Source of the DNA: Candidatus Berkelbacteria bacterium
Lineage (GTDB): Bacteria > Patescibacteriota > UBA1384 > 2-12-FULL-50-11
Reading direction: 5' to 3'
Assembly (NCBI GenBank): GCA_016432625.1
Contig: CP066697.1
Coordinates: 522,561 to 586,560, forward strand
Length of the DNA: 64,000 nucleotides
The position numbers and the translations under genes were made by a program. The notes under the pieces are model-generated. The model was not told the origin of the DNA. It did no database searches and saw only the letters and a program-made list of their open reading frames with translations. Below, one piece after another: positions 1-64,000 of the stretch (the first letter of the stretch is position 1; each line of letters begins with the position of its first letter).

Positions 1-330
1 ACCACCAAAGCCCAGCGGAGTTCGTGGGAAGGGAGCTGGTCAAACGGCGACGCCGACACCGGAACCATTTCCTTCAACATCCGCGACAACCAGCGGGTCG
101 AAGGCTCTGCCTACTGCGACTTCCTGAGCCAGTACGGTCAGGTTGTCGGAACGACCAACGCACAGGGCGACCTTGATCTCCGGATTACGTTCCCATCGCT
201 CTCGGTCCACGTCTTCGGGCGTGTCGAGAGGTACAACGGAACGGCCAGGGGCACGGTCAACGCAAACTGGAGCAATCAGCAGAACACCATCTGGCTGCTC
301 GAGCTCACCATGGTCGACTACGACTACTGA
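1..330 (+). CDS. 3-prime end of an upstream gene, hypothetical protein, C-terminal fragment, frame 1, stop TGA at 328-330
   Basis: Frame 1 is open from position 1 to TGA at 328-330 and reads ...GSWSNGDADTGTISFNIRDNQRVEGSAYCDFLSQYGQVVGTT...TMVDYDY*. A strong terminator follows it. The listed 143..370 ORF is in another frame and is Arg/Ser-rich. Confidence 0.4.
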   Translation, partial: TTKAQRSSWEGSWSNGDADTGTISFNIRDNQRVEGSAYCDFLSQYGQVVGTTNAQGDLDLRITFPSLSVHVFGRVERYNGTARGTVNANWSNQQNTIWLLELTMVDYDY

Positions 331-346
331 AAAGGGACCCGTTCAA

Positions 347-386
347 GGGGGCGGCACGCACACTGCGTGACCGCCCCTTTTTCTTT
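347..386 (+). terminator. Rho-independent terminator
   Basis: GC-rich near-perfect hairpin GGGGGCGGCACGCA-CAC-TGCGTGACCGCCCC at 347-377, followed by TTTTTCTTT. Confidence 0.7.
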
Positions 387-412
387 CCCCCCGTTTTTGC
401 CACAATCTGCTC

Positions 413-1264
413 ATGCCGGAACTACCAGAAGTCGAAACAGTTAAACGCAGTCTAGACAAGGCGATTAAAGGCCAAACTATCAAAGATATCGAAGTTCGTG
501 ACTACAAGATTTTTCGCGGCAAACGTCACGATGTAATCGGTGCGAAAATCAACGAGATCGAGCGGCGGGCTAAGACGCTTATTTGGCGCCTTTCTAACGG
601 TAAATTCCTACTTTTTCATCTAAAAATGACGGGCCAGATGCTTTACGATTCTGATGATCACAAACAAATTGCCGGCGGGGGCCACCCAGATGCAGAATAT
701 TTACAGAAACCGCCGCATAAACACACCTATATTATCTTCACGCTCGATAAGGGTCACCTCTACTTTAACGACCTGCGGAAATTCGGCTGGATCAAGGTAT
801 TAGACGACGACACCTTAAAACAAGAGGTCGCAAAATATGGCCCGGAAGTTGATTGGCCCGAATTTAGCTTTCAATTTTTCACAGAAAAATTGAAGTTGAG
901 GCCGAGAATGAAGATAAAAACCATGCTCATGGACCAGTCGTTTATTTCCGGCATCGGCAATATCTATTCTGACGAGATACTTTTTAAAGCGAAAATCCTC
1001 CCGACCCGACCGGTAAAAGACCTGTCCGAGCCAGAGTTACGAGCTATTTACGATCATATTAAACCAGTGCTCGAGTTAGCGATTGAGCACGGCGGCACCA
1101 CGCTAAAAGATTACCGAAAGCTCGACGGGTCTATCGGCGACTTTTTGCAGCACGCTAACGTCTACCACCGGCACGGGCAGCCTTGCAAAGTTTGTAGCAC
1201 AAAAATCGAACGCATAGTTGTCAACGGCCGTTCCGCGCATTTCTGCCCAAATTGCCAGAAATAG
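413..1264 (+). CDS. mutM: Formamidopyrimidine-DNA glycosylase (Fpg/MutM)
   Basis: N-terminus MPELPEVETV carries the catalytic Pro2/Glu3 signature of the Fpg/Nei family. The C-terminus has a zinc finger, CKVCSTKIERIVVNGRSAHFCPNCQK. Length 283 aa. Confidence 0.9.
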   Translation: MPELPEVETVKRSLDKAIKGQTIKDIEVRDYKIFRGKRHDVIGAKINEIERRAKTLIWRLSNGKFLLFHLKMTGQMLYDSDDHKQIAGGGHPDAEYLQKPPHKHTYIIFTLDKGHLYFNDLRKFGWIKVLDDDTLKQEVAKYGPEVDWPEFSFQFFTEKLKLRPRMKIKTMLMDQSFISGIGNIYSDEILFKAKILPTRPVKDLSEPELRAIYDHIKPVLELAIEHGGTTLKDYRKLDGSIGDFLQHANVYHRHGQPCKVCSTKIERIVVNGRSAHFCPNCQK

Positions 1265-1400
1265 TTACGGCCAGGTTTTCTTGTTTTCCCAAAGGGCTTT
1301 TTCGCCCATTCTGCGACGTTCAACTTGGACTAATTCCTGAAAAATACCGTCAATCAAATCATACTTCTTCGCCTCTTCGATCGTTACCCAGGCGAACTCG

Positions 1401-1820
1401 TCAGACTCTTCTTTTTTGTAACTCGATTTCTCCGGAAACGTAAGTAGCCACGCAGCTTAGGACGATTGACGGCGAACCGTCCTCATGAACGCGCGCTAAA
1501 CTAGTCAGGTACTCTACTTCACTGATTTCGATACCAACCTCCTCTTTGACCTCGCGGGCTAACGTGCGCTCCAAGACGTTGTACCAATAAGCCTCCGTAT
1601 CTCTGGGTAGTGCGAGGTAATCTTTAGCTTCGAGCCGTCCACCGGGCACCGTCCACATTCCTGGAAAACGTTTCTTATTTTTTGAGCGTCGGAGGATCAG
1701 ATATCTATCATCACGAATAATAATGGCTGTTATGGCGACTTCGTGCAGAAATTTATTCTCCATGAGGCCATTAAACTCGGGTGTACAATGAATGCAAAGA
1801 AATGGAATTGAATTCAACAA
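1401..1820 (-). CDS. NUDIX hydrolase
   Basis: Nudix box GGRLEAKDY...LERTLAREVKEEVGI matches GGx5Ex7REuxEExGu. The true start may be an internal Met (MENKF...). Confidence 0.7.
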   Translation of the reverse strand: MLNSIPFLCIHCTPEFNGLMENKFLHEVAITAIIIRDDRYLILRRSKNKKRFPGMWTVPGGRLEAKDYLALPRDTEAYWYNVLERTLAREVKEEVGIEISEVEYLTSLARVHEDGSPSIVLSCVATYVSGEIELQKRRV

Positions 1821-1933
1821 TAATCATCGGCGCGCTGGTACTGCTCTTAGTAGTGGCGATCCTAAAGAAGCTACTGAAATTCGCTTTGTTTTTAGTGATT
1901 GTCGGCGCGATCTACTGGTTTTTCTTTAGGTAG
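1802..1933 (+). CDS. Possible small hydrophobic peptide (43 aa, two TM-like segments)
   Basis: ATG at 1802 through TAG at 1931-1933 encodes MELNSTIIIGALVLLLVVAILKKLLKFALFLVIVGAIYWFFFR. It is below the ORF-track size cutoff and has only a weak RBS. Confidence 0.2.
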   Translation: MELNSTIIIGALVLLLVVAILKKLLKFALFLVIVGAIYWFFFR

Positions 1934-2285
1934 TTGAACGGCTCCGACCTAAAGAGGTGGGAGCCGATCGGTCGGGCCGCTATTGATGGCGGCGGTTGCG
2001 TCGTCTGCCCAGTTTCTTGGGCTTTCCCCCGTTGCGCTCGTCTCGCTTCTGCTTCTTAGCGCGAATGCTTGCTTGACAACTTCGTGACACTATCTTTTCA
2101 TTCCTCCGTCAGTGTCCCAAAAGGGCCCCATAAGCATACACATCAACTCAACAATTCGGAACTTGTTCGCTCGTTGACTACGGAGTGCCAAAAAATTACA
2201 ATACAAATCTCTGCCAAAGAGGTGGCTGGGCTTGGCCTAGTCGGGAGGAAACAATGCACTTCTCAGTTCAACACAGGGGGGATGA

Positions 2286-2678
2286 ATGAACGTCAGAGTT
2301 TTGAGCGGCGTCGTCAAAGACGACTTGGGTCTTGGGCGATTTCCGGTGACGTTTCTCTGCGTCAGCGACATCGATTCGTCGATGAGCGTCGAAGAATGCC
2401 GTCATGCATTCGAGGTCACGAAAGCTTTCTGTAGCCTCTACGGTGACCAGACTATCTTCATCCAGGCTACGACCGATCAGCCGATCGACAACGCGCCACG
2501 CCAGCACTGCCTAGCAATCGCAAACGCCTTGGCCGATCGGGCGGAAGGACAGCGAACAATCGGCCTCTATAGAAGCCCCACCGAAAACAACCCCGCCGAT
2601 TTTGAGCTCGTCAAGCCTGGAACGGCTTTCGCGGGACGACACACCATCCCCTTTTCGTCATTCTCCTTCGTCTACTAG
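2286..2678 (+). CDS. Hypothetical protein (uncertain)
   Basis: A 130-aa ORF with non-repetitive composition and a G-rich stretch upstream of the ATG. It overlaps Arg-rich alternative-frame ORFs in a GC-rich segment, so the coding status is uncertain. Confidence 0.3.
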   Translation: MNVRVLSGVVKDDLGLGRFPVTFLCVSDIDSSMSVEECRHAFEVTKAFCSLYGDQTIFIQATTDQPIDNAPRQHCLAIANALADRAEGQRTIGLYRSPTENNPADFELVKPGTAFAGRHTIPFSSFSFVY

Positions 2679-2690
2679 GCGAGGGAGACC

Positions 2691-2720
2691 AGTGGCGCGA
2701 CCTTCCGAGGTCGCGCCACT
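2691..2720. terminator. 12-bp perfect hairpin, possible bidirectional terminator between the convergent 2286..2678 ORF and purL
   Basis: AGTGGCGCGACC-ttccga-GGTCGCGCCACT. Confidence 0.4.
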
Positions 2721-2807
2721 CTGCTATATTAGCGAGCAATATGCAAGAAAGATTGAGCAACGCACGTAAACAGAACGCCCTGGTCCAGAGAGGACCAGGG
2801 CGCATAT

Positions 2808-5800
2808 TCAGTTGTTGTCGCACCAGTTACGGGCGTTTTGGAATAACTCAAGCCAAGGGCCTTCCCTAGACACGAGGTCGGAAGGCAACCAGGGCCAATT
2901 CCACCATTCCAACGTCCGCTCAGGGTGCGGCATGATCGCCAAGTGGCGACCATTTGGTGAGCATAGCGCGGCGATACCGGCAGGGCTTCCATTCGGGTTG
3001 AATGGGTAACTTTCCACCGAACCATCCGCGATGCCCCCTTGAGGGTAGGAGAACCTGACGGGTGCCAGATTCTCATCGAGGATTCGCTGGAGCGTTTCCT
3101 CTTGAGGAACGTGTAATCGTCCCTCTCCATGGGCAACCCAGATTCCTAGCCTGGAACCCTCCATGTCTTTCAACATAATGGCCGGACTGGGCAGGATCTT
3201 CACCGTCGAGAACCGACTCTCGAACTGCCTACTCGCACCCGCCGAAGCGTTGTGGATGAACCTCGGCTGTGCGTCTTCGGTGAGACCGAAGCTTGGACCA
3301 GGGACCCAGCCCAAAAGTGCCATCAACTGGCAGCCGTTACATACTCCTAGCGAGAAAGTGTCTGGCTGCTCATAGAACCTCTGAAACTCCTCGGCAAGCC
3401 GGGAGTTAAAGCGAATCACTCCAGCCCATCCCTTTCCGGCGTCAAGAACGTCGCCGAAGGAGAATCCCCCGACGAACGCCACACCCCGGAAATCTCGAAG
3501 CGAAATGCGACCTGCAAGCAGATCGTTCATCGTCACGTCGAAGGGGGTGAAACCGCCTTTGAAGAAGGCCGCGGCCATTTCACGATCGCTGTTACTTCCC
3601 TGCTCGCGTAGAATAGCCACTCGCGGTTCGGTGCCAGTCCTTGCCTTAATCCGGAATTGCTTCCAAGGATCAAAGGTTAGGTGGTAAGCCGGTATAGCCA
3701 CTTGAGTGGCCAGAACCCTATGCTCAGCTTCCGCGTGAGCCGGGTCAGCTTGTAGCTTCTCCAGCTCAGTGCTCGTTCGTTCCCACTGCCCCCTAAGGGT
3801 CAGCATCTCGCTAGTTAGCACCGTGTCGTTGTTGACCTGAATCTGAACAGAAAGGTCAGACGTCGCCTTGCCAATTTCTCGGAAAGGCACGTCCTCAGTC
3901 CACAACCGCCTCCTTACGCTCACTACTTTTTCCTTGGAGCAGCCGAGGATGAGGCCTGGCTCCTCACTAAAGAGTAGCGACAGGGGGTCTGCGTCACTCC
4001 GCAGCGAAATGTCCAGGCCGGTACAACCGGCGAAGGCCATCTCGAGCAAAGTTACGATCAGTCCGCCATCACTCCGGTCGTGTACCGAGTTCACCGCTCC
4101 TTTTCGAACGAGTGTCTGAACCACGGTGAACGTCTTCTTGAGTAACTCCAGGTCATCTACGTCCGGCGATTCGTCACCCACCTGACCATAGACTTGAGCG
4201 AGGGCCGAACCGCCGAGGCGATTCTTTCCTTTACCAAGGTCAATGTAGATGAGCTCTGAACCTTCAGGAACCGCGGCGTTTACTTTGCGCGTGACGTCAG
4301 ACGTCGGCGCGTAGTTTGCTACTACGAGTTCGCCTGGCGCCTTAACCACGTGCTCGGAGCCATCCTGGGCTTTCATCTTGGCGGCCATAGACAGACTGTC
4401 CTTGCCGCCATCGATAGCCATTCCGCATTCGACAAGGATGTCGCGAAGGGCTTGCGCTGCTTCGAGAAGCCACGCGCCTTCACCTATGAGCTTGGGAGCC
4501 CACATCCAGTTCGCCGAACAGCGAATGTCCTGCATTTTCGTGATCGGCACGCCGACCATGTTTAGCAAGGCTTCCGCTACCGTTAGGCGCGCCATGGCCG
4601 CCGGAGAGATTAGCCCTTTCATGGGCTGTTCCCCGAGGCTCAGAACGACACCGCTGGTTTCGAAATGACTTTGCGCCATCACGGCGCAGTCGGCGAGCGT
4701 GACATGCATTGGCCCGATGCATTGCTGCTGAGCCACTAAACCCGTCACGCACCGATCTACTTTAGTCGTGAGGAACCGCTTCGAGGCCACTGCTGGGAGC
4801 AGTAGCACTCGCACCAGCGCCTCTTCCACAGTCAGGTTGTCCGGGAGCCGAAGTGGCTCACGAACGGCTTTGACTCGTGTGAGGTTGAAGGTTTTCTGGG
4901 GGAGCTTCTCCAGGACGAGGTCCAAAGGCAGAGCTACCGGCGTGGTGCCGTCGCTCTCATCGTGCAGGATCAACAAACCGTCGCCGGTCACTTGCCCCAC
5001 AATCGCCATAGGAACGCCTTCGCGTTCACAGATTACTTGGAGGGCCGTCAGACCATCTTCTGTAGCCAGTAACGCTTCACGCTCTTGGCTCTCGTTCGCC
5101 CAGATCTCTGCCACCGAAAGGCTTGTGTCGCCTATTGGAAGGTGCCGCAGCTCAATCCGTGCACCCGCCGGAACTACCAGCTCCGGGAGAGCATTGCAGT
5201 CACCGCCAGCACCTAGGTCGTGAATTGACACGATCGGATTCTTTTCGCCAAGCTCGCTACAGGTCTGTACGACCCGCCACATTCGCTGCTCCATTTCGGG
5301 GTTACCGCGCTGAACAGCGTTAAAATCGAGCTCCGCACGATTCTCGCCTTGGATCATGGAGCTTGCTGCTCCACCACCAAGACCGATCCGATACGCCGGG
5401 CCACCGAGCTGCACAAGGAACATTCCCTTTTGGGGGATTCCCTTTTCGACGTGACGCTCGTCAATCTGACCAGCACCAACGGTGTACATCACCGGCTTTG
5501 TCCAGCTCCGCCACTCTCCGCCAACTTCCAACCCCGCCGTTCGTGTAAACCCGTAGATCACGGGTTCGCCGAAACAGTTTCCGTAGTCGGATGCACCGTC
5601 GCTTGCCCGAATGAGGATGTCGAGCGGTGAAGCCCACTCATCCGGATGCGCCCAGCTCCCCATTTCCCACGGCTGTTCAAAGCCAGGGATTTGGAGATTG
5701 CCTACGCAGTATGCAGCACCAGCTACGCCCATTATTCCGGCCCTGCCAACGGATAGGTTGTCACGAATGCGACCACCTGTTCCGGTAGCTGCCCCGGGGT

Positions 5801-6749
5801 ACGGAGCTTTGCCAGACGGCATATTGTGCGTTTCAGCGGTAAGCGTTGGATGCAGGTTGCGGTGAGTGGTGTCGAAAGCCACCGGCTCCCCCGGACGAGT
5901 GGACACAAGGGTCCATACTCCCGAGGAAACCTTGATAGCCGAACTGTCATCGTGAAAGGCGATGAGCGAATTGCCCGGAGAGCGTATCCATGGAGTTCTA
6001 ACGATCTCCATCAGACTCTCTGGCTGCTCCACATCATCTACCACTAACCGACCCTTGAAGAACCAGTGACGGCAGTGCTCAGAGTTCGCTTGCGCGATCT
6101 GCATAAGCTCCACGTTTGTTGGATCGCGCTCTAGCACCTCTACGAAAAGGTTCAAACAGAGCGCCAAATCTTGGTCGTCGTCCATCCCAAGCCCAAGCTG
6201 CTTGTTCTCGTACCGCAGTACATCTATTCCACCCTGTAGAAGGGGGATGACGCGCATTGGTTCAGGAAGCATATCGTGCTCCAGGCTGTCGAGCGGCACC
6301 TCATAGCGCTGCTCCGTCATGCGATCGTGGAGGGATCCAGCGAGAGTCTCCCATTGCTGAGAGGTTAGCCGATATCCGGTGGCTATGAGCGGTTGATAGC
6401 GGCGCGAGCGTTCAAGCCGCACCACCTGATTCAATCCGCACTTGTGACAAATCTCCACGGCCGACGACGAAAAAGGCGTTTCGAAGTTCAGCCGAGGCCC
6501 AACTTCGATAATCCCATCACGCTCATCGAGAAACGTTTTCTGCCCAAACTGATCGGGCTCGAACGTCTCACCGAGAAGCCAGACAAGGCGTGCCTCTTGT
6601 TGAGGCGAGAGCGGCGCGCTCAGCTTGACGTAATAGCAGTACTCCGTGTGAATGCTGTTGATGTTGAGTCCAAGCTGTCTGCGCGCACGGTCGACGAGGG
6701 TTTCAGTTCCTTGCGCTGTCAGCGCAGGAGTTCGGTAGAATCTTTTCAT
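2808..6749 (-). CDS. purL: Phosphoribosylformylglycinamidine synthase, single-chain large type (FGAM synthase)
   Basis: About 1313 aa. The N-terminus MKRFYRTPALT aligns with the large-PurL N-terminus. There is a central PurM-like FGAM synthetase region. The C-terminal class-I glutamine amidotransferase has catalytic Cys in GVCNGCQLM and HGEGR near the end. The start was taken at ATG 6749 rather than the upstream GTG at 6812. Confidence 0.9.
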   Translation of the reverse strand: MKRFYRTPALTAQGTETLVDRARRQLGLNINSIHTEYCYYVKLSAPLSPQQEARLVWLLGETFEPDQFGQKTFLDERDGIIEVGPRLNFETPFSSSAVEICHKCGLNQVVRLERSRRYQPLIATGYRLTSQQWETLAGSLHDRMTEQRYEVPLDSLEHDMLPEPMRVIPLLQGGIDVLRYENKQLGLGMDDDQDLALCLNLFVEVLERDPTNVELMQIAQANSEHCRHWFFKGRLVVDDVEQPESLMEIVRTPWIRSPGNSLIAFHDDSSAIKVSSGVWTLVSTRPGEPVAFDTTHRNLHPTLTAETHNMPSGKAPYPGAATGTGGRIRDNLSVGRAGIMGVAGAAYCVGNLQIPGFEQPWEMGSWAHPDEWASPLDILIRASDGASDYGNCFGEPVIYGFTRTAGLEVGGEWRSWTKPVMYTVGAGQIDERHVEKGIPQKGMFLVQLGGPAYRIGLGGGAASSMIQGENRAELDFNAVQRGNPEMEQRMWRVVQTCSELGEKNPIVSIHDLGAGGDCNALPELVVPAGARIELRHLPIGDTSLSVAEIWANESQEREALLATEDGLTALQVICEREGVPMAIVGQVTGDGLLILHDESDGTTPVALPLDLVLEKLPQKTFNLTRVKAVREPLRLPDNLTVEEALVRVLLLPAVASKRFLTTKVDRCVTGLVAQQQCIGPMHVTLADCAVMAQSHFETSGVVLSLGEQPMKGLISPAAMARLTVAEALLNMVGVPITKMQDIRCSANWMWAPKLIGEGAWLLEAAQALRDILVECGMAIDGGKDSLSMAAKMKAQDGSEHVVKAPGELVVANYAPTSDVTRKVNAAVPEGSELIYIDLGKGKNRLGGSALAQVYGQVGDESPDVDDLELLKKTFTVVQTLVRKGAVNSVHDRSDGGLIVTLLEMAFAGCTGLDISLRSDADPLSLLFSEEPGLILGCSKEKVVSVRRRLWTEDVPFREIGKATSDLSVQIQVNNDTVLTSEMLTLRGQWERTSTELEKLQADPAHAEAEHRVLATQVAIPAYHLTFDPWKQFRIKARTGTEPRVAILREQGSNSDREMAAAFFKGGFTPFDVTMNDLLAGRISLRDFRGVAFVGGFSFGDVLDAGKGWAGVIRFNSRLAEEFQRFYEQPDTFSLGVCNGCQLMALLGWVPGPSFGLTEDAQPRFIHNASAGASRQFESRFSTVKILPSPAIMLKDMEGSRLGIWVAHGEGRLHVPQEETLQRILDENLAPVRFSYPQGGIADGSVESYPFNPNGSPAGIAALCSPNGRHLAIMPHPERTLEWWNWPWLPSDLVSREGPWLELFQNARNWCDNN

Positions 6750-6868
6750 TTTTCCGTACTTCCGTTCTGTTAAGGATACAGAGGCACATAGCAAAGCAGT
6801 GCCTTGCGGCACCCCTCTATCCCATGGACTCCGCGGCTATTCTATCAGTTACCCGTGAATAATAAAGT

Positions 6869-6882
6869 GTGGACCGTTGGGG
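6869..6882. repeat. 14-nt direct repeat of the tRNA-Ala 3-prime end (TGGACCGTTGGGGA), second copy at 7001-7014
   Basis: Exact 14-mer duplicated 132 nt apart. The upstream copy is followed by an 8-bp hairpin CGAGTCCG-tacg-CGGACTCG, not by a tRNA body. Confidence 0.6.
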
Positions 6883-6959
6883 ACCGCGAGTCCGTACGCG
6901 GACTCGTCTTCTCACTAACGTTCAAAGTCGGACCCTGGGTTCGAGTCCGAGTAATCGAA

Positions 6960-7000
6960 CATCGAAAAAGCCGAGGCAAAATGCCTCGACCTTTTCGATG
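6960..7000 (-). terminator. Long hairpin immediately 3-prime of tRNA-Ala, putative terminator or processing stem
   Basis: A 19-bp stem with 2 mismatches and a 3-nt loop, CATCGAAAAAGCCGAGGCA-aaa-TGCCTCGACCTTTTCGATG, directly abuts the tRNA 3-prime end. Confidence 0.45.
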
Positions 7001-7073
7001 TGGACCGTTGGGGATTCGAACCCCATGCCTCCGCCATGCAAAGGCGGCGCTCTACCAAGTGAGCTAACGGCCC
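7001..7073 (-). tRNA. tRNA-Ala (anticodon UGC)
   Basis: Reverse complement is GGGCCGTTAGCTCACTTGGTAGAGCGCCGCCTTTGCATGGCGGAGGCATGGGGTTCGAATCCCCAACGGTCCA. The anticodon loop is TTTGCAT, the G3:U70 Ala identity pair is present, D- and T-arms are canonical, and CCA is not encoded. Confidence 0.85.
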
Positions 7074-7118
7074 GATTGAGCTTGCTCAGTAGCGCTGAGA
7101 CTACCGAGCAAGCCGTGT

Positions 7119-7361
7119 TCATTCGACAAAAACCGGGAGCGGTTCTTGCTTGATGACTGAGATGAGCTCGACGCCGAGGTGACCAGTTTGGTACTTGTTG
7201 GCGAGTGCCATGATCTTGCGCTCGATTGCATCGCGATCCTTGTCGAGTAACGACTGGCTCTCGCCAGCGTTGATCCGACGGACGAGCATGGCGTCTTCTC
7301 GAAACAGCTCTTCAGCGTATGCGGCATCAGTCTGTCTGTCTTCATCCGAAATCGTAACCAA
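7119..7361 (-). CDS. Small hypothetical protein (80 aa)
   Basis: Non-repetitive ORF. It overlaps a Ser-rich alternative-frame ORF that was rejected. Confidence 0.35.
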   Translation of the reverse strand: MVTISDEDRQTDAAYAEELFREDAMLVRRINAGESQSLLDKDRDAIERKIMALANKYQTGHLGVELISVIKQEPLPVFVE

Positions 7362-7450
7362 GGCTTGCCTCCAAGGTGCGGTACTCGACCCCCAATTGGT
7401 GGGAGTCGGCTGAGGCCAATATTACTCTTTTCGGCTTAAGATGTCAGCAG

Positions 7451-7651
7451 TTAGAAGACGTAAATTACGGTTATGATTATTAGCACCACGCCGAGTAGCT
7501 TCCACATCGTATAGGTGCCACCTTCGCCCAAGTATTTTTCAGCAAGGTAGCTATGGCCAACGAGTTGAGTCAGCTGATAATTGTACTTCACTAATACCGT
7601 TCCTAAGACGAAGCCGCCAATCAGAATCAAGATCTTCAGAAGAATAGCCAT
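7451..7651 (-). CDS. Small membrane protein (66 aa, two TM)
   Basis: Hydrophobic ORF directly downstream of 7653..8168 with a 1-nt gap. Confidence 0.4.
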   Translation of the reverse strand: MAILLKILILIGGFVLGTVLVKYNYQLTQLVGHSYLAEKYLGEGGTYTMWKLLGVVLIIITVIYVF

Positions 7652-7652
7652 C

Positions 7653-8168
7653 TCAAGTCAATAATACATAAAGTCCGACGATAATAACTAGGAGCTGCGA
7701 AGCGAAGCCCCACCAAGTCGGAACCTGACGTCGCGCTTCCTCGCTAATGTGATTACGTTCATGAAACCCGCGCTCAATCAAAACACCCGGAACATATTTT
7801 GTAACCTTATTTACAAGCGGGATATTGTCTATTAAGTCTGGGAAGAACCCGCCGAGCGCGCCCCAAAAAACGGGACTCGTCCAGATCGGGAGCTCTCCTC
7901 TCGTTTGAACGACAAGGAAAACTATTACTGCTGCGGCGGTAACATCAACAATGCCTGAGGCAATTCCTATTGGCGGGACGTCTTTTAGCTCAACGCCGCT
8001 CGGGTAGCCGTGGATGTCTTTACCAAAGATATTTTCCCAATGCGGTATTTTATCGAGGACATAATGAGAAGCCCAGCCAGCAGCGAACGCAATTGCGGGC
8101 GCAGCTGGCAATTCGACGACAAATGACCCGAGCGCTGCGCCAACTACCGCGTGTGGAATTGTAAGCAT
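7653..8168 (-). CDS. Membrane protein, possibly a membrane-bound metal-dependent hydrolase (YdjM/DUF457-like)
   Basis: 171 aa with multiple TM segments and His/Asp-containing motifs (HYVLDKIPHWEN). The family assignment is a guess. Confidence 0.4.
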   Translation of the reverse strand: MLTIPHAVVGAALGSFVVELPAAPAIAFAAGWASHYVLDKIPHWENIFGKDIHGYPSGVELKDVPPIGIASGIVDVTAAAVIVFLVVQTRGELPIWTSPVFWGALGGFFPDLIDNIPLVNKVTKYVPGVLIERGFHERNHISEEARRQVPTWWGFASQLLVIIVGLYVLLT

Positions 8169-8229
8169 GTTTCCATTCTACAACGATCCCCTGGCGTATT
8201 CGCCAGGGGATGTCGGGTTTGGAGAGGGC

Positions 8230-8652
8230 CTAGAGCAGGCAGTCCAGTACGTCCTTCTCGATCTGGACGCGGGTGCCCGGGTCAGTCCATGTATACAGCT
8301 TCTTCGCGTCCGCGATGTGCATTCGGATGCAGCCGTTTGAGGCTGGGTATGCCGGAACGCTGTGGTAGCCGTGTATCAGGATGTGACCGACGAGCCGTTG
8401 TGGGTAGTAGAGCGTTCCACCGCCGTACTTGGGCAAGGCTTTGCCCCGGGTTCGCTTGTCGTGGATAAAGAAGGTGCCTGTTGGCGTCTTCTTCCCAGGA
8501 CGAGCAGTCGAGACCGAGAACTGCATCACTGCTTCGAGTCCTTCGAAACAGGTCATAGTCTGGTCTTTCAGGTCGACGACGATGAATTTGTCCTGCGCAT
8601 CAGTAGCCGAGAGGCCGCCAATAGCAAGAACAGCGAGTAAAGTTGCAAACAC
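8230..8652 (-). CDS. L,D-transpeptidase (YkuD domain), secreted
   Basis: N-terminal signal peptide, then the catalytic motif HGYHSVPAYPASNGCIRM (His...Ser-x-Gly-Cys-Ile-Arg). A GC hairpin at 8186-8211 lies downstream. Confidence 0.7.
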   Translation of the reverse strand: MFATLLAVLAIGGLSATDAQDKFIVVDLKDQTMTCFEGLEAVMQFSVSTARPGKKTPTGTFFIHDKRTRGKALPKYGGGTLYYPQRLVGHILIHGYHSVPAYPASNGCIRMHIADAKKLYTWTDPGTRVQIEKDVLDCLL

Positions 8653-8734
8653 TTTTTTCGATCCTCCGTGAACGCCTTGTGAGACGTGGAAACTACACTA
8701 ACAGATTATGAGGAAAAATCCAGGGCTTTAAGAG

Positions 8735-9673
8735 TTATTCTTTACTAGAAACTACCTCCGGCTCAACGTCCAGTTCAATCTGAAACTTATCACGCACCAC
8801 CTGTTTAACGTGATCAATCAGTCCTAAGATATCTTTTGACGTTGCCCCACCAAGGTTGACGATATAGTTAGCATGCTTCTCGGAGACTTGCGCCTGGCCG
8901 ATCTTAAAACCCTTCAGTTCTGCGTCATCGATAATTTTGCCGGTGGGAATAATTGGAAAAGGGTCGTTTTTGATAAAATCATGAAAATGCGCCATCCAGT
9001 TTTCGGGGACTCGCCCGATTGGCGTGTTTTTAAAAATGGAACCGACATTTGGAAACTCCAACGGATGCCGGTCTTGCCGAAACGCGATCCACTTGTCAGC
9101 TGTAGCGCGCAGTTCAGCCTGATCGCCCTGCCTCAGTTCAACGGCAGCGGAAACGATTACCTCTGAGTGACGTTTATAGATACTGTCGCGGTAGCCAAAC
9201 ATCGCCCCGTCATTTTTGCGCTCGATTTCTCGTCCCGTGGTAGTCTCAATACTTCTAACGCTCGCGATAACGTCTTTCATCTCCCCGCGAAATGCCCCGG
9301 CATTGCCACGGATGGCGCCGCCGAAAGTACCGGGCAAACCGCCCGCCCATTCTAGGCCAGCTAAGCCATTGCTTATCGACGCGTCAACCAATTCGTTCAT
9401 CATATTTGCGGCGCCGGCTCTTAGCGACTGACCTTCGATTTTGAGTTCTTTTATGCCGATTAAAATTACTAACCCCGGCCAACCCTCGTCTGGAAAAATA
9501 ACGTTACTGCCGTGGGCAAGAATAAACAGGGGCCAGTGTTCTTTAGCGACAAGTTGCAGCGCTTCTCGCAAATCAGCTTCAGTTTCGACTTTAACGAAAT
9601 GCTTGGCTTGGCCGCCAACCTTGAAAGTACAGTAGTTCTTTAGGAGGACATCTTCTTCGAGTCTTAGCGCCAT
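8735..9673 (-). CDS. murB: UDP-N-acetylenolpyruvoylglucosamine reductase
   Basis: 312 aa with an FAD-binding N-terminal region (FKVGGQAKHF...) and a MurB C-terminal domain. Its presence beside an L,D-transpeptidase fits a peptidoglycan-containing organism. Confidence 0.8.
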   Translation of the reverse strand: MALRLEEDVLLKNYCTFKVGGQAKHFVKVETEADLREALQLVAKEHWPLFILAHGSNVIFPDEGWPGLVILIGIKELKIEGQSLRAGAANMMNELVDASISNGLAGLEWAGGLPGTFGGAIRGNAGAFRGEMKDVIASVRSIETTTGREIERKNDGAMFGYRDSIYKRHSEVIVSAAVELRQGDQAELRATADKWIAFRQDRHPLEFPNVGSIFKNTPIGRVPENWMAHFHDFIKNDPFPIIPTGKIIDDAELKGFKIGQAQVSEKHANYIVNLGGATSKDILGLIDHVKQVVRDKFQIELDVEPEVVSSKE

Positions 9674-9682
9674 AACTCAACC

Positions 9683-10273
9683 TTAGGCGTGGATGACGAA
9701 GAATACAAAAAGGACGCGGTAGAACAGCGCCAAGGCTAGCGTCCCCAGGACCCAACGAAAACGCAGGTGCGAGATGCCTCCTGCGTAGGCCATTAACTCC
9801 GTGTTAATGATTGGGATCATGGTGATTATGAAGAAATGTTGCCAACGCAGGTTGTCGCTTAGCTCTTCTATGAAATTGAAATTCCTCGGTGAGAACCAGC
9901 GTTTCAATAACGGTCGGCCAAAGTTTCGTGCGACGTAAAAGTTGATGCTTGAGCCAGCTAAGCCCCCGGCGAGTCGTACGACGATAACGCTCACGGGATC
10001 CATTATGTTTAGTAAAACAACGTCAACGGGCAGGGTCGGTATCGGCACGAAAACCGAAGCAACCATCGTATAGGCGAAATACGACAATAAAGCCGTGCTC
10101 TCGTGTTTTAGTAACTGTTGGACAACTGGGTGCTCGGCGGGGTTAACATATTTCTGAATTAACGCCGAAACAACAGCAATAAAAATGCCAAATAAAAAAA
10201 TAAAGCCGACGATTTGCATAACATGTTTCGGGGGGAGTTTGAGGGAGTTTTTCTTGACTATCTGATGAATCAT
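9683..10273 (-). CDS. DedA/TVP38-family membrane protein
   Basis: 196 aa with multiple TM segments and a VTP/DedA-like core. Confidence 0.45.
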   Translation of the reverse strand: MIHQIVKKNSLKLPPKHVMQIVGFIFLFGIFIAVVSALIQKYVNPAEHPVVQQLLKHESTALLSYFAYTMVASVFVPIPTLPVDVVLLNIMDPVSVIVVRLAGGLAGSSINFYVARNFGRPLLKRWFSPRNFNFIEELSDNLRWQHFFIITMIPIINTELMAYAGGISHLRFRWVLGTLALALFYRVLFVFFVIHA

Positions 10274-10358
10274 TCGTGAGCCTTAGTATGCCTGATTCGC
10301 TTCGGCTGTTAAACGGTTTCACGAACCTGCGGAGAGAGCAGTAAGCTACAATACTTTT

Positions 10359-11756
10359 ATGCGTCTATGGAGCCGACAAATTGTCAGTAGGAATTTTAGT
10401 AACCAAGCGCGTTGGGTCAGTTTGGCGCTTATCTCAACGCTCTTTATCGCCTCCGTTTATTCGGCGGAGGTTTTACACACGCAAAGAAATTTACGAGCCG
10501 AAACTGACACCATTGCCCAAAATAATGAAAAGTTGCGAAATTTGGCCATCACTTCCTACAAGAATGTCGCCGTAAAAATAACCGAGGCCGAGAGTCTTGG
10601 TGCCGACGTTTCAGCGCAGAAAACCGAGCTTGCAACGAACTACGCCCTTATCCTCACTGAGCATGAATATCTCCAGGCAGCTACTGAACTTACAACGCAG
10701 CTTGCTTCGGTCATGGCTCTAATCACGAGCCAGACCGCAGCGATTGAAGCCGAGAAACAAAAAGGTACGCTGTCGGGCGTAGTTAAAGAAGGTGACAATC
10801 CGTTGTCGGGTGTAAAAGTGGCCCTGAAAGAAGGCAGCAGCGAGCTCGGTTCCGTGCTCACTGGAACAGATGGTCGCTACTTATTGACCGTTAAGGCTGG
10901 CAGCTGGACGCTTGTCGGCAGCAAAAGTGGTTACACCTCGCACACTAAGTCCGGCGTTACAATTAGTGCCGGGCAAACAGCCACCTACGACTTTTCGCTT
11001 TCTAAGGCACCCGCCGCCCCTCCTCCGACTAGTGCCCCACCGCCGAGCTCAGTACTAACCAACGGCGACAGTTCGTACGAAGTCGTGACCGTTAAAGGCT
11101 ACACGGTACATTTATCGAAATTTAATCTCGCGAGCGGCGAGTTCCGCGTTATTACCGATACGGCCAACGACAACGACTGCGTCGACAACTGTCCGACCAA
11201 GTCGCTTTCCAGTTACGTCAGTGACCACGGCGCCTTTGCCGGCATGAACGGTACCTACTTCTGTCCCGCAGACTATTCATCCTGCGCTGGCAAGACCGGC
11301 TCCTTCTACTGGAAAGTTTGGAACAGCCGCCTTAGTAAAATGATCAACGGCAGCAATGGCTCCTTTGAATATGAGCCGTTCCTGACAGTGAACGGCAATA
11401 CGGCCAAATATTATGGTTCCTGGTCTAGCTTTAGCGGCACTATTACCGCCGGTATCAGTTCGTCCCCAGCGTTGGTTTCTGGTGGCAGTAACGTGCTCAA
11501 CCAAAGTAACCTCGATAGCAAACAAAAAACGGTCAAGTCTAACCGCGGCGCGATGGGCCTGAAAGGACAGGTGCTCTACTTGGCGATTGCCAAGAGCGCG
11601 ACCGTCATAGATCTAGCCGATATTATGGACGAGCTCGATGTTGATTACGCGATGAACGTCGACGGCGGCGGGTCGAGCGCGATGATTTATAACAATAGCT
11701 ACAAAGTTGGCCCCGGCCGAAGCCTACCTAACGCACTCGTTGTTGCCCGACGATAG
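10359..11756 (+). CDS. Secreted/anchored protein with a CarboxypepD_reg-like beta-sandwich and a C-terminal phosphodiester glycosidase (NAGPA-like) domain
   Basis: N-terminal TM, a coiled-coil region, then GVVKEGDNPLSGVKVALKEG...GTDGRYLLTV (a carboxypeptidase-regulatory-like fold). The C-terminal motif DVDYAMNVDGGGSSAM is typical of the phosphodiester glycosidase family. Confidence 0.55.
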   Translation: MRLWSRQIVSRNFSNQARWVSLALISTLFIASVYSAEVLHTQRNLRAETDTIAQNNEKLRNLAITSYKNVAVKITEAESLGADVSAQKTELATNYALILTEHEYLQAATELTTQLASVMALITSQTAAIEAEKQKGTLSGVVKEGDNPLSGVKVALKEGSSELGSVLTGTDGRYLLTVKAGSWTLVGSKSGYTSHTKSGVTISAGQTATYDFSLSKAPAAPPPTSAPPPSSVLTNGDSSYEVVTVKGYTVHLSKFNLASGEFRVITDTANDNDCVDNCPTKSLSSYVSDHGAFAGMNGTYFCPADYSSCAGKTGSFYWKVWNSRLSKMINGSNGSFEYEPFLTVNGNTAKYYGSWSSFSGTITAGISSSPALVSGGSNVLNQSNLDSKQKTVKSNRGAMGLKGQVLYLAIAKSATVIDLADIMDELDVDYAMNVDGGGSSAMIYNNSYKVGPGRSLPNALVVARR

Positions 11757-11763
11757 AACTACT

Positions 11764-12054
11764 TCAACTGGGGACGGCAATAAAGTATCCGAAAAAGATT
11801 AAGATTGCTCCCATAGCAACGAGTACGAGCCACCTCCATGAATACGTCTTAAAGAAGTACCAGCTAAAGCCGAGATACGTTATGAAAGATAGCCCCAAAC
11901 TAACCAGTGAAATTACGTCTCTCCATTTGGAGTGAGTAAGGTCGGCAAAATAGTTAATGCCGCTCGACCCGATATAAAGTTCGGGTAAAAAAGTATTCAA
12001 AAATAAAAGCCAAACAGCCACAGCGGCAACTAATGCTTTGGCTCTAATAGTCAT
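11764..12054 (-). CDS. Small membrane protein (96 aa)
   Basis: Three predicted TM helices, directly downstream of the tRNA locus. Confidence 0.4.
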   Translation of the reverse strand: MTIRAKALVAAVAVWLLFLNTFLPELYIGSSGINYFADLTHSKWRDVISLVSLGLSFITYLGFSWYFFKTYSWRWLVLVAMGAILIFFGYFIAVPS

Positions 12055-12056
12055 TG

Positions 12057-12268
12057 TGCGAGTACCTGGATTTGAACCAGGGACCTCGTCATTATCCGCC
12101 GCGGCTCTGCCGCAGAGGAATTTAAAATCTTTGTGGGCGTATCTGGATTTGAACCAGAGACCTCGTCATTATCAGTGACGCGCTCTAACCAACTGAGCTA
12201 TACGCCCAGGTTCCCACACAAGATTTTAAATATCAGTGACGCGCTCTAACCAACTGAGCTATACTCGC
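12057..12268 (-). tRNA. Interrupted tRNA-Ile(GAU) gene. The 5-prime half (12232-12268) and 3-prime half (12057-12096) are separated by an approximately 135-nt insert in the anticodon loop.
   Basis: The 5-prime half reads GCGAGTATAGCTCAGTTGGTTAGAGCGCGTCACTGAT and the 3-prime half reads GATAATGACGAGGTCCCTGGTTCAAATCCAGGTACTCGCA. Joined at the shared GAT, they give a canonical 74-nt tRNA-Ile with acceptor stem GCGAGTA/TACTCGC. The insert sits at or near the canonical 37/38 position. Confidence 0.5.
12135..12208 (-). tRNA. tRNA-Ile (anticodon GAU), complete, nested inside the insert of the split tRNA-Ile
   Basis: Reverse complement is GGGCGTATAGCTCAGTTGGTTAGAGCGCGTCACTGATAATGACGAGGTCTCTGGTTCAAATCCAGATACGCCCA. 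It has a canonical cloverleaf with anticodon loop CTGATAA. It is flanked by a 15-nt inverted repeat ATTTAAAATCTT(T)GTG at 12120-12135 and 12217-12231. Confidence 0.8.
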
Positions 12269-12344
12269 ATGAATCAAATTGTAATGTATGCGTGACGCGC
12301 TTAACTCCATCAAGTTTAAATCAGTTAACAGATAAAATCCACCC

Positions 12345-12384
12345 CTAAATGTAAAGCTCTACCGAAGTAGAGCTTTACATTTAG
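12345..12384 (-). other. 18-bp perfect hairpin capped by a UUCG tetraloop in the 16S-tRNA spacer
   Basis: CTAAATGTAAAGCTCTAC-cgaa-GTAGAGCTTTACATTTAG. On the rRNA strand the loop is UUCG. It is likely a processing or structural stem. Confidence 0.6.
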
Positions 12385-12482
12385 CCATTCAACGCGCGTT
12401 GAACACTTGGCGGCTGCAAGAAACAATCTTTCTCGTCTGAAGTAACACTTCAGCCTCGACCTAGAAGAAAATTCCTCTAGAA

Positions 12483-13935
<1,453 letters not shown>

Positions 13936-14333
13936 AACTTCGGTGGAGTTCTTATGAGAGTCCACTTCTTGCTCTTTCCTGGCGGAAAGTGCATGTAGTC
14001 TAACTCTCAACTCTAACCGAAGCGCTCAGAAACTCCTTTGTGTGCTGCTTGATTTGCTGTCGTGTCTTACGACGCGTCGTCAGTTGACGACTGCGACAAC
14101 AGGCTGGCACGCTAAGGGTTCTTAAATGCGGGCACCATTTCGTTTGACCGAAATGGGTACATATATTAACTCATATGTAAGAAGTTTGTAGTGTGTTTCT
14201 TGCAACCGCCAAATACTCATGCCTTAAGGCATCAATTTCGCTAACAAGTCAGCGAAACATCACCTGACGGTTGTGGTCAGTTGTTAAATTTCTAGTTGTG
14301 ACCTCGATGTCTCGAGAAACAGAACTTACGGCA

Positions 14334-14362
14334 ATTTTATGATTAAGCCGCAGCAAAGTCAA
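14334..14362 (-). promoter_or_regulatory. Putative sigma70-type rRNA promoter (TTGACT-17-TAAAAT) about 400 nt upstream of the 16S 5-prime end
   Basis: The minus strand reads cccTTGACTttgctgcggcttaatcaTAAAATtgcc. It lies just downstream of the stop of the 840-aa gene. Confidence 0.45.
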
Positions 14363-14374
14363 GGGCAAAGAGTC

Positions 14375-16897
14375 CTAGGAATGGAGGTTACGAAAACTGC
14401 GCTGCAAACGACGTAAATGCTCGATTTTCAGTTTATGGACAAACATCACCGCCAAACTGCAGAGCATTAGCAAGATCACTAAAACGCTTACCACTACTAC
14501 AGAGCCCTGCTTTATGCCAAGGATTTTAAACTGGTCTTTGAGACTTATGTCTTCGCCCTCTGTAATATCGGGCAGGTTTATTGCCTGTTCGGTCTTGCTA
14601 ACCTGGGTGCCCGGTGAAGTATCAGCACTGTTATTCTTCTTACTTTTCGAATTAGTCGAGCCGGAGGTCCCTGCGTTAGGGGTCGAAGAAGTACTTGCTG
14701 CATCATTATTGGTACTAGTGTTGTTGTATCTATCGGCACTGCCGGGATCTATCGGCGGGGGTGTTGTCGGCCCAACGTCGCTGGTGATGAACGGCACAAA
14801 ACCAACCTGTAAGGCTGGTGAACCCGACTTCAACTCGTAGTTATCATGCCCCGGATCTTTGAAGAGCGGGTCGGCAATTACCGAATGGGTATCGTACCCA
14901 AATGCCTTCCATTGATCCCAGCTCAACTGTGAACCAGCCGATTCCGGGTGCGTTACTGACAAAGCGACGCCACCGTTCCAAATTACATTGTAGTCAACGA
15001 CGTTGCCGGTATTGCCGATAAAATATCTAACCCAGTATAGGCGGACGCTAGGGTGGCTTGGGAAGTAGAAAATATTCTTGGTTATTTTATTGCCTGCGTA
15101 TGCGGTAGCGTTGGTCATTGTCTCGGTTATAGTGCTTAGCTCTGGGTATTTCGCAAAATACTTGTCGTGATCAAACCCATTTGCGCTCATTGCTGAAAGC
15201 TCATTCCACATTGTGGAATAGAGGCTAACTGATACGTCCCTACCTTGCAGATACGTATTAGATTCAGTTAGCGACTCAGAAAATATATTGTTAGTTACTG
15301 TGTTGTCGCGACCGCCATGAACTTGGACGCCGCCTTTCGGTGATCGGGCGACGACATTGTTGTAAACCCAGGTGCCGCTGGAGAAGTCGTCCAGATATAT
15401 GCCCCAGGAGAAATAATTGAAGATCCATACGCTACCAGATCGTCCGTAACCACCCGTATCGTGCACGAAGTTATTATTAATGACATTGCCTCGGTACAGC
15501 CAAGATCGGGCGATAGTATAGATTCCTCCAGAATCTTGAGTTTCTCGGTTGGTGTTATGAACATGGTTCGATTCAACGACGGTATCGTTGCCAACGAGAA
15601 AGATACCGACACGGGGGGTATCATAAACCTCGTTATTCGCGATCTTTAGACCTACCGTACTGCTAGCCTTGATGCCGCTACCCCACTTTATAATTTGTCC
15701 GACCAAGTATACTCGATTATTTGTAATGCTATGCCCAGATGATGACAAGTTCTTACGGTAAGAGTAATCGGTCTGGTCAATCATAATCCCGTCGTCGCCA
15801 GTATCATGGATGATGTTATTGTTAATGCTCACACGTTCCGACGAGCCTTGGACAAAAATGCCTCGCTCAGTTGTGTTTCGTATCACAGAGTTGTCGATAG
15901 TAATGTCTTTGGAACTAATTAGATATAAGGCGTGTCTCTGTGATTCTTCGAGAACAAGATGGGAAAATTTGATGTTATTGGCGCCGTTCGGATTGAAAAT
16001 ATAGTTTGAGATTGGGACGGAAATGCGATCGGAGTTAATGTTAATCCCCGCTGGCGGAATCAGTAAAACTTTTTTGGCACTAGCATCGAAGAACCATTCA
16101 CCGGGTGCGTCTAGCTCCTCGCGAATATTTTCAACGAAAAAGCGATTACCAGGCAATAGGTTATAGGTTACGTCGCTACCGAAATTGATGGTTCGGCCTG
16201 CTTTGTTTAAGGCCGATATCGGAACAATTGAATTCCAGTAGTTTGGGCCAGAATAAATGTTAACCGAACCTGTTGTCGGATTGCTCCAACTCTCAGGCCG
16301 CGTGAAAGTATCGCTGTAAACAACCTTATTCTTCACCTCCGGTGTATTACTGGCCGCAAAAACGAAATTGCCTTCCCATGGATCAGTCTTAGAGAAATTT
16401 GGGGCAATATAATTCGGGTAACGAGCTGGTATTTGGCGGACACCATTAACGAAAAGGTCTTTAACTGTTTGAGTCCCCAAGCCGTTGGCAGTTAGGTCTA
16501 CCTCATAAATCCCGCCACCAATTGCCGTAAACCCGGCCAGCGCCTTACTGCCACGCACTACTACCACCTCATTCTGATATGACTGATACGTGACAACTCC
16601 GCCGCCCTTGCCGGAGTCGGCTGAAGTTAAGTTTATTGGATTGGATAGTTCGTAAACGCCGCCGCGTAGATTTATATTGACGTTACCAGCCGTGGAGCGA
16701 GCAGACAGTTTGGCTTTTTCAATGGTTTTGAACGGTGCGTCAATCGTGCCTGAATTGCTATCGCTACCCGTCGATGAGACGTAAAACTCAGCGCTGGCAC
16801 TGCTCGCCTCGTACTGCTCAGCGCTAAAAAACCTCGAGGCCAGACCAATCGTCAGGACGAGCAAGACGTACAACATGATTCTGACCCGTGCTTCCAT
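14375..16897 (-). CDS. Secreted right-handed parallel beta-helix repeat protein (pectate-lyase fold) with a Ser/Thr-rich stalk and a C-terminal TM anchor
   Basis: 840 aa with an N-terminal signal peptide. It has many PbH1-type repeats (NNNIIHDTGDDGIMID, ITNNRVYLVG, IANNEVYDT, VESNHVHNT). It ends with a Thr/Ser/Pro-rich low-complexity region and a hydrophobic helix. Confidence 0.6.
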   Translation of the reverse strand: MEARVRIMLYVLLVLTIGLASRFFSAEQYEASSASAEFYVSSTGSDSNSGTIDAPFKTIEKAKLSARSTAGNVNINLRGGVYELSNPINLTSADSGKGGGVVTYQSYQNEVVVVRGSKALAGFTAIGGGIYEVDLTANGLGTQTVKDLFVNGVRQIPARYPNYIAPNFSKTDPWEGNFVFAASNTPEVKNKVVYSDTFTRPESWSNPTTGSVNIYSGPNYWNSIVPISALNKAGRTINFGSDVTYNLLPGNRFFVENIREELDAPGEWFFDASAKKVLLIPPAGININSDRISVPISNYIFNPNGANNIKFSHLVLEESQRHALYLISSKDITIDNSVIRNTTERGIFVQGSSERVSINNNIIHDTGDDGIMIDQTDYSYRKNLSSSGHSITNNRVYLVGQIIKWGSGIKASSTVGLKIANNEVYDTPRVGIFLVGNDTVVESNHVHNTNRETQDSGGIYTIARSWLYRGNVINNNFVHDTGGYGRSGSVWIFNYFSWGIYLDDFSSGTWVYNNVVARSPKGGVQVHGGRDNTVTNNIFSESLTESNTYLQGRDVSVSLYSTMWNELSAMSANGFDHDKYFAKYPELSTITETMTNATAYAGNKITKNIFYFPSHPSVRLYWVRYFIGNTGNVVDYNVIWNGGVALSVTHPESAGSQLSWDQWKAFGYDTHSVIADPLFKDPGHDNYELKSGSPALQVGFVPFITSDVGPTTPPPIDPGSADRYNNTSTNNDAASTSSTPNAGTSGSTNSKSKKNNSADTSPGTQVSKTEQAINLPDITEGEDISLKDQFKILGIKQGSVVVVSVLVILLMLCSLAVMFVHKLKIEHLRRLQRSFRNLHS

Positions 16898-16982
16898 TTA
16901 AGCTAGCATAAGTCTATGTACCAAAATTTGCACGTCAGGGGTTTGCTGTGACCGACGCGGGGTTCGCGAAGCGCAACGAAAA

Positions 16983-17576
16983 CTAAACCAGGACCTTGTC
17001 AACGAGACCGTATTCGACCGCCTCGCTGCCACTCATCCAAAAGTTACGGTCAGTGTCGTGTTCGATTTTCTCTAGTTTTTTGCCCGTATTCTCAGCCAGG
17101 ATATGATTAAGACGCTGTTTGATGTAAAGAATTTCTTTGGCTTGTATCTCAACGTCACTAGCCTGGCCCTCAGCGCCACCCATTACCTGGTGAATCATGA
17201 CCCGAGAATTAGGTAACGCGAAACGCTTGCCTTTGGCCCCGCCAGCTAAAAGAAACGCCCCCATTGATGCGGCCATGCCGATGCAGATCGTTGAGACGTC
17301 CGGCTTGATGTGCTTCATCGTGTCGTAAATTGCGAGACCCGCCGAGACCGAGCCGCCCGGGCTGTTGATATATATCTGAATGTCTTTAGTGGCGTTCTCC
17401 GACTCGAGGAATAATAGCTGCGCCATAATGACGTTAGCGAGATGATCCTCAACCGGTCCGCCGACAAAAATAATTCGGTCGCGAAGTAAGCGCGAATAAA
17501 TATCGTAGGCTCGTTCGCCAAACGCCGTTTTTTCGATAACCATCGGAACGAGTATCTGGTTCTTTGGTTCTTCCAT
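16983..17576 (-). CDS. clpP: ATP-dependent Clp protease proteolytic subunit
   Basis: 197 aa with the catalytic Ser in [11 protein letters not shown] and His in MIHQ. No clpX gene is adjacent. Confidence 0.9.
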
Positions 17577-17647
17577 GGGTTGAGTGTAAAGCTTGCTTTA
17601 CATTTCGTCAACGTTATTCCTTGAAATGAACGATCTACGTCGATACA

Positions 17648-18448
17648 ATGCCCATGTTTCGAAATTTCCATTCACGGAGGAGCCCATTGAAGAATGCTCA
17701 CGCAATTATCCTGGCAGGCGGTAAACGCTTACCGGACCTTGAGTCGTACTGCGGCGTTTCGCACGTCGCCAACATACCTGTAAACGGTGTTCGCATGGTA
17801 GAGCGAGTTGCGTCAGCGTTCCGAGATGCCGGCGTGCAAAAGATCACCGTTGTCGGCGCGAAAGTTGCCGACTGCCAAGAAGCTGCGGCGGGCTTAAGCC
17901 TGCTGGGTAGCTTGAAGAATGGACTGGATCTGGCCGACTACAGCGACCGGGTGATTCTGTCGACGTGCGATATGCCTTTCCTGGAAGCCAAGGAGGTCTC
18001 GGAGTTCCTGTCGCGCCAAAACGGTAGCACCTTGTACTGCGCTGTCGTGCCTGTCGCGGCTTGCCGCGACAAGTACCCAGAGCTAAGTCGTACATCGCTC
18101 ACAACCGCTGAGGGCGAGTTCACGCTTGGCAACATCTTCTCTGGTGAGAAGTGGGTGTGGGATACGGTTCTGCCATTCGTCGAGCGCGCCTACAAGGCCA
18201 GGAAAAACAAGCTCCGGCTTGCTTGGATGCTCGGGCCGTTCATAGCGGTCCGATATCTCCGAGCGCGAACTAAACCCGAGGTGCTGAGAATTAGCGACCT
18301 CGAGCACAGAGCGCGCAAGCTTGCCAAGTGTCCTGTCAGCGCCGTGATCGGTGACTGGCCCGGTATCGGCACAGACATCGACTCCACAGCTCACTTCCAA
18401 GCTGCCGAGCCTTACTTCCCTCAACTCGTTTCCGTCCGGACGTTGTGA
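17648..18448 (+). CDS. MobA-like NTP-transferase domain protein (nucleotidyltransferase)
   Basis: HAIILAGGKRLPDL is the glycine-rich NTP-transferase motif. The likely true start is TTG at 17687, with GGAGG 6 nt upstream. Confidence 0.5.
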   Translation: MPMFRNFHSRRSPLKNAHAIILAGGKRLPDLESYCGVSHVANIPVNGVRMVERVASAFRDAGVQKITVVGAKVADCQEAAAGLSLLGSLKNGLDLADYSDRVILSTCDMPFLEAKEVSEFLSRQNGSTLYCAVVPVAACRDKYPELSRTSLTTAEGEFTLGNIFSGEKWVWDTVLPFVERAYKARKNKLRLAWMLGPFIAVRYLRARTKPEVLRISDLEHRARKLAKCPVSAVIGDWPGIGTDIDSTAHFQAAEPYFPQLVSVRTL

Positions 18449-18452
18449 CGCC

Positions 18453-18500
18453 AAGACGGAAACACGTCTTTTACCCCTCCCCACGGAGGGGTAAAAAATA
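18453..18500. terminator. Tandem hairpins between convergent genes, a putative bidirectional terminator
   Basis: AAGACG-gaaaca-CGTCTT, then a 12-bp stem TTTTACCCCTCC-ccac-GGAGGGGTAAAA followed by an A-tract. Confidence 0.5.
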
Positions 18501-18518
18501 CCCCAAACAAGTTATCTG

Positions 18519-18899
18519 CTAGCTGTGGTAAGCGCTTTCCGTGCTATCGGACATAATGAAGAAGAGCCGGGCAATGATGTAAGCGACGAGCGCGTAAACA
18601 ACCATCGCTAGTAACGTCGACGACTCAAAGACCGTTCCCTCCTCTACTGGCGAAGCAAAGATACCTCGGAACGGGGCGACAAAAGGCCCGGTCAGATCGT
18701 AGACAAAGTCGACGAGACCATTAGCGGCGTTTGCAGCAAATAGCTTGAAAGCGAACCTGATAACTAGCAGCCCTTCCAGGACACTCAAGACGTAGTAAAC
18801 AACCTGAGTGGCCTTAAAGGCAGTGGCTTCCCCGGTTTCGTCGACCACGTCCGGTCGCCAAGTTACCCGCTCTCGACGTAATTCTCGTGTCATAGCCAT
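18519..18899 (-). CDS. Small membrane protein (126 aa), possibly YggT-like
   Basis: ATG at 18899 has a perfect AAGGAGG RBS 5 nt upstream. The protein MAMTRELRRE... has 2-3 TM helices. The upstream in-frame extension to 18959 is unlikely. Confidence 0.5.
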   Translation of the reverse strand: MAMTRELRRERVTWRPDVVDETGEATAFKATQVVYYVLSVLEGLLVIRFAFKLFAANAANGLVDFVYDLTGPFVAPFRGIFASPVEEGTVFESSTLLAMVVYALVAYIIARLFFIMSDSTESAYHS

Positions 18900-19014
18900 T
18901 CCAACCTCCTTCCTTTTCCTAGAGGACAACAAACCTAACGCCTCAACCAGATTACGCAAAAATTACTGCAATCTCTTTACCTATAGTTGCAAAGTTAGGA
19001 CCGATAATCGCAGA

Positions 19015-20187
19015 CTATTTTGGAGCTTTTACTAGCTCTTCCAGGAATTCCTGATAGTCTTGGTCGTTCTTGAGTTCTTTTCCTTGCTCTTTAGCAACTT
19101 CCGCTAGCCCTAAACCGATACGAACTGACGATTCGGCGGCACGCGACCAATCCTCTTCGAGTTTCTCAAGAGTAGTATTGCGGCGCGCTAACCAGTCCTC
19201 GGGCTTGATACTACGTTCAGCCAAAAAGGCGGACCAAGCTTGTCGCGATCGATCTACTTCTGCCTTCAATAAACTACGCGGAATTGTGGTCTCAACCTTC
19301 TTGTCAAACTCCGAGAGCCATTTTGCCTTGCGCTGAGTTTGAGCCTCTTCTTCTTTATGACGCGCTAAATCCTCTTTGACTGCCTGACGCAGTTCGTCAA
19401 AAGTTTTGTGGCCGAATTTTTCGGCGAAGCTATTGTCCTGTGGCGGTAGAACTAGTCGAAAAACCTCATCTACCGTAGTTTCAAAATCAATCTTCTGACC
19501 GGCAAATTCTTTGTCAAAATGGTCTTTTGGGAACGTAACGGTAAATTTTTTACTATCACCACGACGGACCCCGATAAGATTATCTTCGAAACCTGGCACA
19601 ACCCCGCCTTGTCCAAGAACTAAGCCAAATTTAGAGGCAGCTAGCTTGTCTTTTCGAACACCGTTAATTGAACCAGTGAAGGTCACTTCCAACTTGTCGC
19701 CCTTTTCCGCGGGTTCGAGTTTGACTAGCGTTTGAGCATGCGCCCGGCCTAACGAATTAAGAACATCCGCCACTTCTACATCGGTAACTTCAGTCACAGG
19801 GAAGCTCTCAACTTTTATTTTGCGCCAGTCTTTGACTTTAACTTCTGGGCGAACGTCAAACAAGAAGATTAGCCGGCTCGCAGCGCCTTCCTCGAACTTC
19901 TCTACCTCAACGCTTGGATCCTCGATCGGCAAGACTTGGCTCTTCTCGGCAATTTCACTCCAGGCTTGTCTGGCCGCAAGAGCGTAGGCCTCTTCGCGCA
20001 AGTCCTCGGGTTTTAATTGGCTACGAATTACTTCTGCAGGCGCCTTTCCCGGTCGAAATCCAGCGACATTAGTCTTCGCTGCTAAGTTTTTTGACGCTTC
20101 AGTAAAGAACTCGACCGTTTCCGTCTCGTCAATCTCGACAACGTATTTAATGCGGCTGTAGGGTAATTTCTCGTGGCTAATTTTCAT
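19015..20187 (-). CDS. tig: Trigger factor (short form, 390 aa)
   Basis: N-terminal ribosome-binding signature GFRPGKAP, followed by a PPIase-like region and a C-terminal region. Confidence 0.85.
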   Translation of the reverse strand: MKISHEKLPYSRIKYVVEIDETETVEFFTEASKNLAAKTNVAGFRPGKAPAEVIRSQLKPEDLREEAYALAARQAWSEIAEKSQVLPIEDPSVEVEKFEEGAASRLIFLFDVRPEVKVKDWRKIKVESFPVTEVTDVEVADVLNSLGRAHAQTLVKLEPAEKGDKLEVTFTGSINGVRKDKLAASKFGLVLGQGGVVPGFEDNLIGVRRGDSKKFTVTFPKDHFDKEFAGQKIDFETTVDEVFRLVLPPQDNSFAEKFGHKTFDELRQAVKEDLARHKEEEAQTQRKAKWLSEFDKKVETTIPRSLLKAEVDRSRQAWSAFLAERSIKPEDWLARRNTTLEKLEEDWSRAAESSVRIGLGLAEVAKEQGKELKNDQDYQEFLEELVKAPK

Positions 20188-20314
20188 GAATTTTACTCTA
20201 CCTTAAATCAGGTTTAGTTGGAACGGTCATAGCGCCAAAAACTTTTCCTCAACAGGTTTGGCAATCTGGAGGTTATCCTGTTATGGTTAAAGCAATATTA
20301 ATGTAAGAGGAGGG

Positions 20315-23300
20315 ATGCGGCGCTTAGACGGAGTTTATTCCTTGGGGGTGGTACTAAGTAGCAAACCGGTGCGCCGAGTTGGTTTGTTGTTGACGTTGCT
20401 CGCTGTTGTCATCGGCATCACTGGCAGTGGTTTCCTACCGACCCTTACCCAAAGCCAAACTGGCTCTGCCTCAGGTGCCCGTCTTTGGTCAAGCGGCGCG
20501 GAGCTTAACTCGCTGACCGCAGATATGGAGATCACCAGTTCCTCTGGTACTACACCAACGATCGACTCAACCACGAAACGCTCTGGCGGCTACGCCTACC
20601 GAGCCAACACCTCGAGTAACACGGCGACGATCTATAAGACCTGGGCCAACTCGGCACAACAAAATAAATTTTGGTTCCGAGCTTATATACGTATTGCCAC
20701 CGCACCAGGAACGGAGATCGGAATTTTCCGGGCTGGAACAAGTACTAACAATAAAATTGGTGTCCGGATGAATTCGGATCGGTCGATCGAGCTTTGGAAT
20801 GAAGAAGATAACGCCATAATTGGTTCGGCAAGTTCGGTATTAGCCACCAATACTTGGTACCGCATTGAGCTTTACATCGACACAACTACCCTCAGCAGCG
20901 CTGTCGCCGATATGGAATTACGTTTGGATGGTGTTCAAGTCGCCTCATCAACCGACCGAACTCTAGATGCCGGTGTTGATCGCCTCACTTGGGGAGTGCT
21001 AACTTCAACAACTGCCGACCTCTATTTTGACGACATTGCCGTCAACGACTCAACCGGACGAACTGACAACTGGCCCGGCGAGGGCAAGATTGTTCACATG
21101 CAGCCAGATGCCACCGGCGATAATGAGCAATGGGACAACACTACTGAGGCCGGGTCACCTACTGAGTGTGACGCCGCTGGCGACCCTAACTGGCAGTGTG
21201 TCGATGAAATACCACCCGACAACTCGACCACCTATTCGGCAACAACGACTAACAATGAAATTGACGACTATAATATCGAGTCCTCCACTAGCGCTGGCTT
21301 GACTGCGAACGACTACGTCAGGCTTGTCTCGGTTGGCGTACGGTTCCGGGCTTGCGGCACTACCACAGAGGGTTTCGGTTGCGCAGCAGGTGAATCTAAC
21401 CAAGACCTTGTCGTCAGGCTGAAAGCAGCTGCCAGCGGCACCACAGACGAAGCAACAACCACGGTTCTTGACAGCGATACTACCTGGCGAACCAATGATG
21501 ACGATTCTGCGCAGCTCAACAAGATTACTGATTATGACCTACCTGGTACGAGTACCTCGCCTTGGACGACAACAGATTTAGATAGTAGTCAAATCGGTGT
21601 CAAAACGAACACTAATAACGGAGTTGGTATCAGAGCATCGGCAATTTGGCTCCAAGTCGAATACGTTCCTAATTTTGGTGGGCGACTTTTTTCCAGTGGT
21701 TTTGAGCTTAACTCGACCGTTGCCGACGAGGAATGGACAGCGACAACTAGCAGCCCTGCTATCAATTCCTCGACATTTCGCTCTGGTGCTTACGCTCTTG
21801 AAACCGAGAACGCTGGCGGTGCCGAATGGATTCGCTACAACTTCGCAACGAGCAACACGACCGGCGATTACTTCGTTAGGGCCTATCTACGAATCGCTAC
21901 CGGGTTCGATTCAAGTGATGTCACTGTGTTGTCGATTCTCAACACTACTAACTCACGAAAGGCTTACATCAAGTTGACTGCATCTGAGACTTTGACACTC
22001 CACGATGAAGACGGCGCCATAGGTTCGGCATCTTCGACGCTTTCAACGGGCGTCTGGTACCGGGTTGAGTTGAAACTTGTTTGTGGCACTGCTTGCGATG
22101 ACGGTAACGACGAAGTTGACGGTCGACTTGACGGCGTGTCATTTGCTTCCTCAACCACACGTGACATAACTGCTGGGGGTGCGGCTCGGCTAGGTTTGGG
22201 CCTACACGCCAGTGACGACGCCGAGTCAACAACCAATACCGTTGGTGATTTAATTTGGGACGATGTAGCGTTAAACAAAAATCAAGGCTCATACCAAAAC
22301 ACCTGGCCTGGCGCGGGGAAGATTATCCACCTTAGACCGAATGCAACTGGTGACAACTCTGAAACTTGGGCTTCGGCTGGTTCGGAGACGACTACTTGTG
22401 ACGACGCCGCGGACGCCAACTGGCAGTGTCTTGATGAAATCACACCTGACGAAGCGACGAGTTATGTCGAAGAAACTACAACCGGGGATTACGAGGACTT
22501 TAACCTTGATGCTTCGCCAATCGGTGCCTCGGACACAGTGAACGTCGTTCATGTTGGCGCGCGTTTCCGAACTAGTTCGGCAACCCAGGAAGATTTCAAA
22601 GTCCGGATTAAAGATAATACTAGCGCCGTACCGATCGAATCAGATACGCTCTCGCCTGCTTCAACGACCTGGGTCAGTAACCGCACAGCCGCGCCCTATC
22701 AATACCCGCTAACGGCTTATACCAGGCCCGAGCAAGAAACAGCCTGGACCGATACACAGCTTGATACGGCCCAAATAGGCGTTCGCGACATTGCCGGCTC
22801 AGGCACTGTCCAGGTTTCGACGCTTTGGCTATTAGTTGACTACACCCCTCCAGAAATAACAATCTCCGGCTCCTGCGATCAGTACGATCAAACAACCGAC
22901 TGCACCGATGACGGTTCTAACGAAATCGCCGTCGCCGTAAACGGCACGATTCAAACCGGCAAGGTGGATGCGACTGTCGACGGCGCTTGGGCAATTTCCG
23001 GCGTAACTCAGCCGGTAATAAATGATATTGTCACTGTTTTCATCAACGGCGAGGCAACCGATGATGAAGAGGCCGTAGCAGTTACAAAATACGACGGCAC
23101 TGGCGACATCACCGGCATTCAACTTTTTTGGCGACACCTATCCATTGGCTCCGTCGACAACCAGACGCTCAGTAACACTGATCTTAGTCAGTACGATAAC
23201 TCGGTCTCTGCCGATGAAGATATCTTTTTCGACGTTTCAGCCGGCGATGACCTGACGGTCGATTCGCTCGGATCATATACCGATGAGGAGCTTTATATCG

Positions 23301-26300
23301 CTGCCGGTGATACTTTCCGTCCTGCCTCCGGTGGCGGCGCTGATGTTACCACAATGCACGTCGAGAACGACGGTACCTGGACTGCCGATGGAAATGTCGT
23401 AACGGTGAACGGCAACTGGCAGAACGACTCTGTCTTTTCTTCCGGCACTAGTACGGTGACCTTCAACACCAGCGTAACCGGCAGAACTCTGAGTGGCACC
23501 CTAAGTGGTGTGAATGGCAAGTTTTATAATATCGACTTTACGACTGCCGAAGGGACTGCCACCGACGATTGGGAGATCCAAGCGGCGGTTGAAGCGGCAA
23601 ATGATTTCACGCTATCCGCCGGCAACATCGACACAAACAACAATGCCGTTACCGTAACGCGAGACCTCACTCTCACTAACGCGCTTAATACCGACTTCGC
23701 CGCCGGTTCTTCAACGATTACTGTTTCGCGTCACTTCAATGACACGGGCGACAAGTACACCCATAGTACTGATACGTTAGTGATGGCTGGGACTGGGACG
23801 TTCACGGTCGCCAACAACAGTCAGTTCTATAACGTCCACCTTGGACCGTCTGGCTTTACTACGACGCTGTCGCTCAACGATTGGGATGTAAATAATGTTC
23901 TAACGTTTAACGGCGGCACTGTCGCTGGTGGCGGTGGCAGTTGGATCGACCTTCATTGTTCGGGAACGTGCACACCGGTAGTTTTCGCGTCGGCCACTAC
24001 CCTGAATAGCAGCCGCGACCTTATCTTCCGAACCAACTCAGCTAGCAGCGTCCTCACTATTACGGGGGCAAACTACGGTAGTTGGGGAATTGTCAATTAT
24101 GCCGCGACTGGTAACGGCTCAACGTTTCAGCTAGGCGGCAACATCACCACAACGTCTTTTGGCCCGAGGCTAGAGGCAACCAACGGCATAACGGGCAGCA
24201 TTTTTACTACTACGGCTAGTAATTACTCGATCACCTCGTCATCAATGCGCATCGCGCCGTGTACTCCCGCAAGAACTGGCTCGTGGACAGCAAGCCTTAA
24301 TGATTCTGTCATAGCGCTATCGAGCACGAGCGATGCGCTCTATGTTGGAACGGACTGCGGTTCTCATACCCTCAATCTCAATACTTCGGACGTGACAGTT
24401 TCTGGTAACGTCAAATTCGTGAACGGTACCGGTACGATTACTGTTGATCCTGGCACATCCGATTTCCGCTTTACTCCACCGACCGCTGCGGTCAAAACCT
24501 ACTCACCGAACGGACAGGCGCTCTATAACGTCTATATCAACGGCGCCACAAGTACCGCTGATGTGCAACCCGATGCAGCGGCGCAAATTAATAACGACCT
24601 CACCATGACCAATGGCCGACTTGTAGGCACACAAAACATCACCGTCAACGGCCACGTCCAAGGAACCGCAGGTGAGATCAATTTAACCAGTGGAACTTTC
24701 ACCCAACGCGTTTCGGCTAATAAAAATTTTGGTACGACTAGCGGCTCAACAGCTTGGACGTTTTCTTCCTTGACGTTCTCTAACTCGCACGCCTCAGCTG
24801 GAATTACCGTCACAACCCAGACTGGTGGTACAGGAGGAATCACCGTTACCACCCTGCTTAAAATTGGGTCAAGTGGAGATGCGGCAGGCGCCACAACGAC
24901 TCTAGATGCCGGTAACCGTACTTGGACTCTTTCTGGCAATGCCACCACCGGCATTCCGTTCGAAATCCTCGCTTCTCCGGCTGGCGTGCTAACGGCTAAC
25001 GTGTCGACATTTACCTACACAGGTAACATAGGCCTGGGTAATATGACAGTCCAAGCCGCGACCTACTACAACTTAGACATAAACCGTAACGGCGAAATTT
25101 TTGTCCTCGAGGGGACGACGAACGCCGGCAACGACTTAACCATCACCAACGGTACGCTCGACACGACAGCGTCAAACCATGGTATGAGTATTACCCGCGA
25201 CGTCCTAATAGCTAATACGGCGGGTGCTACTTTCCGGGCTAGAGGTTCGACTATCACCGTCTCCCGCGACTGGTCAAAAGGACTGAACGGAACTTTCACT
25301 CGCGACAGTTCGACCGTTCAGCTTAACGGTGACGGTCAAATCCTGACTGTCGGCGGCGGCCAAACCCAATTCGAAAACTTAACAGTGGCGTATAACACCA
25401 AAACGACGACGATGGCGACTGCCAGAACCGACGTGTTTGGAGTTCTAACTATAGGCGATGCAAGCGGCGGCACGATGACTTGCTCGGTAACATGTGAATT
25501 CGAGCTCTTTAGGACTGCTGGGGCTGATCTAGTCATCGGCACCGGAGCAACACTTTCTGGTTCAAATGCGACTTTTCAGCTACGCAAACAGAGCGCCGCG
25601 ACAGTGACTGTGACCGGCGCGACAAACTACGGCACCTGGAATATTCTGATGCGCGCCAACGTCTCTGCTGGAGGGTTGGTAACGTATAACGTTGGTGGCA
25701 ACATTACGACCAATGGCTATATTCAAGTCAAGGCAGATACGCTTAGTACCGCAACGTTTAACACCCAAAACTTCACAATCAATGCCGACAAGTGGATTCA
25801 GGGTGACTCTACTGACAACAGCGCCACAACTTCTAACTGGGGCTCGAGCACAGCTACCTTCGATCTTGCCAGTGCCGCCGACACCTTTTACGTAAGTTCA
25901 AACGGAGGGGCACAGGTGGCCAACTTCCAAACTGCTTCCATTTCAGCAACCGGACACGTTAAGTTCGTCAACGGTACCGGCACCTTAGCCGTTGATGACG
26001 GTACTTCCACTTTTACATTTGCTCCGACGACTGGCACATCAACATACTCACCAAACGGCCAGACACTTTACAACGTTATCGTTAACGGTGCTGCAACCGT
26101 GCAGCCCGACGCCGCAGTCGTCGTCGCAAACGATTTAACAATGACGGCCGGGACACTTAACGGAACCCAAAATATCACCGTCAACGGCAATGTCGCTGGA
26201 ACGGCCGGAATCATCAGCTTAACGGGTGGGACGTTCGAGCAGCGTCTATTGGCTAATGTTGGGAAAAACTTTGGAACTACTTCGGGGTCAACTGCCTGGA

Positions 26301-29300
26301 CTTTCAATGACCTTACTTTCTCTAGCGCAGCAGTGTTCGACACTTGGCAAACAATTACCACCCAAACCGGCGGCAGTGGCGGGATCACTGTAAGCGCCGT
26401 TATGAGAGTCAACCGAGCCGCCGGTGCCAACGACAACGACGGTATTATCTTGACAGGCGGCAATCGAACTTGGACGCTCTCGGGAGCGAGCGGAATTCCT
26501 CTCCGAATGGAGACAACTGATTTCGGTGGCTTTATTGGTCAGATTAACCCGGGCACTTCGACTTTTACGTTCACCGGTGACTACCCACTTGGGAACACAA
26601 CGGTCGAGCAAAACCCTAACGGTAGCTCCACTGGGTACTACAACCTCGATATCAATAACTCCTCCGAAACGTACGTGCTTGAGGGCAATACAACTGTTGG
26701 CAACGACTTGACGGTGACCAACGGGGCGCTATCAACCACTGGCTCAAATCATTCTCTTACGGTCACTCGCGACTTAACACTTGCCAATACTGCTGGAGTT
26801 GGACTCACAGGTAACGGCTCGACAATTACCGTCTCGCGCAACTGGACGGATTTGGGCGGTAAATTCACTCCGGGTACATCAACAGTCACGCTAAATGGCA
26901 CAGGAGCAATCGACCTTTCTACGGGATTTGAGTTCTATAACTTGAATCTCGCTTACTCGACGTTCACGACTACTCTACCAGCTTCAAAGACAATTAATGT
27001 CGAGAGTGTCGTAACGCTAAATGGTGGCACCCTCTCCGGTAGCTCATCAGTACTAACCCCCAGACCACGAGTTTCTAGTAAGCCTCTTGTCGTTAACTCC
27101 ACAACAGCTTTCACTGGTAGTGGATTCAATATAATCTCGTGGACCGGATACAACGCCAGTCTGACACTGACGGTTGACGGCGATAACTACAGTCATAGTA
27201 GCTGGAACCTCTTTTTCGCTGGCACAACCAATGACACCACATTCCAACTTGACGCAGGATTAACCACTTCAACAGAGGTGCGTGTGTACGCTGGGGGCGT
27301 AATAACTGGCACTGCCTTCAACACCGCCAATAACGCAATGACGTTATCTGGCTTTCGGCTTGGATCAGGCGGCGCTACTCAAACGGTTTCGGCTAACTTT
27401 GGCTCTTCAACTATATCGTTTACGGGTACCGGTAACACTCTCTACCCGGAAAGTACGGGCGGGACATACAACCTCGATCTAGGCACTTCTTCAATCACAA
27501 CGACTGGTGACGTTCGATTTATTAATACCAGCGGCACGATCACAGTCACCGAAGGCACTTCAACCGTTACCTTCACGCCGGCCGCTTCGGCCACCAGAAC
27601 TTATGCCCCGAATGCCCAATCGCTGTACCACGTCATTATAAATGGCGGCAATGATGCCGCCGAAGTTGACCTAACTGGAAACGCTGACTTTAACGGCAAT
27701 CTGACTGTCAGCGGCGGCCGGTTAGATACGATCACAGGTTCCGAGTACTCAATTGACGCCTTTGACGTTACTCAGTCGGGTACTGCGGCGATTAAAGCCA
27801 ACGCCGCGACAATTACTGTGCGGGGCAACTGGGTTAGTAACGCCACATGGAACTCAAATATCGGTACTTCAACTGTGGTATTTACTGGGGTCTCTAAATC
27901 TATCGACACATCGGGTAGCGGTGGATCGACGCGTCACTTTTATAAACTGACAATCAACTCAGGCGCCTCGATCAATCTTGCTGGTACAGAACTTGTTAAT
28001 ACCGACAGCGATGTCAACGTCCAAGGAACATTCAATATCACTTCTGCCTGCGGTAACGGCGTCTTTTACTACGGTGGAACAGGAACGACCCTAACGGTTG
28101 GTGCCTCGGGAGTCCTTGGTGGCAGCGGCGGTTGCTTTACCCTTATGACTGCTACGCCAACCTACTCATTTGCCGGATCAATTACGACCTCAAATTTTCG
28201 ATTCCAGATTACAACTTCAACAACGATTCCCGCTTATACATACGGCGGCAACCTCTATTTTCGGCCAACCAGTGGTAGCCCAACCTACACGATAGGAGCC
28301 GGAACGATGACCTTAACGAGCTCCTGGACTAACGAGAATACTGGCGCTGGCACACTGACGGTCGACAATACTGTCAATAATACGAACTTCACTGCGGGTA
28401 ATGCGTTTAACGCCCTATCGAGTTCTGGTTCGTATTCCTTCCTGATGGGCTCCGCTACTTACGATATTAACGGCGCCTGGAACGATGCGGACTCGGCCAG
28501 CTTCACTAATGGCACGTCGACAGTTCTGCTAAGTGGCACGGGCACACAAACTGTCAGTCGGGCTAGTGGCGCTAACACATTCTATAACCTACAAATCACT
28601 AACAGCTCTGGCGCTTCAGCATCGGACTGTGAGCGAACCGGTTTCACTGCCTCTGTCGATTTTGCTAACGACGTGACAGTAACCAATAATTTGACCTTCA
28701 CAACTGCCAACACCAGGGTTGAGTTCGATGATGCCAATACCTACACATTTAACAACATTAACTGGAATGGGCAGGCCGGTGGCACTCGCGTCTACTTCCG
28801 CAACAGCGCCGTTAGTGGCTCGTGGAACTTAAACGTCTCGGGCACACAGACAGCCGTAAGCTACGTTAATGTTTCAAGGTCAAACGCTTCAAGCGGTAAC
28901 ACCATTGGTGCGTCTAACGGCACGAATATAGACTGTGGTAATAACGTTAACTGGAGTTTTGCAAACCCGAGCTCACCGACTAATCTGGCGCAAAAGAAAA
29001 CTGACGACACGGTCATCACTACCGGCGGTTGGACCAACGAGCTCTCGGTTAAATTTACCGCTGATATTTCTGACGGGGACAACCCGGCGACAATTCAGCT
29101 CTGTGTCGAGCGCGACATTTTAGGAGTCTTGTTCAGTAATACTGAAGATTCTTGTGGCGCAACGGTTGCCTATTCCGGAACGCCGGTAGCAGCAAGCGTT
29201 ACAATCAGTGTCACCGATACAAACGAATACCACTGGCAAGCCAGGGTTAAAGACTCTGGGGGCGCCTACTCAGGCTGGGTTAGTTACGGCGGTAACGGCG

Positions 29301-30157
29301 AAGGCGAGCGAGACTTTGGTGTCGACACGACTGCCTGTACGTACGGTGGACTAGTATACGATGGCACAGTCGAAGACGTAGATGCCGATTTCAATGACGG
29401 ATCAGTAAGCGCCCTGTCATCGAACTGGGATGCCTTTACTTGCACCGTCTCCGGGCTAAATAAATATCAGTACTCCATCGGCACAACCGTCGGCGGTACT
29501 GATATTAAGGGCTGGACAGACAATAGTACGACCGAATCTGTAACAGCAAGTTCTCTGAACCTGCATACCAATCAGCGCTACTACTTCAATGTCAGGGCGG
29601 TTGATAACGCCAACAATACTTCCAGCCCTACTTCCTCAAACGGCCAAGACGTTCTGCCAACCCTCACTTTCACACTTGGCTCGACCACTTTAACTTTTAA
29701 TAACCTGAACGACAGCAATAACCGTCAAGACGGCGAGACCTTAACTATTACCACCAGTACCAACGCCTACGGCGGTTATGTTGTGCGCCAGTATGCTACC
29801 GGGCTGCTGACTAACGGTACATTCACTATCCCGATGTTCCAGGGAGGCACTTACGCCTCGCCGGGCGCTTGGCCGGCCGGATTCTGTACCGGCGGCTCAA
29901 CTTGTGGCTACGGCTACACCTCTAATGACTCGACAATTCAGGGCGCCGATAAGTTTAATGGCGGCTTACTGTACGCCGCGCTCTCGATGACGGCATTCGG
30001 CGATATTATCGCTGACCATACTGACGCCGTAACGGGTGGCACTGGGGCAGTCGTAAATGAGCAGTACACTATTACTCATCGCGTTGCCGTTGACGCCCTG
30101 CAGGAGGCCAAAACTTATCAAACCGAAGTTCTCTATATCGTAACGGGAACATTCTAA
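20315..30157 (+). CDS. Giant cell-surface protein A1 (3280 aa). It has an N-terminal TM anchor, two ~390-aa jelly-roll/lectin-like N-terminal repeats, a long Thr/Gly/Asn-rich repeat region, Fn3-like modules and a conserved C-terminal ~170-aa domain ending ...YIVTGTF.
   Basis: The ATG at 20315 is preceded by AGAGGAGGG. A single uninterrupted ORF runs to 30157. Large internal repeats are present and paralogy to 37611..45656 runs over most of the length. Confidence 0.8.
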   Translation: MRRLDGVYSLGVVLSSKPVRRVGLLLTLLAVVIGITGSGFLPTLTQSQTGSASGARLWSSGAELNSLTADMEITSSSGTTPTIDSTTKRSGGYAYRANTSSNTATIYKTWANSAQQNKFWFRAYIRIATAPGTEIGIFRAGTSTNNKIGVRMNSDRSIELWNEEDNAIIGSASSVLATNTWYRIELYIDTTTLSSAVADMELRLDGVQVASSTDRTLDAGVDRLTWGVLTSTTADLYFDDIAVNDSTGRTDNWPGEGKIVHMQPDATGDNEQWDNTTEAGSPTECDAAGDPNWQCVDEIPPDNSTTYSATTTNNEIDDYNIESSTSAGLTANDYVRLVSVGVRFRACGTTTEGFGCAAGESNQDLVVRLKAAASGTTDEATTTVLDSDTTWRTNDDDSAQLNKITDYDLPGTSTSPWTTTDLDSSQIGVKTNTNNGVGIRASAIWLQVEYVPNFGGRLFSSGFELNSTVADEEWTATTSSPAINSSTFRSGAYALETENAGGAEWIRYNFATSNTTGDYFVRAYLRIATGFDSSDVTVLSILNTTNSRKAYIKLTASETLTLHDEDGAIGSASSTLSTGVWYRVELKLVCGTACDDGNDEVDGRLDGVSFASSTTRDITAGGAARLGLGLHASDDAESTTNTVGDLIWDDVALNKNQGSYQNTWPGAGKIIHLRPNATGDNSETWASAGSETTTCDDAADANWQCLDEITPDEATSYVEETTTGDYEDFNLDASPIGASDTVNVVHVGARFRTSSATQEDFKVRIKDNTSAVPIESDTLSPASTTWVSNRTAAPYQYPLTAYTRPEQETAWTDTQLDTAQIGVRDIAGSGTVQVSTLWLLVDYTPPEITISGSCDQYDQTTDCTDDGSNEIAVAVNGTIQTGKVDATVDGAWAISGVTQPVINDIVTVFINGEATDDEEAVAVTKYDGTGDITGIQLFWRHLSIGSVDNQTLSNTDLSQYDNSVSADEDIFFDVSAGDDLTVDSLGSYTDEELYIAAGDTFRPASGGGADVTTMHVENDGTWTADGNVVTVNGNWQNDSVFSSGTSTVTFNTSVTGRTLSGTLSGVNGKFYNIDFTTAEGTATDDWEIQAAVEAANDFTLSAGNIDTNNNAVTVTRDLTLTNALNTDFAAGSSTITVSRHFNDTGDKYTHSTDTLVMAGTGTFTVANNSQFYNVHLGPSGFTTTLSLNDWDVNNVLTFNGGTVAGGGGSWIDLHCSGTCTPVVFASATTLNSSRDLIFRTNSASSVLTITGANYGSWGIVNYAATGNGSTFQLGGNITTTSFGPRLEATNGITGSIFTTTASNYSITSSSMRIAPCTPARTGSWTASLNDSVIALSSTSDALYVGTDCGSHTLNLNTSDVTVSGNVKFVNGTGTITVDPGTSDFRFTPPTAAVKTYSPNGQALYNVYINGATSTADVQPDAAAQINNDLTMTNGRLVGTQNITVNGHVQGTAGEINLTSGTFTQRVSANKNFGTTSGSTAWTFSSLTFSNSHASAGITVTTQTGGTGGITVTTLLKIGSSGDAAGATTTLDAGNRTWTLSGNATTGIPFEILASPAGVLTANVSTFTYTGNIGLGNMTVQAATYYNLDINRNGEIFVLEGTTNAGNDLTITNGTLDTTASNHGMSITRDVLIANTAGATFRARGSTITVSRDWSKGLNGTFTRDSSTVQLNGDGQILTVGGGQTQFENLTVAYNTKTTTMATARTDVFGVLTIGDASGGTMTCSVTCEFELFRTAGADLVIGTGATLSGSNATFQLRKQSAATVTVTGATNYGTWNILMRANVSAGGLVTYNVGGNITTNGYIQVKADTLSTATFNTQNFTINADKWIQGDSTDNSATTSNWGSSTATFDLASAADTFYVSSNGGAQVANFQTASISATGHVKFVNGTGTLAVDDGTSTFTFAPTTGTSTYSPNGQTLYNVIVNGAATVQPDAAVVVANDLTMTAGTLNGTQNITVNGNVAGTAGIISLTGGTFEQRLLANVGKNFGTTSGSTAWTFNDLTFSSAAVFDTWQTITTQTGGSGGITVSAVMRVNRAAGANDNDGIILTGGNRTWTLSGASGIPLRMETTDFGGFIGQINPGTSTFTFTGDYPLGNTTVEQNPNGSSTGYYNLDINNSSETYVLEGNTTVGNDLTVTNGALSTTGSNHSLTVTRDLTLANTAGVGLTGNGSTITVSRNWTDLGGKFTPGTSTVTLNGTGAIDLSTGFEFYNLNLAYSTFTTTLPASKTINVESVVTLNGGTLSGSSSVLTPRPRVSSKPLVVNSTTAFTGSGFNIISWTGYNASLTLTVDGDNYSHSSWNLFFAGTTNDTTFQLDAGLTTSTEVRVYAGGVITGTAFNTANNAMTLSGFRLGSGGATQTVSANFGSSTISFTGTGNTLYPESTGGTYNLDLGTSSITTTGDVRFINTSGTITVTEGTSTVTFTPAASATRTYAPNAQSLYHVIINGGNDAAEVDLTGNADFNGNLTVSGGRLDTITGSEYSIDAFDVTQSGTAAIKANAATITVRGNWVSNATWNSNIGTSTVVFTGVSKSIDTSGSGGSTRHFYKLTINSGASINLAGTELVNTDSDVNVQGTFNITSACGNGVFYYGGTGTTLTVGASGVLGGSGGCFTLMTATPTYSFAGSITTSNFRFQITTSTTIPAYTYGGNLYFRPTSGSPTYTIGAGTMTLTSSWTNENTGAGTLTVDNTVNNTNFTAGNAFNALSSSGSYSFLMGSATYDINGAWNDADSASFTNGTSTVLLSGTGTQTVSRASGANTFYNLQITNSSGASASDCERTGFTASVDFANDVTVTNNLTFTTANTRVEFDDANTYTFNNINWNGQAGGTRVYFRNSAVSGSWNLNVSGTQTAVSYVNVSRSNASSGNTIGASNGTNIDCGNNVNWSFANPSSPTNLAQKKTDDTVITTGGWTNELSVKFTADISDGDNPATIQLCVERDILGVLFSNTEDSCGATVAYSGTPVAASVTISVTDTNEYHWQARVKDSGGAYSGWVSYGGNGEGERDFGVDTTACTYGGLVYDGTVEDVDADFNDGSVSALSSNWDAFTCTVSGLNKYQYSIGTTVGGTDIKGWTDNSTTESVTASSLNLHTNQRYYFNVRAVDNANNTSSPTSSNGQDVLPTLTFTLGSTTLTFNNLNDSNNRQDGETLTITTSTNAYGGYVVRQYATGLLTNGTFTIPMFQGGTYASPGAWPAGFCTGGSTCGYGYTSNDSTIQGADKFNGGLLYAALSMTAFGDIIADHTDAVTGGTGAVVNEQYTITHRVAVDALQEAKTYQTEVLYIVTGTF
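20480..22850 (+). repeat. Tandem intragenic duplication encoding two ~390-aa N-terminal modules of A1
   Basis: ARLWSSGAELNSLTADMEITSS...WPGEGKIVHMQPDATGDNEQW...NWQCVDEIPPDNSTTY pairs with GRLFSSGFELNSTVADEEWTATTSS...WPGAGKIIHLRPNATGDNSETW...NWQCLDEITPDEATSY. Confidence 0.7.
24380..27700 (+). repeat. Diverged tandem intragenic repeats with an approximately 1.55-kb period (about 520 aa) inside A1
   Basis: Three copies start with G(N/H/D)V(K/R)F(V/I)N(G/T)(T/S)GT(I/L)(T/A)V(D/T)...TYSPNGQ(A/T)LYNV near 24400, 25950 and 27500, with about 70 percent nucleotide identity. Confidence 0.6.
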
Positions 30158-30158
30158 G

Positions 30159-31271
30159 ATGCCGCGGCCGTGGCAACGCAGGCATAAAGCCCTTTTGTTC
30201 GTGCTTAGCTTACTCATTTCGGTCTTCCCTGTTGCAAGAACGAGAGCCGCATTGGTCACTTCGTTTTCTGACACACTGGCGACGATCAAAGAGTCAGTAC
30301 CCACAAATCACACCCTTCGCTTTACAATTAATGATTCATGGGATGAGAACGATACAATCACGATCGATTTCCCCAATACCTTTAATACGTCTGGTTTTGC
30401 TGATAGCGAGCCTGAGGACTACGACGTCACTGACGACGGCGTCGATCAAAACCTGGTAGCAACTGGCGGTTGTACCGGCGCTGCGAACGAGGTCCAGATT
30501 GCCGCCGTCAACACAACGACCGACACTTTTACCTTCACCCGATGCGCCGGTGATGGAGCGATCGCGAACGGCTCTATTATCACTATAGAAATCGGCACGA
30601 ATGCAACTTTCGGTGCTGCGGGTAATGATCAGATTACTAATCAAACTGCGGCTGAAAACGATACCGACCCGACCGTGACTCTTGGCGGAACATTTGGCGG
30701 CAGTGGCACCTTGGCGCTTGAGATTGTCATTGACAACGACTCGCTAGTTAGTGTTACGGTGCTCCCTCGAATTAGCTGCGTATTCGGCGGCATGACTGTT
30801 ACATTTCCTGACGCAACCGGCACTGTAATTACCGCGGCTACTAATACCACAATTACCGCCGGCACTAACGCTCAAAATGGTTTTTCAGTCACCGTTTACG
30901 ACCAGGGCAACGGCACTAACCCCGGGTTATATAAAGGTAGTGCGCCCACCTATCTTATCGGTTCGGCAAATAGTGCTTTTGGAGATACGGCGACTTTGGC
31001 AACGAACGTTGACGGTTTCGGTATTCAGGGCACAGCCACACAAGGAGACATTGGTTCGGCAACGCTGACGATCGCTGCACGCTACAACCAGGCAGGAAAT
31101 AATGTCGGTGGGCTGGAAATTAACCCGGCAGGTGCCCAGACTCTCGCTAGTACCACTGGGCCCGCCAACAACACAATTACTACTGTCACTCATAAAATGG
31201 CCGCTTCAATGTTAGCACCGAGTGGCACTTACACCGACACGCTCACATATGTTTGTACGGGGATTTTTTGA
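30159..31271 (+). CDS. Secreted surface protein B1 (370 aa), a paralog family sharing the C-terminal domain of the giant proteins (ends YTDTLTYVCTGIF)
   Basis: Starts 2 nt after the A1 stop. Signal peptide, then the conserved mature N-terminus AALVTSFSDTLATIKESVPTNHTLRFTIND. Confidence 0.7.
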   Translation: MPRPWQRRHKALLFVLSLLISVFPVARTRAALVTSFSDTLATIKESVPTNHTLRFTINDSWDENDTITIDFPNTFNTSGFADSEPEDYDVTDDGVDQNLVATGGCTGAANEVQIAAVNTTTDTFTFTRCAGDGAIANGSIITIEIGTNATFGAAGNDQITNQTAAENDTDPTVTLGGTFGGSGTLALEIVIDNDSLVSVTVLPRISCVFGGMTVTFPDATGTVITAATNTTITAGTNAQNGFSVTVYDQGNGTNPGLYKGSAPTYLIGSANSAFGDTATLATNVDGFGIQGTATQGDIGSATLTIAARYNQAGNNVGGLEINPAGAQTLASTTGPANNTITTVTHKMAASMLAPSGTYTDTLTYVCTGIF

Positions 31272-31311
31272 AACTTTACAGGATGCAAAACCGGTCATAT
31301 ACTGGCAACAG

Positions 31312-32415
31312 ATGAGGGGGAAGTTGTTTAAGCAGTTTATTATCGGCTGTGCCATAGTACTTCTAGGCGGCTTGTTCCCCGTCCTACCCGCTCATGCCGC
31401 AGCAGTCACTTCATTCTCCGATACGCTTTCAACCATAAAAGAAAGTGTCGTCGCCAACCACACCTTCACCTTTACAATCGTGGACGATTGGCAGGCTGGT
31501 GAAACGCTGTCTCTTGCTTTCCCAGCTGGTTTTTCTGCCGCTGGATTCGCTAACACTGAGCCAGAAGACTTTGACGTGACTGATGACGGAGCCGATCAAA
31601 CCCTGGTCGCTAGCGGTGGCTGTAGCGGCGCAGCGATTGAAGTTGAGATTACGACAACTGACATTGTCGATCCTATAGGATTTACCTTCACCCGTTGTGC
31701 GGGTGATGCGACAATTGCTGCTGGTTCAATAGTTACTATCGAAATCGGTACTCATGCTACTAGCGGTGCTGCTGGGAACGACCAAATAACGAACCAAACC
31801 GCGGCTCAAAACGGCACTAACGCTATAATTACTTTGGCTGGTGGCGGAGGGTACACCGACACTGGATCGCTGGCAGTGGAGATAGTCGCTGACAACGACG
31901 TGACTGTTAACGCAACTGTCGACCCGAGAATAACTTGCGCATTCGCCGGCCTGACAACGACGTTCGCTTCACTAGCCGGTCCTATTACGACTTCAGACAC
32001 CACAACAACGGTGACAATTAGTACTAACGCGCCGAATGGGTTTACGTTGAGCGTTAGAGATGAAGGCAACGGTACAAACCCGGGTCTTTACAAAAGCGTG
32101 GCGCCAACCTACTTAATCGGTTCTGCCGACAGTGCTTTCGCCGATACGGCGCTACTAGCTAACGATGTTGACGGCTTCGGGGTTCAAGGCTCTGTCGCGG
32201 GCGGTTCCGGAGCAGCCGTAACAGTTGCCGCTCGCTACGACCAATCAGGCAATAACGTCGGCGGCTTAGAACGCGTTGCGACAACTCTTGCCTCAGCCAC
32301 TGGAGCAGTAGCAAGTCGGGTAGTTAGCGTTGTCCATAAAGCCGCGGTATCGGGTTTAGCTAACGCCGGCGCCTACACTGATACTTTAACTTACGTTTGT
32401 ACGGGAATATTCTGA
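31312..32415 (+). CDS. Secreted surface protein B2 (paralog of B1)
   Basis: The start is placed at MRGKLFKQF..., by analogy to the MRGK start of B3. The ORF-track start at 31222 overlaps B1 by 50 nt. Mature N-terminus AAAVTSFSDTLSTIKESVVANHTFTFTI. C-terminus YTDTLTYVCTGIF. Confidence 0.65.
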   Translation: MRGKLFKQFIIGCAIVLLGGLFPVLPAHAAAVTSFSDTLSTIKESVVANHTFTFTIVDDWQAGETLSLAFPAGFSAAGFANTEPEDFDVTDDGADQTLVASGGCSGAAIEVEITTTDIVDPIGFTFTRCAGDATIAAGSIVTIEIGTHATSGAAGNDQITNQTAAQNGTNAIITLAGGGGYTDTGSLAVEIVADNDVTVNATVDPRITCAFAGLTTTFASLAGPITTSDTTTTVTISTNAPNGFTLSVRDEGNGTNPGLYKSVAPTYLIGSADSAFADTALLANDVDGFGVQGSVAGGSGAAVTVAARYDQSGNNVGGLERVATTLASATGAVASRVVSVVHKAAVSGLANAGAYTDTLTYVCTGIF

Positions 32416-32453
32416 TGCTTGACATGGTTCGGCCTAAAGTAGAGATTGGAAGT

Positions 32454-33581
32454 ATGAGGGGGAAAACTAAGACCTACCGCTTCGGTATGGGTTTGATTGT
32501 CGCCGTTCTGGTAGTCGGTATCTCGGGGCTGGGGTTGTCGCCGGCTTTGGCAGCTAACGTCGCCAGTTTTTCCGACGTCTTGTCGACGATCAAAGAAAGC
32601 GTGGTCGCCAACCACACTTTGACGTTCACAATTCAGGACGCCTGGAACGCTTCCGAAACACTAACGCTTGATTTTCCGGCGGGTTTCTCCAATGCAGGTT
32701 TCGCCAATACTGAAGCTGAGGACTACGACATCACCGACGACGGCGCCGAGAAAGCGATAGTTGCCAGCGGAAGCTGCGCGGCTAACAGTATCGAAATAAC
32801 GACTGTCGACACAGTCGACCCTGTCGGTTTCACCTTTACTTACTGCGCCGGCTCTACCGCCATCGCCGCCAGCTCAATTATTGTCATCGAGATTGGCACT
32901 AACGCCACAAACGGTGCGGCGGGCAACGACCAAATAACGAACCAAACTGCTGCCCAAAACAACACTAACGGTAAAATCACCCTGACCGGCGGCGGTGGTT
33001 TCACCGACACCGGTTCGTTAGCCCTCGAAATTGTTGCCGACAACGACGTGACTGTTAACGCTACCGTTGACCCTTCAATAACCTGCGCATTTACCGGGCT
33101 TACAACTACTTTCAGTTCGTTAACTACTGGTGCCGTTTCGACTTCTGACACTCAAACGACAGTTACTGTCAGCAGCAATGCTGGAAATGGTGTCAATATA
33201 ATCGTCTATGACGCCGGCAACGCCACCAACCCTGGTCTCTATAAAAGTGCGGCGACAACGTATCTGATCGGCTCGGCGGACGGTGCGTTTGGCAACATCG
33301 CTACACTGGCTGCAGGAACTGACGGTTTCGGTATTTCTGGTGCTAGCTCTGCGGGGTCGGGTGCAGCCCTGACTGTTGATGGTCGCTTCGATGCCTCAGG
33401 CGGCGCTAACGAAATGGGTGGTTTGGAAGTTGGCGCCGGTGCGGCAGTTTCAATCGCTGCTTCCACTGGTGCTTTAGCGAGTCGAGTCCTGACCGTTACT
33501 CATAAAGCCGCCGTTTCTGGTTTAGCGCCCGCCGGTTCTTACACTGACACGATTACCTACGTCTGCACTGGGATCTACTAA
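32454..33581 (+). CDS. Secreted surface protein B3 (paralog of B1/B2)
   Basis: ATG at 32454 (MRGKTKTYRFG...) with GGAAG upstream. Mature N-terminus ANVASFSDVLSTIKESVVANHTLTFTI. C-terminus YTDTITYVCTGIY. Confidence 0.65.
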   Translation: MRGKTKTYRFGMGLIVAVLVVGISGLGLSPALAANVASFSDVLSTIKESVVANHTLTFTIQDAWNASETLTLDFPAGFSNAGFANTEAEDYDITDDGAEKAIVASGSCAANSIEITTVDTVDPVGFTFTYCAGSTAIAASSIIVIEIGTNATNGAAGNDQITNQTAAQNNTNGKITLTGGGGFTDTGSLALEIVADNDVTVNATVDPSITCAFTGLTTTFSSLTTGAVSTSDTQTTVTVSSNAGNGVNIIVYDAGNATNPGLYKSAATTYLIGSADGAFGNIATLAAGTDGFGISGASSAGSGAALTVDGRFDASGGANEMGGLEVGAGAAVSIAASTGALASRVLTVTHKAAVSGLAPAGSYTDTITYVCTGIY

Positions 33582-33584
33582 ACT

Positions 33585-34574
33585 ATGCCGACCCTTTGGA
33601 TGCGTCGACTCGGGCTCGGAATGTTTCTGGTCGCAATTTTGCTTGGGCTAGAAGCCACTGGAACAAGGGCGCAGAACCCGGCCGGCATCACTGTCACTCC
33701 AGTTACTGACGCGTTCGACATTAAGCCTGGCGAGTCAATCTCAAGGTTAATAAGAGTCATTAACCCCGTTTCGCATGAGGTGACGCTCTATCCACGCGTG
33801 ATGGATTACCACACCGACAACGAAGAGGGTCAGCCGCAGTTCTTTACTGTGAAGGAGCGAAGTTCGCCCTACGCAATGTCAACGTGGGTCAAATTTTCAA
33901 AACCACTTCTAAAAATTTTGCCTAATGAAGAAGAAAAATTTGAAGTTACTATTGCCGCGCCGCAAAATGCTGACGCCGGCGGCCATTATGCGGCAGTACT
34001 TTTTTCAACTGAGGAGCCGAAACTGGATGAGGATCAGAGCCAAATAGGCGTTATCGGCTTAGTTGGCACTCTGCTTTTGGCCAAAGTCCCAGGTGAAGTA
34101 GACGAACGGATGATCTTGCAAGAATTCACGGCACCGCGACTCCTTATCAATCCGCCAGCTGATTTCTCCATCCTTTTCTCTAATTTAGGTAACGTCCATC
34201 TACGGCCAAAGGGCGAGATAAAAATTCGCAACTGGTCGGGCGATGTTAGGCAAACCTTAACAGTTAACGAAGGTGACGGAAACGTCTTACCCGAAAGTAA
34301 ACGTCGCTTTAAAAATAGCTGGGGCTTTGATTGGAAGGCCTTCGGCAAATATACGGCGAGCGCGGTGATTTATTACGGCAAGCCGGAACAACAACTGACC
34401 GCAACGAGAGCGCTTTATATCGTTCCGCTATGGTTCATTATCGCGGTAGCGGTGCTTATCTTAGTAATCATCTACCTCATTTGGCGTCGCCGTCGACACA
34501 GACAACCGCCGATAATGCCGAACGTACTTCCCCCACAACAAAAACAGCCACCTTCTAGGCTGGTCATGCGTTAA
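33585..34574 (+). CDS. Surface beta-sandwich protein C1 with a C-terminal TM anchor and poly-Arg tail (CscA/DUF916-like architecture)
   Basis: 329 aa. Signal peptide, then GITVTPVTDAFDIKPGESISRLIRVINPVSHEV..., then ...PGEVDERM..., a PLW motif, a TM helix and RRRRHRQPP. Confidence 0.6.
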   Translation: MPTLWMRRLGLGMFLVAILLGLEATGTRAQNPAGITVTPVTDAFDIKPGESISRLIRVINPVSHEVTLYPRVMDYHTDNEEGQPQFFTVKERSSPYAMSTWVKFSKPLLKILPNEEEKFEVTIAAPQNADAGGHYAAVLFSTEEPKLDEDQSQIGVIGLVGTLLLAKVPGEVDERMILQEFTAPRLLINPPADFSILFSNLGNVHLRPKGEIKIRNWSGDVRQTLTVNEGDGNVLPESKRRFKNSWGFDWKAFGKYTASAVIYYGKPEQQLTATRALYIVPLWFIIAVAVLILVIIYLIWRRRRHRQPPIMPNVLPPQQKQPPSRLVMR

Positions 34575-34602
34575 CCGATTACCTTTTTGTTAAGATGAGT
34601 TA

Positions 34603-35583
34603 ATGGTATTAACACTGAGGGTCCTGCTTACTTATTCCTTGGCGCTTATTTTTGTGCCGACCGCCCTAGCCCAAACAAATTCAGTCGTTAACGCCAACGT
34701 CGTCTCGTCGGTCTCGGCGACAAACTCATCTTTCGTGGCGGATTTGGCCGAATTACCGGCCGACGGTACGTCAATGGTAACGCTAACCGCAACAATTGTT
34801 GACGCCAACAACCTGCCACTGCCGCAAAAGGAAGTTATCGTGACTTCAAACCGCGGCGATATCGACACGATCCGTTGTTACGCCGGCTCAACGCTGACAG
34901 AGGAGAATAAGGCTACCACTGACACAAACGGCGTTGCCCGTTGTGGCGCGCGTTCCTTAGTCCCAGGAGAAGCGACCTTCACCGCAACGGCAGATACTGT
35001 CATCCTCGAGGATAAGCCTGTTGTTAAATTCACTCCGTTGCCAATCCTTACCCAGCTAAAAATAACCGTGAAAACGCCCGGGGGCGGCCAAGTCACTTTA
35101 GTCCAGCCGCCCGCACCATCTGCAACGCCTAGCAGCCCGACCGGTGAAGGGCTTGATCACTCACCGTCAAGCGACAAACTTGTCGATACTGGGATTAACC
35201 TGCAGATCCCGTTCTGGGTTTTTATAATCACCGCCTTATTTTTCCTATTGATACCGGTCTTACTCCTAATAATCATCGTGCTAATCCGTAAGATTCGCCT
35301 GATGATCGGCGCCGCGCGTAAACACGCTGAAGCCGAGGAGGCGTTACTCGCTAAAATCTACACTCTCGAGCAACAGGTCGCCCAAGAACAGCATGCCGTC
35401 ACGGCTCAAGCTCAGCAGGTAACGGTCGCTAATGAAAAGTTGACCGATAAAATAGATCAAGTAAGCGACCAGCTTAGTTCGAATATTAACGGAATGTCGC
35501 AAACAACAAGCGAGGCAGTGACGCCAACAATTTTGGAGACACCAAGCGCTCCGGAAGTGCCGCCAAGTGAGCCTCAGGCTTAG
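34603..35583 (+). CDS. Membrane-anchored protein with a bacterial Ig-like (invasin/intimin-type) domain and a C-terminal coiled coil
   Basis: Signal peptide, then TSMVTLTATIVDANNLPLPQKEVIVTSNRGDI (a Big-like fold), a Pro/Ser linker, a TM helix LLIPVLLLIIIVLI, and a Gln/Ala-rich coiled coil. Confidence 0.5.
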   Translation: MVLTLRVLLTYSLALIFVPTALAQTNSVVNANVVSSVSATNSSFVADLAELPADGTSMVTLTATIVDANNLPLPQKEVIVTSNRGDIDTIRCYAGSTLTEENKATTDTNGVARCGARSLVPGEATFTATADTVILEDKPVVKFTPLPILTQLKITVKTPGGGQVTLVQPPAPSATPSSPTGEGLDHSPSSDKLVDTGINLQIPFWVFIITALFFLLIPVLLLIIIVLIRKIRLMIGAARKHAEAEEALLAKIYTLEQQVAQEQHAVTAQAQQVTVANEKLTDKIDQVSDQLSSNINGMSQTTSEAVTPTILETPSAPEVPPSEPQA

Positions 35584-35605
35584 TTTTCTTGCCAAGGACG
35601 ACTAG

Positions 35606-36577
35606 ATGGTTCATAAAAACGAAACCATGCCTCGCAAAGGAGTAGCGCTTTGGCTGTTTGGCGCCCTAATAATAAGTATCGCCCTCAACATATTCTTGTC
35701 ACTTGATTGGCTGAGTGATCGCGCCGATAAATATCCCTATCTCTCAAAAAGGCTTTTCGCCGAGAACGTTAACAATATCGTCATCAATTTCGTGCCACTG
35801 CGCGCGAAACTGCGCGATTACGTCGCCCATGCCCCAAAGCGAACGGGTGTTTACTTTGAGTATTTACCAACCGGTGTCAGCATCGGCGTCAACGAAAAGG
35901 ATGTTTTCTTTTCTGCGAGCCTTGTTAAATTGCCGACGGTTATGAGGTTTTATAAACTCATCGACGAAGGGAAAATCAAATCAAGCAAACCGATTACCTT
36001 AAAAGATGAGTATATTGACAAAGGTTTTGGCGAGTTGTGGCGACGCGGCAGCGGCGCCCAAGTCTCAACGCAGGAGCTGATAGACGCTGTCACTAAGACC
36101 TCAGATAATACTGCTTTCCGAGCTATCCAAGACCTGATTAAGCCGTTCAATACCTACCAAGACGACAAGCACTCACTTAGAGACGTCTATAACTACCTTG
36201 ACATCACAGAGGATGAGGCGGGCGGTAACGCGGGTATCACGCCAAAGAACTTCTCTTCAATCCTACGTAGCCTTTACCTCTCAGCCTACCTGCCTTATAG
36301 CTTATCTAACGAGATCTTGAAGGATCTTAGCGAGTCAGAATTCAACGATTGGCTACCAGAGCCGCTGCCTCAAGAAATTAAGATTGCCCATAAATTTGGT
36401 TTATACAACGCCGAGCCGCATGAGTTTGCTGTCCACTCCGATTGCGGCATCGTTTATTACCCGCAGCGACCTTACGTGCTTTGCGTCATGGTTAATACTT
36501 ACGACGGCGCCGTAGCGCAAAAAGAGATACGAGATCTTTCGAAATCCGTCTATGATTACATCAAAGACATAAAATGA
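35606..36577 (+). CDS. Membrane-anchored class A beta-lactamase-like serine hydrolase (paralog 1)
   Basis: N-terminal TM, then S-x-x-K (FSASLVKLP), S-D-N (KTSDNTAF) and a KTG-like HKFG motif in the correct order and spacing for the class-A fold. Confidence 0.55.
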   Translation: MVHKNETMPRKGVALWLFGALIISIALNIFLSLDWLSDRADKYPYLSKRLFAENVNNIVINFVPLRAKLRDYVAHAPKRTGVYFEYLPTGVSIGVNEKDVFFSASLVKLPTVMRFYKLIDEGKIKSSKPITLKDEYIDKGFGELWRRGSGAQVSTQELIDAVTKTSDNTAFRAIQDLIKPFNTYQDDKHSLRDVYNYLDITEDEAGGNAGITPKNFSSILRSLYLSAYLPYSLSNEILKDLSESEFNDWLPEPLPQEIKIAHKFGLYNAEPHEFAVHSDCGIVYYPQRPYVLCVMVNTYDGAVAQKEIRDLSKSVYDYIKDIK

Positions 36578-36591
36578 GCTTAAATTGAACG

Positions 36592-37539
36592 ATGAAGCAA
36601 CACCACATCACTCTTTCAATCGCCGTAATTGCCGTCGTCAGTATAATTCTCAATATCTCGACCTGGTCAAAGCCAAGCAACGAGCAGAAATATCCGCTCC
36701 TCGCCAAACGCCTCTTTGTTTCCAGCCCTAATGATCTGCTGATAAATTTTACCAGCTTAAGAGAGGACCTAAGAAAGTACATCGACAAGTCCGACCATAA
36801 AATAGGCGTCTACTTCGAGTATCTGCCGACCGGTATCAGTATTAATATCAACGGTAACGACGATTATTACCGCGCCAGTTTAGTGAAACTGCCAGGGGTG
36901 ATGCGTACTTATAAACTTATTGAGGACGGCAAACTCCAAGAGCAGGAGCAGTTAGAAGTTAAGCCCTATCACCTAAACAATTTCGGAGAAAACAAAGACC
37001 TGAAAGTCGGCATGAAGAAGACCGTCGGTGAGCTCTCGGCCCTGGCGTTGCGTGACTCCAATAATACGGCCTACGAAATTATTTATGAAAAAGTGAACGG
37101 CGACATCCTTAAAAAGGAAAAGGGAGACGAGGAGACTATCAACAATGTATATAACTACCTCGACATTCCCACTCCGGGCCCTGATCAAACCTTATTTATC
37201 TCGCCGAAAAATTACTCGTCCGCCCTAAAAAGCCTCTACTTTTCTTCTTATCTAAACTACGCTGACTCCTCAAAGCTTCTTGATCACCTGACGCACTCTT
37301 CCTTCAATGATTGGCTACCTAAAAACCTGCCGAAAGACCTCCTGATTGCTCACAAATTTGGCATATTCGACCTTAATGAGCCGGCTAATTACAAAGTCCA
37401 TTCCGATTGCGGCATTGTCTATTTGCCAAAACGACCATACCTCTTATGCGTCATGGGCCAACAAGCCAATAACGACAACTTAGGGGCTGATATCGCAGAT
37501 ATTTCGAAGATTGTTTACGACTTCCTAACAAAAAACTAG
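36592..37539 (+). CDS. Membrane-anchored class A beta-lactamase-like serine hydrolase (paralog 2)
   Basis: Same architecture as paralog 1: RASLVKLPGV (SxxK), RDSNNTAY (SDN-like) and IAHKFGIF (KTG-like). It is a tandem duplicate of the upstream gene. Confidence 0.55.
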   Translation: MKQHHITLSIAVIAVVSIILNISTWSKPSNEQKYPLLAKRLFVSSPNDLLINFTSLREDLRKYIDKSDHKIGVYFEYLPTGISININGNDDYYRASLVKLPGVMRTYKLIEDGKLQEQEQLEVKPYHLNNFGENKDLKVGMKKTVGELSALALRDSNNTAYEIIYEKVNGDILKKEKGDEETINNVYNYLDIPTPGPDQTLFISPKNYSSALKSLYFSSYLNYADSSKLLDHLTHSSFNDWLPKNLPKDLLIAHKFGIFDLNEPANYKVHSDCGIVYLPKRPYLLCVMGQQANNDNLGADIADISKIVYDFLTKN

Positions 37540-37610
37540 CCCGCTTCGATCCAACACAGTCAAGGTTCGTAACAGATTGATTTTTGCTGCTAAAACAGTA
37601 GAGTCGAAGT

Positions 37611-40600
37611 ATGGAGGGGAAACTAAGGGGGCGCATAGACGGCGTGTATCGTTCGGGCGTAACCTTGCTCGCTAATACCTGGAAAAACCATCCGTACCGT
37701 TTCCCCGTGCTGTTGATAGTTTTCCTCTTATCACTCACTGTCTCTAACTCACTGGTCTTTTTCCCGAAAAACGAAGACGGCACGCGAGCCGAAACCGCCA
37801 AAGCCTCCACTTACCAATTCGTTCCGACAGGCGGTAACTTAGTGACCGGTACAGATTTGAACGCCAACTCCTTGCTTGCTGCGGCAGCCGAGGGTGTCAA
37901 CACCGGCTCATGGAAAGGCACATTGGCCGACGACAACTTTCACTGGGTAGTTGACATGCTGGCTTCCGGCACGCCCAACGTCAATATGCAACTTGATCTA
38001 GGGACAGCTAAACTGACAAATGCCAATAAGTTACTGATCCAAACCGAGATTGACATGGATAACGCCAGCCACTTGCTCACGGTGCAGATCTGTGACTGGG
38101 TCTCTTCTACCTCTGTTGACGCGGCAGCTGATAGTCAGTGCACAACTGGTGGATGGCGCTCCCTAAACAGCCAGAATGCTTCAAACGCTGATGTAACAAT
38201 TGGACTGACAACAAGTACCGGTTTTCAGTGGCATATTTTTGACGGCTACTTTACAACAGGTACGACCGGTGGTTCGGCGATCTCAACGCCGCTAACGAAT
38301 TTCACTAGCAGCGACACACAACCCATCCGTATCCGCTACTGGTCAGATTCTGACGTCACTTGTAGCTCCGACTGCAATTTGGGAATAGATTTTCTGCGCG
38401 CCACGGCTTTCGTTGATTCGATTTATCATCCAGCAGGTGTGGTAAATCAAAATGGCAGCGGTGGGGCATTAGCCGGAACGTATGCAAACGCTCACGTCGT
38501 TGGTAACTCGTCCACGGCTCAACAATCTGTCACCGCCGGTAACGCCGTTTATCTGACTGGAGCAGGAACGGCAGGGTCAGTGGCAGACTATTATCTTGTC
38601 TTCAAGAATGTCAAAACATATACCGGCGCAAATACTTTCTACTTCAAGGCTGACTACTCTTGCTCGGCTGCGACAGCTGGATTGGATCATAAATTTTCTA
38701 TTTATAACTTTGCTACTACCACCTGGGTTGATTTAAACTCGGCGGTGATTGCGTGTTCGGTGACAGATGCCACCAATGCGTGGGCTGAGAATAATATTAC
38801 GCCGTCTGATTTTATCGACGAATCGGCAAGTGACGAGGTTCGAGTTCGCTTTCTAGGAGACTTAAACAGCACTACGACCTTGAGGATCGATTTCGCCTAC
38901 TTAGTTCTTGGATCGACTAACGCTGATTCCGCCCAATGTGAGGTTACATGGGGCACTGGAACAGCAACTAACTGTGCTAACACGCGGGATCTAGTTGGCC
39001 CGGCAACAGCAACTGTTTTTTCTGACCCGGCCGAAACCCGTTCTAACACTGCTGACAACGACTATTACGCCCTTGACTGCGATTTCAATACAACCGCCAA
39101 TGAGTGCTCCGCCGCTAATATTGATTTCCCGGTAACCGTTCCCGTCGATGCCCAAGTGGTCGTCAATCACTTCGCGGGCCGATTCGCTGGAGACTTGGTT
39201 GGCACAACCAACCCAGATTTGACGGCTCAGATGGGGATCCGAGATTACTCGGGAACCCCCACGAGTACGTCTGGCCCTGGTGGTTGGACACTAGTTGGAG
39301 CCAGTTCTGCAACTTTGACACAAATATATACCGATTCAATCACGGCACTGTTGATCGGTACGTATGGAATGCAAATCAACCCAGACGATCACGTTGACAC
39401 TAATAACAATGAAATGAATCTACGCTTGCGTACCACGCTCTCTGGTTTGGACTCCCAGGATTCTCGCTGGGAGTGGGACTTCGCCATGGTAAGTATTGGC
39501 TGGGTGGTTGACTCGTCACATCCAACCCGCGATTACCAATTCGCTCCGACTGGCGATACTTTGGCAGCGGGGACAGAAACCGCTCGCCTTGCTCTAACAG
39601 CCGCCGCCAACACTGGTGTTAACACCGGTGGTTGGCAAGGAACTCTTGGCGATGACAACCTCCACTGGACGGTCAATGGAGCTAACGTTGTCGGCACAAA
39701 CTTTGATGTTCAACTAAACTTTACAACCGCCAAACAAAATGGCGCCAATATGATGTTAATCCAGACTGAGTTTGATACCGACCTAAATATCGGCGCGAAA
39801 ATCCAAATTTGCGATTGGGTCTCAAGTACGAGCGTCGACGCGGCAGCGGACGGAAACTGTACGACGGGCGGTTGGCGTTCAATCAACAGTCAGGACGCTT
39901 CCAATAACGACGTTACCTATACTGGTACCACTGCTGTGGTACTGCAATGGCATATTTTTGACGGCTATTTCACAACTGGTACCACTGGTGGTTCAGCAAT
40001 CTCAACGCCGCTCGGTAACTTCTTCCATTCCAGTAACGGCGTCAAGATCCGTTACTTCTCGACAACACAAACCGCCACTGCCATTGACATTGATTTCCTC
40101 CGTATTCAACCCATCATCGACACCATCTATCACCCGGCATCCGTGACAAATCTTAACGGAAGCGGCGGCGCTTTGGCTGGTACATACGCTAACGCTCACG
40201 TCGTTGGTAACACTGTCAGCGCCCAGCAATCGGTTACCGCTGGTAACGCCGTTTATTTAACTGGAGCAGGTACGGCAGGATCAATCGCCGATTATTACCT
40301 TTCGTTCAAAAATATCAAAACCTACGCGGGCATGAATACTTTCTACTTCAAGGCTGACTACTCCTGCTCTGCGGCAACCGCTAACTTAGATACCGAGTTC
40401 GCGATTTATAACTTCACTAGCGCTGCTTGGGAGGATTTAACGACTGCGGCCATCGCCTGCTCAACCACTGATGCCACGCATGCTTGGGCTAAAAACAATG
40501 TCACGATGGCAGATTATATTAACGGTGGTGAGACGCGGATAAGGTATTACGGTGACTTAAACAGTGCTACCACTTTGCGCTTAGACTTTGCCTATCTTGT

Positions 40601-43600
40601 AGTTGGTTCAACCAACAGCGATACAGCTGATTGCGCCATCACGTTTGGTTCGGGAACGGCAACGAACTGCTCCAATACACGAGATTTAGTTGGGCCGGGG
40701 ACGGCCAATCGATTTGATAACGCCGCCGAAGATGAATCGGCAACGATGGGAACAGGTGACGCCAATGCGTACTACGCATTCGATAATGAAACAACTCCGG
40801 ACACCACTGCTGAAGAATCGACTTCGGCCAACATCTCGTTTCCGGTTACGCAACCAACCAACAGCTCGATCGTTGGCGAGCATTACGCTTCCCGCTTCTC
40901 CGGCTGCGGTAACACCGGCAATGCCTGTGGAGCTGCGGCGCTGACAGTTCAGGCTGCGTTCAAGGATTACTCCGGCTTCAACGCGGCGCTTGGAGGCTAT
41001 AGCACACTGGTAGGCGGCACTTCAGGCTCATCGACGTTAGCATATACCGACAGTATTACGGCCATGTCGATTGCTATCTACGGCCAACAAGCCAACCCTG
41101 AAGATTATATTGATACGGCGGGCAACAAGATCAACATGCGCTTGCGTCCAACTACTCCCGGCACGGCGGCCAGCAACGTCACCACCGTCTGGGATTTTGC
41201 GATGGTTAGTATCCAGTGGATCGAAATCGGCAGCATCATCGATATCCAAGGCAATTCTAGTGTTGCTAGCCAAACAATCGCCGTCGCTATTGATGGCTTA
41301 CTCCAGGTTGGTAAAACCGCGACGGGTGCTGGCGGCGGCTGTCCGTGTGCTTGGACAATTTCTTCAGTCTTTGTCGGTAAGGGTCGAGCAGTCTTAGTTT
41401 GGCACGACGGAGCCAGCGACGCGAACGAATCAAGTGGGATAACCAATTACGACGGGAGCGGCAACATCACTGGCATGGAGCTGACCGCTCACACTCTCTC
41501 GGTTGGGTCAACCGACGATCAGTCTAAAACTTACTCTGAGCTAGTTCTTTTCGACAACGATGCGGACGAAGACGTGATGTATAAGGCCGTCTCCAATGCG
41601 ATAACCGTTGACGCAACGAGTACTTATTCAGACGACACGTTGAATATCTTAAGCGGCGACACCTTGATCGTCGGTGGCAGCGAGACGTTAGCAGCTTACA
41701 ACATCACAATTGATGGTACCTTAACCTCAGGTGGTGCCACTGCCTATACTATTCAAGGTGACTGGGTCAATAATGGCACCTTCAACGAGTCAACGAGTAA
41801 CGTGACGATGAACGGCACAACGAGCGAGGATCTAGATTCTGGGTGTAGCGATACTGATACTTGTACAGCCGAGAATTTTTATAATTTAACAATTAATAAA
41901 ACTGACGGCGACGACGCCAACGACAACGCGACACTGACCAATTTTGGTGTTCGCGTTACCAACATCCTAACAATTACCGACGGTGAGCTGATCCAGGGCA
42001 CGTTCAACGTTAGGGCCGAAGGCAGCAGCGCTGTCTCCGTGGCCGCGGCCGGTAAATGGACGAATATATCTACCGGGGATGTGAAACTCGGCGGCACCGT
42101 CGTCAACGACGGAGCAATAATCCTTAACTCTAACAACGGCACTCAATGCGTTGACGCAGCTAACGATATTGCGATCACCTCGACGAGCGGCGGCTCAGTC
42201 CGAACCTGGTCGGGCAGCGGGACAGAGACGATCTATAATGTGGCAGCAACCGATATGGCTGACAGCACAGTTACTGCCTATACCTCAACTCTGACTAATA
42301 CAACTTGGTCGGTGGGCGCTTGTGGTATCACGATTTCTGGTGGTTGCTTCACCGATGAAGGCGAGGGAACGGGCTGTACTGACGATCCAGCTAGCGAAAT
42401 TAAGGTGGCTGTGAATGGCACGCCTAGCGGCGCGGTTGACGTTGGTGTTGATAGTAGCTGGTCACTTACCGGCGTCACTCAACCATCAGCCAACGATATT
42501 CTGGTCATATATATCAACGCCGAATCGACTGAAACTGAGGAAGCGACTACGGTCATAAAGTACGACGGTGCCGGCGACGTCACCAACGTCCGTCTCTATC
42601 TTTCGCAGCTAGTGATAGGCGCTGATTCCGGTTCGACCAACAGCGATCAGACAATCACTGTCGCCGATATGGACACAACCACCAACGGTTACGAGAACAG
42701 CGACGATGAGGACGTCCTCTACGACGTCACGGCCGGCGCCGATCTAACCGTTGACGCTGAGGCCAACAAATCCGAGCAGCTCTATATTATTAACGGCGAT
42801 ACTTATCGGCCGGCATCAGGTGGTGGCTCCGACACGTCAACGCTCAACTTAGAGATTGATACGTCGGCTGTGGTTACCGCCGACTCTAACGCCTTTGCTA
42901 TTGCTGGCGACTGGAATAACAACGGAACGTTTACCGCTAATACCTCAACCGTCACGTTTTCTGGAACATCCAAAACTCTGTCCGGAACAATGACCGGCTC
43001 GACCGGCAAGTTTAATGATCTGGTTTTCAACGGTTTGGGCGGAAGTTGGGGTTTTAACGCTGCCGTTGAGGCCGGCAACGATTTCACGGTGACAAACGGA
43101 GCAGTGACAGCTAATAACAACAACCTCACTGTTGGGCGCGACTTCACGCTGGCTAACACCGCTGGCGTTTCTTATACTGCCGGCTCCTCAACACTTAATA
43201 TCACTCGGCACTTCAACGACACTGGCGGCACCAAATTCGTTGAAGACACCTCGACGGTCAATCAAACTGGCACCGGAACGATCACGGTCGGAAACGGCGG
43301 CGACTTTAATAACCTATCAATCGGTTATACGGGTTTTACAACGACGCTCTCAAATAACAACTGGGATGTTTTTGGGATAATTACACTTAACGGCGGCTCT
43401 GTTACAGGTGGCGGTTCGTACATCAACCTCTTCAGGGGCACGACAGGATCATCCGTTACATTTGCCAGCGCGACAACGCTTTCGGGAACCCAAACAATCT
43501 ACCACCGTGCCTCGGCCGGAAGTATCACCTACACCATCACCGGCGGTAACTACGGCAGTTGGGGCGTAGTTCCAATCTCTCCGACTGGTATCAACAGCGT

Positions 43601-45656
43601 CATCTACACGTTAGGCGGCAACTTCACCTCAACTGGGTTTATCCGCTTGGAGGCTGATGATGGAGTGACGGGTAGCACTTTCAATACCAGTGGCTCGAAC
43701 TATTCCATTACAACGCCCAGTATCACCGTTGCTCCATGCGCACCAACGCGGACAGGTGCCTGGGCAATCGACTTTAATGACTCATCGATCGCCTTAACTA
43801 GCACAGTAACGTCATTTGCTCTGGGTTCAAACTGCGGTTCCCATACATTAGATCTGGATACGTCGGATGTGACGGTCAACGGTGGTGTTCAGTTTGTGAA
43901 CGGCACTACCTCCCTAACCGTTACCCCCGGTTCATCAGATTTCACCTTCGCCCCGACCGCCTCGCAGACCGAAACCTACGCACCAAATGCTCAGTCGCTC
44001 TGGAATATGATCATTAACGGCGCTAACGGCGCTGCAACAATCCAGCCGTCCAGCGCCGTCGACGTCAATAACAACTTCACAATTACTGCCGGAACGTACG
44101 ACACAGTAACCGCTCAGAATTACGCCTTAACTGTTGGTGGTAACTTTTCAAATAGCGGCACCTTCACCGCGCAAAATGCTAACGTGACCCTTGACGGTAG
44201 TTCAACGCAAACTGTTAGCGGAACACTAACCGGGGCATCGGCTTTCTATAACCTAATTGTCACAAATGTATCCGGTGCCTCAGCTTCAGACTGCGAGCGA
44301 ACCGGCTTTACACCATCAGTTGATTTTAATGTTGATGTAACCGCCACTAATAACCTTACCTTCACTACGGCAAACACTCGCATTGAGTACGATGATGGCA
44401 ATACCTACACCTTCAATAATATTAACTGGAACGGACAAGCCAGTGGCACGCGGATTTTCTTCCGAAATTCAGCAGCCAGCGGCACTTGGCTATTAAAGGT
44501 AACTGGTACTCAAACTGCTGTGTCGTTCATTAATGTCTCTCGAAGTGATGCTTCGGTGGTCGGCGGCAGTACCATCGCCGCGACAGATGGAAGTAATGTC
44601 AATTGCAACAACAACACCAACTGGGACTTTGGCGCTTCGACCTATGAACAGGCGGATTTCAGATTCGGTAATGAGCCAGAAGACACTTCGACAGACAGCG
44701 ATTACACCGGCGTACCGGCTGAAAACACTGCTTACCCGACGAACGGAACGGGGGATGTTTTTCGGTTGAGACAATTGATCCACGTGAGCGGTAGCAATCT
44801 CAGCATTAGCGGCGAGAATTTCAAGTTACGTTTTGGAGAAAAGACCACCTCGGATTGTACTAGCGGTGTCACTTGGGGCGACGTCGCCTCTGGTTCAGGC
44901 GTGATTAGATATTCCAATGGTTCGCCGGCTGACGGCGATAACATAACTAGTAATGCCGGCGACCCAGACCACGCTGGGCACACAAAGCAGTATCAAGATT
45001 ATGAGGAAGCCAACAACTTTACTAACTCCGTATCAGCAATTAACGTCGGCGAGGACGGAGTCTGGTCATTTTCCCTGGAGAATAACTCTGCCGTTGGCGG
45101 AAAAAGATATTGCTTTAAAGTCACTAAATCCGACAATACCGACCTTGATACTTACACCTTCTACCCGGAGGTGATTGTAGAGGAAGAGCTGATTGCCAGT
45201 TTGGATGCGACGAGCAAAGATTTTGGCGTGGTTCAACCAGGCGGCAACCCGACTGATGTCAGCTCAACGCTTACTACAAGTACCAACTCTAGTACCGGTT
45301 ACGTCGTCTACACCTGGTCCACGCAAGCAATGACTCGCGGTAGTTTCACAATCGCCGACTGGACAGGAACTAACGCCTCGCCGACAATTTTCGGTAACGG
45401 CAGTTTCGGTTTTGGCTATACGACGAACGATATTACTTTAACGGGAGGCACTGCTGACCGTTTTAACCCAGGAGGCGCTGGTGCTAAGTACGCCGGCTAT
45501 ACTCATGTCGGACCAGGAGACCCAGTTGCCGACCGGACAAGCGGCCCAACGACCGGGCAAACAGATACCGTGACATATCGTCTTGCCGCCGGTGGAAGTC
45601 AGGCCGCGGGGAAATACCAGACAGTGATAGTGTATGTTTGGAGCGTCACGTTCTGA
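37611..45656 (+). CDS. Giant cell-surface protein A2 (2681 aa), paralog of A1, with an N-terminal TM anchor, two ~570-aa tandem N-terminal modules, a Thr/Gly/Asn-rich repeat region and the conserved C-terminal domain ending ...YVWSVTF
   Basis: Single ORF. About 80 percent nucleotide identity to A1 in the shared module (for example 44270-44550 versus 28600-28880). Confidence 0.8.
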   Translation: MEGKLRGRIDGVYRSGVTLLANTWKNHPYRFPVLLIVFLLSLTVSNSLVFFPKNEDGTRAETAKASTYQFVPTGGNLVTGTDLNANSLLAAAAEGVNTGSWKGTLADDNFHWVVDMLASGTPNVNMQLDLGTAKLTNANKLLIQTEIDMDNASHLLTVQICDWVSSTSVDAAADSQCTTGGWRSLNSQNASNADVTIGLTTSTGFQWHIFDGYFTTGTTGGSAISTPLTNFTSSDTQPIRIRYWSDSDVTCSSDCNLGIDFLRATAFVDSIYHPAGVVNQNGSGGALAGTYANAHVVGNSSTAQQSVTAGNAVYLTGAGTAGSVADYYLVFKNVKTYTGANTFYFKADYSCSAATAGLDHKFSIYNFATTTWVDLNSAVIACSVTDATNAWAENNITPSDFIDESASDEVRVRFLGDLNSTTTLRIDFAYLVLGSTNADSAQCEVTWGTGTATNCANTRDLVGPATATVFSDPAETRSNTADNDYYALDCDFNTTANECSAANIDFPVTVPVDAQVVVNHFAGRFAGDLVGTTNPDLTAQMGIRDYSGTPTSTSGPGGWTLVGASSATLTQIYTDSITALLIGTYGMQINPDDHVDTNNNEMNLRLRTTLSGLDSQDSRWEWDFAMVSIGWVVDSSHPTRDYQFAPTGDTLAAGTETARLALTAAANTGVNTGGWQGTLGDDNLHWTVNGANVVGTNFDVQLNFTTAKQNGANMMLIQTEFDTDLNIGAKIQICDWVSSTSVDAAADGNCTTGGWRSINSQDASNNDVTYTGTTAVVLQWHIFDGYFTTGTTGGSAISTPLGNFFHSSNGVKIRYFSTTQTATAIDIDFLRIQPIIDTIYHPASVTNLNGSGGALAGTYANAHVVGNTVSAQQSVTAGNAVYLTGAGTAGSIADYYLSFKNIKTYAGMNTFYFKADYSCSAATANLDTEFAIYNFTSAAWEDLTTAAIACSTTDATHAWAKNNVTMADYINGGETRIRYYGDLNSATTLRLDFAYLVVGSTNSDTADCAITFGSGTATNCSNTRDLVGPGTANRFDNAAEDESATMGTGDANAYYAFDNETTPDTTAEESTSANISFPVTQPTNSSIVGEHYASRFSGCGNTGNACGAAALTVQAAFKDYSGFNAALGGYSTLVGGTSGSSTLAYTDSITAMSIAIYGQQANPEDYIDTAGNKINMRLRPTTPGTAASNVTTVWDFAMVSIQWIEIGSIIDIQGNSSVASQTIAVAIDGLLQVGKTATGAGGGCPCAWTISSVFVGKGRAVLVWHDGASDANESSGITNYDGSGNITGMELTAHTLSVGSTDDQSKTYSELVLFDNDADEDVMYKAVSNAITVDATSTYSDDTLNILSGDTLIVGGSETLAAYNITIDGTLTSGGATAYTIQGDWVNNGTFNESTSNVTMNGTTSEDLDSGCSDTDTCTAENFYNLTINKTDGDDANDNATLTNFGVRVTNILTITDGELIQGTFNVRAEGSSAVSVAAAGKWTNISTGDVKLGGTVVNDGAIILNSNNGTQCVDAANDIAITSTSGGSVRTWSGSGTETIYNVAATDMADSTVTAYTSTLTNTTWSVGACGITISGGCFTDEGEGTGCTDDPASEIKVAVNGTPSGAVDVGVDSSWSLTGVTQPSANDILVIYINAESTETEEATTVIKYDGAGDVTNVRLYLSQLVIGADSGSTNSDQTITVADMDTTTNGYENSDDEDVLYDVTAGADLTVDAEANKSEQLYIINGDTYRPASGGGSDTSTLNLEIDTSAVVTADSNAFAIAGDWNNNGTFTANTSTVTFSGTSKTLSGTMTGSTGKFNDLVFNGLGGSWGFNAAVEAGNDFTVTNGAVTANNNNLTVGRDFTLANTAGVSYTAGSSTLNITRHFNDTGGTKFVEDTSTVNQTGTGTITVGNGGDFNNLSIGYTGFTTTLSNNNWDVFGIITLNGGSVTGGGSYINLFRGTTGSSVTFASATTLSGTQTIYHRASAGSITYTITGGNYGSWGVVPISPTGINSVIYTLGGNFTSTGFIRLEADDGVTGSTFNTSGSNYSITTPSITVAPCAPTRTGAWAIDFNDSSIALTSTVTSFALGSNCGSHTLDLDTSDVTVNGGVQFVNGTTSLTVTPGSSDFTFAPTASQTETYAPNAQSLWNMIINGANGAATIQPSSAVDVNNNFTITAGTYDTVTAQNYALTVGGNFSNSGTFTAQNANVTLDGSSTQTVSGTLTGASAFYNLIVTNVSGASASDCERTGFTPSVDFNVDVTATNNLTFTTANTRIEYDDGNTYTFNNINWNGQASGTRIFFRNSAASGTWLLKVTGTQTAVSFINVSRSDASVVGGSTIAATDGSNVNCNNNTNWDFGASTYEQADFRFGNEPEDTSTDSDYTGVPAENTAYPTNGTGDVFRLRQLIHVSGSNLSISGENFKLRFGEKTTSDCTSGVTWGDVASGSGVIRYSNGSPADGDNITSNAGDPDHAGHTKQYQDYEEANNFTNSVSAINVGEDGVWSFSLENNSAVGGKRYCFKVTKSDNTDLDTYTFYPEVIVEEELIASLDATSKDFGVVQPGGNPTDVSSTLTTSTNSSTGYVVYTWSTQAMTRGSFTIADWTGTNASPTIFGNGSFGFGYTTNDITLTGGTADRFNPGGAGAKYAGYTHVGPGDPVADRTSGPTTGQTDTVTYRLAAGGSQAAGKYQTVIVYVWSVTF
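37812..41235 (+). repeat. Tandem intragenic duplication of about 1.72 kb in two copies, encoding the N-terminal modules of A2
   Basis: Both copies begin YQF(V/A)PTG and contain IQICDWVSSTSVDAAAD..CTTGGWRS(L/I)NSQ, WHIFDGYFTTGTTGGSAISTPL and FYFKADYSCSAATA. Nucleotide identity is about 75 percent. Confidence 0.7.
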
Positions 45657-46618
45657 TGAAAAAACTTATCCTCACAACATTATTACTTTTGCTTCTCCCC
45701 GTCGTACCAACTGCTTTGGCTCAAGGCGGGGCAATCTCGCCGACTATCGGTGTTACCCCAGCGAAATTGTTTGAGACCGTTACCCCAGAGAAAAAGCAAC
45801 AATTTACCATTAAATTACGTAATTTAGGCATCGACCCTCTGCCGCTGACTGCTTCAACGACCGACGTTGACGGTATTACTGACGAAGGGATTCCGGTGTT
45901 TAGCGAGGCCGTAGCACCGAGATCGGCTAGCTCGTGGATCGCTTTAAGTAGTACGGACGTCATTGTTTCACCTGGGGAGACCAAAGAGCTCGCCCTTAGC
46001 GTTACGCCACCAAAAGATGCCGCACCAGGCGGTTACACGGCAGCGATTATCTTCCAAGCTCAGCTGCCCTCGTACTATTTCGACCTCGATGCGTCAGCTC
46101 GTATCCTACCGGCAATCTCGGTCTTGGCCTTCTTCACGATCCCCGGTAGCGGCGAAATACAGGTGGACAAAGTGTCGTTAGAGAGCCTGAAGGTTCCACG
46201 AATTGTAGTCAGCACGCCGCTATCGGTAGTGGCGGACGTTAAAAATGATAGTAATTTCTTCGTACAGGCCGACGCCCAGGCCACTATTACTAACGTCATC
46301 AGCAAGAAGGCCAAAACCTCAAAGATCGGTTCGATAATCCTGCTCCCTGAAAAAAGTCGAAAATTCATTACAGCATTCGAAGAAGCCATCTGGCCCGGTG
46401 TTTACACCGCAACAATTAACTTTACCCAAGGAGATAAGGTTTTAGTTGGCAGCGCTAAATTCGTCGCCTTGCCTTGGGCGTTCATCATCTTACTGGCCTT
46501 ACTCGCCTTCTTGGCTCTTGGATTTGCCGGACGAAGACGGGTGAGACACGCCTGGTTAGTCTTGCGCGGTAAGGAACATGAGCTCGCCGCTACTAAAAAG
46601 CGTCCGACTCTACGTTAA
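45656..46618 (+). CDS. Surface beta-sandwich protein C2 (paralog of C1) with a C-terminal TM anchor and basic tail
   Basis: The ATG overlaps the A2 stop (TGATG). MKKLILTT... signal peptide, then ...PGGYTAAIIFQAQ..., then an LPW motif, a TM helix and RRRVRH. Confidence 0.6.
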   Translation: MKKLILTTLLLLLLPVVPTALAQGGAISPTIGVTPAKLFETVTPEKKQQFTIKLRNLGIDPLPLTASTTDVDGITDEGIPVFSEAVAPRSASSWIALSSTDVIVSPGETKELALSVTPPKDAAPGGYTAAIIFQAQLPSYYFDLDASARILPAISVLAFFTIPGSGEIQVDKVSLESLKVPRIVVSTPLSVVADVKNDSNFFVQADAQATITNVISKKAKTSKIGSIILLPEKSRKFITAFEEAIWPGVYTATINFTQGDKVLVGSAKFVALPWAFIILLALLAFLALGFAGRRRVRHAWLVLRGKEHELAATKKRPTLR

Positions 46619-46678
46619 GACTTGACAAAGAAGCGTCGAGGTCTGATATTGGAGTTAATGAGTAGAGGGAGGGCAGTC

Positions 46679-47809
46679 ATGAATCAGTTGCGGGGTTTAT
46701 TTTACTTGGTCTTACTGTCCGGCTTAGTCGTTGTCAACTTTTGGGTTCAACCAGTTTCTGCTGTTGCACCTGAAGATTTGACCGTCCTCTTATCGGATTC
46801 GCGCCCCTCAACGGTTGCTAACTGGACTATTACTCACGATCAAGAAGCAACCGCTCAACTTCAAGCCGCCGATACTTTAGTCTTAACCATACCAACCGGA
46901 TTCGCTATTGGTAGCGTTGATCAGACCGACATCGACTTTAAGGTCGCCTCAACAGACGAGGTTCTGCAAACTGGTGCTTGTGGCGCCACTGACACGGTTC
47001 GCTACACTATTGCCGGTCAGGTAATGACGTTCGACCCGTGCGACAGTTACACCGCCGAAGCCGCTGGCTCGATTATCGAAATTGAGATTGGTTTACACGC
47101 CTTATTTACCGACACCGCTAACGCCCAGATCACCAACCACGCAACCCCCGCAACTTACACCGTGACGAGCGATACTTCAGATGAGGATGCTAAAGATGCA
47201 CTAATTGCGGTTGTCAGTGGGGTAACTGTATCTGCCACTGTCGATGAATCGCTAACCGTTGCCGTTAATGCTGTTTCAGCGGGAGCGGCCTGTGATGATA
47301 ACGGCGGCACACCAACTGAAATCACCACAACAGCAACAACGGTGCCGTTTGCTACTGTGGCCACGGAAGCATTCTATAACGGGTGCCAGAGAATTGACGT
47401 TGATACTAACGCGGCGGGTGGCTACACTGTCACCATTGCTCAGACTCAACTTTTAACTTCGGGCGCAACTACGATTGCCGAGGGAACGTGCGATGGTGCA
47501 TGTAACGACACCACACTTGGGGGCTGGGAAACAGCGACCAACAACGGTTTCGGTTACTGCGCCGACGATCGAGCTGGTAACGCTGGTGCGGATGCTGGAA
47601 TTGCCGCGGCGGATCAGTGCGACGATACAACACCTCTCTACTACACCTTCTTCACCGATCCAACGGAACCGACTGTCGACTTCATGTTTTCCTCGGGACC
47701 AATATCCGGTGATCAAACTAACGTCTCCTTCCATCTATCAGTGCCAGGAGACCAGTCAGCAGGCACATATCAAAACGTTGTTTACTACGTCGCGACGCCT
47801 ACTTTCTAA
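46679..47809 (+). CDS. Secreted surface protein B4 (paralog of B1-B3; ends TYQNVVYYVATPTF)
   Basis: ATG at 46679 has GAGGGAGGG 5 nt upstream. Mature N-terminus APEDLTVLLSDSRPSTVANWTITHDQ. Confidence 0.65.
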   Translation: MNQLRGLFYLVLLSGLVVVNFWVQPVSAVAPEDLTVLLSDSRPSTVANWTITHDQEATAQLQAADTLVLTIPTGFAIGSVDQTDIDFKVASTDEVLQTGACGATDTVRYTIAGQVMTFDPCDSYTAEAAGSIIEIEIGLHALFTDTANAQITNHATPATYTVTSDTSDEDAKDALIAVVSGVTVSATVDESLTVAVNAVSAGAACDDNGGTPTEITTTATTVPFATVATEAFYNGCQRIDVDTNAAGGYTVTIAQTQLLTSGATTIAEGTCDGACNDTTLGGWETATNNGFGYCADDRAGNAGADAGIAAADQCDDTTPLYYTFFTDPTEPTVDFMFSSGPISGDQTNVSFHLSVPGDQSAGTYQNVVYYVATPTF

Positions 47810-47846
47810 ACCTTAACTTCTGTCCTACAATGAGGTGGAATATTTG

Positions 47847-48860
47847 ATGAAGTTAAAGTTCATTTTATTACTCTTAATCGCCTTTTTACTGGGAAGCCTG
47901 TTTGCGGTTCCTGGTTTAACGAGCGCTCAAAGCACAACAGCAATTGCTGTATCACCTGTCAGTTTCGATTTTGGCGTTAACCCAGGCGCCACGGAAACGA
48001 ACGTCCTCAAAGTCACTAACACTTCGGCGGCTGAGCTTCAGCTAGAGGCCCGAATCGAGAATATTGTTGGTGCCGATGACCGTGGACAAGTCACCCTCAC
48101 GGAGGAAGAAACCGAGTTTTCCCTTACCAAATGGGTAACGGCATCACCGTCGCGATTCACTCTCAAGGCGAAGGAAACTCGAACGATATCATTTACGATC
48201 AAAGTCCCCGCCAATGCGGAGCCAGGCGGCCATTATGGCTCCATTCTGATCGGTACTGTGGCAAGCAGCGACCCTGGGGCTAGCACCGGCTCCTCAATTG
48301 TTCAACGCGTTGGCTCATTACTACTTGTTAGAGTCGCTGGTACCGCCAAAGAATCGGCGCTGGCGACAAAATTTTACCCCAAGAACCTAGCAGGTAATTG
48401 GGAAGCAATCACCAGCGACGATAAAACCACCACGTACTATATCGCTAAAGAAGAAGACTTCAGCAAGGAAGCCGAGAAGCATTATTTCAACGCTGGGCCT
48501 GTTGCTTTCAACCTTACCTTCAAGAACAGCGGCAACGTTCACTTTCGCCCCTCTGGGTTCGTGACTATCTACAATATCTTCGGTAAAAAAGTCCAAGAGC
48601 TCTCGATCGAGCCTCGCAACGTTTTCCCTGGGGTTGAACGTGACTTAACCGTTATTTGGCCTCAAAGCAAACTCTGGGGCGGGTACTACAGGGCACAGCT
48701 GCTTGCGGTATACGGACAGTCAAATCAAACAATAAGTGCTACTACAACATTCTGGGCGTTTCCGTGGGTGGCAGCGGTCATTATTGGCACCTTGCTGGTC
48801 TTCATAATCGTGGCCCGTAAACGACTGTTTAAGGTGGTTAAAGTTCTTATCAGGGGTTGA
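47847..48860 (+). CDS. Surface beta-sandwich protein C3 (paralog of C1/C2) with a C-terminal TM anchor
   Basis: ATG at 47847 has GAGGTGG upstream. ...PGGHYGSILIGTV..., an FPW motif, a TM helix and ARKRLFK. Confidence 0.6.
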   Translation: MKLKFILLLLIAFLLGSLFAVPGLTSAQSTTAIAVSPVSFDFGVNPGATETNVLKVTNTSAAELQLEARIENIVGADDRGQVTLTEEETEFSLTKWVTASPSRFTLKAKETRTISFTIKVPANAEPGGHYGSILIGTVASSDPGASTGSSIVQRVGSLLLVRVAGTAKESALATKFYPKNLAGNWEAITSDDKTTTYYIAKEEDFSKEAEKHYFNAGPVAFNLTFKNSGNVHFRPSGFVTIYNIFGKKVQELSIEPRNVFPGVERDLTVIWPQSKLWGGYYRAQLLAVYGQSNQTISATTTFWAFPWVAAVIIGTLLVFIIVARKRLFKVVKVLIRG

Positions 48861-48862
48861 TT

Positions 48863-50092
48863 ATGCCCAGGGGGCGGTTATGGGCCATTATTCTTCTCAC
48901 CTTCCTGTCTGTATTCCAAGTTCCCTCAGCACTGGCAGTGCGTCCCGATTCAGTGAAAGACACCTTGAGCGACTCTCGCAAGGCAACAAATAGCCGACAT
49001 ACCATCACTGTTGATATGTCAGCGACGACAGTTTTCTCCGCAGGCGAGAGCTTCGGACTAACTTTTGGTAGCAACTTTACCCTTCCTGCCCTTTCGGCCA
49101 GTGACATCTCATTCGACGACGGTACCAGCCGGACAGTCTTAGCCACTTGCGTTGCCGGCGCCAATAACATCGGCCTTGCTGTTGCCGGGCAGGTTGTGAC
49201 TCTAAGCGCGTGCGCTGGTTTTACCTCAAGTGCTGCAGGAGCAAGTGTCACTATTGTTGTCGGCACAGGATCAACGCTCGTCTCTAACCCCGCCACATCT
49301 GGCATCGCCAGCCTGACAGTCGCCGGTAGCTACGGCGATGATTCACGAACAATAGCAGTCGCTATTATCGAAGGCGTGACTGTCTCCTTAACAATTCCGT
49401 TGCCTAACGGCGATGTTCGCTTTACGGGCGATGTCTTCCCCGGAGCGATCGTCAGTATCTTAGACGGTGGTATGGTCGCCGGAACAACGGTCGCCAACGC
49501 TGCTAGCTTCTTTGATAAGACGATCCAGGGCTTGCTACCAGGGCTGCACACGTTTGGTGTTTTCGGACAATCTCTCGACGGCCGTCGAACTTTAACCTTA
49601 AGCTTCACTATCAACGTTGTCGCTGGCTCCACGGTGACGGTCAGTGGGATTCTACTGCCGCCAGTAATCTCCGTGCCCGCTAGCGAAAAACGGCCAGTTG
49701 CGTTAATTGAGTCTGGGTTAGCACGACACAACAGCACCGTAACAACATTCACTAATAGCCATAATCAGATTTCACAACAGGTTTCGACAAATTCAAATGG
49801 TGAATGGAGCGTCTCGATTGGCGACGTGCTTCATCTCGGGGGCCACACGGCCTCAGCGCTAGTCAATGACGGCAACGGTAACCAATCTGTCTTAACTGAC
49901 GCAAAGTCATTTGAAGTAATGCTCTCGGCCGACCTTAACATCGATAACCTTGTTAGCCTAACGGACTTTTCGATGCTAATGTTCAACTACGGCACCTCTA
50001 ACCCTGCTAATAAGGCTGCCGACATTAACGACAACGGCCCTGTGGACCTAGTAGATTTCTCTGTAATGATGTTTTACTGGACAGGTGGCTAA
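48863..50092 (+). CDS. Secreted protein with a C-terminal type-I dockerin domain
   Basis: Two Ca-binding dockerin repeats, DLNIDNLVSLTDFSMLMFNY and DINDNGPVDLVDFSVMMFYW, at the C-terminus. The mature N-terminus (RPDSVKDTLSDSRKATNSRHTITVD) resembles that of the B family. Confidence 0.65.
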   Translation: MPRGRLWAIILLTFLSVFQVPSALAVRPDSVKDTLSDSRKATNSRHTITVDMSATTVFSAGESFGLTFGSNFTLPALSASDISFDDGTSRTVLATCVAGANNIGLAVAGQVVTLSACAGFTSSAAGASVTIVVGTGSTLVSNPATSGIASLTVAGSYGDDSRTIAVAIIEGVTVSLTIPLPNGDVRFTGDVFPGAIVSILDGGMVAGTTVANAASFFDKTIQGLLPGLHTFGVFGQSLDGRRTLTLSFTINVVAGSTVTVSGILLPPVISVPASEKRPVALIESGLARHNSTVTTFTNSHNQISQQVSTNSNGEWSVSIGDVLHLGGHTASALVNDGNGNQSVLTDAKSFEVMLSADLNIDNLVSLTDFSMLMFNYGTSNPANKAADINDNGPVDLVDFSVMMFYWTGG

Positions 50093-50158
50093 TGAATATT
50101 AGACACTGGCCGGTAGAAGCTCGAAGCGTTAGCAAGATGTTTTACTGGACGGGCGGAT
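50068..50158 (+). repeat. Direct repeat. The last 7 codons of the dockerin gene (MFYWTGG-stop) are duplicated 68 nt downstream, just upstream of the next gene.
   Basis: GATGTTTTACTGGACAGGTGGCT at 50068-50090 versus GATGTTTTACTGGACGGGCGGAT at 50136-50158. Confidence 0.6.
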
Positions 50159-50648
50159 GATGAGACGTGTTGTAATACTTATCGCCCTTATTGCTGCCGT
50201 GCTCGTTCTGTATTGGCTTCTGAGGTTACCAGGAAGCGCAAAAATCGATCTTCAAGCACCCAAAACCATCTCAGCCGGTCAGAATTTTGAAGTCCCTCTG
50301 CGGCTCAGCGTTCCGACTGCTATTAATGCCGCCGAGTTTTACTTCAGCTTCCCTAACGACAAGCTCGAGGTGATCGAAATCAAAAAGGAGGGTAGCTTCT
50401 TCGCTCTCTGGATCACTGGTTTCCCCAAATTCACTAACGAGTCAGGTAGCCTAGAGTTGGCGGGTGGCCTGCCCAAACCTGGTTTCAGTGGCAAAAATGG
50501 CTTGGTTGCAACCGTCGTCTTTAAGGCAAAAGCCAGCGGCGAAGCAATTATTAGTTTGGACTCGAAAAAAAGCCGATTACTCGCTAACGACGGTCTTGGC
50601 AGCCAAGTTGTCTCTACCTTTCAACCTGTCACAATAAATATTAAGTAA
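50157..50648 (+). CDS. Small membrane-anchored cohesin-domain-like protein
   Basis: N-terminal TM, then ISAGQNFEVPLRLSVPTAINAAEFYFSFPNDKLEVIEI..., a cohesin-like beta-sandwich pattern. Confidence 0.5.
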   Translation: MMRRVVILIALIAAVLVLYWLLRLPGSAKIDLQAPKTISAGQNFEVPLRLSVPTAINAAEFYFSFPNDKLEVIEIKKEGSFFALWITGFPKFTNESGSLELAGGLPKPGFSGKNGLVATVVFKAKASGEAIISLDSKKSRLLANDGLGSQVVSTFQPVTINIK

Positions 50649-50649
50649 G

Positions 50650-52323
50650 ATGCAATTACAGAGGGGATTATTAATTTGGCTAGTGGTTTTGGGGTTATTT
50701 GCTCTTTTGCTGCCCCAACCCGTTTCGGCATCAGGACGTTTAACAGTAACGGCCGGTTCGATAAAAACCGATATAAATAAAACATTCACCGTAAATGTGA
50801 ACCTAAGCAGCGACGAAGCCGTTAACTCGGCCAGCGGCCAGGTTATCTTTCCAGGGTCGTTGCTACAAGCTACAGCAGTGAGTCAGAGCGGTTCGATATT
50901 TAGCCTTTGGCCAGAACCGCCCAGCATTAACGGCGAGAGCATCAATTTTGCTGGCGGAATGCCAAGCCCTGGCTATACTGGCACTGGCAAGCTATTCAGC
51001 ATCACTTTTAAGGCCAAAGCGGCCGGCACGGCCAATATTAGCATCGCTAACGGTAAAACGCTGGCCAACAACGCTAGCGCCACAAACGTCTACGCCGGCA
51101 GTAGCGGTTCGGTGGTCACCATCAGCAAACCCGTAACCCCGCTCACCATTTCTTCCTCAACCCATCCCGACCAGGGTAAGTGGTATAAGGATAAATCGGT
51201 TAGCTTATCCTGGAATAAGCCCTCAGGGGCGACGAGTTTTAGCTATAGCTTTGGCACTAAGTCAGGCACGACTAAAGAGAGTTCAATCAGCTTCCCTGAT
51301 ACACCTGAAGGAAAATGGACGTTCGATCTCTCAACTCACGCAACGGACGGCGACCTGCAGGCCAGTTACGCGGTCCAGATCGACTTAACGCCACCTGTCG
51401 AATTCCCAGTTAAAGTGGTCCAGAGCGGCGGCAACACTGATCCTTTCCCCGTACTGTCATACGAGGCGACTGACGCTCTCTCCGGAATCGACCACTACGA
51501 GATCATTATTGACGCGAGCGAACCACTTAGCATAGCTGAGTCTTCAACGAAGCTAGCGCGGCAACAACCAGGCACCCATCACTTCAAGGTACGTGCCTTC
51601 GATAAGGCAGGTAACGTCACTGAAGTGTTAGGACAATTTGAGGTTCAAGGGTTTCCAGGGCCAGTTATAACTGAATACCCACACTTCGTATCTGTCTTGC
51701 AGCCTATAGTGTTCAAAGGCACGGCATTGTTAGGATCGAAGGTGAAACTCTACGTCGAAGGCAAGGAGATCGCCGAGTTTGTAGTTCGGGAGAGCCTAAC
51801 GGATAGCCAACGTCAGCTAATTAACCTCCAAGAGGCGCCAGACGACCAAGTGGTTGAGTGGACGTATACGTACAAGGGAGTGCTGTTCCCCGGTAAGCAC
51901 TTATTTTATGCCATCCAAGTAAAGGCGGACACCTCTGAGAGTAACCGCTCGAACGAGGCAGCCGTGACGGTTCTGTCAGGCTCGGTAGTGCTAGGTTCAA
52001 TTACCCTTCCCATGGCGCTCATAGCGATCTTGTTATTGATCATACTGTTAGGAGCCACTCCTTTCTTTTTCTTCATCTGGAAACGAGCCAAACGTCGTTT
52101 CGCTAGCGTGGCTGAGCGTATGCGGCAAACTCGCCATCAGATCGACAAAGAGTTTGCAGATCTTGAGCGCGACATCGACAAAGACCTTCATAAAGCGGAG
52201 ATCGGCGGTGCGGTCTTCCGTCAGGTTGAGGCGGATATTGAAGACAGTAAGAAGGCCGTCGACCAGAAGTTAGATAGTATCACTAAGAATAGTTCGATCC
52301 CTCCAGAAAAAAGTGGCGACTAA
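50650..52323 (+). CDS. Surface protein with an N-terminal cohesin-like domain, Fn3/Ig-like domains, a C-terminal TM and a cytoplasmic coiled-coil tail
   Basis: Signal peptide. The N-domain is paralogous to 50157..50648 (RLTVTAGSIKTDINKTFTVNVNLSS...LFSITFKAKAAGTANISI). The C-terminal TM is ALIAILLLIILLGA, followed by a charged tail. Confidence 0.55.
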   Translation: MQLQRGLLIWLVVLGLFALLLPQPVSASGRLTVTAGSIKTDINKTFTVNVNLSSDEAVNSASGQVIFPGSLLQATAVSQSGSIFSLWPEPPSINGESINFAGGMPSPGYTGTGKLFSITFKAKAAGTANISIANGKTLANNASATNVYAGSSGSVVTISKPVTPLTISSSTHPDQGKWYKDKSVSLSWNKPSGATSFSYSFGTKSGTTKESSISFPDTPEGKWTFDLSTHATDGDLQASYAVQIDLTPPVEFPVKVVQSGGNTDPFPVLSYEATDALSGIDHYEIIIDASEPLSIAESSTKLARQQPGTHHFKVRAFDKAGNVTEVLGQFEVQGFPGPVITEYPHFVSVLQPIVFKGTALLGSKVKLYVEGKEIAEFVVRESLTDSQRQLINLQEAPDDQVVEWTYTYKGVLFPGKHLFYAIQVKADTSESNRSNEAAVTVLSGSVVLGSITLPMALIAILLLIILLGATPFFFFIWKRAKRRFASVAERMRQTRHQIDKEFADLERDIDKDLHKAEIGGAVFRQVEADIEDSKKAVDQKLDSITKNSSIPPEKSGD

Positions 52324-53441
52324 CGGCTTAACGCGATAAGGCCCGGTAAGTTGGTACCGCTCAAGTACTCTAGGGTAGCTGATCCGCCAGTTGAGATAAA
52401 CGAGAAGAGTCTGCCGAGATTAGCGTCGTTAACGAAGCTGACAGTGTCTCCGCCACCAACAACGGTCGTGGCGCCGTCGTGAGTGACAGCGTGAGCGATC
52501 TCTAGCGAGCCCTGGCGATATTTCGCATCTTCAACCTTACCAAGCGGGCCGCTCCAAAAGATAGTCCGCGCGGGGTTAAGATGTTTCTTGAAAAGCTGAC
52601 GCGTCTCCGGGCCGATATCGACGATCGATTTACCTTGCCAGACATAATCAATCGGCAAGATCAACTTACCTTTGCCTAGTTTCAGAATCTCCTTGGCAGT
52701 TTCGAGACCTTCAAGATCGATGACAGAGTCCTTGACGTTAATCCCTGAGGCCTTGAGAAGTGTGTTAGCCACGCCGCCGCCGACCAGGATCCAATCAGCC
52801 TTATGAATGAACTGTTTAATTGTTGGCATTTTGTCGCTAATTTTGACCCCGCCGACAATCGTGACATAAGGCCGAGCTGGGTTCTTCATCAGGCTGTAGA
52901 GGACCTGAACCTCACGCTCGAGTAATAAGCCGCCGTAGCACGGCAGGAGCCCCGCAAGCGCCACGATCGAGGCGCTCTCCCGATGCGAAACGCCAAAAGC
53001 GTCGTTGACGTAAAGGTCGCCGTATCGGGCAAGTTTGGACGCAAAGGTTCGTGAGTTTTTTATCTCACCTGGGTCGAAGCGCAGGTTCTCTAGCGCCATA
53101 ATTTCGCCGGGCTTAAGCGCTTCAACCATACGCTGGGTATCAGCGCCGAAGAGTGACGGTGCGAATTTAATCGGCCGCCTAAGTAGATCCGACAAGTGAG
53201 CATAAATGGGCTCTAAGCTATTCTTTTTTTCTACCACGCCACTCTCGTCCTGGTGGCCTAGGTGGGACAATAAAACCACGGATGCGCCGTAATCTAACAG
53301 GTAGTGGATTGTGGGCATAACCTGGCGCAAGCGAAAGTCGTCCTGGACAATTGGGCGTTTCTTCAAATCATACGGCACGTCAGCGACTATACGAAGCAAA
53401 ACGCGACGGCCTGAGAGCGGGGCGTCTTCAAGAAAATGCAT
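52320..53441 (-). CDS. pgk: Phosphoglycerate kinase
   Basis: N-terminus MHFLEDAPLSGRRVLLRIVADVPYD aligns with the PGK N-terminus. Conserved motifs ALENLRFDPGE and VVGGGDTVSFV are present. Confidence 0.85.
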   Translation of the reverse strand: MHFLEDAPLSGRRVLLRIVADVPYDLKKRPIVQDDFRLRQVMPTIHYLLDYGASVVLLSHLGHQDESGVVEKKNSLEPIYAHLSDLLRRPIKFAPSLFGADTQRMVEALKPGEIMALENLRFDPGEIKNSRTFASKLARYGDLYVNDAFGVSHRESASIVALAGLLPCYGGLLLEREVQVLYSLMKNPARPYVTIVGGVKISDKMPTIKQFIHKADWILVGGGVANTLLKASGINVKDSVIDLEGLETAKEILKLGKGKLILPIDYVWQGKSIVDIGPETRQLFKKHLNPARTIFWSGPLGKVEDAKYRQGSLEIAHAVTHDGATTVVGGGDTVSFVNDANLGRLFSFISTGGSATLEYLSGTNLPGLIALSR

Positions 53442-53492
53442 AGTTCCAATATACCCGAGTCTAACCAATTGCTGCCAGCTTAAGCTCGGGCG

Positions 53493-54473
53493 GTGTTACA
53501 ATGGTTTAAGATGTTTAAGACCCTTTTTGGCTTGTTGCTGGTAGCTCTTATCTTCACTTCCAGCCTCGGCTTTACCGTTAATAAAGTCAAAAATCCGGAA
53601 TTTATCAATCACCAGGTTCGAGAGGTCAATCTTTACGGTCGTCTTAGCGCTAACCTACCAAATATTCTACCTGACGAGCTATTTAGCAGCTCTCCATTTG
53701 CCCGCGAAGATTTTGCCGATATTCTGACAAGCGCCGTCGATAGCCAGACTTTTTACGCCTTTACCGATAAGGCGTCAGTTGCCTACCTTAACTGGCTTAC
53801 GGGGGAGACCACCAACTTAGACTTCAGTTACGACTTAGCGTCATTCAAGGTTAAGGCTAGAGAGAAGGCTGTCGACCGGCTATTGAGCAAATATGACAAT
53901 CTCCCGACGTGCAATGACAAGCAAATAAAGGCTTGGGGTACGACCGAGGGATTGCCGTCTTGTAAATTGCCCTCCGACAACGTTCGTTCAAACGACATCG
54001 CGGGTTTACTCGGTAATCAGGTCGATACTGTCCTCGCCACATTACCAAACGAGCTGTCGGCCAAGGAGAGCCCAGCACTTGTTGATGTACGTCAAAATGT
54101 CATTAACGTCTTACGGTTCGTAAAATTGGTCTGGGGCATCACAATTGCCATATTGTTGCTTTATCTGGTTGTTTGGCGACGGCGAGCATTTTTGAGCTTA
54201 GCGTTTATCTTCTTGCTGACTGGTTTAATCGAAGCGGCGTTTAGTCTTATTGCCTGGGACTGGGTTGGGCGAATCGTTATCGATCTATTGCCGAGTAATA
54301 GCAGTCCATTTTTGCCACTCATCGTGGACGTAACTACGGCTGTTCTTGAGGTTCTAAAGCGCAGCCTATCCAGCCTTAGTATTGTCCTACTCGTGATAGG
54401 CGCTGCATTTTTACTACTCTGGATTTTTTACAGACCTCGAGCCGATCACTCTTCAGTGGTAACGACGAAGTAA
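53493..54473 (+). CDS. Hypothetical membrane protein
   Basis: 326 aa with an N-terminal TM and several C-terminal TM helices. Confidence 0.4.
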   Translation: MLQWFKMFKTLFGLLLVALIFTSSLGFTVNKVKNPEFINHQVREVNLYGRLSANLPNILPDELFSSSPFAREDFADILTSAVDSQTFYAFTDKASVAYLNWLTGETTNLDFSYDLASFKVKAREKAVDRLLSKYDNLPTCNDKQIKAWGTTEGLPSCKLPSDNVRSNDIAGLLGNQVDTVLATLPNELSAKESPALVDVRQNVINVLRFVKLVWGITIAILLLYLVVWRRRAFLSLAFIFLLTGLIEAAFSLIAWDWVGRIVIDLLPSNSSPFLPLIVDVTTAVLEVLKRSLSSLSIVLLVIGAAFLLLWIFYRPRADHSSVVTTK

Positions 54474-55397
54474 GTTACGCCAAAAGGCTAGATCAAGGCC
54501 GATAATCGTCTTGGCTCTCAGACCTGTATTTTGCGAGCTACCAACAATGGTCAATGCTCCGTTATTTCCCGATAAGCCTAAGGCTGCCCCTTCAAGCTCT
54601 AAGGGCCTCAATGCTTCATTCTCAACCAGGCGGGCAATTTGGGAAGAAAAAAGCTTGGCCCGTGTTTGCTCAGCACGCCAGAGATTAGTCGAGGCATCCC
54701 CGCTTCGGACTAGAACATCGCGATAACCCTTAGCAAGAGCCTTGGCGTCACTGACGACGCAGTCGAGCCGATCAATATGGGCTCCTTTTAGTTTATTCGG
54801 TGAGACTACTGGGCTGCAGGGAGCGACCGTAATCCCTGGATCCTTAGACCTACCAAGCATCAGGCCATTACCTTTCAGGAAATCATTCAGTGCCTTATTT
54901 TGGGTAGGCGGAATCGTGAGGGCCACATCCTGAATGTGTTGTTTGCCAAGCCAACCCTTTATCAATAGAGCTAACTGCCAGGTGGAGGCGTCCTCGCCCT
55001 GAAAATTGATTGCGGCGCGACTCTTTGGCTTACTCTTAACGGCTAGAATTAGTTTATGAATCGATGCTTCAATCCGGCTAAGTTCCTCCGATGTAAAGTG
55101 CGGTGCTTGGTCGACGACAAGAATGTCGTAAGGCAAGATCTCTTTCGTAGTCGTAAGGCGCTTCTCACGCAGCGACACCGATTTAACAGCCTCCGCGCGG
55201 AGTGCGACGTGACGCAATGCCGAACGTTTATTGATCGTTTTCCAAGCGGTGCCACTTCGATGATCAAGTAAGTTCGCTAACCTGTCTTCCCTAGTGAGCA
55301 ACTTAATGTCGACATGAGCGTGCCGTGCCACGTCTTGGTCAAGCTCCCGGGCAAGAAGAAAGGCAAACGGCGAATCGCCAATAATGGCAATATTCAT
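54453..55397 (-). CDS. Hypothetical protein, possibly a Rossmann-like fold
   Basis: 314 aa beginning MNIAIIGDSPFAF. Its start overlaps the stop of the upstream kinase gene (ATGA), suggesting an operon with the PfkB kinase and tpiA. Confidence 0.4.
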   Translation of the reverse strand: MNIAIIGDSPFAFLLARELDQDVARHAHVDIKLLTREDRLANLLDHRSGTAWKTINKRSALRHVALRAEAVKSVSLREKRLTTTKEILPYDILVVDQAPHFTSEELSRIEASIHKLILAVKSKPKSRAAINFQGEDASTWQLALLIKGWLGKQHIQDVALTIPPTQNKALNDFLKGNGLMLGRSKDPGITVAPCSPVVSPNKLKGAHIDRLDCVVSDAKALAKGYRDVLVRSGDASTNLWRAEQTRAKLFSSQIARLVENEALRPLELEGAALGLSGNNGALTIVGSSQNTGLRAKTIIGLDLAFWRNLLRRYH

Positions 55398-56374
55398 CCG
55401 AGCGATCTCACTTTAACCCTCTCGGCATCATGCATAATCGCTTCATAGTCTAATAGACCCCGGGTAGCTCCGACTTCGCCTATAGCGGCAGCTGAGGAGG
55501 CAATCCCACAGCCCAGTGAGCGACGCAGTAGGGCCCCCTGGCTGGCAAGTTCCATTGGCGATAAGTAGCTCGCCAGAAATCCGGTAGTGAAGGCGTCGCC
55601 AGCGCCGGTAGCATCGATCCTTTCGTGCTGTGTCACCAGCGCCGGAGCGCTCAGTATTACCTCATCATCGGCAACGTATGCTCCGCGCTCTCCGTCAGTG
55701 ATACAAATAGTTTTCGGACCCATCCGTCTCAAGGACGAGAGCAGCTCTTCAACTGGTGTACGCTGAGGCAGTCGCGTCAGGACTATAGCTTCATGAAGAT
55801 TGACAAATAAGATCGTCACCGTCTTGAGTAGCGACAACAGACCACGAGAGCGTTCCTCAAGGCTTTCAATACTTGGGTTGAAACTTATGCCTTGGCCGCT
55901 CTTTACCTGATGAGGCTGAACGATTGAACTAAGCTTGTCTAAATCGCCGTGGAACGGACCAAGGTGGAGCCAGTCCTCCTCTGGCAGCACCTTTGGACAA
56001 CTGCTCGGAAAATTGCGAGCTGTAACAATAGTCCTTTCTCCACCAGCGCGTAGGATCACAGAGATTGGAGTTTGGGTCATGCTTTCACCTTCATCAACAC
56101 TGATATCGTTGGACCCTAGGAATGTTCGCAGGAAGTCACCAAAGACATCCGTCGCTAGCCCAGTATGAAACCAAACCTTGTAACCGGCCCGATGCATACC
56201 TACAGCGACGTTATTTCCCGAGCCGCCAGCGTCAAGAGCGTAACCTTCCGTTGAGAGTTTTTCACCAAACGGTAGCTCAAGTTTCTGCTGTTGTTGGTAA
56301 CGATGGATAAACTGACGCGGCAGGGCAAAACTAAGATCGATTAAGCTATCGCCAACGACGTTGATTCTGTTCAT
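55394..56374 (-). CDS. PfkB-family carbohydrate kinase (ribokinase-like)
   Basis: Motifs DAGGSGNNVA and DATGAGDAFTTGFL, the PfkB signature DTxGAGD. Overlaps tpiA by 4 nt. Confidence 0.75.
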   Translation of the reverse strand: MNRINVVGDSLIDLSFALPRQFIHRYQQQQKLELPFGEKLSTEGYALDAGGSGNNVAVGMHRAGYKVWFHTGLATDVFGDFLRTFLGSNDISVDEGESMTQTPISVILRAGGERTIVTARNFPSSCPKVLPEEDWLHLGPFHGDLDKLSSIVQPHQVKSGQGISFNPSIESLEERSRGLLSLLKTVTILFVNLHEAIVLTRLPQRTPVEELLSSLRRMGPKTICITDGERGAYVADDEVILSAPALVTQHERIDATGAGDAFTTGFLASYLSPMELASQGALLRRSLGCGIASSAAAIGEVGATRGLLDYEAIMHDAERVKVRSLG

Positions 56375-57159
56375 GCTCGGCGGGCGGCCAACTCACAAAT
56401 AGCAATAAAATCAGCTGCCTTAACAGACACCGCGCCAGCTAGTATTCCATCAATGCCCTCTTGTCGAAGATAATCCGCTGCGTCGTCTTTGCTAACACTG
56501 CCGCCGTAAAGAATTGGCACCTCTGCGGCCCGACTAACGCCGTACTTCTCCCCAAGCCGAGCTCTGAGCCGTCGAATTACCTCCGCAGCGTATTCAGGAC
56601 GAGCTGGGTTATGGCTAGTAGCGCTGCTAATCGCCCAGAGCGGCTCGTAAGCAATCAGGATTCGGCCAAGATCGTCGTCTTTAACGCCGTGTAGTGACTC
56701 CATCATCTCGTTTTCGACTTTTTGCCACTGATAAGTATCAACCCGTCCCGTCGAATCAATAATCCGCTTCGCTTCTCCGACACAGACAATCGGCCTAAGT
56801 CGCCAACGTAAACAGGCTTGAACCTTTTCTCGAACCAAATCGTCGTCCTCGTGGGCATGCAGTCGGCGCTCCGAGTGACCAATAAGCGCATATTTAACTA
56901 AATCCTTAGCCATATAGGCCGACATTTCTCCGGTGTAAGCCCCCTGATCCTCCGGCCAGATATTTTGGGCGGCGAAATGGACATGGCTTAAAGGGTGGCG
57001 CCACGCCTCAACAACTGGCACTAACCACGCATTCGGCGGCGCCAAGACAACCTCAACACCTTTGAGGGACTCAAGACGACGTTTCAAGGTTGCAGCTAGT
57101 ACTAAGCTATCGCTCAACGTCGGATACAGTTTCCAGTTACCCACAATATATGGTCTCAT
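56371..57159 (-). CDS. tpiA: Triosephosphate isomerase
   Basis: Motifs IVGNWKLY, IGHSERR, AYEPLWAIS and YGGSV. Confidence 0.85.
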   Translation of the reverse strand: MRPYIVGNWKLYPTLSDSLVLAATLKRRLESLKGVEVVLAPPNAWLVPVVEAWRHPLSHVHFAAQNIWPEDQGAYTGEMSAYMAKDLVKYALIGHSERRLHAHEDDDLVREKVQACLRWRLRPIVCVGEAKRIIDSTGRVDTYQWQKVENEMMESLHGVKDDDLGRILIAYEPLWAISSATSHNPARPEYAAEVIRRLRARLGEKYGVSRAAEVPILYGGSVSKDDAADYLRQEGIDGILAGAVSVKAADFIAICELAARRA

Positions 57160-57190
57160 GCCCTCCTTAGCTCTAGGTTACCGAGAAATA

Positions 57191-57222
57191 GAGCAAGAAA
57201 AAAGCCCTGATGACTCAGGGCT
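57191..57222 (-). terminator. Rho-independent terminator for the small acidic protein gene
   Basis: On the minus strand, AGCCCTGA-gtca-TCAGGGCT is followed by TTTTTCTTGCTC. Confidence 0.65.
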
Positions 57223-57246
57223 CTTCTCTCACTATCGATGTCTTAC

Positions 57247-57423
57247 TTAAGCTTCAGTAGCTGGCGCTGCTTCTTCGTCAGTTGCAGTAGCGTCGTCTTC
57301 CTCTGGCTTGGCGGGCTCTTCCGTCATAGGATCGGCACCTTCAGGTGTTACTTCAGCCGGAGTTTCTCCCGTTTCTTCTTCTTCACCTGCTACTGGCGTG
57401 GTCATATCTCCTTCTTCAGACAT
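57247..57423 (-). CDS. Small acidic, low-complexity protein (58 aa)
   Basis: ATG at 57423 has AAGGAGG 7 nt upstream. The protein is MSEEGDMTTPVAGEEEETGETPAEVTPEGADPMTEEPAKPEEDDATATDEEAAPATEA. A terminator follows. Confidence 0.5.
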   Translation of the reverse strand: MSEEGDMTTPVAGEEEETGETPAEVTPEGADPMTEEPAKPEEDDATATDEEAAPATEA

Positions 57424-57584
57424 AACTAACCTCCTTGCTCCTAACCCCGCACACTGGTTATTCACACTCCCGCTGTCTAAAACTGACGGCGAGGACGTAC
57501 GGGGCTGCCTCTTGGGCGCTATTCTTACCCCAAGCCTAACAGTAGAATAACTGGTTGGTCAATATCTATTTCACAGGCACCGCG

Positions 57585-58814
57585 CTAGCGCGAAAGTTCC
57601 GCTTTGAGTTTTTCGACTAACTCATCCTTAGCAACCAGCTGAATCTTGCCGCTAAGACGGTTTTTAAGCTCTACTTTGCCCTCCTGAGCAGTTTTTTGAC
57701 TATGGAGAACTCGGAATGGAACGCCGATTAAATCGCTCTCCACGAGCTTAATTCCGGGCGCCTCGTCGCGGTCGTCGTATAACACGTCAACGCCCGAGGC
57801 ACCTAATTCTTTATAGAGCTGTTCGCCTACCTTGCCTTCGCTGGCTAGATCTACCAGAACCACCTGAAACGGGGCAACCTGCAGGGGTAGTTTCAATCCG
57901 TGCTCGTCGTTGTTCAGCTCGGCGAGAATGCCCAGTAGGCGGGTGATGCCGATCCCGTAGCTACCCATGTATATAGAGCGTCGTTTCCCGGACGAATCAA
58001 GAAACTTGAAATCGAAGGCGTCCGGATATTTGGTGCCGAGATGAAAGATGTTGCCGACTTCAACCGCCTTGACGCGCTCTAAGCCCTTGAGCTGATGCTT
58101 AGGAACGCTGCCTTCCACTTCTTTGTTGAAACCAGTCTTGGTTTTGTGATCAAGTAGTACTTCGTCCTCTCCTGTTGGGCAGATAACCTGAAACTCGTCC
58201 GAAAACTCACTACTGAAAACTCCGCCGCTTGCTTTAACGCGATAGGCTTCGAGCCCGAGGCGTTCAAAAACCTTTAGGTAGGAAGCGGCAGACTGCTCAT
58301 AGAACTTGTCGTGAGCCTTTTCGTCTTCATGGAAACTGTAGAGATCTTTCATGCGGAACTCTCGTCCGCGCAATAATCCTGACTTTGGTCGTAATTCTTT
58401 GCGGAATTTGGTCTGGAACTGGTACAGCACCACCGGGAGATCGCGGTAAGATTGAACTTTCTCTTTGACGACGAGCGCCATCGGCTCCTCGTGTGTCGCC
58501 CCAAAGGTCATACCAGCCTCTTCGTCCTGATAAACGATCTGCCTGAAGTTAGGGTCGTCCCAGCGGCCAGACTTTTCCCAGGTTTCTTTAGGTTGCAAAG
58601 CAGTAAAAATAACCTCTGAACCACCGAGAGCATCCATCTCTTCGCGGATGATCTGCTCGATCTTATGGATCGACCGCACGGCAAGTGGTAGTAGCGCGTA
58701 GGCCCCGGCGGTAATTTGTGAGATATACCCTGCTCTAGTTAATAAATAGGCGTTAATGCTTTCTTGTTTGGCGACGTCACGCCGCGTGGGGATGTAAAAT
58801 TGGCTGCGGCGCAT
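57585..58814 (-). CDS. proS: Prolyl-tRNA synthetase (compact form, 409 aa)
   Basis: Class II aaRS motifs. LRGREFRMKDLYSFH matches the ProRS motif 2 region, and the N-terminus LLTRAGYI matches the ProRS N-terminus. Confidence 0.75.
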   Translation of the reverse strand: MRRSQFYIPTRRDVAKQESINAYLLTRAGYISQITAGAYALLPLAVRSIHKIEQIIREEMDALGGSEVIFTALQPKETWEKSGRWDDPNFRQIVYQDEEAGMTFGATHEEPMALVVKEKVQSYRDLPVVLYQFQTKFRKELRPKSGLLRGREFRMKDLYSFHEDEKAHDKFYEQSAASYLKVFERLGLEAYRVKASGGVFSSEFSDEFQVICPTGEDEVLLDHKTKTGFNKEVEGSVPKHQLKGLERVKAVEVGNIFHLGTKYPDAFDFKFLDSSGKRRSIYMGSYGIGITRLLGILAELNNDEHGLKLPLQVAPFQVVLVDLASEGKVGEQLYKELGASGVDVLYDDRDEAPGIKLVESDLIGVPFRVLHSQKTAQEGKVELKNRLSGKIQLVAKDELVEKLKAELSR

Positions 58815-59905
58815 TAGAAAAAGCGCCCCAATATATCGAACCTGACAATATCTTTATAGGTCACCACCACGAATAGTAATAAGACTAACGCGAGACCAAC
58901 TGTCGCTAACGCTCCAAGCTGACGATCGCTCATCGGCCGGCCGGCTAGTTTCTCATAACCTAGGGCCGCAATATGACCGCCGTCAAGCGGCAGTAACGGC
59001 ACAAGATTAATTACCCCGAGACCTATAGAAACTACCGCGACGAGCTGGACGAGGTAATCGAAGCCTAAGCGCCGCGTTACACCAGTTAAAGCACCGATAC
59101 CAATAATACCGGTAACGTCCTCTGAGACCTTGCCACGGATAAAAAGGTTTTTCGCAAAATTGCCGATACCTTGAGCTGAGACGCCGATAATCCTGCCAGT
59201 CTCGTAAAAACCTGCTACGGGCGCCATAAGCACCGAGGAGCGCACTTGGCCAGTTGATCTAATCGCTACGCCCAGCATACCTTGGCCAGGCGGCGGATTT
59301 TCTCGAGGAGTCAAGGTAACGAGCTGCTGCTCGCCGTTTCGGTCCAAAGTCAGTACCAATTCCTTACCGCGCTTATTGTTAACTAAAGCAACAAATTCCT
59401 GGTCGCTAGCAACTGCTTGACCGTCAACTTTTGTAATTGTGTCGCCGGCAAGTATCCCGGCTGATGATGCTGGCGTTCCTTCCACCACCCTAACCACCCC
59501 CACCTGTTGGGTGGCAGTGACAAACGGGTTATTACCGACCCCAGGCATTAATGGGTCAAAACCAGTCATGAAAAGACCGGTCAGAATCAGCCAGGCAAGT
59601 ACCAAATTCATCAAAGCGCCCGCGACTAATACTTGAAAGCGCTGGAAGATGCTTTTGGATCGAAACGACTGCGGGCCTTTCTCCCCGTCACCTTCACCAT
59701 ACAATTTGACGTAGCCCCCGAGAGGAATAAGGTTTACTGCGTACTCTGTTTCACCAATTTTTTTGAAGAATAAGCGGGGGCGAAAACCAAAAGCAAATTC
59801 CAGCACTTTAACGCCATTTAGTTTAGCGAGTAGAAAATGGCCAAATTCGTGAACATAAACTAAGACGCTTAAGATTACGAGAAAAACTATCAACGTCGTT
59901 GCCAT
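58814..59905 (-). CDS. rseP: RseP-type site-2 protease (M50 zinc metalloprotease with PDZ domain)
   Basis: HExxH motif in VHEFGHFLLAK, multiple TM segments and an internal PDZ-like region. Confidence 0.75.
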   Translation of the reverse strand: MATTLIVFLVILSVLVYVHEFGHFLLAKLNGVKVLEFAFGFRPRLFFKKIGETEYAVNLIPLGGYVKLYGEGDGEKGPQSFRSKSIFQRFQVLVAGALMNLVLAWLILTGLFMTGFDPLMPGVGNNPFVTATQQVGVVRVVEGTPASSAGILAGDTITKVDGQAVASDQEFVALVNNKRGKELVLTLDRNGEQQLVTLTPRENPPPGQGMLGVAIRSTGQVRSSVLMAPVAGFYETGRIIGVSAQGIGNFAKNLFIRGKVSEDVTGIIGIGALTGVTRRLGFDYLVQLVAVVSIGLGVINLVPLLPLDGGHIAALGYEKLAGRPMSDRQLGALATVGLALVLLLFVVVTYKDIVRFDILGRFF

Positions 59906-60457
59906 TTAGACTGTCATCAACTCTCGCTCTTTGGTCTCAACTAGTGTCTTGACCTGTTGATTGAAATCGTCGATTAATTCGTTCAAATCCTTAGTAAAGC
60001 GATTAAGCTCGTCTTCTCTCATTGTTCCAGCCGTCTTCTCCCGATTTGCCGTCTGCATCGCATCACCACGAAGTTGCCTCAATTGGATCCGTGCGGCCTC
60101 ACCTTTCTGGGCAACCAGTTTAACGAACTCTGCACGTCGCTCTTGGCTCAGCGGCGGAACGCTTAAACGTAGCTGCGCCCCTTCGTTAATAACCGAGAAG
60201 CCCAGCTGACTGTCGCGAATGGCGTTTTCGATTGCCGCGACGACTGATTTATCCCAAGGCTGAACAATAAGCTGCCCTTGGTCATTAGCGGAGATGGACG
60301 CAACTTGGTTAAGCGGCATCGTGCCCCCGTAGGCAGCAACTGGTAGAGTGCCGACTAAATCACCTGACGCTCGGCCTGGACGGAGCGTACGTAAATCCTC
60401 GCCTAAGACGTCGAGGGTTTTTTGCATTGCTGTCTTGAGTGAACTAATTGACTGCAT
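59906..60457 (-). CDS. frr: Ribosome recycling factor
   Basis: 183 aa with the conserved RRF core LRPGRASGDLVGTLPVAAYGGTMPLNQVASI. Confidence 0.85.
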   Translation of the reverse strand: MQSISSLKTAMQKTLDVLGEDLRTLRPGRASGDLVGTLPVAAYGGTMPLNQVASISANDQGQLIVQPWDKSVVAAIENAIRDSQLGFSVINEGAQLRLSVPPLSQERRAEFVKLVAQKGEAARIQLRQLRGDAMQTANREKTAGTMREDELNRFTKDLNELIDDFNQQVKTLVETKERELMTV

Positions 60458-60503
60458 AAGCGTAATCTACCAGCAAAGGTGGCCTTAAAACAGGCACTAA
60501 AAG

Positions 60504-60962
60504 CTACTCGCCTAGTTCAAACCGCGCCACGCGGTTAATCTTCATGTTCTCGCCGATCTTGGCGATAGTGTCGTTGAGTAACTGCTCGATCGTTAGTGAC
60601 GGATCACGGAAGTATTCCTGCTTTAGAAGCTCATCAACATTTTCCGGTTTCATCGAGGCAACTTGAAGCGCAATTTCGCGGACAAACTTTTTGAAATCCT
60701 CGTTGCGAGCCACAAAATCTGTCTCACAGTTGACCTCAACCATTGCTCCGATCCGACCGCCGCCGTGGACGTAAGTTTCGATCAAACCCTGGCCAGTTGC
60801 CCGGTCTGCCTTCTTAGCAACCGTTGAGAGTCCCCAATCTTTAAGTAGGGCCATCGCCTTAGCTTCGTCACTGCCGGCTTCTTCCAGCGCTCGCTTAACG
60901 TCGTGAATACCTAAGCCAGTCTTGGCGCGCAGAGATTTAATCTGTTCAACAGTTATATTCAT
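60504..60962 (-). CDS. tsf: Elongation factor Ts (short form, 152 aa)
   Basis: N-terminal UBA-like IKSLRAKTGLGIHDVKRALEEAG and the core VEVNCETDFVARNEDF. Confidence 0.8.
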   Translation of the reverse strand: MNITVEQIKSLRAKTGLGIHDVKRALEEAGSDEAKAMALLKDWGLSTVAKKADRATGQGLIETYVHGGGRIGAMVEVNCETDFVARNEDFKKFVREIALQVASMKPENVDELLKQEYFRDPSLTIEQLLNDTIAKIGENMKINRVARFELGE

Positions 60963-61032
60963 AATATTTACTCGATTGTATCCGTTGAATAGATTGGAGC
61001 AAAGCGGAAAATCTGTTCAACAGTTACGCTCA

Positions 61033-61824
61033 TCACTTAGACTTTTTCGCTACGGGCTTTTTCGGTTTAGCTGTAGCCTTAACAGCTTTCTTGACGGCCT
61101 TTTTTGGTTTTTCCTTAGTTGGTTCACCTTCAACTTTGGATTTTGCCTCAACCTTTTTTACGGGCGTCTCAACGAGGGCCTTGAGGACCATCTCTATGGC
61201 TCGCGGAGCGTCGTCGTTAGCAGGAATTGGGTAATCAACCGAGTCTGGATTAACATCAGTGTCGGTAATGGCAATGACAGGGATATTCAAACGTCGCGCT
61301 TCGCCGAGAGCGATACGGTCTTCGGTGGCGCTACCGATAATTAGAAGCTCAGGCATCGCTTTAAGACTAGCCGCGCCACCCAGGAAACGCTGATAGTGAT
61401 CGAGTTTGGCCTGGTGTTTGGCGCGCTGCTTCTTGTCTAACTTCTGGCCCTTCTCACTCGCGATGAATTCTTCGAGTTCTCGCATTTTCTTAAACTGAGC
61501 GGAAAAGTTACCGAAATTTGTTAGGAAACCACCGTACCAGCGTTCGACCATATAAGGCGCTTGGATCGATTCAGCCGCCTCTTTAACGATTGAGCGGATC
61601 GAGCGCTTCGTTCCGACAAAGAGAATCGGGCGGTCTTCTGCTCTGTATTCAGTTAAGAGTTTCTGAGCAATCTCGAGACGGTTGAGTGTTTCCTCAAGGT
61701 TAATCAACGAGACGTTGTTCTTGGTCATATAAATAAAGTTCTTCGCTTTCGGAAAAGTGAGCGATCGGTGGTGGCCGTAATGAGCACCGGCTTGAGCGAG
61801 TTCAAGAATCGTTGGCATCGCCAT
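61033..61824 (-). CDS. rpsB: 30S ribosomal protein S2 with a Lys-rich C-terminal extension
   Basis: LELAQAGAHYGHHRSLTFPKAKNFIYMTKNNVSLINLEETL matches the S2 N-terminus. Confidence 0.85.
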   Translation of the reverse strand: MAMPTILELAQAGAHYGHHRSLTFPKAKNFIYMTKNNVSLINLEETLNRLEIAQKLLTEYRAEDRPILFVGTKRSIRSIVKEAAESIQAPYMVERWYGGFLTNFGNFSAQFKKMRELEEFIASEKGQKLDKKQRAKHQAKLDHYQRFLGGAASLKAMPELLIIGSATEDRIALGEARRLNIPVIAITDTDVNPDSVDYPIPANDDAPRAIEMVLKALVETPVKKVEAKSKVEGEPTKEKPKKAVKKAVKATAKPKKPVAKKSK

Positions 61825-62054
61825 TATTTCTTCGCACCTTCTTTTTTGGCGGCAGTTTTCTGAAGACGAGCCTGGAATCGGTCAACTCGTCCAGCGGTGT
61901 CGACAAGCTTTTTCTTACCAGTGTAAAGCGGGTGGCAGTTCGAACAGATATCGACGCGGAATTCAGGTACGGTGGCGCCAACAACGAACTCGTTGCCACA
62001 GGAGCAAGTCACTTTAGCTTGCTGGAAGTATTCCGGATGGATCTCTTTTTGCAT
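61824..62054 (-). CDS. rpmE: 50S ribosomal protein L31
   Basis: MQKEIHPEYFQQAKVTCSCGNEFVVGATVPEFRVDICSNCHPLYTGKK..VDTAGRVDRFQARL has the CxxC...CxxH zinc ribbon. The start is taken at ATG 62054, not the upstream extension. Confidence 0.8.
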   Translation of the reverse strand: MQKEIHPEYFQQAKVTCSCGNEFVVGATVPEFRVDICSNCHPLYTGKKKLVDTAGRVDRFQARLQKTAAKKEGAKK

Positions 62055-62148
62055 AACGGAGAAATTGTAACAAACCTGGGACCTCTCTTCAAGGATAGGT
62101 GGGCATATCCCTCGAAATTTCACCTGTTTCCAGGTAAAATTAAGCTAA

Positions 62149-63033
62149 ATGCGGTCAGATATTGAAACCCAACTAGCCGAAGCCGAGCAACTCGCAAACG
62201 ACGAGACGGCTGATCGTGCCATTCGCGATCTTGCCCGAGAGGAAATAAAGCGCCTTCGTACCGAGCTCTACGTCGAGGACCCGATCAACCAACGAAACGC
62301 TATTATCGAGATCCGCTCAGGAACTGGCGGTGATGAGGCCGAGTTGTTTGCCGGTGAACTGCTACGAATGTACTCACGTTACGCCGAGCGACAGGGTTGG
62401 AAAATGGAAATGATCGAGCTGGCCCGTTCCGAACTTGGCGGGATTAAGTCGGCCGTAGCTCTGGTTAAAGGTCATCAAGTTTACTCTCGTTTGCGTTTTG
62501 AGGGCGGGGTGCACAGGGTACAGCGAGTACCCAAGACGGAGAAATCAGGCCGTATCCACACTTCGGCTGCCTCGGTAGTAGTGCTGCCTGAAGCACGTGA
62601 TGTCGACGTTCAAATCCGCCCCGATCAGATTCGGGTTGATGTATACCGAGCCGGCGGCCATGGCGGCCAGGGCGTGAACACCACCGACTCGGCTGTCCGC
62701 ATCACCCACTTGCCAAGTGGCATCGTTGTCACCTGTCAGGACGAACGCTCTCAATTGAAAAATAAAGAGAAAGCCCTAAACGTCCTGCGTAGTCGTCTTT
62801 GGGAGGCCGAACAGCAACGACAACAGAGCGAGACCGGTGATTTACGCCGTTCTATGATTAAGACCGGTGATCGCTCCGACAAGGTTCGGACCTATAACTA
62901 TCCCCAAAGTCGTATAACCGATCACCGAATAAATAAAAGCTGGCATAACCTAGAGTCGGTTTTAGATGGCAACCTTGAAGCGGTGACAGAAGCGCTGATT
63001 CAGGCTGATCTTGGAATTGATGTCGACGATTAA
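62149..63033 (+). CDS. prfA: Peptide chain release factor 1
   Basis: GGQ motif AGGHGGQGVNTTDSAVRITH. The RF1-type tripeptide region reads VPKTEKSGRIHTSAASV, P-K-T in place of the usual P-A/V-T. prmC is downstream. Confidence 0.8.
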   Translation: MRSDIETQLAEAEQLANDETADRAIRDLAREEIKRLRTELYVEDPINQRNAIIEIRSGTGGDEAELFAGELLRMYSRYAERQGWKMEMIELARSELGGIKSAVALVKGHQVYSRLRFEGGVHRVQRVPKTEKSGRIHTSAASVVVLPEARDVDVQIRPDQIRVDVYRAGGHGGQGVNTTDSAVRITHLPSGIVVTCQDERSQLKNKEKALNVLRSRLWEAEQQRQQSETGDLRRSMIKTGDRSDKVRTYNYPQSRITDHRINKSWHNLESVLDGNLEAVTEALIQADLGIDVDD

Positions 63034-63868
63034 CGCACTTCTTGGCGCTGCGGCGCAGAGATTGCAGGAAGCCGGTTACACTCACGGCCAACGCGAAGCG
63101 GAAACTATCCTTGGCTACTTAACAGATTCTGATACAACCAGGCTCTTTACGCATGGCAGCGAGGAGTTGCCAGAGAGTGTGGCTTCGAGGTTCACTCAGG
63201 CTATTAACGATCGTCTTCAGGGAAAACCACTTGCTTATATCGTCGGTTCCCAACAATTCCTCGGTTGGCAGCTAAAGGTTGACGAACGGGCGCTTATTCC
63301 TCGTCCCGAAACTGAGCAGCTTGTAGAGTTCTTAGTAAAAATGATTCGTGAGCGTAAGTTTCAGGGGGCAAAAGTCTTGGAGGTCGGTACCGGTTCTGGA
63401 GCCGTGGCAATCGCCCTCAAGAAGTACTTCCCTTCCTCCATAGTCACCGCCACCGATATTTCGCCAGAAGCTTTGGAGCTAGCGGAGGATAACGCACGAC
63501 GTCTAGGTGCAGAGATTGAATTATGCGAGAGCGATTTGCTCGAAAAAGTGCCCAAGAACAAATACGACGTCGTCGTCGCCAACCTTCCGTATGTCCCCAC
63601 AGAACGCCTGGCCTTTGTGAGCGAGGAAATTCTTGACTGGGAACCGATGGTGGCGATTGACGCCGGGGACGACGGATTTAAATACATCAGTAGATTACTT
63701 GGGACCATCCAGCCATATCTTGCCAAAGATGCCATCATCGCCTTAGAGATGTGGCACACTCACGCGGACCAGATAGCTGAAAGCGTCGATCGTAACCTAC
63801 CTGGCGGCAGCGTAAGAATTGAGCCTGACCTTGCTGGCTACGACCGTTTCGCCTTTATCACAACCTAA
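63011..63868 (+). CDS. prmC: Release factor glutamine N5-methyltransferase (HemK/PrmC)
   Basis: SAM-binding VLEVGTGSGAVAI and catalytic NPPY-type motif VVANLPYVP. It overlaps the prfA end. Confidence 0.8.
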   Translation: MELMSTINALLGAAAQRLQEAGYTHGQREAETILGYLTDSDTTRLFTHGSEELPESVASRFTQAINDRLQGKPLAYIVGSQQFLGWQLKVDERALIPRPETEQLVEFLVKMIRERKFQGAKVLEVGTGSGAVAIALKKYFPSSIVTATDISPEALELAEDNARRLGAEIELCESDLLEKVPKNKYDVVVANLPYVPTERLAFVSEEILDWEPMVAIDAGDDGFKYISRLLGTIQPYLAKDAIIALEMWHTHADQIAESVDRNLPGGSVRIEPDLAGYDRFAFITT

Positions 63869-64000
63869 TCAAGTTGCCCCAAAGTAACTTCGAGTGCTTG
63901 AGTTTTACCGTCGCGTAGAATCGTCAGCGTCACCTTATCGCCTGGGTTATATTTACGAATTAGGCGCGTCAGCGGATTTGATTCAGTGATCTCGTCATTA
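63865..64000 (-). CDS. 3-prime end of a PDZ-domain protein, possibly an HtrA/DegP-like protease (partial, runs off the window)
   Basis: The minus strand reads ...NDEITESNPLTRLIRKYNPGDKVTLTILRDGKTQALEVTLGQLD*, a typical HtrA C-terminal PDZ pattern. Its stop overlaps the prmC stop by 4 nt (convergent). Confidence 0.45.
   Translation of the reverse strand, partial: NDEITESNPLTRLIRKYNPGDKVTLTILRDGKTQALEVTLGQLD

What the first reader, a model, noticed from the sequence alone, without database searches (positions are those of the whole stretch)
12057..12268. tRNA-Ile gene split in the anticodon loop by a 135-nt insert carrying a second, complete tRNA-Ile gene
Seen directly, on the minus strand immediately downstream of the 16S gene. 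Bases 12232-12268 are a perfect tRNA-Ile(GAU) 5-prime half (acceptor GCGAGTA) and bases 12057-12096 are the matching 3-prime half (TACTCGC-A). They are separated by an approximately 135-nt insert located at or near the canonical 37/38 intron position. The insert contains a full 74-nt tRNA-Ile(GAU) with a different acceptor stem (GGGCGTA) at 12135-12208, bracketed by a 15-nt inverted repeat ATTTAAAATCTT(T)GTG. The remaining insert has a small hairpin CTCTG-ccg-CAGAG. This is neither a group I intron (too small, and it holds a tRNA) nor a standard integration scar. It could be a protein-spliced tRNA intron hosting a functional tRNA, an RNase-III-type processed nested precursor, or an assembly chimera of two rrn spacers.
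Basis: seen in the sequence. Interest (0 to 1): 0.75.

Follow-up and report, generated by a model that had tools for sequence, protein, structure and literature searches.

The report
Nested tRNA-Ile genes, Russian-doll style
In this tiny-genome (CPR, Berkelbacteria) bacterium the old isoleucine tRNA gene was cut in its anticodon loop by a 135-base insert carrying a complete replacement tRNA, and relatives repeat the pattern up to three layers deep, which points to an undescribed way of replacing an essential gene.

Summary
On the minus strand, 212 nt after the 16S gene, a perfect tRNA-Ile(GAU) 5' piece (12268-12231) and 3' piece (12095-12057) flank a 135-nt insert that holds a complete, high-scoring tRNA-Ile(GAU) with a different acceptor stem (12207-12134).

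It is not an assembly chimera. An independent assembly reproduces the right half, and complete nests with the same architecture occur in five other assemblies.

The sister genome (16S 95.4% identical) carries the outer gene uninterrupted. Every nest has the same anatomy:
- The outer gene is broken after A37.
- A helix (H1) formed by the flanks of the inner tRNA starts at the break.
- A hairpin (H2) follows directly.
- The 3' piece restarts at A35, leaving a 3-nt ATA direct repeat.

Related insert frames sit in different host tRNA types, and the order of the shells conflicts between genomes. Outer shells in relatives are visibly decayed. I found no bulge-helix-bulge motif, no ribozyme and no nearby enzyme gene.

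Best reading: the inner gene works and the outer halves are a relic. A small promoterless tRNA-Ile cassette inserts repeatedly and site-specifically at the DNA level. The catalyst is unknown. I found no published precedent.

The parts
12481..13936 (-). 16S rRNA gene. Its promoter-like site (14362..14334) is the only good sigma-70-type match on this strand upstream of the nest.
   Evidence: Rfam RF00177, 1482.8 bits; promoter scan.
12269..12480 (-). 16S to tRNA spacer. It contains a conserved hairpin (12345-12384) that L003 shares, and a degenerate third copy of GCGCGTCAC..ATA (12287-12301) that may be an older 5' relic.
   Evidence: the repeat finder I1 and D3; L003 I3. Calling it a relic is inference.
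12231..12268 (-). Outer 5' shell: tRNA-Ile 'A type', positions 1-37 (acceptor GCGAGTA, D arm, 5' strand of the anticodon stem, CTGATA).
   Evidence: Sequence. BLAST to A type q1-38, 97%. Intact orthologue in L003.
12220..12231 (-). H1 left arm (ATTTAAAATCTT). It starts at the break; its first base is A37 of the outer gene.
   Evidence: 12-nt perfect inverted repeat I2; paired in the MFE fold.
12208..12230 (-). Left flank of the cassette (TTTAAAATCTTGTGTGGGAACCT). 22 of 24 nt at the junction are shared with L008.
12134..12207 (-). Inner, complete tRNA-Ile(GAU), 'B type' (acceptor GGGCGTA/TACGCCC, T stem TCTGG/CCAGA, no encoded CCA). This is the presumed working gene.
   Evidence: ARAGORN; Rfam tRNA 75.9 bits.
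12120..12131 (-). H1 right arm (AAGATTTTAAAT).
   Evidence: Inverted repeat I2; fold.
12095..12119 (-). H2 hairpin, UCC-U-CUGCGGC-AGA-GCCGCGG-C-GGA. It directly abuts H1, and its last base is A35 of the outer 3' shell.
   Evidence: Fold -16.4 kcal/mol against shuffle mean -7.5; fraction of shuffles at least as stable 0.003; MFE fold.
12057..12095 (-). Outer 3' shell: A type from A35 to A73 (ATAATGACG...TACTCGCA). With the preceding G (12096) the overlap with the 5' shell is GATA.
   Evidence: Sequence. BLAST A type q35-74, 100%. Also present in the independent contig L001.
11764..12054 (-). 96-aa ORF whose ATG lies 2 nt after the outer tRNA 3' end. It has no family match and is not demonstrably part of the feature.

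Best explanation
**What each part is.** The inner gene (12134-12207) is the working tRNA-Ile(GAU). The two outer pieces are the remains of the lineage's previous tRNA-Ile gene ('A type').

**What happened.** The A-type gene was split at the DNA level in its anticodon loop by a 135-nt promoterless cassette. The cassette consists of the H1 left arm, a tRNA-Ile gene, the H1 right arm and hairpin H2. The insertion left a 3-nt direct repeat (ATA, positions 35-37; GATA here).

**How it is expressed.** The cassette is transcribed from the host gene's promoter, here as part of the 16S transcript. The inner tRNA is then released by the ordinary 5' and 3' tRNA processing enzymes.

**Why it persists.** The insertion destroys the only tRNA-Ile(GAU) gene and supplies a substitute with a different acceptor stem. 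Recombination between the near-identical shells would create a mismatched hybrid tRNA, so the nest is trapped.

**Why it nests.** Each cassette brings a fresh copy of the target, namely its own anticodon loop. Later insertions therefore land in the innermost gene. This gives concentric shells in which the outermost are the oldest and most decayed.

**Shown:** the anatomy, the recurrence, homologous cassette frames in different host tRNA types, conflicting shell order between genomes, and decay of outer shells.

**Inferred:** that insertion is an enzyme-mediated, site-specific DNA event (a 3-nt staggered cut or 3-nt crossover at ATA) catalysed in trans. No enzyme was identified.
For: 1. **The intact state exists.** The sister genome L003/L004 (16S 95.4% identical) has the A gene uninterrupted. 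So do six GTDB species, and L027/L028 over the positions their contigs cover, including the break site.
2. **The design recurs in six units from five other assemblies**:
   - L008: B' in C, itself in an A 5' shell
   - L021: C in C in a further relic
   - L020: D in B, with the whole nest inverted relative to 16S
   - L018 and L019: other CPR-like organisms whose tRNAs encode CCA
   - L006: D in A in a C relic
   Cassettes measure 121-156 nt.
3. **The junctions are uniform.** Every 5' shell ends at A37 and every 3' shell starts at A35. The inner gene always has the same orientation as the outer.
4. **Cassette frames are homologous across different hosts.** The window and L008 share 22 of 24 nt at the left junction. 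L020 and L021 share TTAAT-TCTGyTGC..GCArCAGA with a compensatory change. L006 (frame abuts an A shell) and L031 (frame abuts a C relic) share the last ~45 nt.
5. **Shell order conflicts.** C is inside A in L008, while A is inside C in L006. This requires independent events.
6. **Outer shells decay.** L019 has 4 of 7 acceptor pairs and ARAGORN rejects it. L020 has lost the D arm and anticodon stem. L008 lacks the A 3' half. L006, L008, L020 and L021 carry T-loop inserts.
7. **Hybrid tRNAs would be defective.** Recombination between shells would give 3-5 of 7 acceptor pairs in four of the five heterotypic nests, the window among them (5 of 7). The homotypic L021 nest can collapse, and 'full gene plus 3' relic' forms do exist in L031 and L029.
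8. **It is specific to tRNA-Ile.** tRNA-Ala in the same loci is never fragmented.
9. **No promoter-like site lies inside the cassette**. L020's inverted nest has a TATAAT just upstream of its outer 5' shell (seen in the sequence).
Against: - No recombinase, transposase, HUH enzyme or endonuclease lies in the 64-kb window or next to any nest.
- The cassette ends are only weakly conserved (TTAA-rich on the left, variable on the right). They are not terminal inverted repeats.
- No dispersed copies were found in the DNA I hold.
- H1 and H2 keep their pairing while their sequence changes. That is what selection on an RNA or single-stranded DNA structure would give, and a dead relic needs no such constraint.
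- The window's outer shell is pristine, so on its own it cannot be distinguished from a functional exon pair.
- The sample is small: about ten lineages, mostly one clade.
- The left junction of the window's own genome has no independent assembly.
- There are no RNA data.
Confidence: 0.6

Rival explanations
1. **Unprogrammed capture.** No dedicated element exists. The hairpin-prone anticodon-loop DNA of the single tRNA-Ile gene breaks now and then, and the break is repaired by ligating in foreign DNA, which CPR bacteria are thought to take up readily (from general knowledge, not tested here). Only insertions that happen to carry a working tRNA-Ile survive, so nests are a survivorship artefact. 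H1 and H2 are then shaped afterwards by selection on the transcript.
For: No enzyme gene was found. No dispersed copies were found. The cassette ends are poorly conserved. The 16S to tRNA-Ile spacer is a hot spot for unrelated small ORFs in L008, L020, L021 and L031.
Against: Random capture should give ragged, variable ends. Instead, every cassette starts with the H1 arm exactly at A37 and ends with H2 at A35, with the same 3-nt repeat. Homologous frames recur in different host tRNA types.
Confidence: 0.15
2. **Exapted processing scaffold.** The outer halves, H1 and H2 are kept because together they form a structured precursor (a three-way junction on a tRNA-like body) that helps fold or excise the inner tRNA from the long 16S co-transcript. 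The shell would then be a functional RNA element and not a neutral relic.
For: The three-way junction geometry is constant: 5 nt, H1, 0 nt, H2, 3 nt. H2 is significant in 6 of 6 units and H1 in 4 of 6. Compensatory changes occur in H2. A module with the same topology, but with an ordinary helix in place of a tRNA shell, lies in the L003 spacer (z = -6.2).
Against: Scrambling the flanks does not consistently lower the predicted inner cloverleaf formation: pairing is better with native flanks in L018 and L020, neutral in three units and worse in the window. Relatives with an intact single gene need no scaffold. Shells lose stems and halves without apparent harm (L020, L008).
Confidence: 0.1
3. 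**True nested intron.** The insert is removed at the RNA level by an unknown protein-dependent or RNase-based pathway. Both the inner tRNA and a spliced outer tRNA would then be made.
For: The outer halves in the window join into a perfect tRNA-Ile. Five of six complete shells keep 7 of 7 acceptor pairs. The break is at the canonical 37/38 region. Extra inserts at the T loop and variable region recall the multi-intron tRNAs of Thermoproteales (PMC4390854). Patescibacteria are rich in tRNA introns (PMC13011429).
Against: There is no bulge-helix-bulge, no ribozyme match, and only 61 nt of non-tRNA insert. No bacterial tRNA splicing endonuclease turned up in my literature search. L019, L020 and L008 shells cannot give a tRNA. 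The 3-nt duplication has no role in splicing. Cleavage by RNase P and RNase Z would leave unligatable ends (established enzymology, from my own knowledge).
Confidence: 0.07
4. **Assembly chimera** of two tRNA-Ile alleles or two rrn spacers.
For: The 33-nt exact repeat shared by the outer 5' piece and the inner gene is a de Bruijn branch point. The Logan contig L001 stops exactly there.
Against: L001 independently joins the inner 3' part, the spacer, the outer 3' piece and the ORF. The only path through the graph that uses all the pieces is the nested one. Whole nests are contiguous in five other assemblies made by different groups and assemblers. Three of them have their right halves reproduced in Logan contigs (L007, L009, L022).
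Confidence: 0.01

Closest known systems
Integrase-mediated integration of mobile elements into tRNA genes (anticodon-loop or T-loop attB, leaving partial tRNA copies)
   Same: The target is a tRNA gene loop. The incoming DNA carries what is needed to keep a working tRNA. tRNA fragments are left behind. Repeated events can stack up.
   Different: Known cases leave one partial and one complete copy separated by a kb-scale element with an integrase and a direct repeat of tens of bases (bioRxiv 10.1101/2022.07.05.498093). Here both a 5' and a 3' fragment surround a complete gene concentrically. The insert is 121-156 nt with no gene, the repeat is 3 nt, and the whole tRNA, not just its 3' part, is supplied.
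Archaeal/eukaryal bulge-helix-bulge tRNA introns, including multi-intron and 'translocatable' introns of Thermoproteales
   Same: The break lies in the 37/38 region of the anticodon loop. Some shells carry additional inserts in the T loop and variable region. Related insert sequences occur in different tRNAs.
   Different: There is no bulge-helix-bulge, and the host is a bacterium with no known splicing endonuclease. The insert contains a tRNA. Host shells decay. A 3-nt duplication lies at the boundaries.
Bacterial group I introns in tRNA anticodon loops, including the 35/36 introns of Patescibacteria (PMC13011429)
   Same: Same phylum and same loop of the tRNA.
   Different: The insert has only 61 nt besides the tRNA. 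It has no ribozyme core and no Rfam hit. The U/G splice-site rule can be satisfied only in the window, not in the other nests.
MITEs and other small non-autonomous insertion elements (including hairpin-ended IS200/IS605 derivatives)
   Same: Small, structured and gene-less. Short target duplication. Hairpin next to one end.
   Different: It occurs at a single locus, with no dispersed copies in the DNA examined. It has no terminal inverted repeats (the right arm of H1 is internal). It carries an essential tRNA gene and targets only that gene.
Intervening sequences of bacterial 23S rRNA (excised by RNase III without re-ligation)
   Same: A short helix-forming insert in a hairpin loop of a stable RNA gene of the rrn operon.
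   Different: Fragmented rRNA still works. A tRNA broken in its anticodon loop cannot decode, and here the insert itself supplies the function.
Twintrons (introns inserted into introns)
   Same: Concentric layers are built by successive insertion into the newest copy of the target.
   Different: Twintron layers are all spliced ribozymes. Here the layers are DNA relics of tRNA genes.

Membership tests
Group I intron in a tRNA gene | Conserved ribozyme core (P3-P9), typically 200 nt or more, detectable with the Rfam group I model | tested here: not met
   No group I hit at gathering or at E<=1. Only 23 + 38 nt of the insert is not tRNA.
Group I intron in a tRNA gene | Upstream exon ends in U and the intron ends in G | tested here: not met
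   This can be phased that way in the window (..CACU|GAUA...GCGGCG|GAUAAUG). It cannot in L018, L019, L008C, L006 or L031, where the base before the 3' shell is T or A.
Bulge-helix-bulge (protein-spliced) tRNA intron | Two 3-nt bulges separated by a 4-bp helix at the exon-intron boundaries | tested here: not met
   MFE and centroid folds of six units show a three-way junction (5 nt / H1 / 0 nt / H2 / 3 nt), not a BHB.
Bulge-helix-bulge (protein-spliced) tRNA intron | Genome encodes a splicing endonuclease (EndA family) and an RNA ligase | not testable with these tools
   Only 64 kb of a ~769-kb genome is available. None of the 38 window ORFs scanned matches one. The literature search found no paper that mentions a tRNA splicing endonuclease together with Patescibacteria.
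Bulge-helix-bulge (protein-spliced) tRNA intron | The interrupted tRNA stays intact and foldable across relatives | tested here: not met
   L019 has 4 of 7 acceptor pairs and is rejected by ARAGORN. L020 has lost its anticodon stem. L008 lacks the 3' half.
Integrase-type mobile element integrated in a tRNA gene | Target site within the anticodon loop or T loop of a tRNA gene | tested here: met
   All breaks lie at A35-A37 of tRNA-Ile(GAU).
Integrase-type mobile element integrated in a tRNA gene | Element carries an integrase and is flanked by a direct repeat covering the displaced tRNA segment (about 7 to 50 nt), giving one partial plus one complete copy | tested here: not met
   The insert is 121-156 nt with no ORF. 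The repeat is 3 nt (4 in the window). Both 5' and 3' partial copies flank the complete gene.
MITE / non-autonomous DNA transposon | Terminal inverted repeats at both ends of the element | tested here: not met
   The H1 left arm is terminal, but the right arm is internal and followed by H2. The actual right ends share no inverted repeat with the left ends.
MITE / non-autonomous DNA transposon | Short target-site duplication | tested here: met
   An ATA duplication is present at every complete nest.
MITE / non-autonomous DNA transposon | Multiple dispersed copies in the genome | tested here: inconclusive
   No other copy of any flank, H2 or T-loop insert was found in the 64-kb window or in the other loci then held (L001-L031). 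The whole genome was not available.
rRNA-type intervening sequence (RNase III excised, not re-ligated) | Helix-forming insert in a hairpin loop of a stable RNA gene | tested here: met
   H1 is a 12-bp helix (longer in relatives) rising from the anticodon loop.
rRNA-type intervening sequence (RNase III excised, not re-ligated) | Host RNA functions as non-covalently held fragments | not testable with these tools
   This needs RNA data. A tRNA cut in its anticodon loop with tails is not expected to decode (inference).
Split or permuted tRNA genes | Halves at separate loci, or 3' half upstream of 5' half, joined through complementary leaders that form a BHB | tested here: not met
   The halves are collinear, 135 nt apart and in normal order, and there is no BHB.

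The most novel reading that the evidence does not exclude
The cassette (helix arm, tRNA-Ile, helix arm, hairpin) is a new kind of selfish genetic element. It propagates by inserting into the anticodon loop of the single essential tRNA-Ile(GAU) gene. It kills that gene and replaces it with its own copy, and in doing so it regenerates its own target. It becomes unlosable because recombination back to one gene gives a mismatched tRNA. Serial invasion would then explain the Russian-doll shells and the rapid turnover of tRNA-Ile types (A, B, C, D) among closely related CPR genomes. It would also imply an undiscovered enzyme that recognises the tRNA-Ile anticodon stem-loop in DNA and makes a 3-nt staggered cut or exchange.
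Probability: 0.35. Interest if true: 0.85.

Novelty: new variant of a known kind. Interest (0 to 1): 0.72.

Why it matters
If the reading is right, an essential single-copy tRNA gene in reduced genomes is being replaced again and again by small incoming cassettes, not inherited quietly. That would be a gene-replacement mode with addiction-like logic, and I found no description of it for tRNAs.

It has practical consequences. Standard tRNA finders report only the inner gene, so the shells go unnoticed. The 33-nt repeat breaks short-read assemblies at the rrn locus.

It also opens testable questions:
- Which enzyme recognises the tRNA-Ile anticodon stem-loop in DNA?
- Do H1 and H2 serve RNA processing?
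- Do acceptor-stem changes of tRNA-Ile spread horizontally among CPR bacteria?

If the minority reading (a spliced outer tRNA) were true instead, it would be the first protein-dependent tRNA splicing in Bacteria.

Tried and rejected
- **Ribozymes or other known RNA families in the insert.** Rfam found only tRNA, both at gathering score and at E<=1. The 'Plastid-ycf2' hits are the antisense strand of tRNA sequence.
- **Hammerhead-like reading of CUGAUA plus three helices.** The junction strand lengths (5/0/3) do not fit the hammerhead core. Rejected by inspection of the folds.
- **Bulge-helix-bulge.** Absent.
- **ARAGORN with introns allowed up to 400 nt.** It still reports only the inner genes.
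- **H1 as a folding clamp.** Scrambling the flanks gave inconsistent effects, and the window's native flanks even compete with the inner acceptor stem. Inconclusive.
- **Dispersed-repeat (MITE) idea.** No other copies in the DNA I hold.
- **Integron attC-like boxes.** ATTTAAC/GTTAAAT in L018 and L019 fit RYYYAAC/GTTRRRY, but the other nests do not. Treated as coincidence in AT-rich palindromes.
- **Resemblance of CTG|ATAAT to rolling-circle Rep nick sites** (pC194 and phiX174, recalled from memory). Noted as a lead only. No Rep or HUH gene was found.
- **Tyrosine-integrase attP/attB logic.** The joined cassette ends show no dyad similarity to the anticodon stem-loop, and the repeat is only 3 nt.
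- **Viral or mobile carriers.** Two IMG/VR scans for the two tRNA-Ile 5' halves found only one CPR-like contig with a full gene plus a 3' fragment (L029) and one phage tRNA array (L030). Neither has a cassette with cargo genes.
- **Enzyme genes.** None in 38 window ORFs or in the small ORFs beside the nests in relatives, against Pfam and PHROGs.
- **Independent assembly of the window's left junction.** The look-up of the 840-aa upstream protein found nothing on record, and L032 stopped short of the locus.
- **Logan contig ends as evidence of nesting.** Not diagnostic. L005 also ends inside an intact tRNA.
- **tRNA-like match at 63974-64000.** It lies inside a protein-coding region and is probably chance.
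Full report
**The observation.** On the minus strand the window reads as follows. The 16S rRNA gene spans 13936..12481 (Rfam), followed by a 212-nt spacer. Next comes a 38-nt tRNA-Ile 5' piece with acceptor GCGAGTA, ending ...CTGATA (12268..12231). After 23 nt comes a complete tRNA-Ile(GAU) (12207..12134), confirmed by ARAGORN and by Rfam at 75.9 bits. After 38 nt more, the matching 3' piece ATAATGACG...TACTCGCA follows (12095..12057). The repeat finder shows that the two pieces are 95% and 89% identical to the inner gene, and that a 12-nt perfect inverted repeat brackets it. Joined in silico, the outer pieces form a canonical tRNA-Ile. The 216-nt stretch spanning the unit folds as a tRNA inside a tRNA at -85 kcal/mol, z = -5.4.

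**Source and reality.** A neighbouring protein is 100% identical to one named as from a Candidatus Berkelbacteria MAG on a 768,791-bp contig. This is a CPR/Patescibacteria genome, where a second rrn copy is unlikely. A Logan assembly of a different run (L001) contains, base for base, the inner 3' part, the 38-nt right flank, the outer 3' piece and the downstream ORF. It stops exactly at the 33-nt repeat shared by the outer 5' piece and the inner gene. Complete nests of the same design are contiguous in assemblies from ENA (L008), JGI (L018) and NCBI (L019, L020, L021). Logan contigs repeat the right halves of three other nests, including the partial nest of L006 (L007, L009, L022). A chimera is excluded for practical purposes. 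One caveat remains: the left junction of this particular genome has no second assembly.

**The uninterrupted state.** L003/L004 share the gene order MurB, VTT, NAGPA ... 16S ... ClpP with the window, and their 16S is 95.4% identical to the window's. They carry the outer gene intact, differing from the window's joined halves at one D-loop base. A scan of one genome per GTDB species for the outer 5' half found six species, all with an intact gene. L027/L028 also read through the break point. The interrupted state is therefore derived, and in the window's lineage it arose after the split from L003.

**Recurrence.** Following NAGPA homologues into other contigs, and scanning JGI metagenomes for this 5' half with a non-A at position 38, gave these further cases.
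- L008 has an A 5' shell, then a C-type 5' shell, then a complete B'-type gene, then the C 3' shell. The A 3' shell is missing.
- L021 has a C gene inside a C shell inside a further degenerate shell.
- L020 has a D gene inside a decayed B shell, and the whole nest is inverted relative to 16S.
- L006 has a D gene followed by an A 3' shell and then a C 3' relic.
- L018 and L019 come from other organisms whose tRNAs encode CCA. They have the same nest plus a ~78-nt two-hairpin insert before the variable loop.
- L031 and L029 have a full gene followed by a 3' relic only.
- L023/L024 have an intact D gene, inverted.

A BLAST census of all loci agrees with the manual parsing. tRNA-Ala in the same loci is never fragmented.

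**Common anatomy.** In every complete nest the 5' shell ends at A37 and the 3' shell begins at A35, so ATA is duplicated (GATA in the window). The cassette is 121-156 nt, and the inner gene has the orientation of the outer. The left flank pairs with the right flank (H1), starting at the break. H1 is followed with no gap by a hairpin (H2) whose last pair uses A35. The result is a three-way junction with strands of 5, 0 and 3 nt on top of the outer anticodon stem. H2 is more stable than 99.4-100% of shuffles in all six units. The H1 duplex is significant in four units. In the window it is a perfect 12-mer, but being AU-rich it is no more stable than shuffles.

**What it is not.**
- There is no bulge-helix-bulge.
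- Rfam finds only tRNA, even at E<=1.
- Only 61 nt of the insert is not tRNA, so a group I ribozyme is excluded. The recent survey of Patescibacteria tRNA introns describes only group I introns and does not mention tRNA-Ile or nesting (PMC13011429).
[quoted passage not shown] That does not match concentric shells with a 3-nt repeat.
- No piece of the inserts recurs elsewhere in the DNA I hold.
- No recombinase, transposase, ligase or endonuclease lies in the window or beside the nests.

**Evidence for repeated, site-specific insertion.**
- The 16S identities define two clades, {window, L003} and {L008, L021, L024}, about 90% identical to each other.
- The window and L008 share 22 of 24 nt across the A-shell/cassette junction, although the window's sister L003 is uninterrupted.
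- L020 and L021 share the right end TTAAT-TCTGyTGC...GCArCAGA-TAA with a compensatory change, although both their inner genes and their shells differ.
- L006 and L031 share the last ~45 nt of the cassette, although it abuts an A shell in one and a C relic in the other.
- C lies inside A in L008, but A lies inside C in L006.

These patterns need several independent events at the same three nucleotides of different tRNA-Ile(GAU) genes. The 3-nt duplication points to a DNA-level event.

**Which copy works.** Inner genes always score as normal tRNAs. Among the outer shells:
- L019 has 4 of 7 acceptor pairs and is not recognised after in-silico joining.
- L020 has lost its D arm and anticodon stem.
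- L008 lacks a 3' half.
- L006, L008, L020 and L021 have T-loop inserts.

The outermost layers are the most degenerate, as expected if each new cassette lands in the innermost, still intact, anticodon loop. The window's shell is pristine, which fits a recent event but by itself cannot exclude function.

**Expression and persistence (inference).** The only good promoter-like site on the tRNA strand is upstream of 16S, and none lies in the cassette. In L020 a TATAAT sits just upstream of the outer 5' shell. The cassette therefore appears to depend on the host gene's promoter. Recombination between the 33-nt repeat of shell and inner gene would give hybrids with 3-5 of 7 acceptor pairs in four of the five heterotypic nests, including the window. 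In the homotypic L021 nest it would give 7 of 7. This would trap heterotypic nests and let homotypic ones collapse to the 'full gene plus 3' relic' form seen in L031 and L029. D-loop position 17 (T or C) is the same in shell and inner gene in five of five nests, although it varies between genomes. That suggests gene conversion between layers (seen in the sequences).

**Open points.**
- H1 and H2 keep their pairing while their sequence drifts, which suggests selection on an RNA or single-stranded DNA structure.
- A module with the same topology, but enclosed by an ordinary 16-bp helix, sits in the L003 spacer around an 82-nt tRNA-like sequence.
- My test of H1 as a folding clamp was inconclusive.
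- The catalyst is unknown. The resemblance of CTG|ATAAT to rolling-circle nick sites is only a recollection.

**Verdict.** The feature is real. It is a member of a recurrent, undescribed architecture in CPR bacteria, best explained as the relic of a resident tRNA-Ile gene split by a small replacement cassette (confidence 0.6). A functional nested intron is not excluded for the window itself, but it is unlikely (0.07).

Noticed in passing
window 1-13936; L008 1-15390: The rRNA operon is broken up by protein genes. In the window, 16S and tRNA-Ile are followed by about 5 kb (a 96-aa ORF, NAGPA-domain protein, VTT, MurB, YkuD) before tRNA-Ala (7001-7073). PurL, NUDIX and Fpg come next, and there is no 23S in the window. 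In L008 the 23S gene lies about 5 kb beyond tRNA-Ala.
   Followed up: partly
L003 13260-13890 (minus strand); also in L004: The spacer holds two tandem modules. Each is a 15-16-bp outer helix (TTAAAGCAGGGATGGA / TCCATCCCTGCTTTAA) enclosing a cargo plus a hairpin (GCTCGAAC..GTTCGAGC). Cargo 1 is an 82-nt tRNA-like sequence (Rfam 59.8 bits, 16-nt anticodon loop; ARAGORN calls it Pro-AGG) with its own acceptor-extending helix. Cargo 2 is about 290 nt with no Rfam match. The topology is the same as the nest frame (fold z = -6.2).
   Followed up: partly
L008 12083-12124; L020 12282-12325; L021 12084-12125; L006 11514-11570: Outer 3' shells carry 24-41-nt inserts in the T loop. Those of L008, L020 and L021 are related (yTTGCGnAGCA...GGGAGAT) although they sit in different tRNA types. 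The motif TTGCGAAGCAACG also occurs in acceptor-minihelix-like relics (GGGCGATTGCGAAGCAACGCCC) upstream of the intact tRNA-Ile of L023/L024.
   Followed up: partly
L018 1051-1128; L019 1365-1443: Both outer shells have a ~78-nt two-hairpin insert between the anticodon stem and the variable loop. The second hairpin shows compensatory changes (CATTAATTGCC/GGCAATTAATG against CGTAAATTGC/AGCAATTTACG).
   Followed up: no
L008 12555-13600; L020 12369-12614; L021 12420-12659; L031 4513-5495: Small ORFs with no Pfam family above its curated cut-off and no PHROG match sit between 16S and the tRNA-Ile locus in several relatives. The gene content differs between close relatives, so the spacer is a hot spot for gene insertion. 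In L020 and L023/L024 the tRNA-Ile is inverted relative to 16S.
   Followed up: partly
L029 12413-12551 (IMG/VR UViG_3300009285_008404): A full tRNA-Ile is followed after 23 nt by a 3' fragment starting at C32 of the anticodon loop. It sits within a Lys-Ile-Ala tRNA cluster on a contig classified as viral.
   Followed up: no
window 12345-12384: An 18-bp perfect hairpin in the 16S to tRNA spacer (CTAAATGTAAAGCTCTAC-TTCG-GTAGAGCTTTACATTTAG). Its core (AAAGCTCTAC-TTCG-GTAGAGCTTT) is conserved in L003 (13209-13238).
   Followed up: no
window 20315-30157 and 37611-45656: Two giant ORFs (3280 and 2681 aa) lie among a run of ORFs without Pfam matches, plus Big_1, beta-lactamase-family and cohesin-domain proteins. 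This is probably a cell-surface gene cluster. The giant ORFs themselves were not scanned.
   Followed up: no
window 63974-64000 (minus strand): A 27-nt stretch is 85% identical to the tRNA-Ile 3' half (TAATGACGAGATCACTGAATCAAATCC). It lies inside what looks like the C-terminal part of a protein-coding gene, so the match is probably chance.
   Followed up: partly
window 11764-12054 (minus strand): The 96-aa hydrophobic ORF starts 2 nt after the 3' end of the outer tRNA shell. It has no family match, and L003 has a different gene (SLT transglycosylase) at this position.
   Followed up: partly

Follow-up and report, generated by a model that had tools for sequence, protein, structure and literature searches.

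Two candidate Pam-type pilus cassettes with giant secreted proteins in a 32-kb gene cluster of Candidatus Berkelbacteria

The 32-kb cluster carried by a MAG of the CPR group Cand. Berkelbacteria is best read as two divergent Pam pilus cassettes, in which giant proteins (A1 and A2) would form the tip, B proteins the shaft and C proteins membrane-tethered chaperones, with the base anchored by a Big_1 protein or by a dockerin/cohesin module; a probability of about 0.72 is assigned to this reading. Pam is an usher-less, chaperone-assisted fibre built by donor-strand exchange, whose structure was recently resolved by cryo-EM in Ca. Mycosynbacter amalyticus, also a CPR bacterium; its components are the pilins PamA, PamB and PamE, the tip PamT, the chaperones PamC and PamD and the anchor PamR, and it is represented in NCBIfam by NF058581 and NF058579 (bioRxiv 10.64898/2026.03.03.709456). 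The domain architectures, family memberships, fold matches and gene co-occurrence in the cluster are direct observations; from these we infer donor-strand exchange, placement of the giants at the tip and the terminator and anchor roles, the structure predictions used being of single chains.

Within the window (the whole 64,000-nucleotide stretch of DNA that was analysed), the ORF listing gives an unbroken run of + strand genes at 20315-52323, located in a clpP-tig ... pgk context and flanked by trigger factor (19015-20187, - strand) and pgk (52320-53468, - strand). The genes are A1, B1, B2, B3, C1, a Big_1/TM protein, two beta-lactamase-fold proteins, A2, C2, B4, C3, a dockerin protein and two cohesin proteins; the initial annotation had described the tight co-directional packing correctly, with a count of fourteen genes where the listing gives 15. 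Several of its ORF starts lay too far upstream, as judged from database homologs and a reading of the ORF translations, and from these sequences the starts are probably 31312 for B2 (the ORF opens at 31222), 32454 for B3 (opening at 32397), 45656 for C2, 47847 for C3 and near 48863 for the dockerin gene. With these starts the intergenic gaps are 1-71 nt in place of the 0-60 nt previously given, and the reported 1-nt TGATG overlap is retained between the A2 stop and the C2 ATG.

Two giants (A1, 3280 aa; A2, 2681 aa), four B paralogs and three C proteins of ~330 aa were recovered from the ORF listing and BLASTP as earlier described, the B proteins being ~370 aa here and not ~390 aa. Paralogy is far above chance by BLASTP: E values are 1e-110 to 1e-141 among B1, B2 and B3, 2e-11 for B4 against B2, 2e-30 for C1 against C3, 2e-10 for C2 against C3 and 4e-146 for A1 against A2. 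An N-terminal hydrophobic segment is present in all 15 proteins, and C1-C3, the Big_1 protein and Coh2 have an additional C-terminal TM segment. No LPxTG-like sortase motif was found in the 15 proteins, no sortase is among the Pfam matches of the window proteins, and no usher or PapD-family chaperone (PF00345/PF02753) was matched by Pfam in the 15.

A domain of ~165 aa at the extreme C-terminus is common to A1, A2 and the B proteins, as had been proposed; the C-terminal domain profile of the B family gives 55 bits for A1, over its last ~168 aa, and 35 bits for A2, with both alignments reaching the final residue. The domain occupies about 29654-30154 in A1 (20315..30157, + strand) and about 45132-45653 in A2 (37611..45656, + strand). 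A profile search of 1.84 billion representative proteins placed it in 1830 clusters (E<=1e-3), and in the best 150 of these its end invariably coincides with the C-terminus or lies no more than about 5 residues away. The 146 newly returned proteins that were checked end in Y, F or FP, and of these best representatives 106 are longer than 450 aa and 82 longer than 1000 aa.

The same domain matches NCBIfam NF058581, "CPR Pam pilus pilin C domain" (CPR_Pam_pilin_C), in A1, A2 and B1-B4 with E values of 8e-10 to 3e-3, mostly over nearly the whole 148-position profile, every window protein scoring under the curated cut-off (17-39 vs 55 bits). The matches cover profile positions 3-148 in A1 (E 4e-5), 15-148 in A2 (E 8e-10, 39 bits), 13-148 in B1 (E 1.4e-3), 12-148 in B3 (E 2e-4) and 2-148 in B4 (E 2e-5), and only the last 45 positions in B2. 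Among 63 B-family homologs, 42 match NF058581 at E<0.01 (best 7.7e-25), and the pilins of one related locus (L010), which belong to the B family with an E value of 2.5e-58, clear the cut-off at 60-85 vs 55 bits. Judged by sequence, the shared domain belongs to the known Pam pilin C-terminal domain family, and its earlier description as novel is not supported. Cryo-EM has revealed polymerisation of the NF058581 family by donor-strand exchange (bioRxiv 10.64898/2026.03.03.709456); it is therefore more likely that pili polymerise here, the giants being their tip subunits, than that adhesins are simply docked non-covalently to the cell wall.

The architecture of the B proteins, all on the + strand, points the same way. 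B1 (30159..31271; NCBI homolog 370 aa) and B3 (32454..33581, 375 aa) are 59% and 63% identical to B2 (31312..32415, 367 aa), which is itself identical to the Cand. Berkelbacteria protein HZB70_04065 (P0001); B4 (46622..47809), the divergent pilin-like subunit of cassette 2, matches the B-family HMM with an E value of 5e-81 and has the linker VTVSATVDESLTV. The AF2 model of B2 (pLDDT 93.1) contains two all-beta domains, with residues ~189-206 extended and free of DSSP strand, and its structural matches include CsuA/B and CfaB. In 63 B homologs the most conserved windows are the linker at 199-210, which as a 12-residue window ranks first in the family for conservation, and the C-terminal strand at 353-364; the candidate donor linker of B2, DNDVTVNATVDPR, is encoded at 31891-31929. 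PamA and PamB likewise consist of two all-beta domains joined by an extended segment, and in Pam pilins the linker and C-terminal strand are again the most conserved parts (bioRxiv 10.64898/2026.03.03.709456). Through the two-domain B2 model, the NF058581 matches and the conserved linker, the B proteins thus display the Pam pilin architecture: an N-terminal beta-sandwich, then a linker strand, followed by a C-terminal Pam-like domain.

C1 (33585..34574), C2 (45656..46618) and C3 (47847..48860, 337 aa), on the + strand, are candidate membrane-tethered chaperones. As first described, they are ~330-aa proteins with a signal peptide, a TM segment and PGG(H/Y)Y-like and (P/L)PW motifs; C1 has its TM helix at 282-300 followed by a basic tail, and C2 combines a signal peptide with a C-terminal TM. 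PF06030 (DUF916) scores 40.3 bits on C3 (gathering score 27.3), C1 (E 0.0066) and C2 fall under the threshold, and 52 of 54 C-family members match it; the C-family HMM recognises C1 (E 2e-84) and C2 (E 6e-62), and a profile search of the PDB with this family finds EfmWxLIP1 (E 3e-6). C3 is identical to a protein (P0121) annotated by NCBI as DUF916 domain-containing, and its AF2 model (pLDDT 92.4, pTM 0.80) shows two Ig-like beta-sandwich domains and a C-terminal TM helix. The best Foldseek matches to this model are E. faecium WxLIP crystal structures, 9i1y (E 4.5e-12) and 9i25 (E 1.1e-11), followed by dozens of chaperone-usher chaperones (CfaA, CsuC, Caf1M, FimC, DraB, SafB, FaeE, EcpB), and a structural alignment of the entire ectodomain with WxLIP 9i25_C spans 290 columns. 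PF11797 (DUF3324) was not detected by sequence in C1-C3. On Pfam, PDB profile and fold evidence the C proteins are homologs of the DUF916/CscA/WxLIP component of Gram-positive WxL clusters. PamC and PamD are described as Ig-like two-domain chaperones with a C-terminal TM helix (bioRxiv 10.64898/2026.03.03.709456), and a candidate PapD/FimC-like two-domain chaperone of this kind is present in the operon, as seen in the C3 fold and the TM of C1-C3. The assembly chaperones proposed here share their family with a protein of the Gram-positive WxL surface clusters, which have long been mysterious; the DUF916/WxLIP membership of the chaperones goes unremarked in the Pam preprint (bioRxiv 10.64898/2026.03.03.709456).

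This homology bears on an alternative, judged unlikely, in which the cluster encodes a WxL/Csc-type complex: A and B proteins would be monomeric, their C-terminal domain binding peptidoglycan and/or being permanently complemented by a C protein, and the giants would be non-covalently anchored adhesins. WxL/Csc clusters of Lactobacillales and Listeria combine small WxL, large WxL and WxLIP (DUF916+DUF3324+TM) proteins (PMC1534035, PMC9772566, PMC10599100; PDB 9i1y, 9i25), and AF2 predicts a DUF916 strand inserting into WxL in a manner resembling donor-strand complementation (PMC10599100). Besides the C proteins being genuine DUF916/WxLIP homologs by sequence and fold, large multi-domain and small proteins here end in one shared domain beside a membrane-anchored DUF916 protein, which mirrors the definition of a WxL cluster (PMC10599100); the C-terminal hairpin 'AGTYQ..V.Y.V' of the shared domain and GATYQGMVTWEL of 9i25_A, a crystallised long WxL, align in the same register, and a broad shared-domain profile gives 15.7 bits for one short WxL protein, above all 6000 shuffles, both being weak hints. 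However, WxL domain PF13731 has no match at E<=1 in the window proteins (control WxL proteins score 1e-38), the shared-domain motifs are of the Y-x-V type with the dual W-x-L motifs absent, and profile-profile comparison (hhalign) with real WxL alignments gives probabilities of 1.5%, 0.1% and 1.4%; the shared domain is thus not detectable as a WxL domain. The WxL analogy first drawn for this cluster is partly right: the C component is homologous to WxLIP, but the shared domain has no significant WxL similarity. DUF3324 is undetected by sequence, the cluster has no LPxTG partner, and the small proteins differ by an additional N-terminal domain and a linker that is conserved. Instead, the family of the shared domain is that of the Pam pilins, with polymerisation known from cryo-EM. 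The B proteins are complete pilins in architecture, and the extreme conservation of their linker has no obvious role in a monomeric anchor.

In the Pam-type reading, A1 and A2 are probably the tip adhesins of two thin fibres. A1 aligns to the linker and C-terminal domain profiles only from 'VLPTLTF' onward, so that no pilin linker strand precedes its domain; in both giants the alignment begins at the first strand of the C-terminal domain, the acceptor domain being present and the preceding donor strand absent. The C-terminus of A2 is similar to that of B4 by BLASTP (E 7e-7), and outside the C-terminal domain A1 has no Pfam, NCBIfam or PDB sequence match. A1 and A2 correspond to the acceptor-only subunit of the Pam system, with a giant as carrier instead of the small, single-domain, ~240-aa PamT.

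Gene order in related CPR loci supports the association of the three families, which had been proposed to co-occur. Among the 9 related loci with sufficient flanking sequence, the B gene(s) are followed by a C gene in 9/9 and have a giant carrying the same C-terminal domain just upstream in 6/9; giants homologous to A1 hold the same position in L001-L004, L006 and L007. The order giant, pilin(s), C, Big_1 protein is found in L001-L004 and L007; in L006 the giant, pilin and C members are present, and the downstream part of this order occurs in L008 and L009. The order pilin, C, dockerin protein, cohesin is found in L008 and L010. A split arrangement is very unlikely, in which B pilins would form Pam-like fibres without the giants while each giant would be attached singly and directly to a membrane protein, the Big_1/TM or a C protein giving a strand to its C-terminal domain, to make a coat of long adhesins. 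In its favour, a single donor strand would suffice for the acceptor domain of the giants, genes beside them encode membrane proteins with candidate strands of this kind, and the gene directly after A2 is a C gene and not a pilin. Against it, the conserved giant-then-pilins order and shared domain family suggest joint assembly, and chaperone-usher pili and PamT offer the analogy of a tip position for an acceptor-only subunit.

Candidates for the base of the two Pam-type fibres are found in a conserved fourth family and a dockerin/cohesin module, both of which the initial annotation overlooked. The Big_1 Ig-domain protein (34603..35583, + strand; PF02369 42.8 bits, over the gathering score) has a signal peptide, a TM helix at 208-226 and a cytoplasmic coiled-coil tail, and is a candidate PamR-like terminator and membrane anchor for cassette 1. 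Across homologs, the N-terminal end of the mature protein (QTNSVVNANVVSSVSAT) is similar to the pilin linker, but the linker-HMM scan is not significant (E~7). Its gene directly follows the C gene in L002, L003, L008 and L009, and Big_1-bearing variants are present in L001, L004 and L007.

The dockerin protein (48863..50092, + strand) comprises a pilin N-terminal domain and linker strand, Ig-like domain(s) and a C-terminal dockerin, and is a candidate chain terminator docking to cohesins. The B-family HMM matches its residues 8-179 only (E 1e-27), leaving it without an acceptor domain, and BLASTP relates it to the N-terminus of B4 (E 6e-20). Dockerin_1 falls under the gathering score (E 1.3e-3, 19.3 bits) with two clear D-x-N-x-D Ca-loop repeats; an ortholog lies at the same position in L008 (E 5e-146), and the L010 dockerin passes the gathering score. 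Coh1 (50157..50648, + strand) is a small cohesin protein with an N-terminal TM anchor (PF00963 32.1 bits, gathering 24.1), and its ortholog follows the dockerin gene in L008. Coh2 (50650..52323, + strand), a secreted protein with cohesin and Ig-like domains, a TM helix at 451-469 and a charged cytoplasmic tail, matches Cohesin under the gathering score (E 1.4e-3), is 35% identical to Coh1 (E 7e-15) and has relatives in L010.

Assembly could then proceed as follows. All components would be exported by Sec, and C1-C3 would hold new subunits by complementing their incomplete Ig-like C-terminal domain. Since A1 and A2 have an acceptor domain without a donor linker, either giant would start a fibre and end at its distal tip as an adhesin. 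The fibre would then grow by addition of B pilins, with B1-B3 serving cassette 1 and B4 serving cassette 2; the conserved strand that links their two domains (DNDVTVNATVDP) would enter the groove of the subunit added before. Growth would end on addition of a subunit that donates but cannot accept: the Big_1/TM protein in cassette 1, and in cassette 2 the pilin-NTD-linker-dockerin protein, which would be kept at the membrane by Coh1 and Coh2.

Such a system shares with Pam its restriction to CPR, PapD-like chaperones with a C-terminal TM helix, an acceptor-only presumed tip, Sec signal peptides on all proteins and the lack of usher, sortase or ATPase. It differs in that the window proteins score under the NCBIfam cut-offs, the acceptor domain is on giants of 2681 and 3280 aa, and the candidate anchors are the Big_1/TM protein and the dockerin-cohesin pair, whereas Pam has the RbmA-like PamR; Pam also lies near ATP synthase and not between clpP-tig and pgk, and Berkelbacteria are unmentioned in the preprint (bioRxiv 10.64898/2026.03.03.709456). 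With chaperone-usher pili (Pap/Fim, CFA/I, Csu, Caf1) the cluster shares the C3 fold, a similarity at fold level only, and the tip/shaft/terminator logic; here, however, there is no outer membrane or usher, the chaperone is membrane-tethered, the subunits are two-domain and the donor strand is an internal linker instead of an N-terminal extension. As in cellulosomes, a type-I-like C-terminal dockerin is paired with cohesins on membrane-bound partners from adjacent genes, but glycoside hydrolases and scaffoldin are absent and the dockerin forms one protein with a pilin N-terminal domain and linker, so that a fibre, and not enzymes, would be anchored by the pair. Unlike sortase-assembled Gram-positive pili, the cluster has no LPxTG-type signal and no sortase among its Pfam matches.

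It is uncertain whether the two membrane-anchored class-A beta-lactamase-fold genes between the cassettes (35606..37539, + strand; 35606-36577 and 36592-37539) belong to the pilus system. Their products match PF13354 at 115 and 91 bits and have N-terminal TM segments. One homolog follows the Big_1 gene in L004.

CPR bacteria rely on contact with host cells, and most of their surface machinery is without annotation. The cluster studied here is best classified as a divergent form of the recently described CPR Pam pilus, the donor-strand-exchange fibre of Ca. Mycosynbacter amalyticus, rather than as a system of a new kind. The ORF listing shows 15 + strand genes in uninterrupted succession between trigger factor (19015-20187, -) and pgk (52320-53468, -). 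The order is the giant secreted protein A1 (3280 aa), the pilin-like paralogs B1, B2 and B3, the DUF916/WxLIP-like membrane-tethered protein C1 and a Big_1 Ig-domain/TM protein, then two class-A beta-lactamase-fold proteins, the second giant A2 (2681 aa), C2, B4, C3, a dockerin protein and two cohesin proteins, Coh1 and Coh2. Database homologs and ORF translations moved the starts of B2 (31312), B3 (32454), C2 (45656) and C3 (47847) downstream; once corrected, the intergenic gaps are 1-71 nt, and the A2 stop overlaps the C2 ATG by 1 nt (TGATG). An N-terminal hydrophobic export segment is present in all 15 products, an additional C-terminal TM segment in C1-C3, the Big_1 protein and Coh2, and a sortase motif in none of the 15. 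B2 is identical to NCBI HZB70_04065 from a Cand. Berkelbacteria MAG, which belongs to the CPR/Patescibacteria. The co-directional cluster of giants, B and C paralogs described in the initial annotation is confirmed by this succession of genes and by the paralogy values (B1-B3, E 1e-110 to 1e-141; B4 against B2, 2e-11; C1 against C3, 2e-30; A1 against A2, 4e-146). A promoter and terminator scan gave counts equal to the shuffle expectation and was uninformative.

A domain of ~165 aa is shared by the extreme C-termini of A1, A2 and B1-B4. The B-family profile of this domain aligns through to the last residue of both giants, scoring 55 bits for A1 and 35 bits for A2. Searching 1.84 billion representative proteins returned 1830 clusters with the domain, a number that falls to 550 at E<=1e-10, and in all of the best 150 of the 1830 it ends at the C-terminus or within ~5 residues of it. 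Among the 146 newly returned proteins in these best 150, lengths exceed 450 aa in 106 cases and 2000 aa in 25, and every one finishes in Y, F or FP. The initial annotation regarded the domain as novel, which was not borne out, as it matches the NCBIfam model NF058581 'CPR_Pam_pilin_C', though no window protein reaches the curated 55-bit cut-off (A2, E 8e-10, 39 bits; B4, 2e-5; A1, 4e-5; B3, 2e-4; B1, 1.4e-3; B2, 3e-3). The model is nearly wholly covered by all of these except B2, which aligns to the final 45 positions only, and for A1 and A2 the match is obtained with excised C-terminal fragments alone, the full-length proteins having no NCBIfam match. Of 63 B homologs, 42 match NF058581 (best 7.7e-25), and a Paceibacteria locus (L010) encodes three tandem pilins at 60-85 bits; the full B-family profile matches two of them (E 2.5e-58 and 1.5e-40), and the C-terminal-domain profile alone matches the third. 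Judged by sequence, the link of the window proteins to NF058581 runs continuously through the B family.

The source of NF058581 is the Pam pilus, whose pilins polymerise by giving a linker strand to the C-terminal domain of a neighbour (bioRxiv 10.64898/2026.03.03.709456). The B proteins fit this description. An AF2 model of B2 (pLDDT 93.1) has two all-beta domains, with residues ~189-206 extended and unpaired, and the most conserved 12-residue windows across the 63 homologs are the linker VNATVDPRITCA (3.31 bits/column) and the C-terminal strand GAYTDTLTYVCT (3.30), against an overall mean of 2.60; in the Pam pilins, conservation likewise peaks at the linker and the C-terminal strand (bioRxiv 10.64898/2026.03.03.709456). 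In mature B1-B3 there are precisely four cysteines, of which two lie in the N-terminal domain and one each in the first and last strands of the C-terminal domain; paired cysteines also occur in PamA and PamB. Compared with PDB folds, the B2 model resembles only generic Ig-like/pilin structures (YweA/BslA, Gram-positive pilins, TasA-like, CsuA/B and CfaB; 25PZ and 25QA lie outside the searched set), and PDB sequence searches found no match for the B family or for A1.

The C proteins connect the cluster to a second group of systems, the WxL/Csc surface clusters of Gram-positive bacteria. C3 scores 40.3 bits for PF06030 (WxLIP_PGBD, that is DUF916; gathering score 27.3), C1 and C2 fall under the gathering score, and 52 of 54 C-family members match this Pfam family. 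The C-family profile finds EfmWxLIP1 in the PDB (E 3e-6). The AF2 model of C3 (pLDDT 92.4, pTM 0.80) has two beta-sandwich domains together with a TM helix. Foldseek places E. faecium WxLIP 9i1y (4.5e-12) and, at 1.1e-11, 9i25 ('WxLIP bound to long WxL') at the head of its matches, ahead of many chaperone-usher chaperones (CfaA, CsuC, Caf1M, FimC, DraB, SafB, FaeE and EcpB). For the Pam system a PapD-like PamC/D with a C-terminal TM helix, an acceptor-only tip PamT and a membrane anchor PamR with an N-terminal strand have been proposed (bioRxiv 10.64898/2026.03.03.709456). The C proteins therefore agree with the account of PamC/PamD. They also share true homology with the DUF916 proteins of WxL/Csc clusters, which the analogy drawn in the initial annotation had caught.

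Architectures, homologies, fold matches and synteny are observed here, whereas the proposed mechanism of assembly is inferred from the Pam and chaperone-usher systems, which serve as analogues. In it, C1-C3 at the membrane would cap exported subunits on their incomplete C-terminal domain, and the fibre would be lengthened by B pilins through donor-strand exchange. In A1 and A2 the profile alignments begin only at the first strand of the C-terminal domain, the preceding 'DNDVTVNAT' strand being absent; having an acceptor domain without a donor strand, they would accept a strand but be unable to donate one, and so would nucleate the fibre and end as tip adhesins. A conserved cytoplasmic R/K-(L/I/F)-D-G-(V/I)-Y motif lies ahead of the N-terminal hydrophobic segment of both giants (20315-20440, MRRLDGVY in A1; 37611-37770, GRIDGVYR in A2). 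It is found in 12 of 82 representatives above 1000 aa with the shared domain (P0258, P0261, P0262, P0264, P0267, P0270 and others) and in 0 of 40 at <=450 aa, and perhaps serves very large CPR surface proteins as a specialised signal for export or membrane anchoring.

A donate-only subunit would close and anchor the fibre. The candidate in the first cassette (A1 to the Big_1 gene) is the Big_1/TM protein, whose mature N-terminus (QTNSVVNANVVSSVSAT; QNTTVNATVVSSV in L003) is linker-like in all homologs; a linker-strand HMM scan of this protein for a donor strand was not significant. In the second cassette (A2 to Coh2) the candidate is the dockerin protein. It opens with a pilin N-terminal domain and linker, continues with Ig-like domain(s), closes with a dockerin and has no acceptor domain; the membrane-bound cohesins are encoded beside its gene. 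The dockerin of L010 is above the Pfam gathering score.

The arrangement recurs in ten related loci, recovered by a locus scan with 18 closer sequences, in MAGs of Berkelbacteria, Saccharibacteria/Saccharimonadales, Paceibacteria and unclassified Patescibacteria. The C gene is directly 3' of the pilin gene(s) in all nine loci with enough flank. The complete order of a giant with the C-terminal domain (2008-3291 aa), 1-3 pilins, C and the Big_1 protein is found in L001-L004 and L007, while L006 has giant, pilin and C gene, and L008 and L009 the downstream part; pilin, C, dockerin protein and cohesin occur in this order also in L008 and L010, the L008 dockerin protein matching that of the window at E 5e-146. 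The window therefore holds a conserved locus in expanded form, with two cassettes, and the suggested co-occurrence of the three families in other genomes is upheld. A longer Big_1 protein (472-603 aa) follows the C gene in L001 (13198-14688), L004 (14341-16152) and L007 (12363-13781), with CarboxypepD_reg/SdrD_B-like domains replacing the coiled-coil tail of the window protein. The two beta-lactamase-fold paralogs (35606-36577 and 36592-37539, +; PF13354, 115 and 91 bits) are tandem and membrane-anchored between the cassettes, are 42% identical to each other and score far under NCBIfam beta-lactamase cut-offs; a homolog comes after the Big_1 gene in L004, and a role in cell-wall remodelling is possible. 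Several genomes have the cassette between clpP-tig and pgk.

The preprint on the Pam pilus makes no mention of WxL, DUF916, Berkelbacteria, dockerin or cohesin (bioRxiv 10.64898/2026.03.03.709456). New here are a Pam-type locus in a Berkelbacteria genome, lying under current model cut-offs, the acceptor domain on giant proteins, an architecture widespread among carriers of the domain, the conserved Big_1/TM partner, the pilin-dockerin/cohesin module and the link of Pam chaperones to WxLIP. The range of the Pam pilus would extend to a genome of a group absent from the preprint, in a form that escapes current NCBIfam models; the pilus could bear giant adhesins, and a cohesin-dockerin pair may serve as its anchor. 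Hundreds of very large CPR proteins end in acceptor domains of the kind found on the giants.

That the shared domain itself belongs to the WxL family is rejected at the sequence level, as the PF13731 check proposed in the initial annotation returned no match, nor did any other Pfam family, and hhalign of WxL alignments gave non-significant probabilities of 1.5% against the B family, 0.1% against the window C-terminal domains and 1.4% against a 152-sequence domain profile. The analogy to Csc/WxL clusters thus holds for the C proteins and is not supported for this domain. Genuine WxL clusters from Enterococcus plasmids, used as controls, scored 1e-38 for WxL, 1e-39 for DUF916 and 1e-38 for DUF3324 in Pfam and had no match to NF058581. 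The best local alignments share their register at the C-terminal hairpin, where GATYQGMVTWELTAGP of the crystallised long WxL 9i25_A stands opposite AGTYQNVVYYVATPTF of B4, a weak hint, and one short WxL protein (174 aa) reaches 15.7 bits against the broad shared-domain profile, above all 6000 shuffles, which is a hint and not proof. The literature search, which paired WxL with Patescibacteria, donor strand and chaperone-usher, returned no relevant work. A common origin of the Pam and WxL/Csc systems is an attractive hypothesis. In its fullest form, which we consider less likely than not, Pam pili in CPR and WxL/Csc clusters in Firmicutes would be two branches of one ancient usher-less monoderm system in which a membrane-tethered chaperone (DUF916/WxLIP) assembles subunits by strand complementation or exchange. 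The WxL domain would then be the diverged counterpart of the Pam acceptor domain, and WxL proteins would be strand-complemented, possibly polymerising, and not simple peptidoglycan binders, with some CPR lineages mounting 2000-3600-aa adhesins at the tip and a dockerin-cohesin pair at the base. The solid homology of the chaperones to WxLIP/DUF916 offers a concrete mechanism, open to testing, by which lactobacilli, enterococci and Listeria might assemble their WxL/Csc clusters, a question that dates from 2006.

Several further observations were made. Immediately upstream of the giant gene, and on the other strand, is the clpP-tig pair (16983-20187), an arrangement shared by L001, L004, L007 and L008. 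In E. faecalis, a WxL cluster made up of a large protein, WxL and DUF916+DUF3324 (L014, 3055-8885) likewise has tig as its direct neighbour on the opposite strand, which could reflect either conserved synteny or coincidence. Among plasmids, E. faecium WxLIP1 has its best match, at 52% identity, in CP069367.1 (L013), a nearly unannotated record labelled as a Klebsiella pneumoniae plasmid, which may be mislabelled or chimeric. Elsewhere in the window, 16S rRNA (12481-13936, -) is followed by tRNA-Ile (12134-12207, -), after which protein-coding ORFs occupy ~5 kb before tRNA-Ala (7001-7073, -) is reached; no 23S rRNA is detected by Rfam within the window, so the rRNA operon appears split. Two ORFs of ~320 aa immediately 3' of pgk (53493-54473, +; 54453-55397, -) have no Pfam match at E<=0.001. 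Upstream of clpP, an 840-aa right-handed beta-helix protein (PF13229, NosD-like; 14375-16897, -) is probably a further surface protein, outside the cluster.

Follow-up and report, generated by a model that had tools for sequence, protein, structure and literature searches.

Positions 20315-52323 of the window, the 64,000-nucleotide stretch of a Candidatus Berkelbacteria MAG (CPR) analysed here, hold two gene modules with Pam-type components, and we give a probability of about 0.72 to the reading that these are two modules of an usher-less donor-strand pilus of the Pam type, in which the N-terminal segment of each pilin supplies strands to its own domain and the strand donated between subunits is the inter-domain linker. 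The locus is a divergent Pam-type system, a relative of which has already been described (Troman et al., 2026): the Pam pili of Candidatus Mycosynbacter amalyticus, with the pilins PamA, PamB and PamE, the tip protein PamT, the anchor PamR and the NCBIfam models NF058581 and NF058579 (bioRxiv 10.64898/2026.03.03.709456). In the cryo-EM structures of PamA and PamB, a linker strand lies between a nine-strand N-terminal domain (NTD) and an Ig C-terminal domain (CTD), which is truncated and is filled by the linker of the adjacent pilin, while PamC and PamD are TM-anchored chaperones, PamT consists of a CTD only and PamR of an N-terminal strand and a TM helix (Troman et al., 2026). The evidence comes from homology, from domain architecture and fold, and from conservation and synteny (Table 1), the last including a gene order (trigger factor, giant protein, pilin or pilins, C, D) that is kept across related loci.

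Table 1. Features of the pilus-like locus, in window coordinates.
Feature	Position	Strand	Details
A1, secreted giant, 3280 aa	20315..30157	+	pilin-like only in last ~169 aa, 29648-30154 (acceptor CTD)
B1 pilin	30159..31271	+	leader 30159-30248; linker EIVIDNDSLVSVTVLPR 30720-30770; CTD 30768-31268; NF058581 18.7 bits; HMM domain matches
B1 N-terminal segment	30249-30329	+	ALVTSFSDTLATIKESVPTNHTLRFTI
B2 pilin, NCBI HZB70_04065, 367 aa	31312..32415	+	leader 31312-31398; 100% match to P0001
B2 N-terminal segment	31399-31479	+	AAVTSFSDTLSTIKESVVANHTFTFTI
B2 domains	NTD to ~31878; linker 31879-31929; CTD 31930-32412	+	linker EIVADNDVTVNATVDPR; from AF2 and conservation profile
B3 pilin, HZB70_04060	32454..33581	+	mature from 32553; linker 33027-33077; CTD 33075-33578; NF058581 21.3 bits
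B3 N-terminal segment	32553-32633	+	ANVASFSDVLSTIKESVVANHTLTFTI
C1	33585..34574	+	leader; two beta-sandwich domains; C-terminal TM helix; basic tail; WxLIP/DUF916 type
D	34603..35583	+	leader; mature N-terminus QTNSVVNANVVSSVSA 34672-34719; Big_1 Ig domain; TM helix; cytoplasmic coiled tail
E1, E2	35606..37539	+	tandem, TM-anchored, Beta-lactamase2 family; PF13354 114.8 and 91.3 bits; between the two modules
A2, giant of module 2, 2681 aa	37611..45656	+	acceptor CTD 45171-45653
C2	45656..46618	+	weak PF06030; fn3_5; aligned within C family
B4, divergent pilin	46679..47809	+	mature from 46763; linker AVVSGVTVSATVDE 47207-47248; CTD 47249-47806; NF058581 24.6 bits, model positions 2-148; HMM domain matches
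B4 N-terminal segment	46763-46843	+	VAPEDLTVLLSDSRPSTVANWTITHDQ
C3	47847..48860	+	PF06030 WxLIP_PGBD 40.3 bits (GA 27.3), passing the Pfam threshold
Dockerin protein	48863..50092	+	leader; NTD + linker 48938-49402, linker AIIEGVTVSLTIPL 49361-49402; Ig-like domains; dockerin-like repeats 49928-50071
Dockerin protein N-terminal segment	48938-49018	+	VRPDSVKDTLSDSRKATNSRHTITVDM
Cohesin-like protein 1	50157-50648	+	N-terminal anchor; PF00963 Cohesin 32.1 bits, above GA 24.1
Cohesin-like protein 2	50650-52323	+	C-terminal TM helix; PF00963 19.3 bits, below GA 24.1

By their predicted architecture, B1-B4 are two-domain pilins of the Pam family, each with a self-contained beta-sandwich NTD of ~160 aa, a short conserved linker of the form ..V-T-V-x-A-T-V-D-P.. 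and a CTD that terminates in G-x-Y-x-x-x-x-x-Y-x-x-x-x-x-F-COOH. The model NF058581 (CPR_Pam_pilin_C) matches all four, as well as the giant protein A1, across its whole length and up to the C-termini, at 17-25 bits; these scores lie below the cutoff of 55 bits, and kinship to PamA/PamB is drawn from the family model, which 54 of the 78 B-family members match (best E 3.4e-42). One member (P0099) reaches 72.2 bits against that cutoff, and its N-terminus shows the motif of the B proteins, ALLNVSDTLSTVNTNASANHTIVF. A Foldseek comparison of B2 with a copy of the PDB lacking PamA/B returned generic two-Ig matches only.

An earlier, sequence-only reading of this DNA had singled out the segment at the mature N-terminus of B1-B4 and the dockerin protein, and every string that it quoted is found in the window; the opening VTSFSD that it gave for B1-B3 is present in B1 and B2, but B3 has VASFSD. 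The segment does follow the leader directly, as had been stated, in that a hydrophobic leader and an AXA-like site precede it in all five proteins (ARTRA↓A, AHA↓A, ALA↓A, VSA↓V and ALA↓V in B1, B2, B3, B4 and the dockerin protein, respectively) and it starts 0-6 residues past the cleavage site, which is a predicted one, assigned by eye. The likeness among the five is far above chance, but only within a longer homology: the common region is the entire NTD plus linker, ~160-175 aa rather than ~27 residues, so that the description of a shared segment, although true, was understated. In fact, mature residues 4-153 of the dockerin protein align with the NTD and linker of the B family (hhalign 97.4%, E 1.1e-11), the alignment ending at the linker, and in BLASTP B4 is 31% identical to the dockerin protein along 161 aa (E 5e-18) and B2 matches B4 at E 3e-11. 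Within B1-B3, identity is 74-85% in the 27-residue segment and 59-73% in the remaining NTD, whereas in comparisons of B1-B3 with B4 or with the dockerin protein the segment (15-33%) is conserved no better than the remainder (28-33%), and the inter-domain linker (29-57%) is somewhat above both. A profile search with the NTD and linker matched 842 cluster representatives, and a protein of 3077 aa contains nine tandem NTD copies in which the motif is internal (e.g. STLSDTLSTSETSQPANHTLAF at residue 967), so that it can do without a free N-terminus and without a signal-peptidase site close by. Most likely, the segment (S-D-T-L-S...N-H-T-x-x-F) makes up beta-strands one and two of the NTD and is a hallmark of this domain rather than a terminal extension.

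The AF2 model of B2 (pLDDT 96.5, pTM 0.72, the latter value fitting two rigid domains with a free linker) agrees with this assignment: DSSP assigns residues 6-10 and 21-26 to strands that are hydrogen bonded inside the monomer (pLDDT 95-98), a cis pairing read from these assignments, with the qualification that AF2 monomers can self-complement strands that are truly swapped. For B2, therefore, the segment is seen as the first strands of its own fold, which speaks against the proposal that the B proteins are joined through it, while linker residues 164-177 have no strand partner. Across the B family, conservation peaks in the linker (residues 168-180), at 111-120 and 207-214 and in the C-terminal strand (323-338), with the first 30 residues slightly above the mean (2.7 versus 2.42 bits); the best-conserved linker string, VTVNATVDP, is partnerless in the B2 model. 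Because PamA and PamB donate their linker, and because the linker here is both conserved and unpaired in the monomer model, it is probably the strand that joins the subunits, and the earlier reading probably assigned the wrong donor element; its idea of polymerisation by strand donation holds in kind, since Pam family members polymerise in this way by cryo-EM. The alternative, that the post-leader segment is itself the donor and completes the next B subunit or a C protein in the style of chaperone-usher, TasA or archaeal-thread proteins, draws on its position close behind the predicted cleavage site of each of the five proteins, its beta-strands, its extra conservation in B1-B3, the occasional refolding of a trans strand in cis by AF2 and the existence of such N-terminal strands elsewhere in the system (D orthologues and the dockerin protein of locus L003, below). 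We nevertheless regard it as highly unlikely, given the confident cis pairing, the position of the segment within a 160-aa domain homologous over its full length, the nine internal copies, the better conservation of the linker in divergent paralogues, the donation of linkers in solved Pam fibres and the resemblance of anchor N-termini to the linker and not to the segment.

A specific role for the segment may still exist, because it is more conserved in B1-B3 and because D8 (90%) and H21 (95%) are near-invariant across the family; it may contact other subunits, provide a site for a metal or glycan or nucleate folding, and may make a secondary trans contact within the fibre. Residues N20-H21-T22 form an N-x-T sequon (N 77%, T 73% across the family), and together with the adjoining cleavage site and the post-translational modification of PamA, though this is at Ser356 (bioRxiv 10.64898/2026.03.03.709456), they could be taken to mark the motif as a processing, sorting or modification signal, such as a tag for a dedicated peptidase or a glycosylation site. 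This is the least probable of the explanations weighed: the motif is kept in internal tandem copies, H21 and D8 exceed the sequon residues in conservation, the confident B2 model places the segment, buried, within regular secondary structure, and domain searches of the neighbourhood found no signal peptidase, sortase or glycosyltransferase genes within or beside the locus.

The proteins encoded around the pilins show complementary architectures, the dockerin protein having an NTD and linker only and A1 and A2 a CTD only. A1 has no NTD and no VTVxATV linker; its tail aligns with the B family from right after the linker (hhalign 96.7%, E 3.9e-10) and matches NF058581 at 22.4 bits (model positions 3-148, ending at the C-terminus), and its orthologue in locus L001 carries Laminin_G_3 domains. 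The similarity of A2 to the B family is likewise confined to the CTD (72.7%, E 3.2e-5), and its 1266-aa orthologue in L003 has the same N-terminal repeat and CTD. As acceptor-only proteins, A1 and A2 are probably the tip adhesins of modules 1 and 2, respectively.

The dockerin protein lacks an acceptor CTD and is on that account a donor-only subunit, proposed here as the base or terminator of module 2. Its Pfam matches are Dockerin_1 (19.3 bits, below GA 22.9) and Big_13 (20.9 bits); proteins combining an NTD with a dockerin recur (P0203, P0289), cohesin or dockerin genes also adjoin pilins in L003, L011 and L012, and the two membrane-anchored cohesin-like proteins (50157..52323) are proposed as its receptors. 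For module 1, a PamR-like terminator and membrane anchor is proposed in D, the Big_1 domain of which (PF02369) scores 42.8 bits, above GA, and which has syntenic orthologues in L001 and L005-L008. In L001, L006 and L007 the N-termini of these orthologues copy the cognate pilin linker (QNTVAVTASV versus DNTVAVTATV, 8/10, in L001; TVNATVVSSV versus TVNATVDPSI, 7/10, in L006), as does the dockerin protein of L003 (TVDIYATVAG versus SVDIAATVAQ, 7/10). Summed over 10 loci, the anchor-linker comparison scores 240, the null being 162.6 ± 11.7 (0/1000 shuffles), with no signal in the controls, including the N-terminal segment of B2, which showed no likeness to the pilin linker; taken singly, the match is not significant for D in the window (5/10 identities, z = 0.9) or in three or four further loci. 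E1 and E2 possibly act in cell-wall remodelling; an E-like gene also comes after D in L008.

C1-C3 are, from sequence and predicted fold, membrane-anchored, two-Ig chaperone-like proteins of WxLIP/PapD type, which bears out in kind the suggestion that they are membrane-anchored partners of the B proteins, the closest folds being those of WxLIP and chaperone-usher chaperones. The AF2 model of C1 (pLDDT 90.8) has a low-confidence loop at mature residues 113-130 ahead of a hydrophobic strand, IGVIGLVGTLLL; its best Foldseek matches in the PDB are EfmWxLIP (9i1y and 9i25, E 2e-11 and 1.3e-10), followed by CfaA, CsuC, Caf1M, FimC and EcpB (E 4e-10 to 5e-7). The C-family profile also finds E. faecium EfmWxLIP1 among its best structures (E 2.8e-4), and PF06030 is matched by 44 of 56 C-family members, while DUF3324 was undetected by Pfam in C1-C3.

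These matches, with C3 passing the PF06030 threshold and the EfmWxLIP structures representing the protein both free and bound to a long WxL, raise the alternative that there is no fibre and that the locus is the CPR counterpart of the Firmicute WxL/Csc complex, C permanently holding single A and B proteins by strand complementation. Such clusters are paralleled by the combination of a small protein, a large protein with the same CTD and a TM-anchored WxLIP, and a filament of this Berkelbacteria bacterium is here a prediction from genes, by homology to PamA/PamB as seen by cryo-EM. However, each B protein has a donor-like linker as well as an acceptor domain, with donor-only and acceptor-only partners adjoining; B-family members reach E 3e-42 against the Pam pilin model and 2e-32 against that of PamT, and Pam pilins form filaments; none of the 78 members has a WxL Pfam match; and three tandem pilin paralogues suit a polymer better than a 1:1 complex. 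An assembly of single subunits is thus unlikely, and a Pam-type pilus is preferred.

In such a pilus, the assembly order and donor role of which are modelled on PamA/PamB, Sec export and leader cleavage would be followed by capping of the incomplete CTD of each subunit by C1-C3, whereupon the linker strand of the next subunit would displace the chaperone strand to give a chain of CTD(n)-linker(n+1) contacts. A1 and A2 would begin the fibre at its tip, and growth would be stopped by D in module 1, through its linker-like N-terminal strand ahead of the Big_1 domain and TM helix, and in module 2 by the dockerin protein, with its NTD and linker ahead of Ig domains and a dockerin, retained by the neighbouring membrane-anchored cohesins. 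Polymerisation, donor-strand identity, subunit order and dockerin-cohesin tethering are the inferred steps of this scheme. If it is true, the donor-strand mechanism first suggested was right in kind, and the donor moves from the N-terminal segment to the linker.

Compared with other strand-complemented systems, the window locus would share with the TasA fibres, archaeal threads or bundling pili and cannulae the use of beta-strand complementation with chaperone-independent or minimal machinery and no outer membrane, and TasA-type fibres are what the earlier reading had likened the segment to; PDB searches found no sequence or fold kinship of these to the B proteins, and they donate a mature N-terminal strand, whereas the window segment appears integral to its own domain. 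Chaperone-usher systems, especially the archaic and alternative ones (Csu, CFA/I, Caf1, Ecp), offer a parallel in their incomplete Ig-like subunits, capped by a strand of a two-domain chaperone and then completed by one from the next subunit, their tip adhesins with a C-terminal pilin domain (FimH/PapG/CfaE) and their donor/acceptor logic of termination, but the window system has neither outer membrane nor usher, its chaperones are membrane-anchored, and its two-domain subunits would donate an internal linker instead of an N-terminal extension. The WxL/Csc clusters of Firmicutes encode WxL proteins and a WxLIP of DUF916-DUF3324-TM organisation (Hassan et al., 2023, PMC10599100; PDB 9i1y, 9i25), the closest sequence and fold kin of the C proteins, and similarly unite small proteins with a large one, which has host-binding domains at its N-terminus and the CTD in common with them, and with a TM-anchored two-Ig partner, a loop strand of which is predicted by AF2 to complete the WxL sandwich (PMC10599100). 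The window B and A proteins, in contrast, are without a WxL domain (PF13731) or W-x-L motifs, and what has been described for WxL proteins is a surface complex bound to peptidoglycan, not a fibre; the additional NTD and donor linker are what would allow the window pilins to chain. The cellulosome resembles module 2 in pairing a secreted protein with a dockerin-like C-terminus and adjacent genes for membrane-anchored cohesins, but the window has no carbohydrate-active enzyme context, and its putative dockerin would tether a pilus base, not an enzyme.

The closest likeness is to the Pam pili themselves, with a CPR host, Sec-exported two-domain pilins with a linker and paired cysteines, TM-anchored two-Ig chaperones without an usher, several pilin paralogues per operon, a tip class of acceptor-only proteins, a terminator class of donor-only proteins tethered to the membrane, and conservation peaking at the linker and the C-terminal strand. 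The window differs in its lineage, Pam pilins being found predominantly in Saccharimonadia and Microgenomatia (bioRxiv 10.64898/2026.03.03.709456), in pilins that fall under the NCBIfam cutoff, and in its neighbours (trigger factor/ClpP and PGK/TPI rather than ATP synthase). Its acceptor-only proteins are giants of 2681-3280 aa, as opposed to the single-domain PamT, its first proposed terminator is a Big_1/TM protein in place of the RbmA-like PamR, and its second is an NTD-linker protein ending in a dockerin beside cohesin membrane proteins, neither dockerin nor cohesin being mentioned by Troman et al. (bioRxiv 10.64898/2026.03.03.709456).

The N-terminal strings reported from sequence for the four two-domain pilins (B1-B4) and the dockerin protein are all found in the listed open reading frames and in the translations of these proteins. 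The leaders of B1-B3 are hydrophobic and end in an AXA-like site, the cleavage sites having been placed by eye with the -3/-1 rule. In a five-way alignment the dockerin protein and B1-B4 are alignable over about 155-175 residues, and a profile-profile comparison of the B family (78 sequences) with the mature dockerin protein (97.4%, E 1.1e-11) covers dockerin residues 4-153, stopping exactly where the dockerin ...AIIEGVTVSLTI lies opposite ...EIVADNDVTVNATV of B2. Pairwise, B4 and the dockerin protein share 31% identity over 161 residues (E 5e-18), and B2 matches B4 with an E value of 3e-11. B1-B3 are identical to one another at 74-85% of positions in the 27-residue segment and at 59-73% in the remainder of the domain; between B1-B3 and either B4 or the dockerin protein the corresponding values are 15-33% for the segment and 28-33% for the rest, with 29-57% for the linker that joins the pilin N- and C-terminal domains (NTD and CTD). 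The shared segment is real and non-random and, because the similarity is domain-wide, it is the leading edge of a common domain and linker.

Within this segment the family-wide consensus is strongest at D8 (90%), S11 (72%), N20 (77%), H21 (95%), I23 (71%) and F25 (83%). The near-invariance of Asp 8 and His 21 holds across 118 family representatives (in B2, residue 8 lies at 31420-31422 and residues 20-22 at 31456-31464), and residues N20-H21-T22 of B2 form an N-x-T sequon; the conservation of Asp 8 and His 21 could reflect a metal site, a glycan site or a structural hydrogen-bond network. Another reason considered for the motif, a dedicated signal peptidase or sortase, was set aside, as neither gene was found within the window.

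Pilus features, linker-like anchor N-termini and neighbouring surface-protein genes
Feature	Position	Strand	Detail
B1	30159-31271		mature start ALVTSFSDTLATIKESVPTNHTLRFTI
B2	31312-32415		true start ATG 31312; mature start AAVTSFSDTLSTIKESVVANHTFTFTI
B3	32454-33581		ATG 32454; mature start ANVASFSDVLSTIKESVVANHTLTFTI
B4	mature from 46763		mature start VAPEDLTVLLSDSRPSTVANWTITHD
Dockerin protein	mature from 48938		mature start VRPDSVKDTLSDSRKATNSRHTITVD
N-terminal peptide			AAVTSFSDTLSTIKESV
Linker peptide			DNDVTVNATVDPS
D (Big_1/TM protein)	34603-35583		last protein of the conserved core in the window
Dockerin/cohesin-type proteins beside pilins	window 48863-52323; L003 12120-14002; L011 8580-9686, 12400-15609; L012		
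Locus L001			anchor QNTVAVTASV vs linker DNTVAVTATV, 8/10
Locus L006			anchor TVNATVVSSV vs linker TVNATVDPSI, 7/10
Locus L007			anchor vs linker, 6/10
Locus L003			dockerin protein start TSYTVDIYATVAG vs linker SVDIAATVAQ, 7/10
Right-handed beta-helix protein, 840 aa	14375-16897	(-)	upstream of locus
CarboxypepD_reg + NAGPA (phosphodiester glycosidase) protein	10359-11756	(+)	upstream of locus

The sequence-only reading took the segment behind the leader for a possible donor strand. In the AF2 model of mature B2 (78-sequence alignment; pLDDT 96.5, pTM 0.72), the segment forms two strands, residues 6-10 (FSDTL) and 21-26 (HTFTFT), with additional bridges at residues 2, 14 and 18-19, and is hydrogen-bonded inside the monomer at pLDDT 95-98 (from DSSP only). 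The NTD, of about 10 strands, extends to residue ~159 and is followed by an extended stretch, residues 164-177 (ADNDVTVNATVDPR), with an alternating pattern and without a strand partner, and by a beta-rich CTD (residues 178-338). Family conservation, measured as weighted column information, peaks at residues 111-120, 168-180 (linker), 207-214 and 323-338 (G-x-Y...Y...F-COOH), residues 1-30 being only slightly above the mean (2.7 versus 2.42 bits). A Foldseek search of the B2 model against the PDB returned only generic two-Ig-domain matches (integrin, MSCRAMMs, CfaE, PapG and BslA) with low TM-scores, which are not diagnostic.

The distribution of the NTD bears on the same question. An NTD and linker profile from the five window sequences, searched against 1.84 billion cluster representatives, gave 842 matches at E <= 1e-3 and 423 at E <= 1e-10. 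Among the best 145 of the 842 there are 82 NTD-CTD pilins, 57 proteins (fragments included) with an NTD and no recognisable CTD, two of which are NTD plus dockerin proteins (P0203 and P0289), and two NTD-NTD-CTD proteins. Also among the 145, P0178 (3077 aa) carries nine tandem NTD copies and a C-terminal TM helix, with the motif at internal positions (STLSDTLSTSETSQPANHTLAF at residue 967; ...NHTITF at ~195); the motif can therefore do without a free N-terminus and without a signal-peptidase site. The same protein presents the NTD as a beads-on-a-string stalk, besides its use in pilins. Paired in cis in the B2 model and internal in tandem domains, the N-terminal segment is not borne out as the donor: most likely it comprises the first two strands of the NTD, and the probable donor strand is the internal linker. 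Of the mechanism proposed from sequence, donor-strand polymerisation with membrane-anchored partners holds in kind, the donor element itself having most likely been misassigned. Conservation just behind a signal peptide does not by itself point to a donor strand; here the internal linker is the informative element.

A precedent is provided by the Pam pili, for which two pilins of Ca. Mycosynbacter amalyticus were analysed by cryo-EM (Troman et al., 2026; bioRxiv 10.64898/2026.03.03.709456). In each Pam pilin a single linker strand connects an NTD, a beta-sandwich of nine strands, to a CTD with a truncated Ig-like fold; the chaperones PamC and PamD resemble PapD/FimC and carry a TM helix at the C-terminus, the tip protein PamT has a CTD only, and the terminator and anchor, PamR, has a TM helix and an additional strand at its N-terminus (Troman et al., 2026). 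The conservation pattern of the B family matches the account of a linker-donor system in that paper, and, following the PamA/PamB cryo-EM structures, the filament would be formed by the linker strand of one subunit entering the CTD of its neighbour. B1-B4 and A1, one of two giant proteins (A1 and A2), align with the curated model NF058581 (CPR_Pam_pilin_C) over its full length, ending at the C-terminus, with 17.3-24.6 bits against a cutoff of 55; 54 of the 78 B-family members match this model (best E 3.4e-42) and three of the 78 match NF058579 (PamT). The homologue P0099 scores 72.2 bits on NF058581, above the cutoff, and has the N-terminal motif and locus layout seen in the window. B2 is 100% identical to a hypothetical protein on a 769-kb contig of a Candidatus Berkelbacteria MAG, and every B or C homologue with a named source comes from CPR (Berkelbacteria, Saccharibacteria, Nomurabacteria, Falkowbacteria or 'Patescibacteria group'), in line with a Pam system confined to CPR/Patescibacteria. 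Pfam gave only a sub-threshold Big_8 match on B1-B4, and the B-family and CTD profiles found only chance matches among PDB sequences (myocilin, an antibody chain), with neither PamA/B nor WxL chains. The locus belongs to the Pam pilus kind, as a divergent form from Berkelbacteria in which giant proteins are the probable tip adhesins and the putative donor-only anchors are of two kinds. Cysteines are also paired: C75/C100 in the NTD (mature B2 numbering) is invariant in B1-B3, B4 and the dockerin protein, and C180/C334, which joins the first and last strands of the CTD, occurs in B1-B3 only; paired cysteines are likewise reported for PamA and PamB.

The last ~165 residues of both A1 and A2 align with the B-family CTD only, starting just past the linker (A1, 96.7%, E 3.9e-10, and 22.4 bits on NF058581; A2, 72.7%, E 3.2e-5). 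Because A1 and A2 carry the CTD only, and the dockerin protein the NTD and linker only, sequence comparison gives three putative classes of subunit: acceptor-only (A1/A2), donor plus acceptor (B1-B4) and donor-only (the dockerin protein). Some 25 of the 57 proteins without a recognisable CTD (P0216-P0320; 680-1211 aa) have the NTD directly behind the leader and a conserved tail, ..FEPKYNKLxExxxTDxxGRYxF..PIDY.., that resembles CarboxypepD_reg, and could form another donor-only class.

Related loci were sought with a 12-sequence alignment, a search that yielded 6 loci. Synteny defines a conserved core order of trigger factor, giant protein, pilin(s), C protein and, last, an anchor of Big_1 or CarboxypepD_reg type that carries a C-terminal TM helix. 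At their mature N-termini these anchors are similar to the pilin linker of the same locus (see table): in L001, L006, L007 and, for the dockerin protein, L003, the likeness is significant in each case, the score being reached in 0-6 of 1000 composition-preserving shuffles, and the ten-locus sum of 240 (null 162.6 +/- 11.7) is reached in none of 1000. In L005, L008 and L011-L013 the likeness is not significant individually, and the controls, namely the mature N-termini of C1-C3, the cohesin-like protein Coh2 (557 aa, 50650-52323) and B2, show no linker likeness. In the window copy of D, VNANVVSSVS against VNATVDPSIT gives 5/10 (z = 0.9), which is not significant alone; only two positions of its core differ from the L006 orthologue. 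D combines a TM helix with a linker-like N-terminal strand, a likeness that reaches significance among orthologues but is weak in the window's own D. Since anchor N-termini resemble their cognate linkers, these comparisons support the linker motif as the element that the acceptor domain would recognise, and D as a PamR-like terminator.

The second module has the order A2, C2, B4, C3, dockerin protein and two cohesin-like membrane proteins. The dockerin match is below threshold (19.3 bits; GA 22.9), though two D-x-N-x-[DN]-x-x-[VI]-x-x-x-D-like repeats can be made out by eye at 49928-50071; the first cohesin (50157-50648) passes with 32.1 bits against 24.1, and the second (50650-52323) fails with 19.3. 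Across several CPR genomes (L003, L011 and L012), dockerin and cohesin genes also flank Pam-like pilins. Neither dockerin nor cohesin is mentioned in the Pam preprint (Troman et al., 2026). Because the two recur beside pilins, and the L003 dockerin protein starts with a copy of the linker, a dockerin-cohesin pair may tether the base of the fibre. We know of no description of cohesin-dockerin as a pilus anchor.

In all three chaperone-like proteins, C1-C3, a leader precedes two beta-sandwich domains, and a TM helix lies at the C-terminus. C3 matches PF06030 (WxLIP_PGBD, formerly DUF916) with 40.3 bits (GA 27.3), C1 and C2 do so sub-threshold, and the same family is matched by 44 of 56 C-family members, two of which are named DUF916 proteins by NCBI; DUF3324 was not detected in the C proteins by Pfam. 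Modelled with AF2 (pLDDT 90.8), the C1 ectodomain folds into two beta-sandwich domains, with a low-confidence loop at residues 113-130 followed by a hydrophobic strand, IGVIGLVGTLLL. In the PDB its best Foldseek matches are E. faecium WxLIP, free (9i1y) and bound to a long WxL protein (9i25), with E values of 2e-11 and 1.3e-10, followed by the chaperone-usher chaperones CfaA, CsuC, Caf1M, FimC and EcpB; the C-family profile likewise finds EfmWxLIP1 among PDB sequences (E 2.8e-4). For WxLIP, an AF2 prediction has a loop strand completing the WxL sandwich (Hassan et al., PMC10599100), an arrangement that is chaperone-type strand complementation. Because of these fold and sequence matches and this predicted strand complementation, the proposal that the C proteins act as membrane-anchored partners is well supported. 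As Pam-type chaperones (33585-34574, 45656-46618 and 47847-48860) that fall in the WxLIP/DUF916 family, they may point to a common ancestry of the Pam and WxL systems.

The pilins themselves were rejected as WxL proteins, as none of the 78 B-family members matches the WxL domain PF13731 at E <= 0.1 in a Pfam scan. A PDB search with the CTD profile likewise brings up no WxL chain at E <= 10, and pilin C-termini read Y-x-x-x-x-x-Y-x-x-x-x-x-F, not W-x-L; at the level of sequence, the CTD appears to have no relation to WxL. The Pam preprint makes no mention of WxL (Troman et al., 2026), and a search for literature joining WxL to donor strands found nothing past a 2013 review.

Gene pairs in the locus abut, overlap or share a frame, which indicates tight operon packing and makes translational coupling possible: the A1/B1 gap is 1 nt, B1/B2, B2/B3, A2/C2 and C3/dockerin overlap as listed ORFs, and B3/C1 (33579-33587) and C2/B4 (46616-46624) lie in one reading frame with a stop codon and one further codon between them. 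Two tandem TM-anchored Beta-lactamase2-family (PF13354) proteins (35606-36577 and 36592-37539) lie between the pilus modules, and in L008 the anchor gene is likewise followed by a gene of this kind; the pair might remodel the cell wall to let the fibre pass. With the beta-helix and NAGPA proteins (see table), more genes of secreted or surface type lie close to the pilus cluster.

Taken more widely, a single ancient donor-strand system of monoderm-type envelopes, usher-less and with WxLIP-type chaperones, may have split into the CPR Pam pili and the WxL/Csc clusters of Firmicutes; in this system the WxLIP 'peptidoglycan-binding domain' would be a PapD-like chaperone domain, and the Berkelbacteria fibres would be tipped by ~3000-aa adhesins and closed by donor-only subunits held on the membrane via a TM helix or a dockerin-cohesin pair; this tentative reading is given a probability of roughly 0.35. 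CPR bacteria are mostly uncultured epibionts, for which host attachment is a central question. With giant adhesins that only accept a strand, shaft pilins that donate and accept, and anchors that only donate, the suggested parts list makes subunit order testable. Membership of the chaperones in the WxLIP/DUF916 family would connect the biology of donor-strand pili with a Gram-positive surface-protein cluster that is widespread but poorly understood. Two leads, the WxLIP link and the recurrent dockerin-cohesin pair that may tether the fibre base, go beyond the published Pam model. A Pam-type fibre locus is placed in a Berkelbacteria genome, whereas Pam pilins were reported predominantly from Saccharimonadia and Microgenomatia (Troman et al., 2026), and the Berkelbacteria pilins would escape the curated NCBIfam cutoffs.

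Compared with other fibre systems, the locus differs from chaperone-usher pili, which use an outer-membrane usher and a soluble periplasmic chaperone and donate an N-terminal extension of the pilin: here the region 20315-52323 has no usher-like gene, TM helices anchor the chaperone-like proteins, and the likely donor is the internal linker. TasA and archaeal thread fibres are built from single-domain subunits, without chaperones, by donation of the mature N-terminal strand, whereas the window encodes two-domain subunits and chaperone-like genes; PDB searches gave neither sequence nor fold matches of the B proteins to TasA or archaeal pilins. The WxL/Csc clusters of Firmicutes share a WxLIP protein with a TM helix, with C3 as its counterpart, but their partners with a C-terminal WxL domain and dual W-x-L motif are without counterpart in the B family. 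With the Pam system the locus shares the NTD/linker/CTD pilin architecture, seen in the B2 model, and membrane-anchored PapD/FimC-like chaperones in the operon, corresponding to C1-C3; the acceptor-only tip and donor-only terminator have their counterparts in A1/A2 and in the dockerin protein and D, these being analogous to PamT and PamR in function and not their orthologues. The three putative subunit classes of the window fit the tip, shaft and terminator logic of donor-strand systems.
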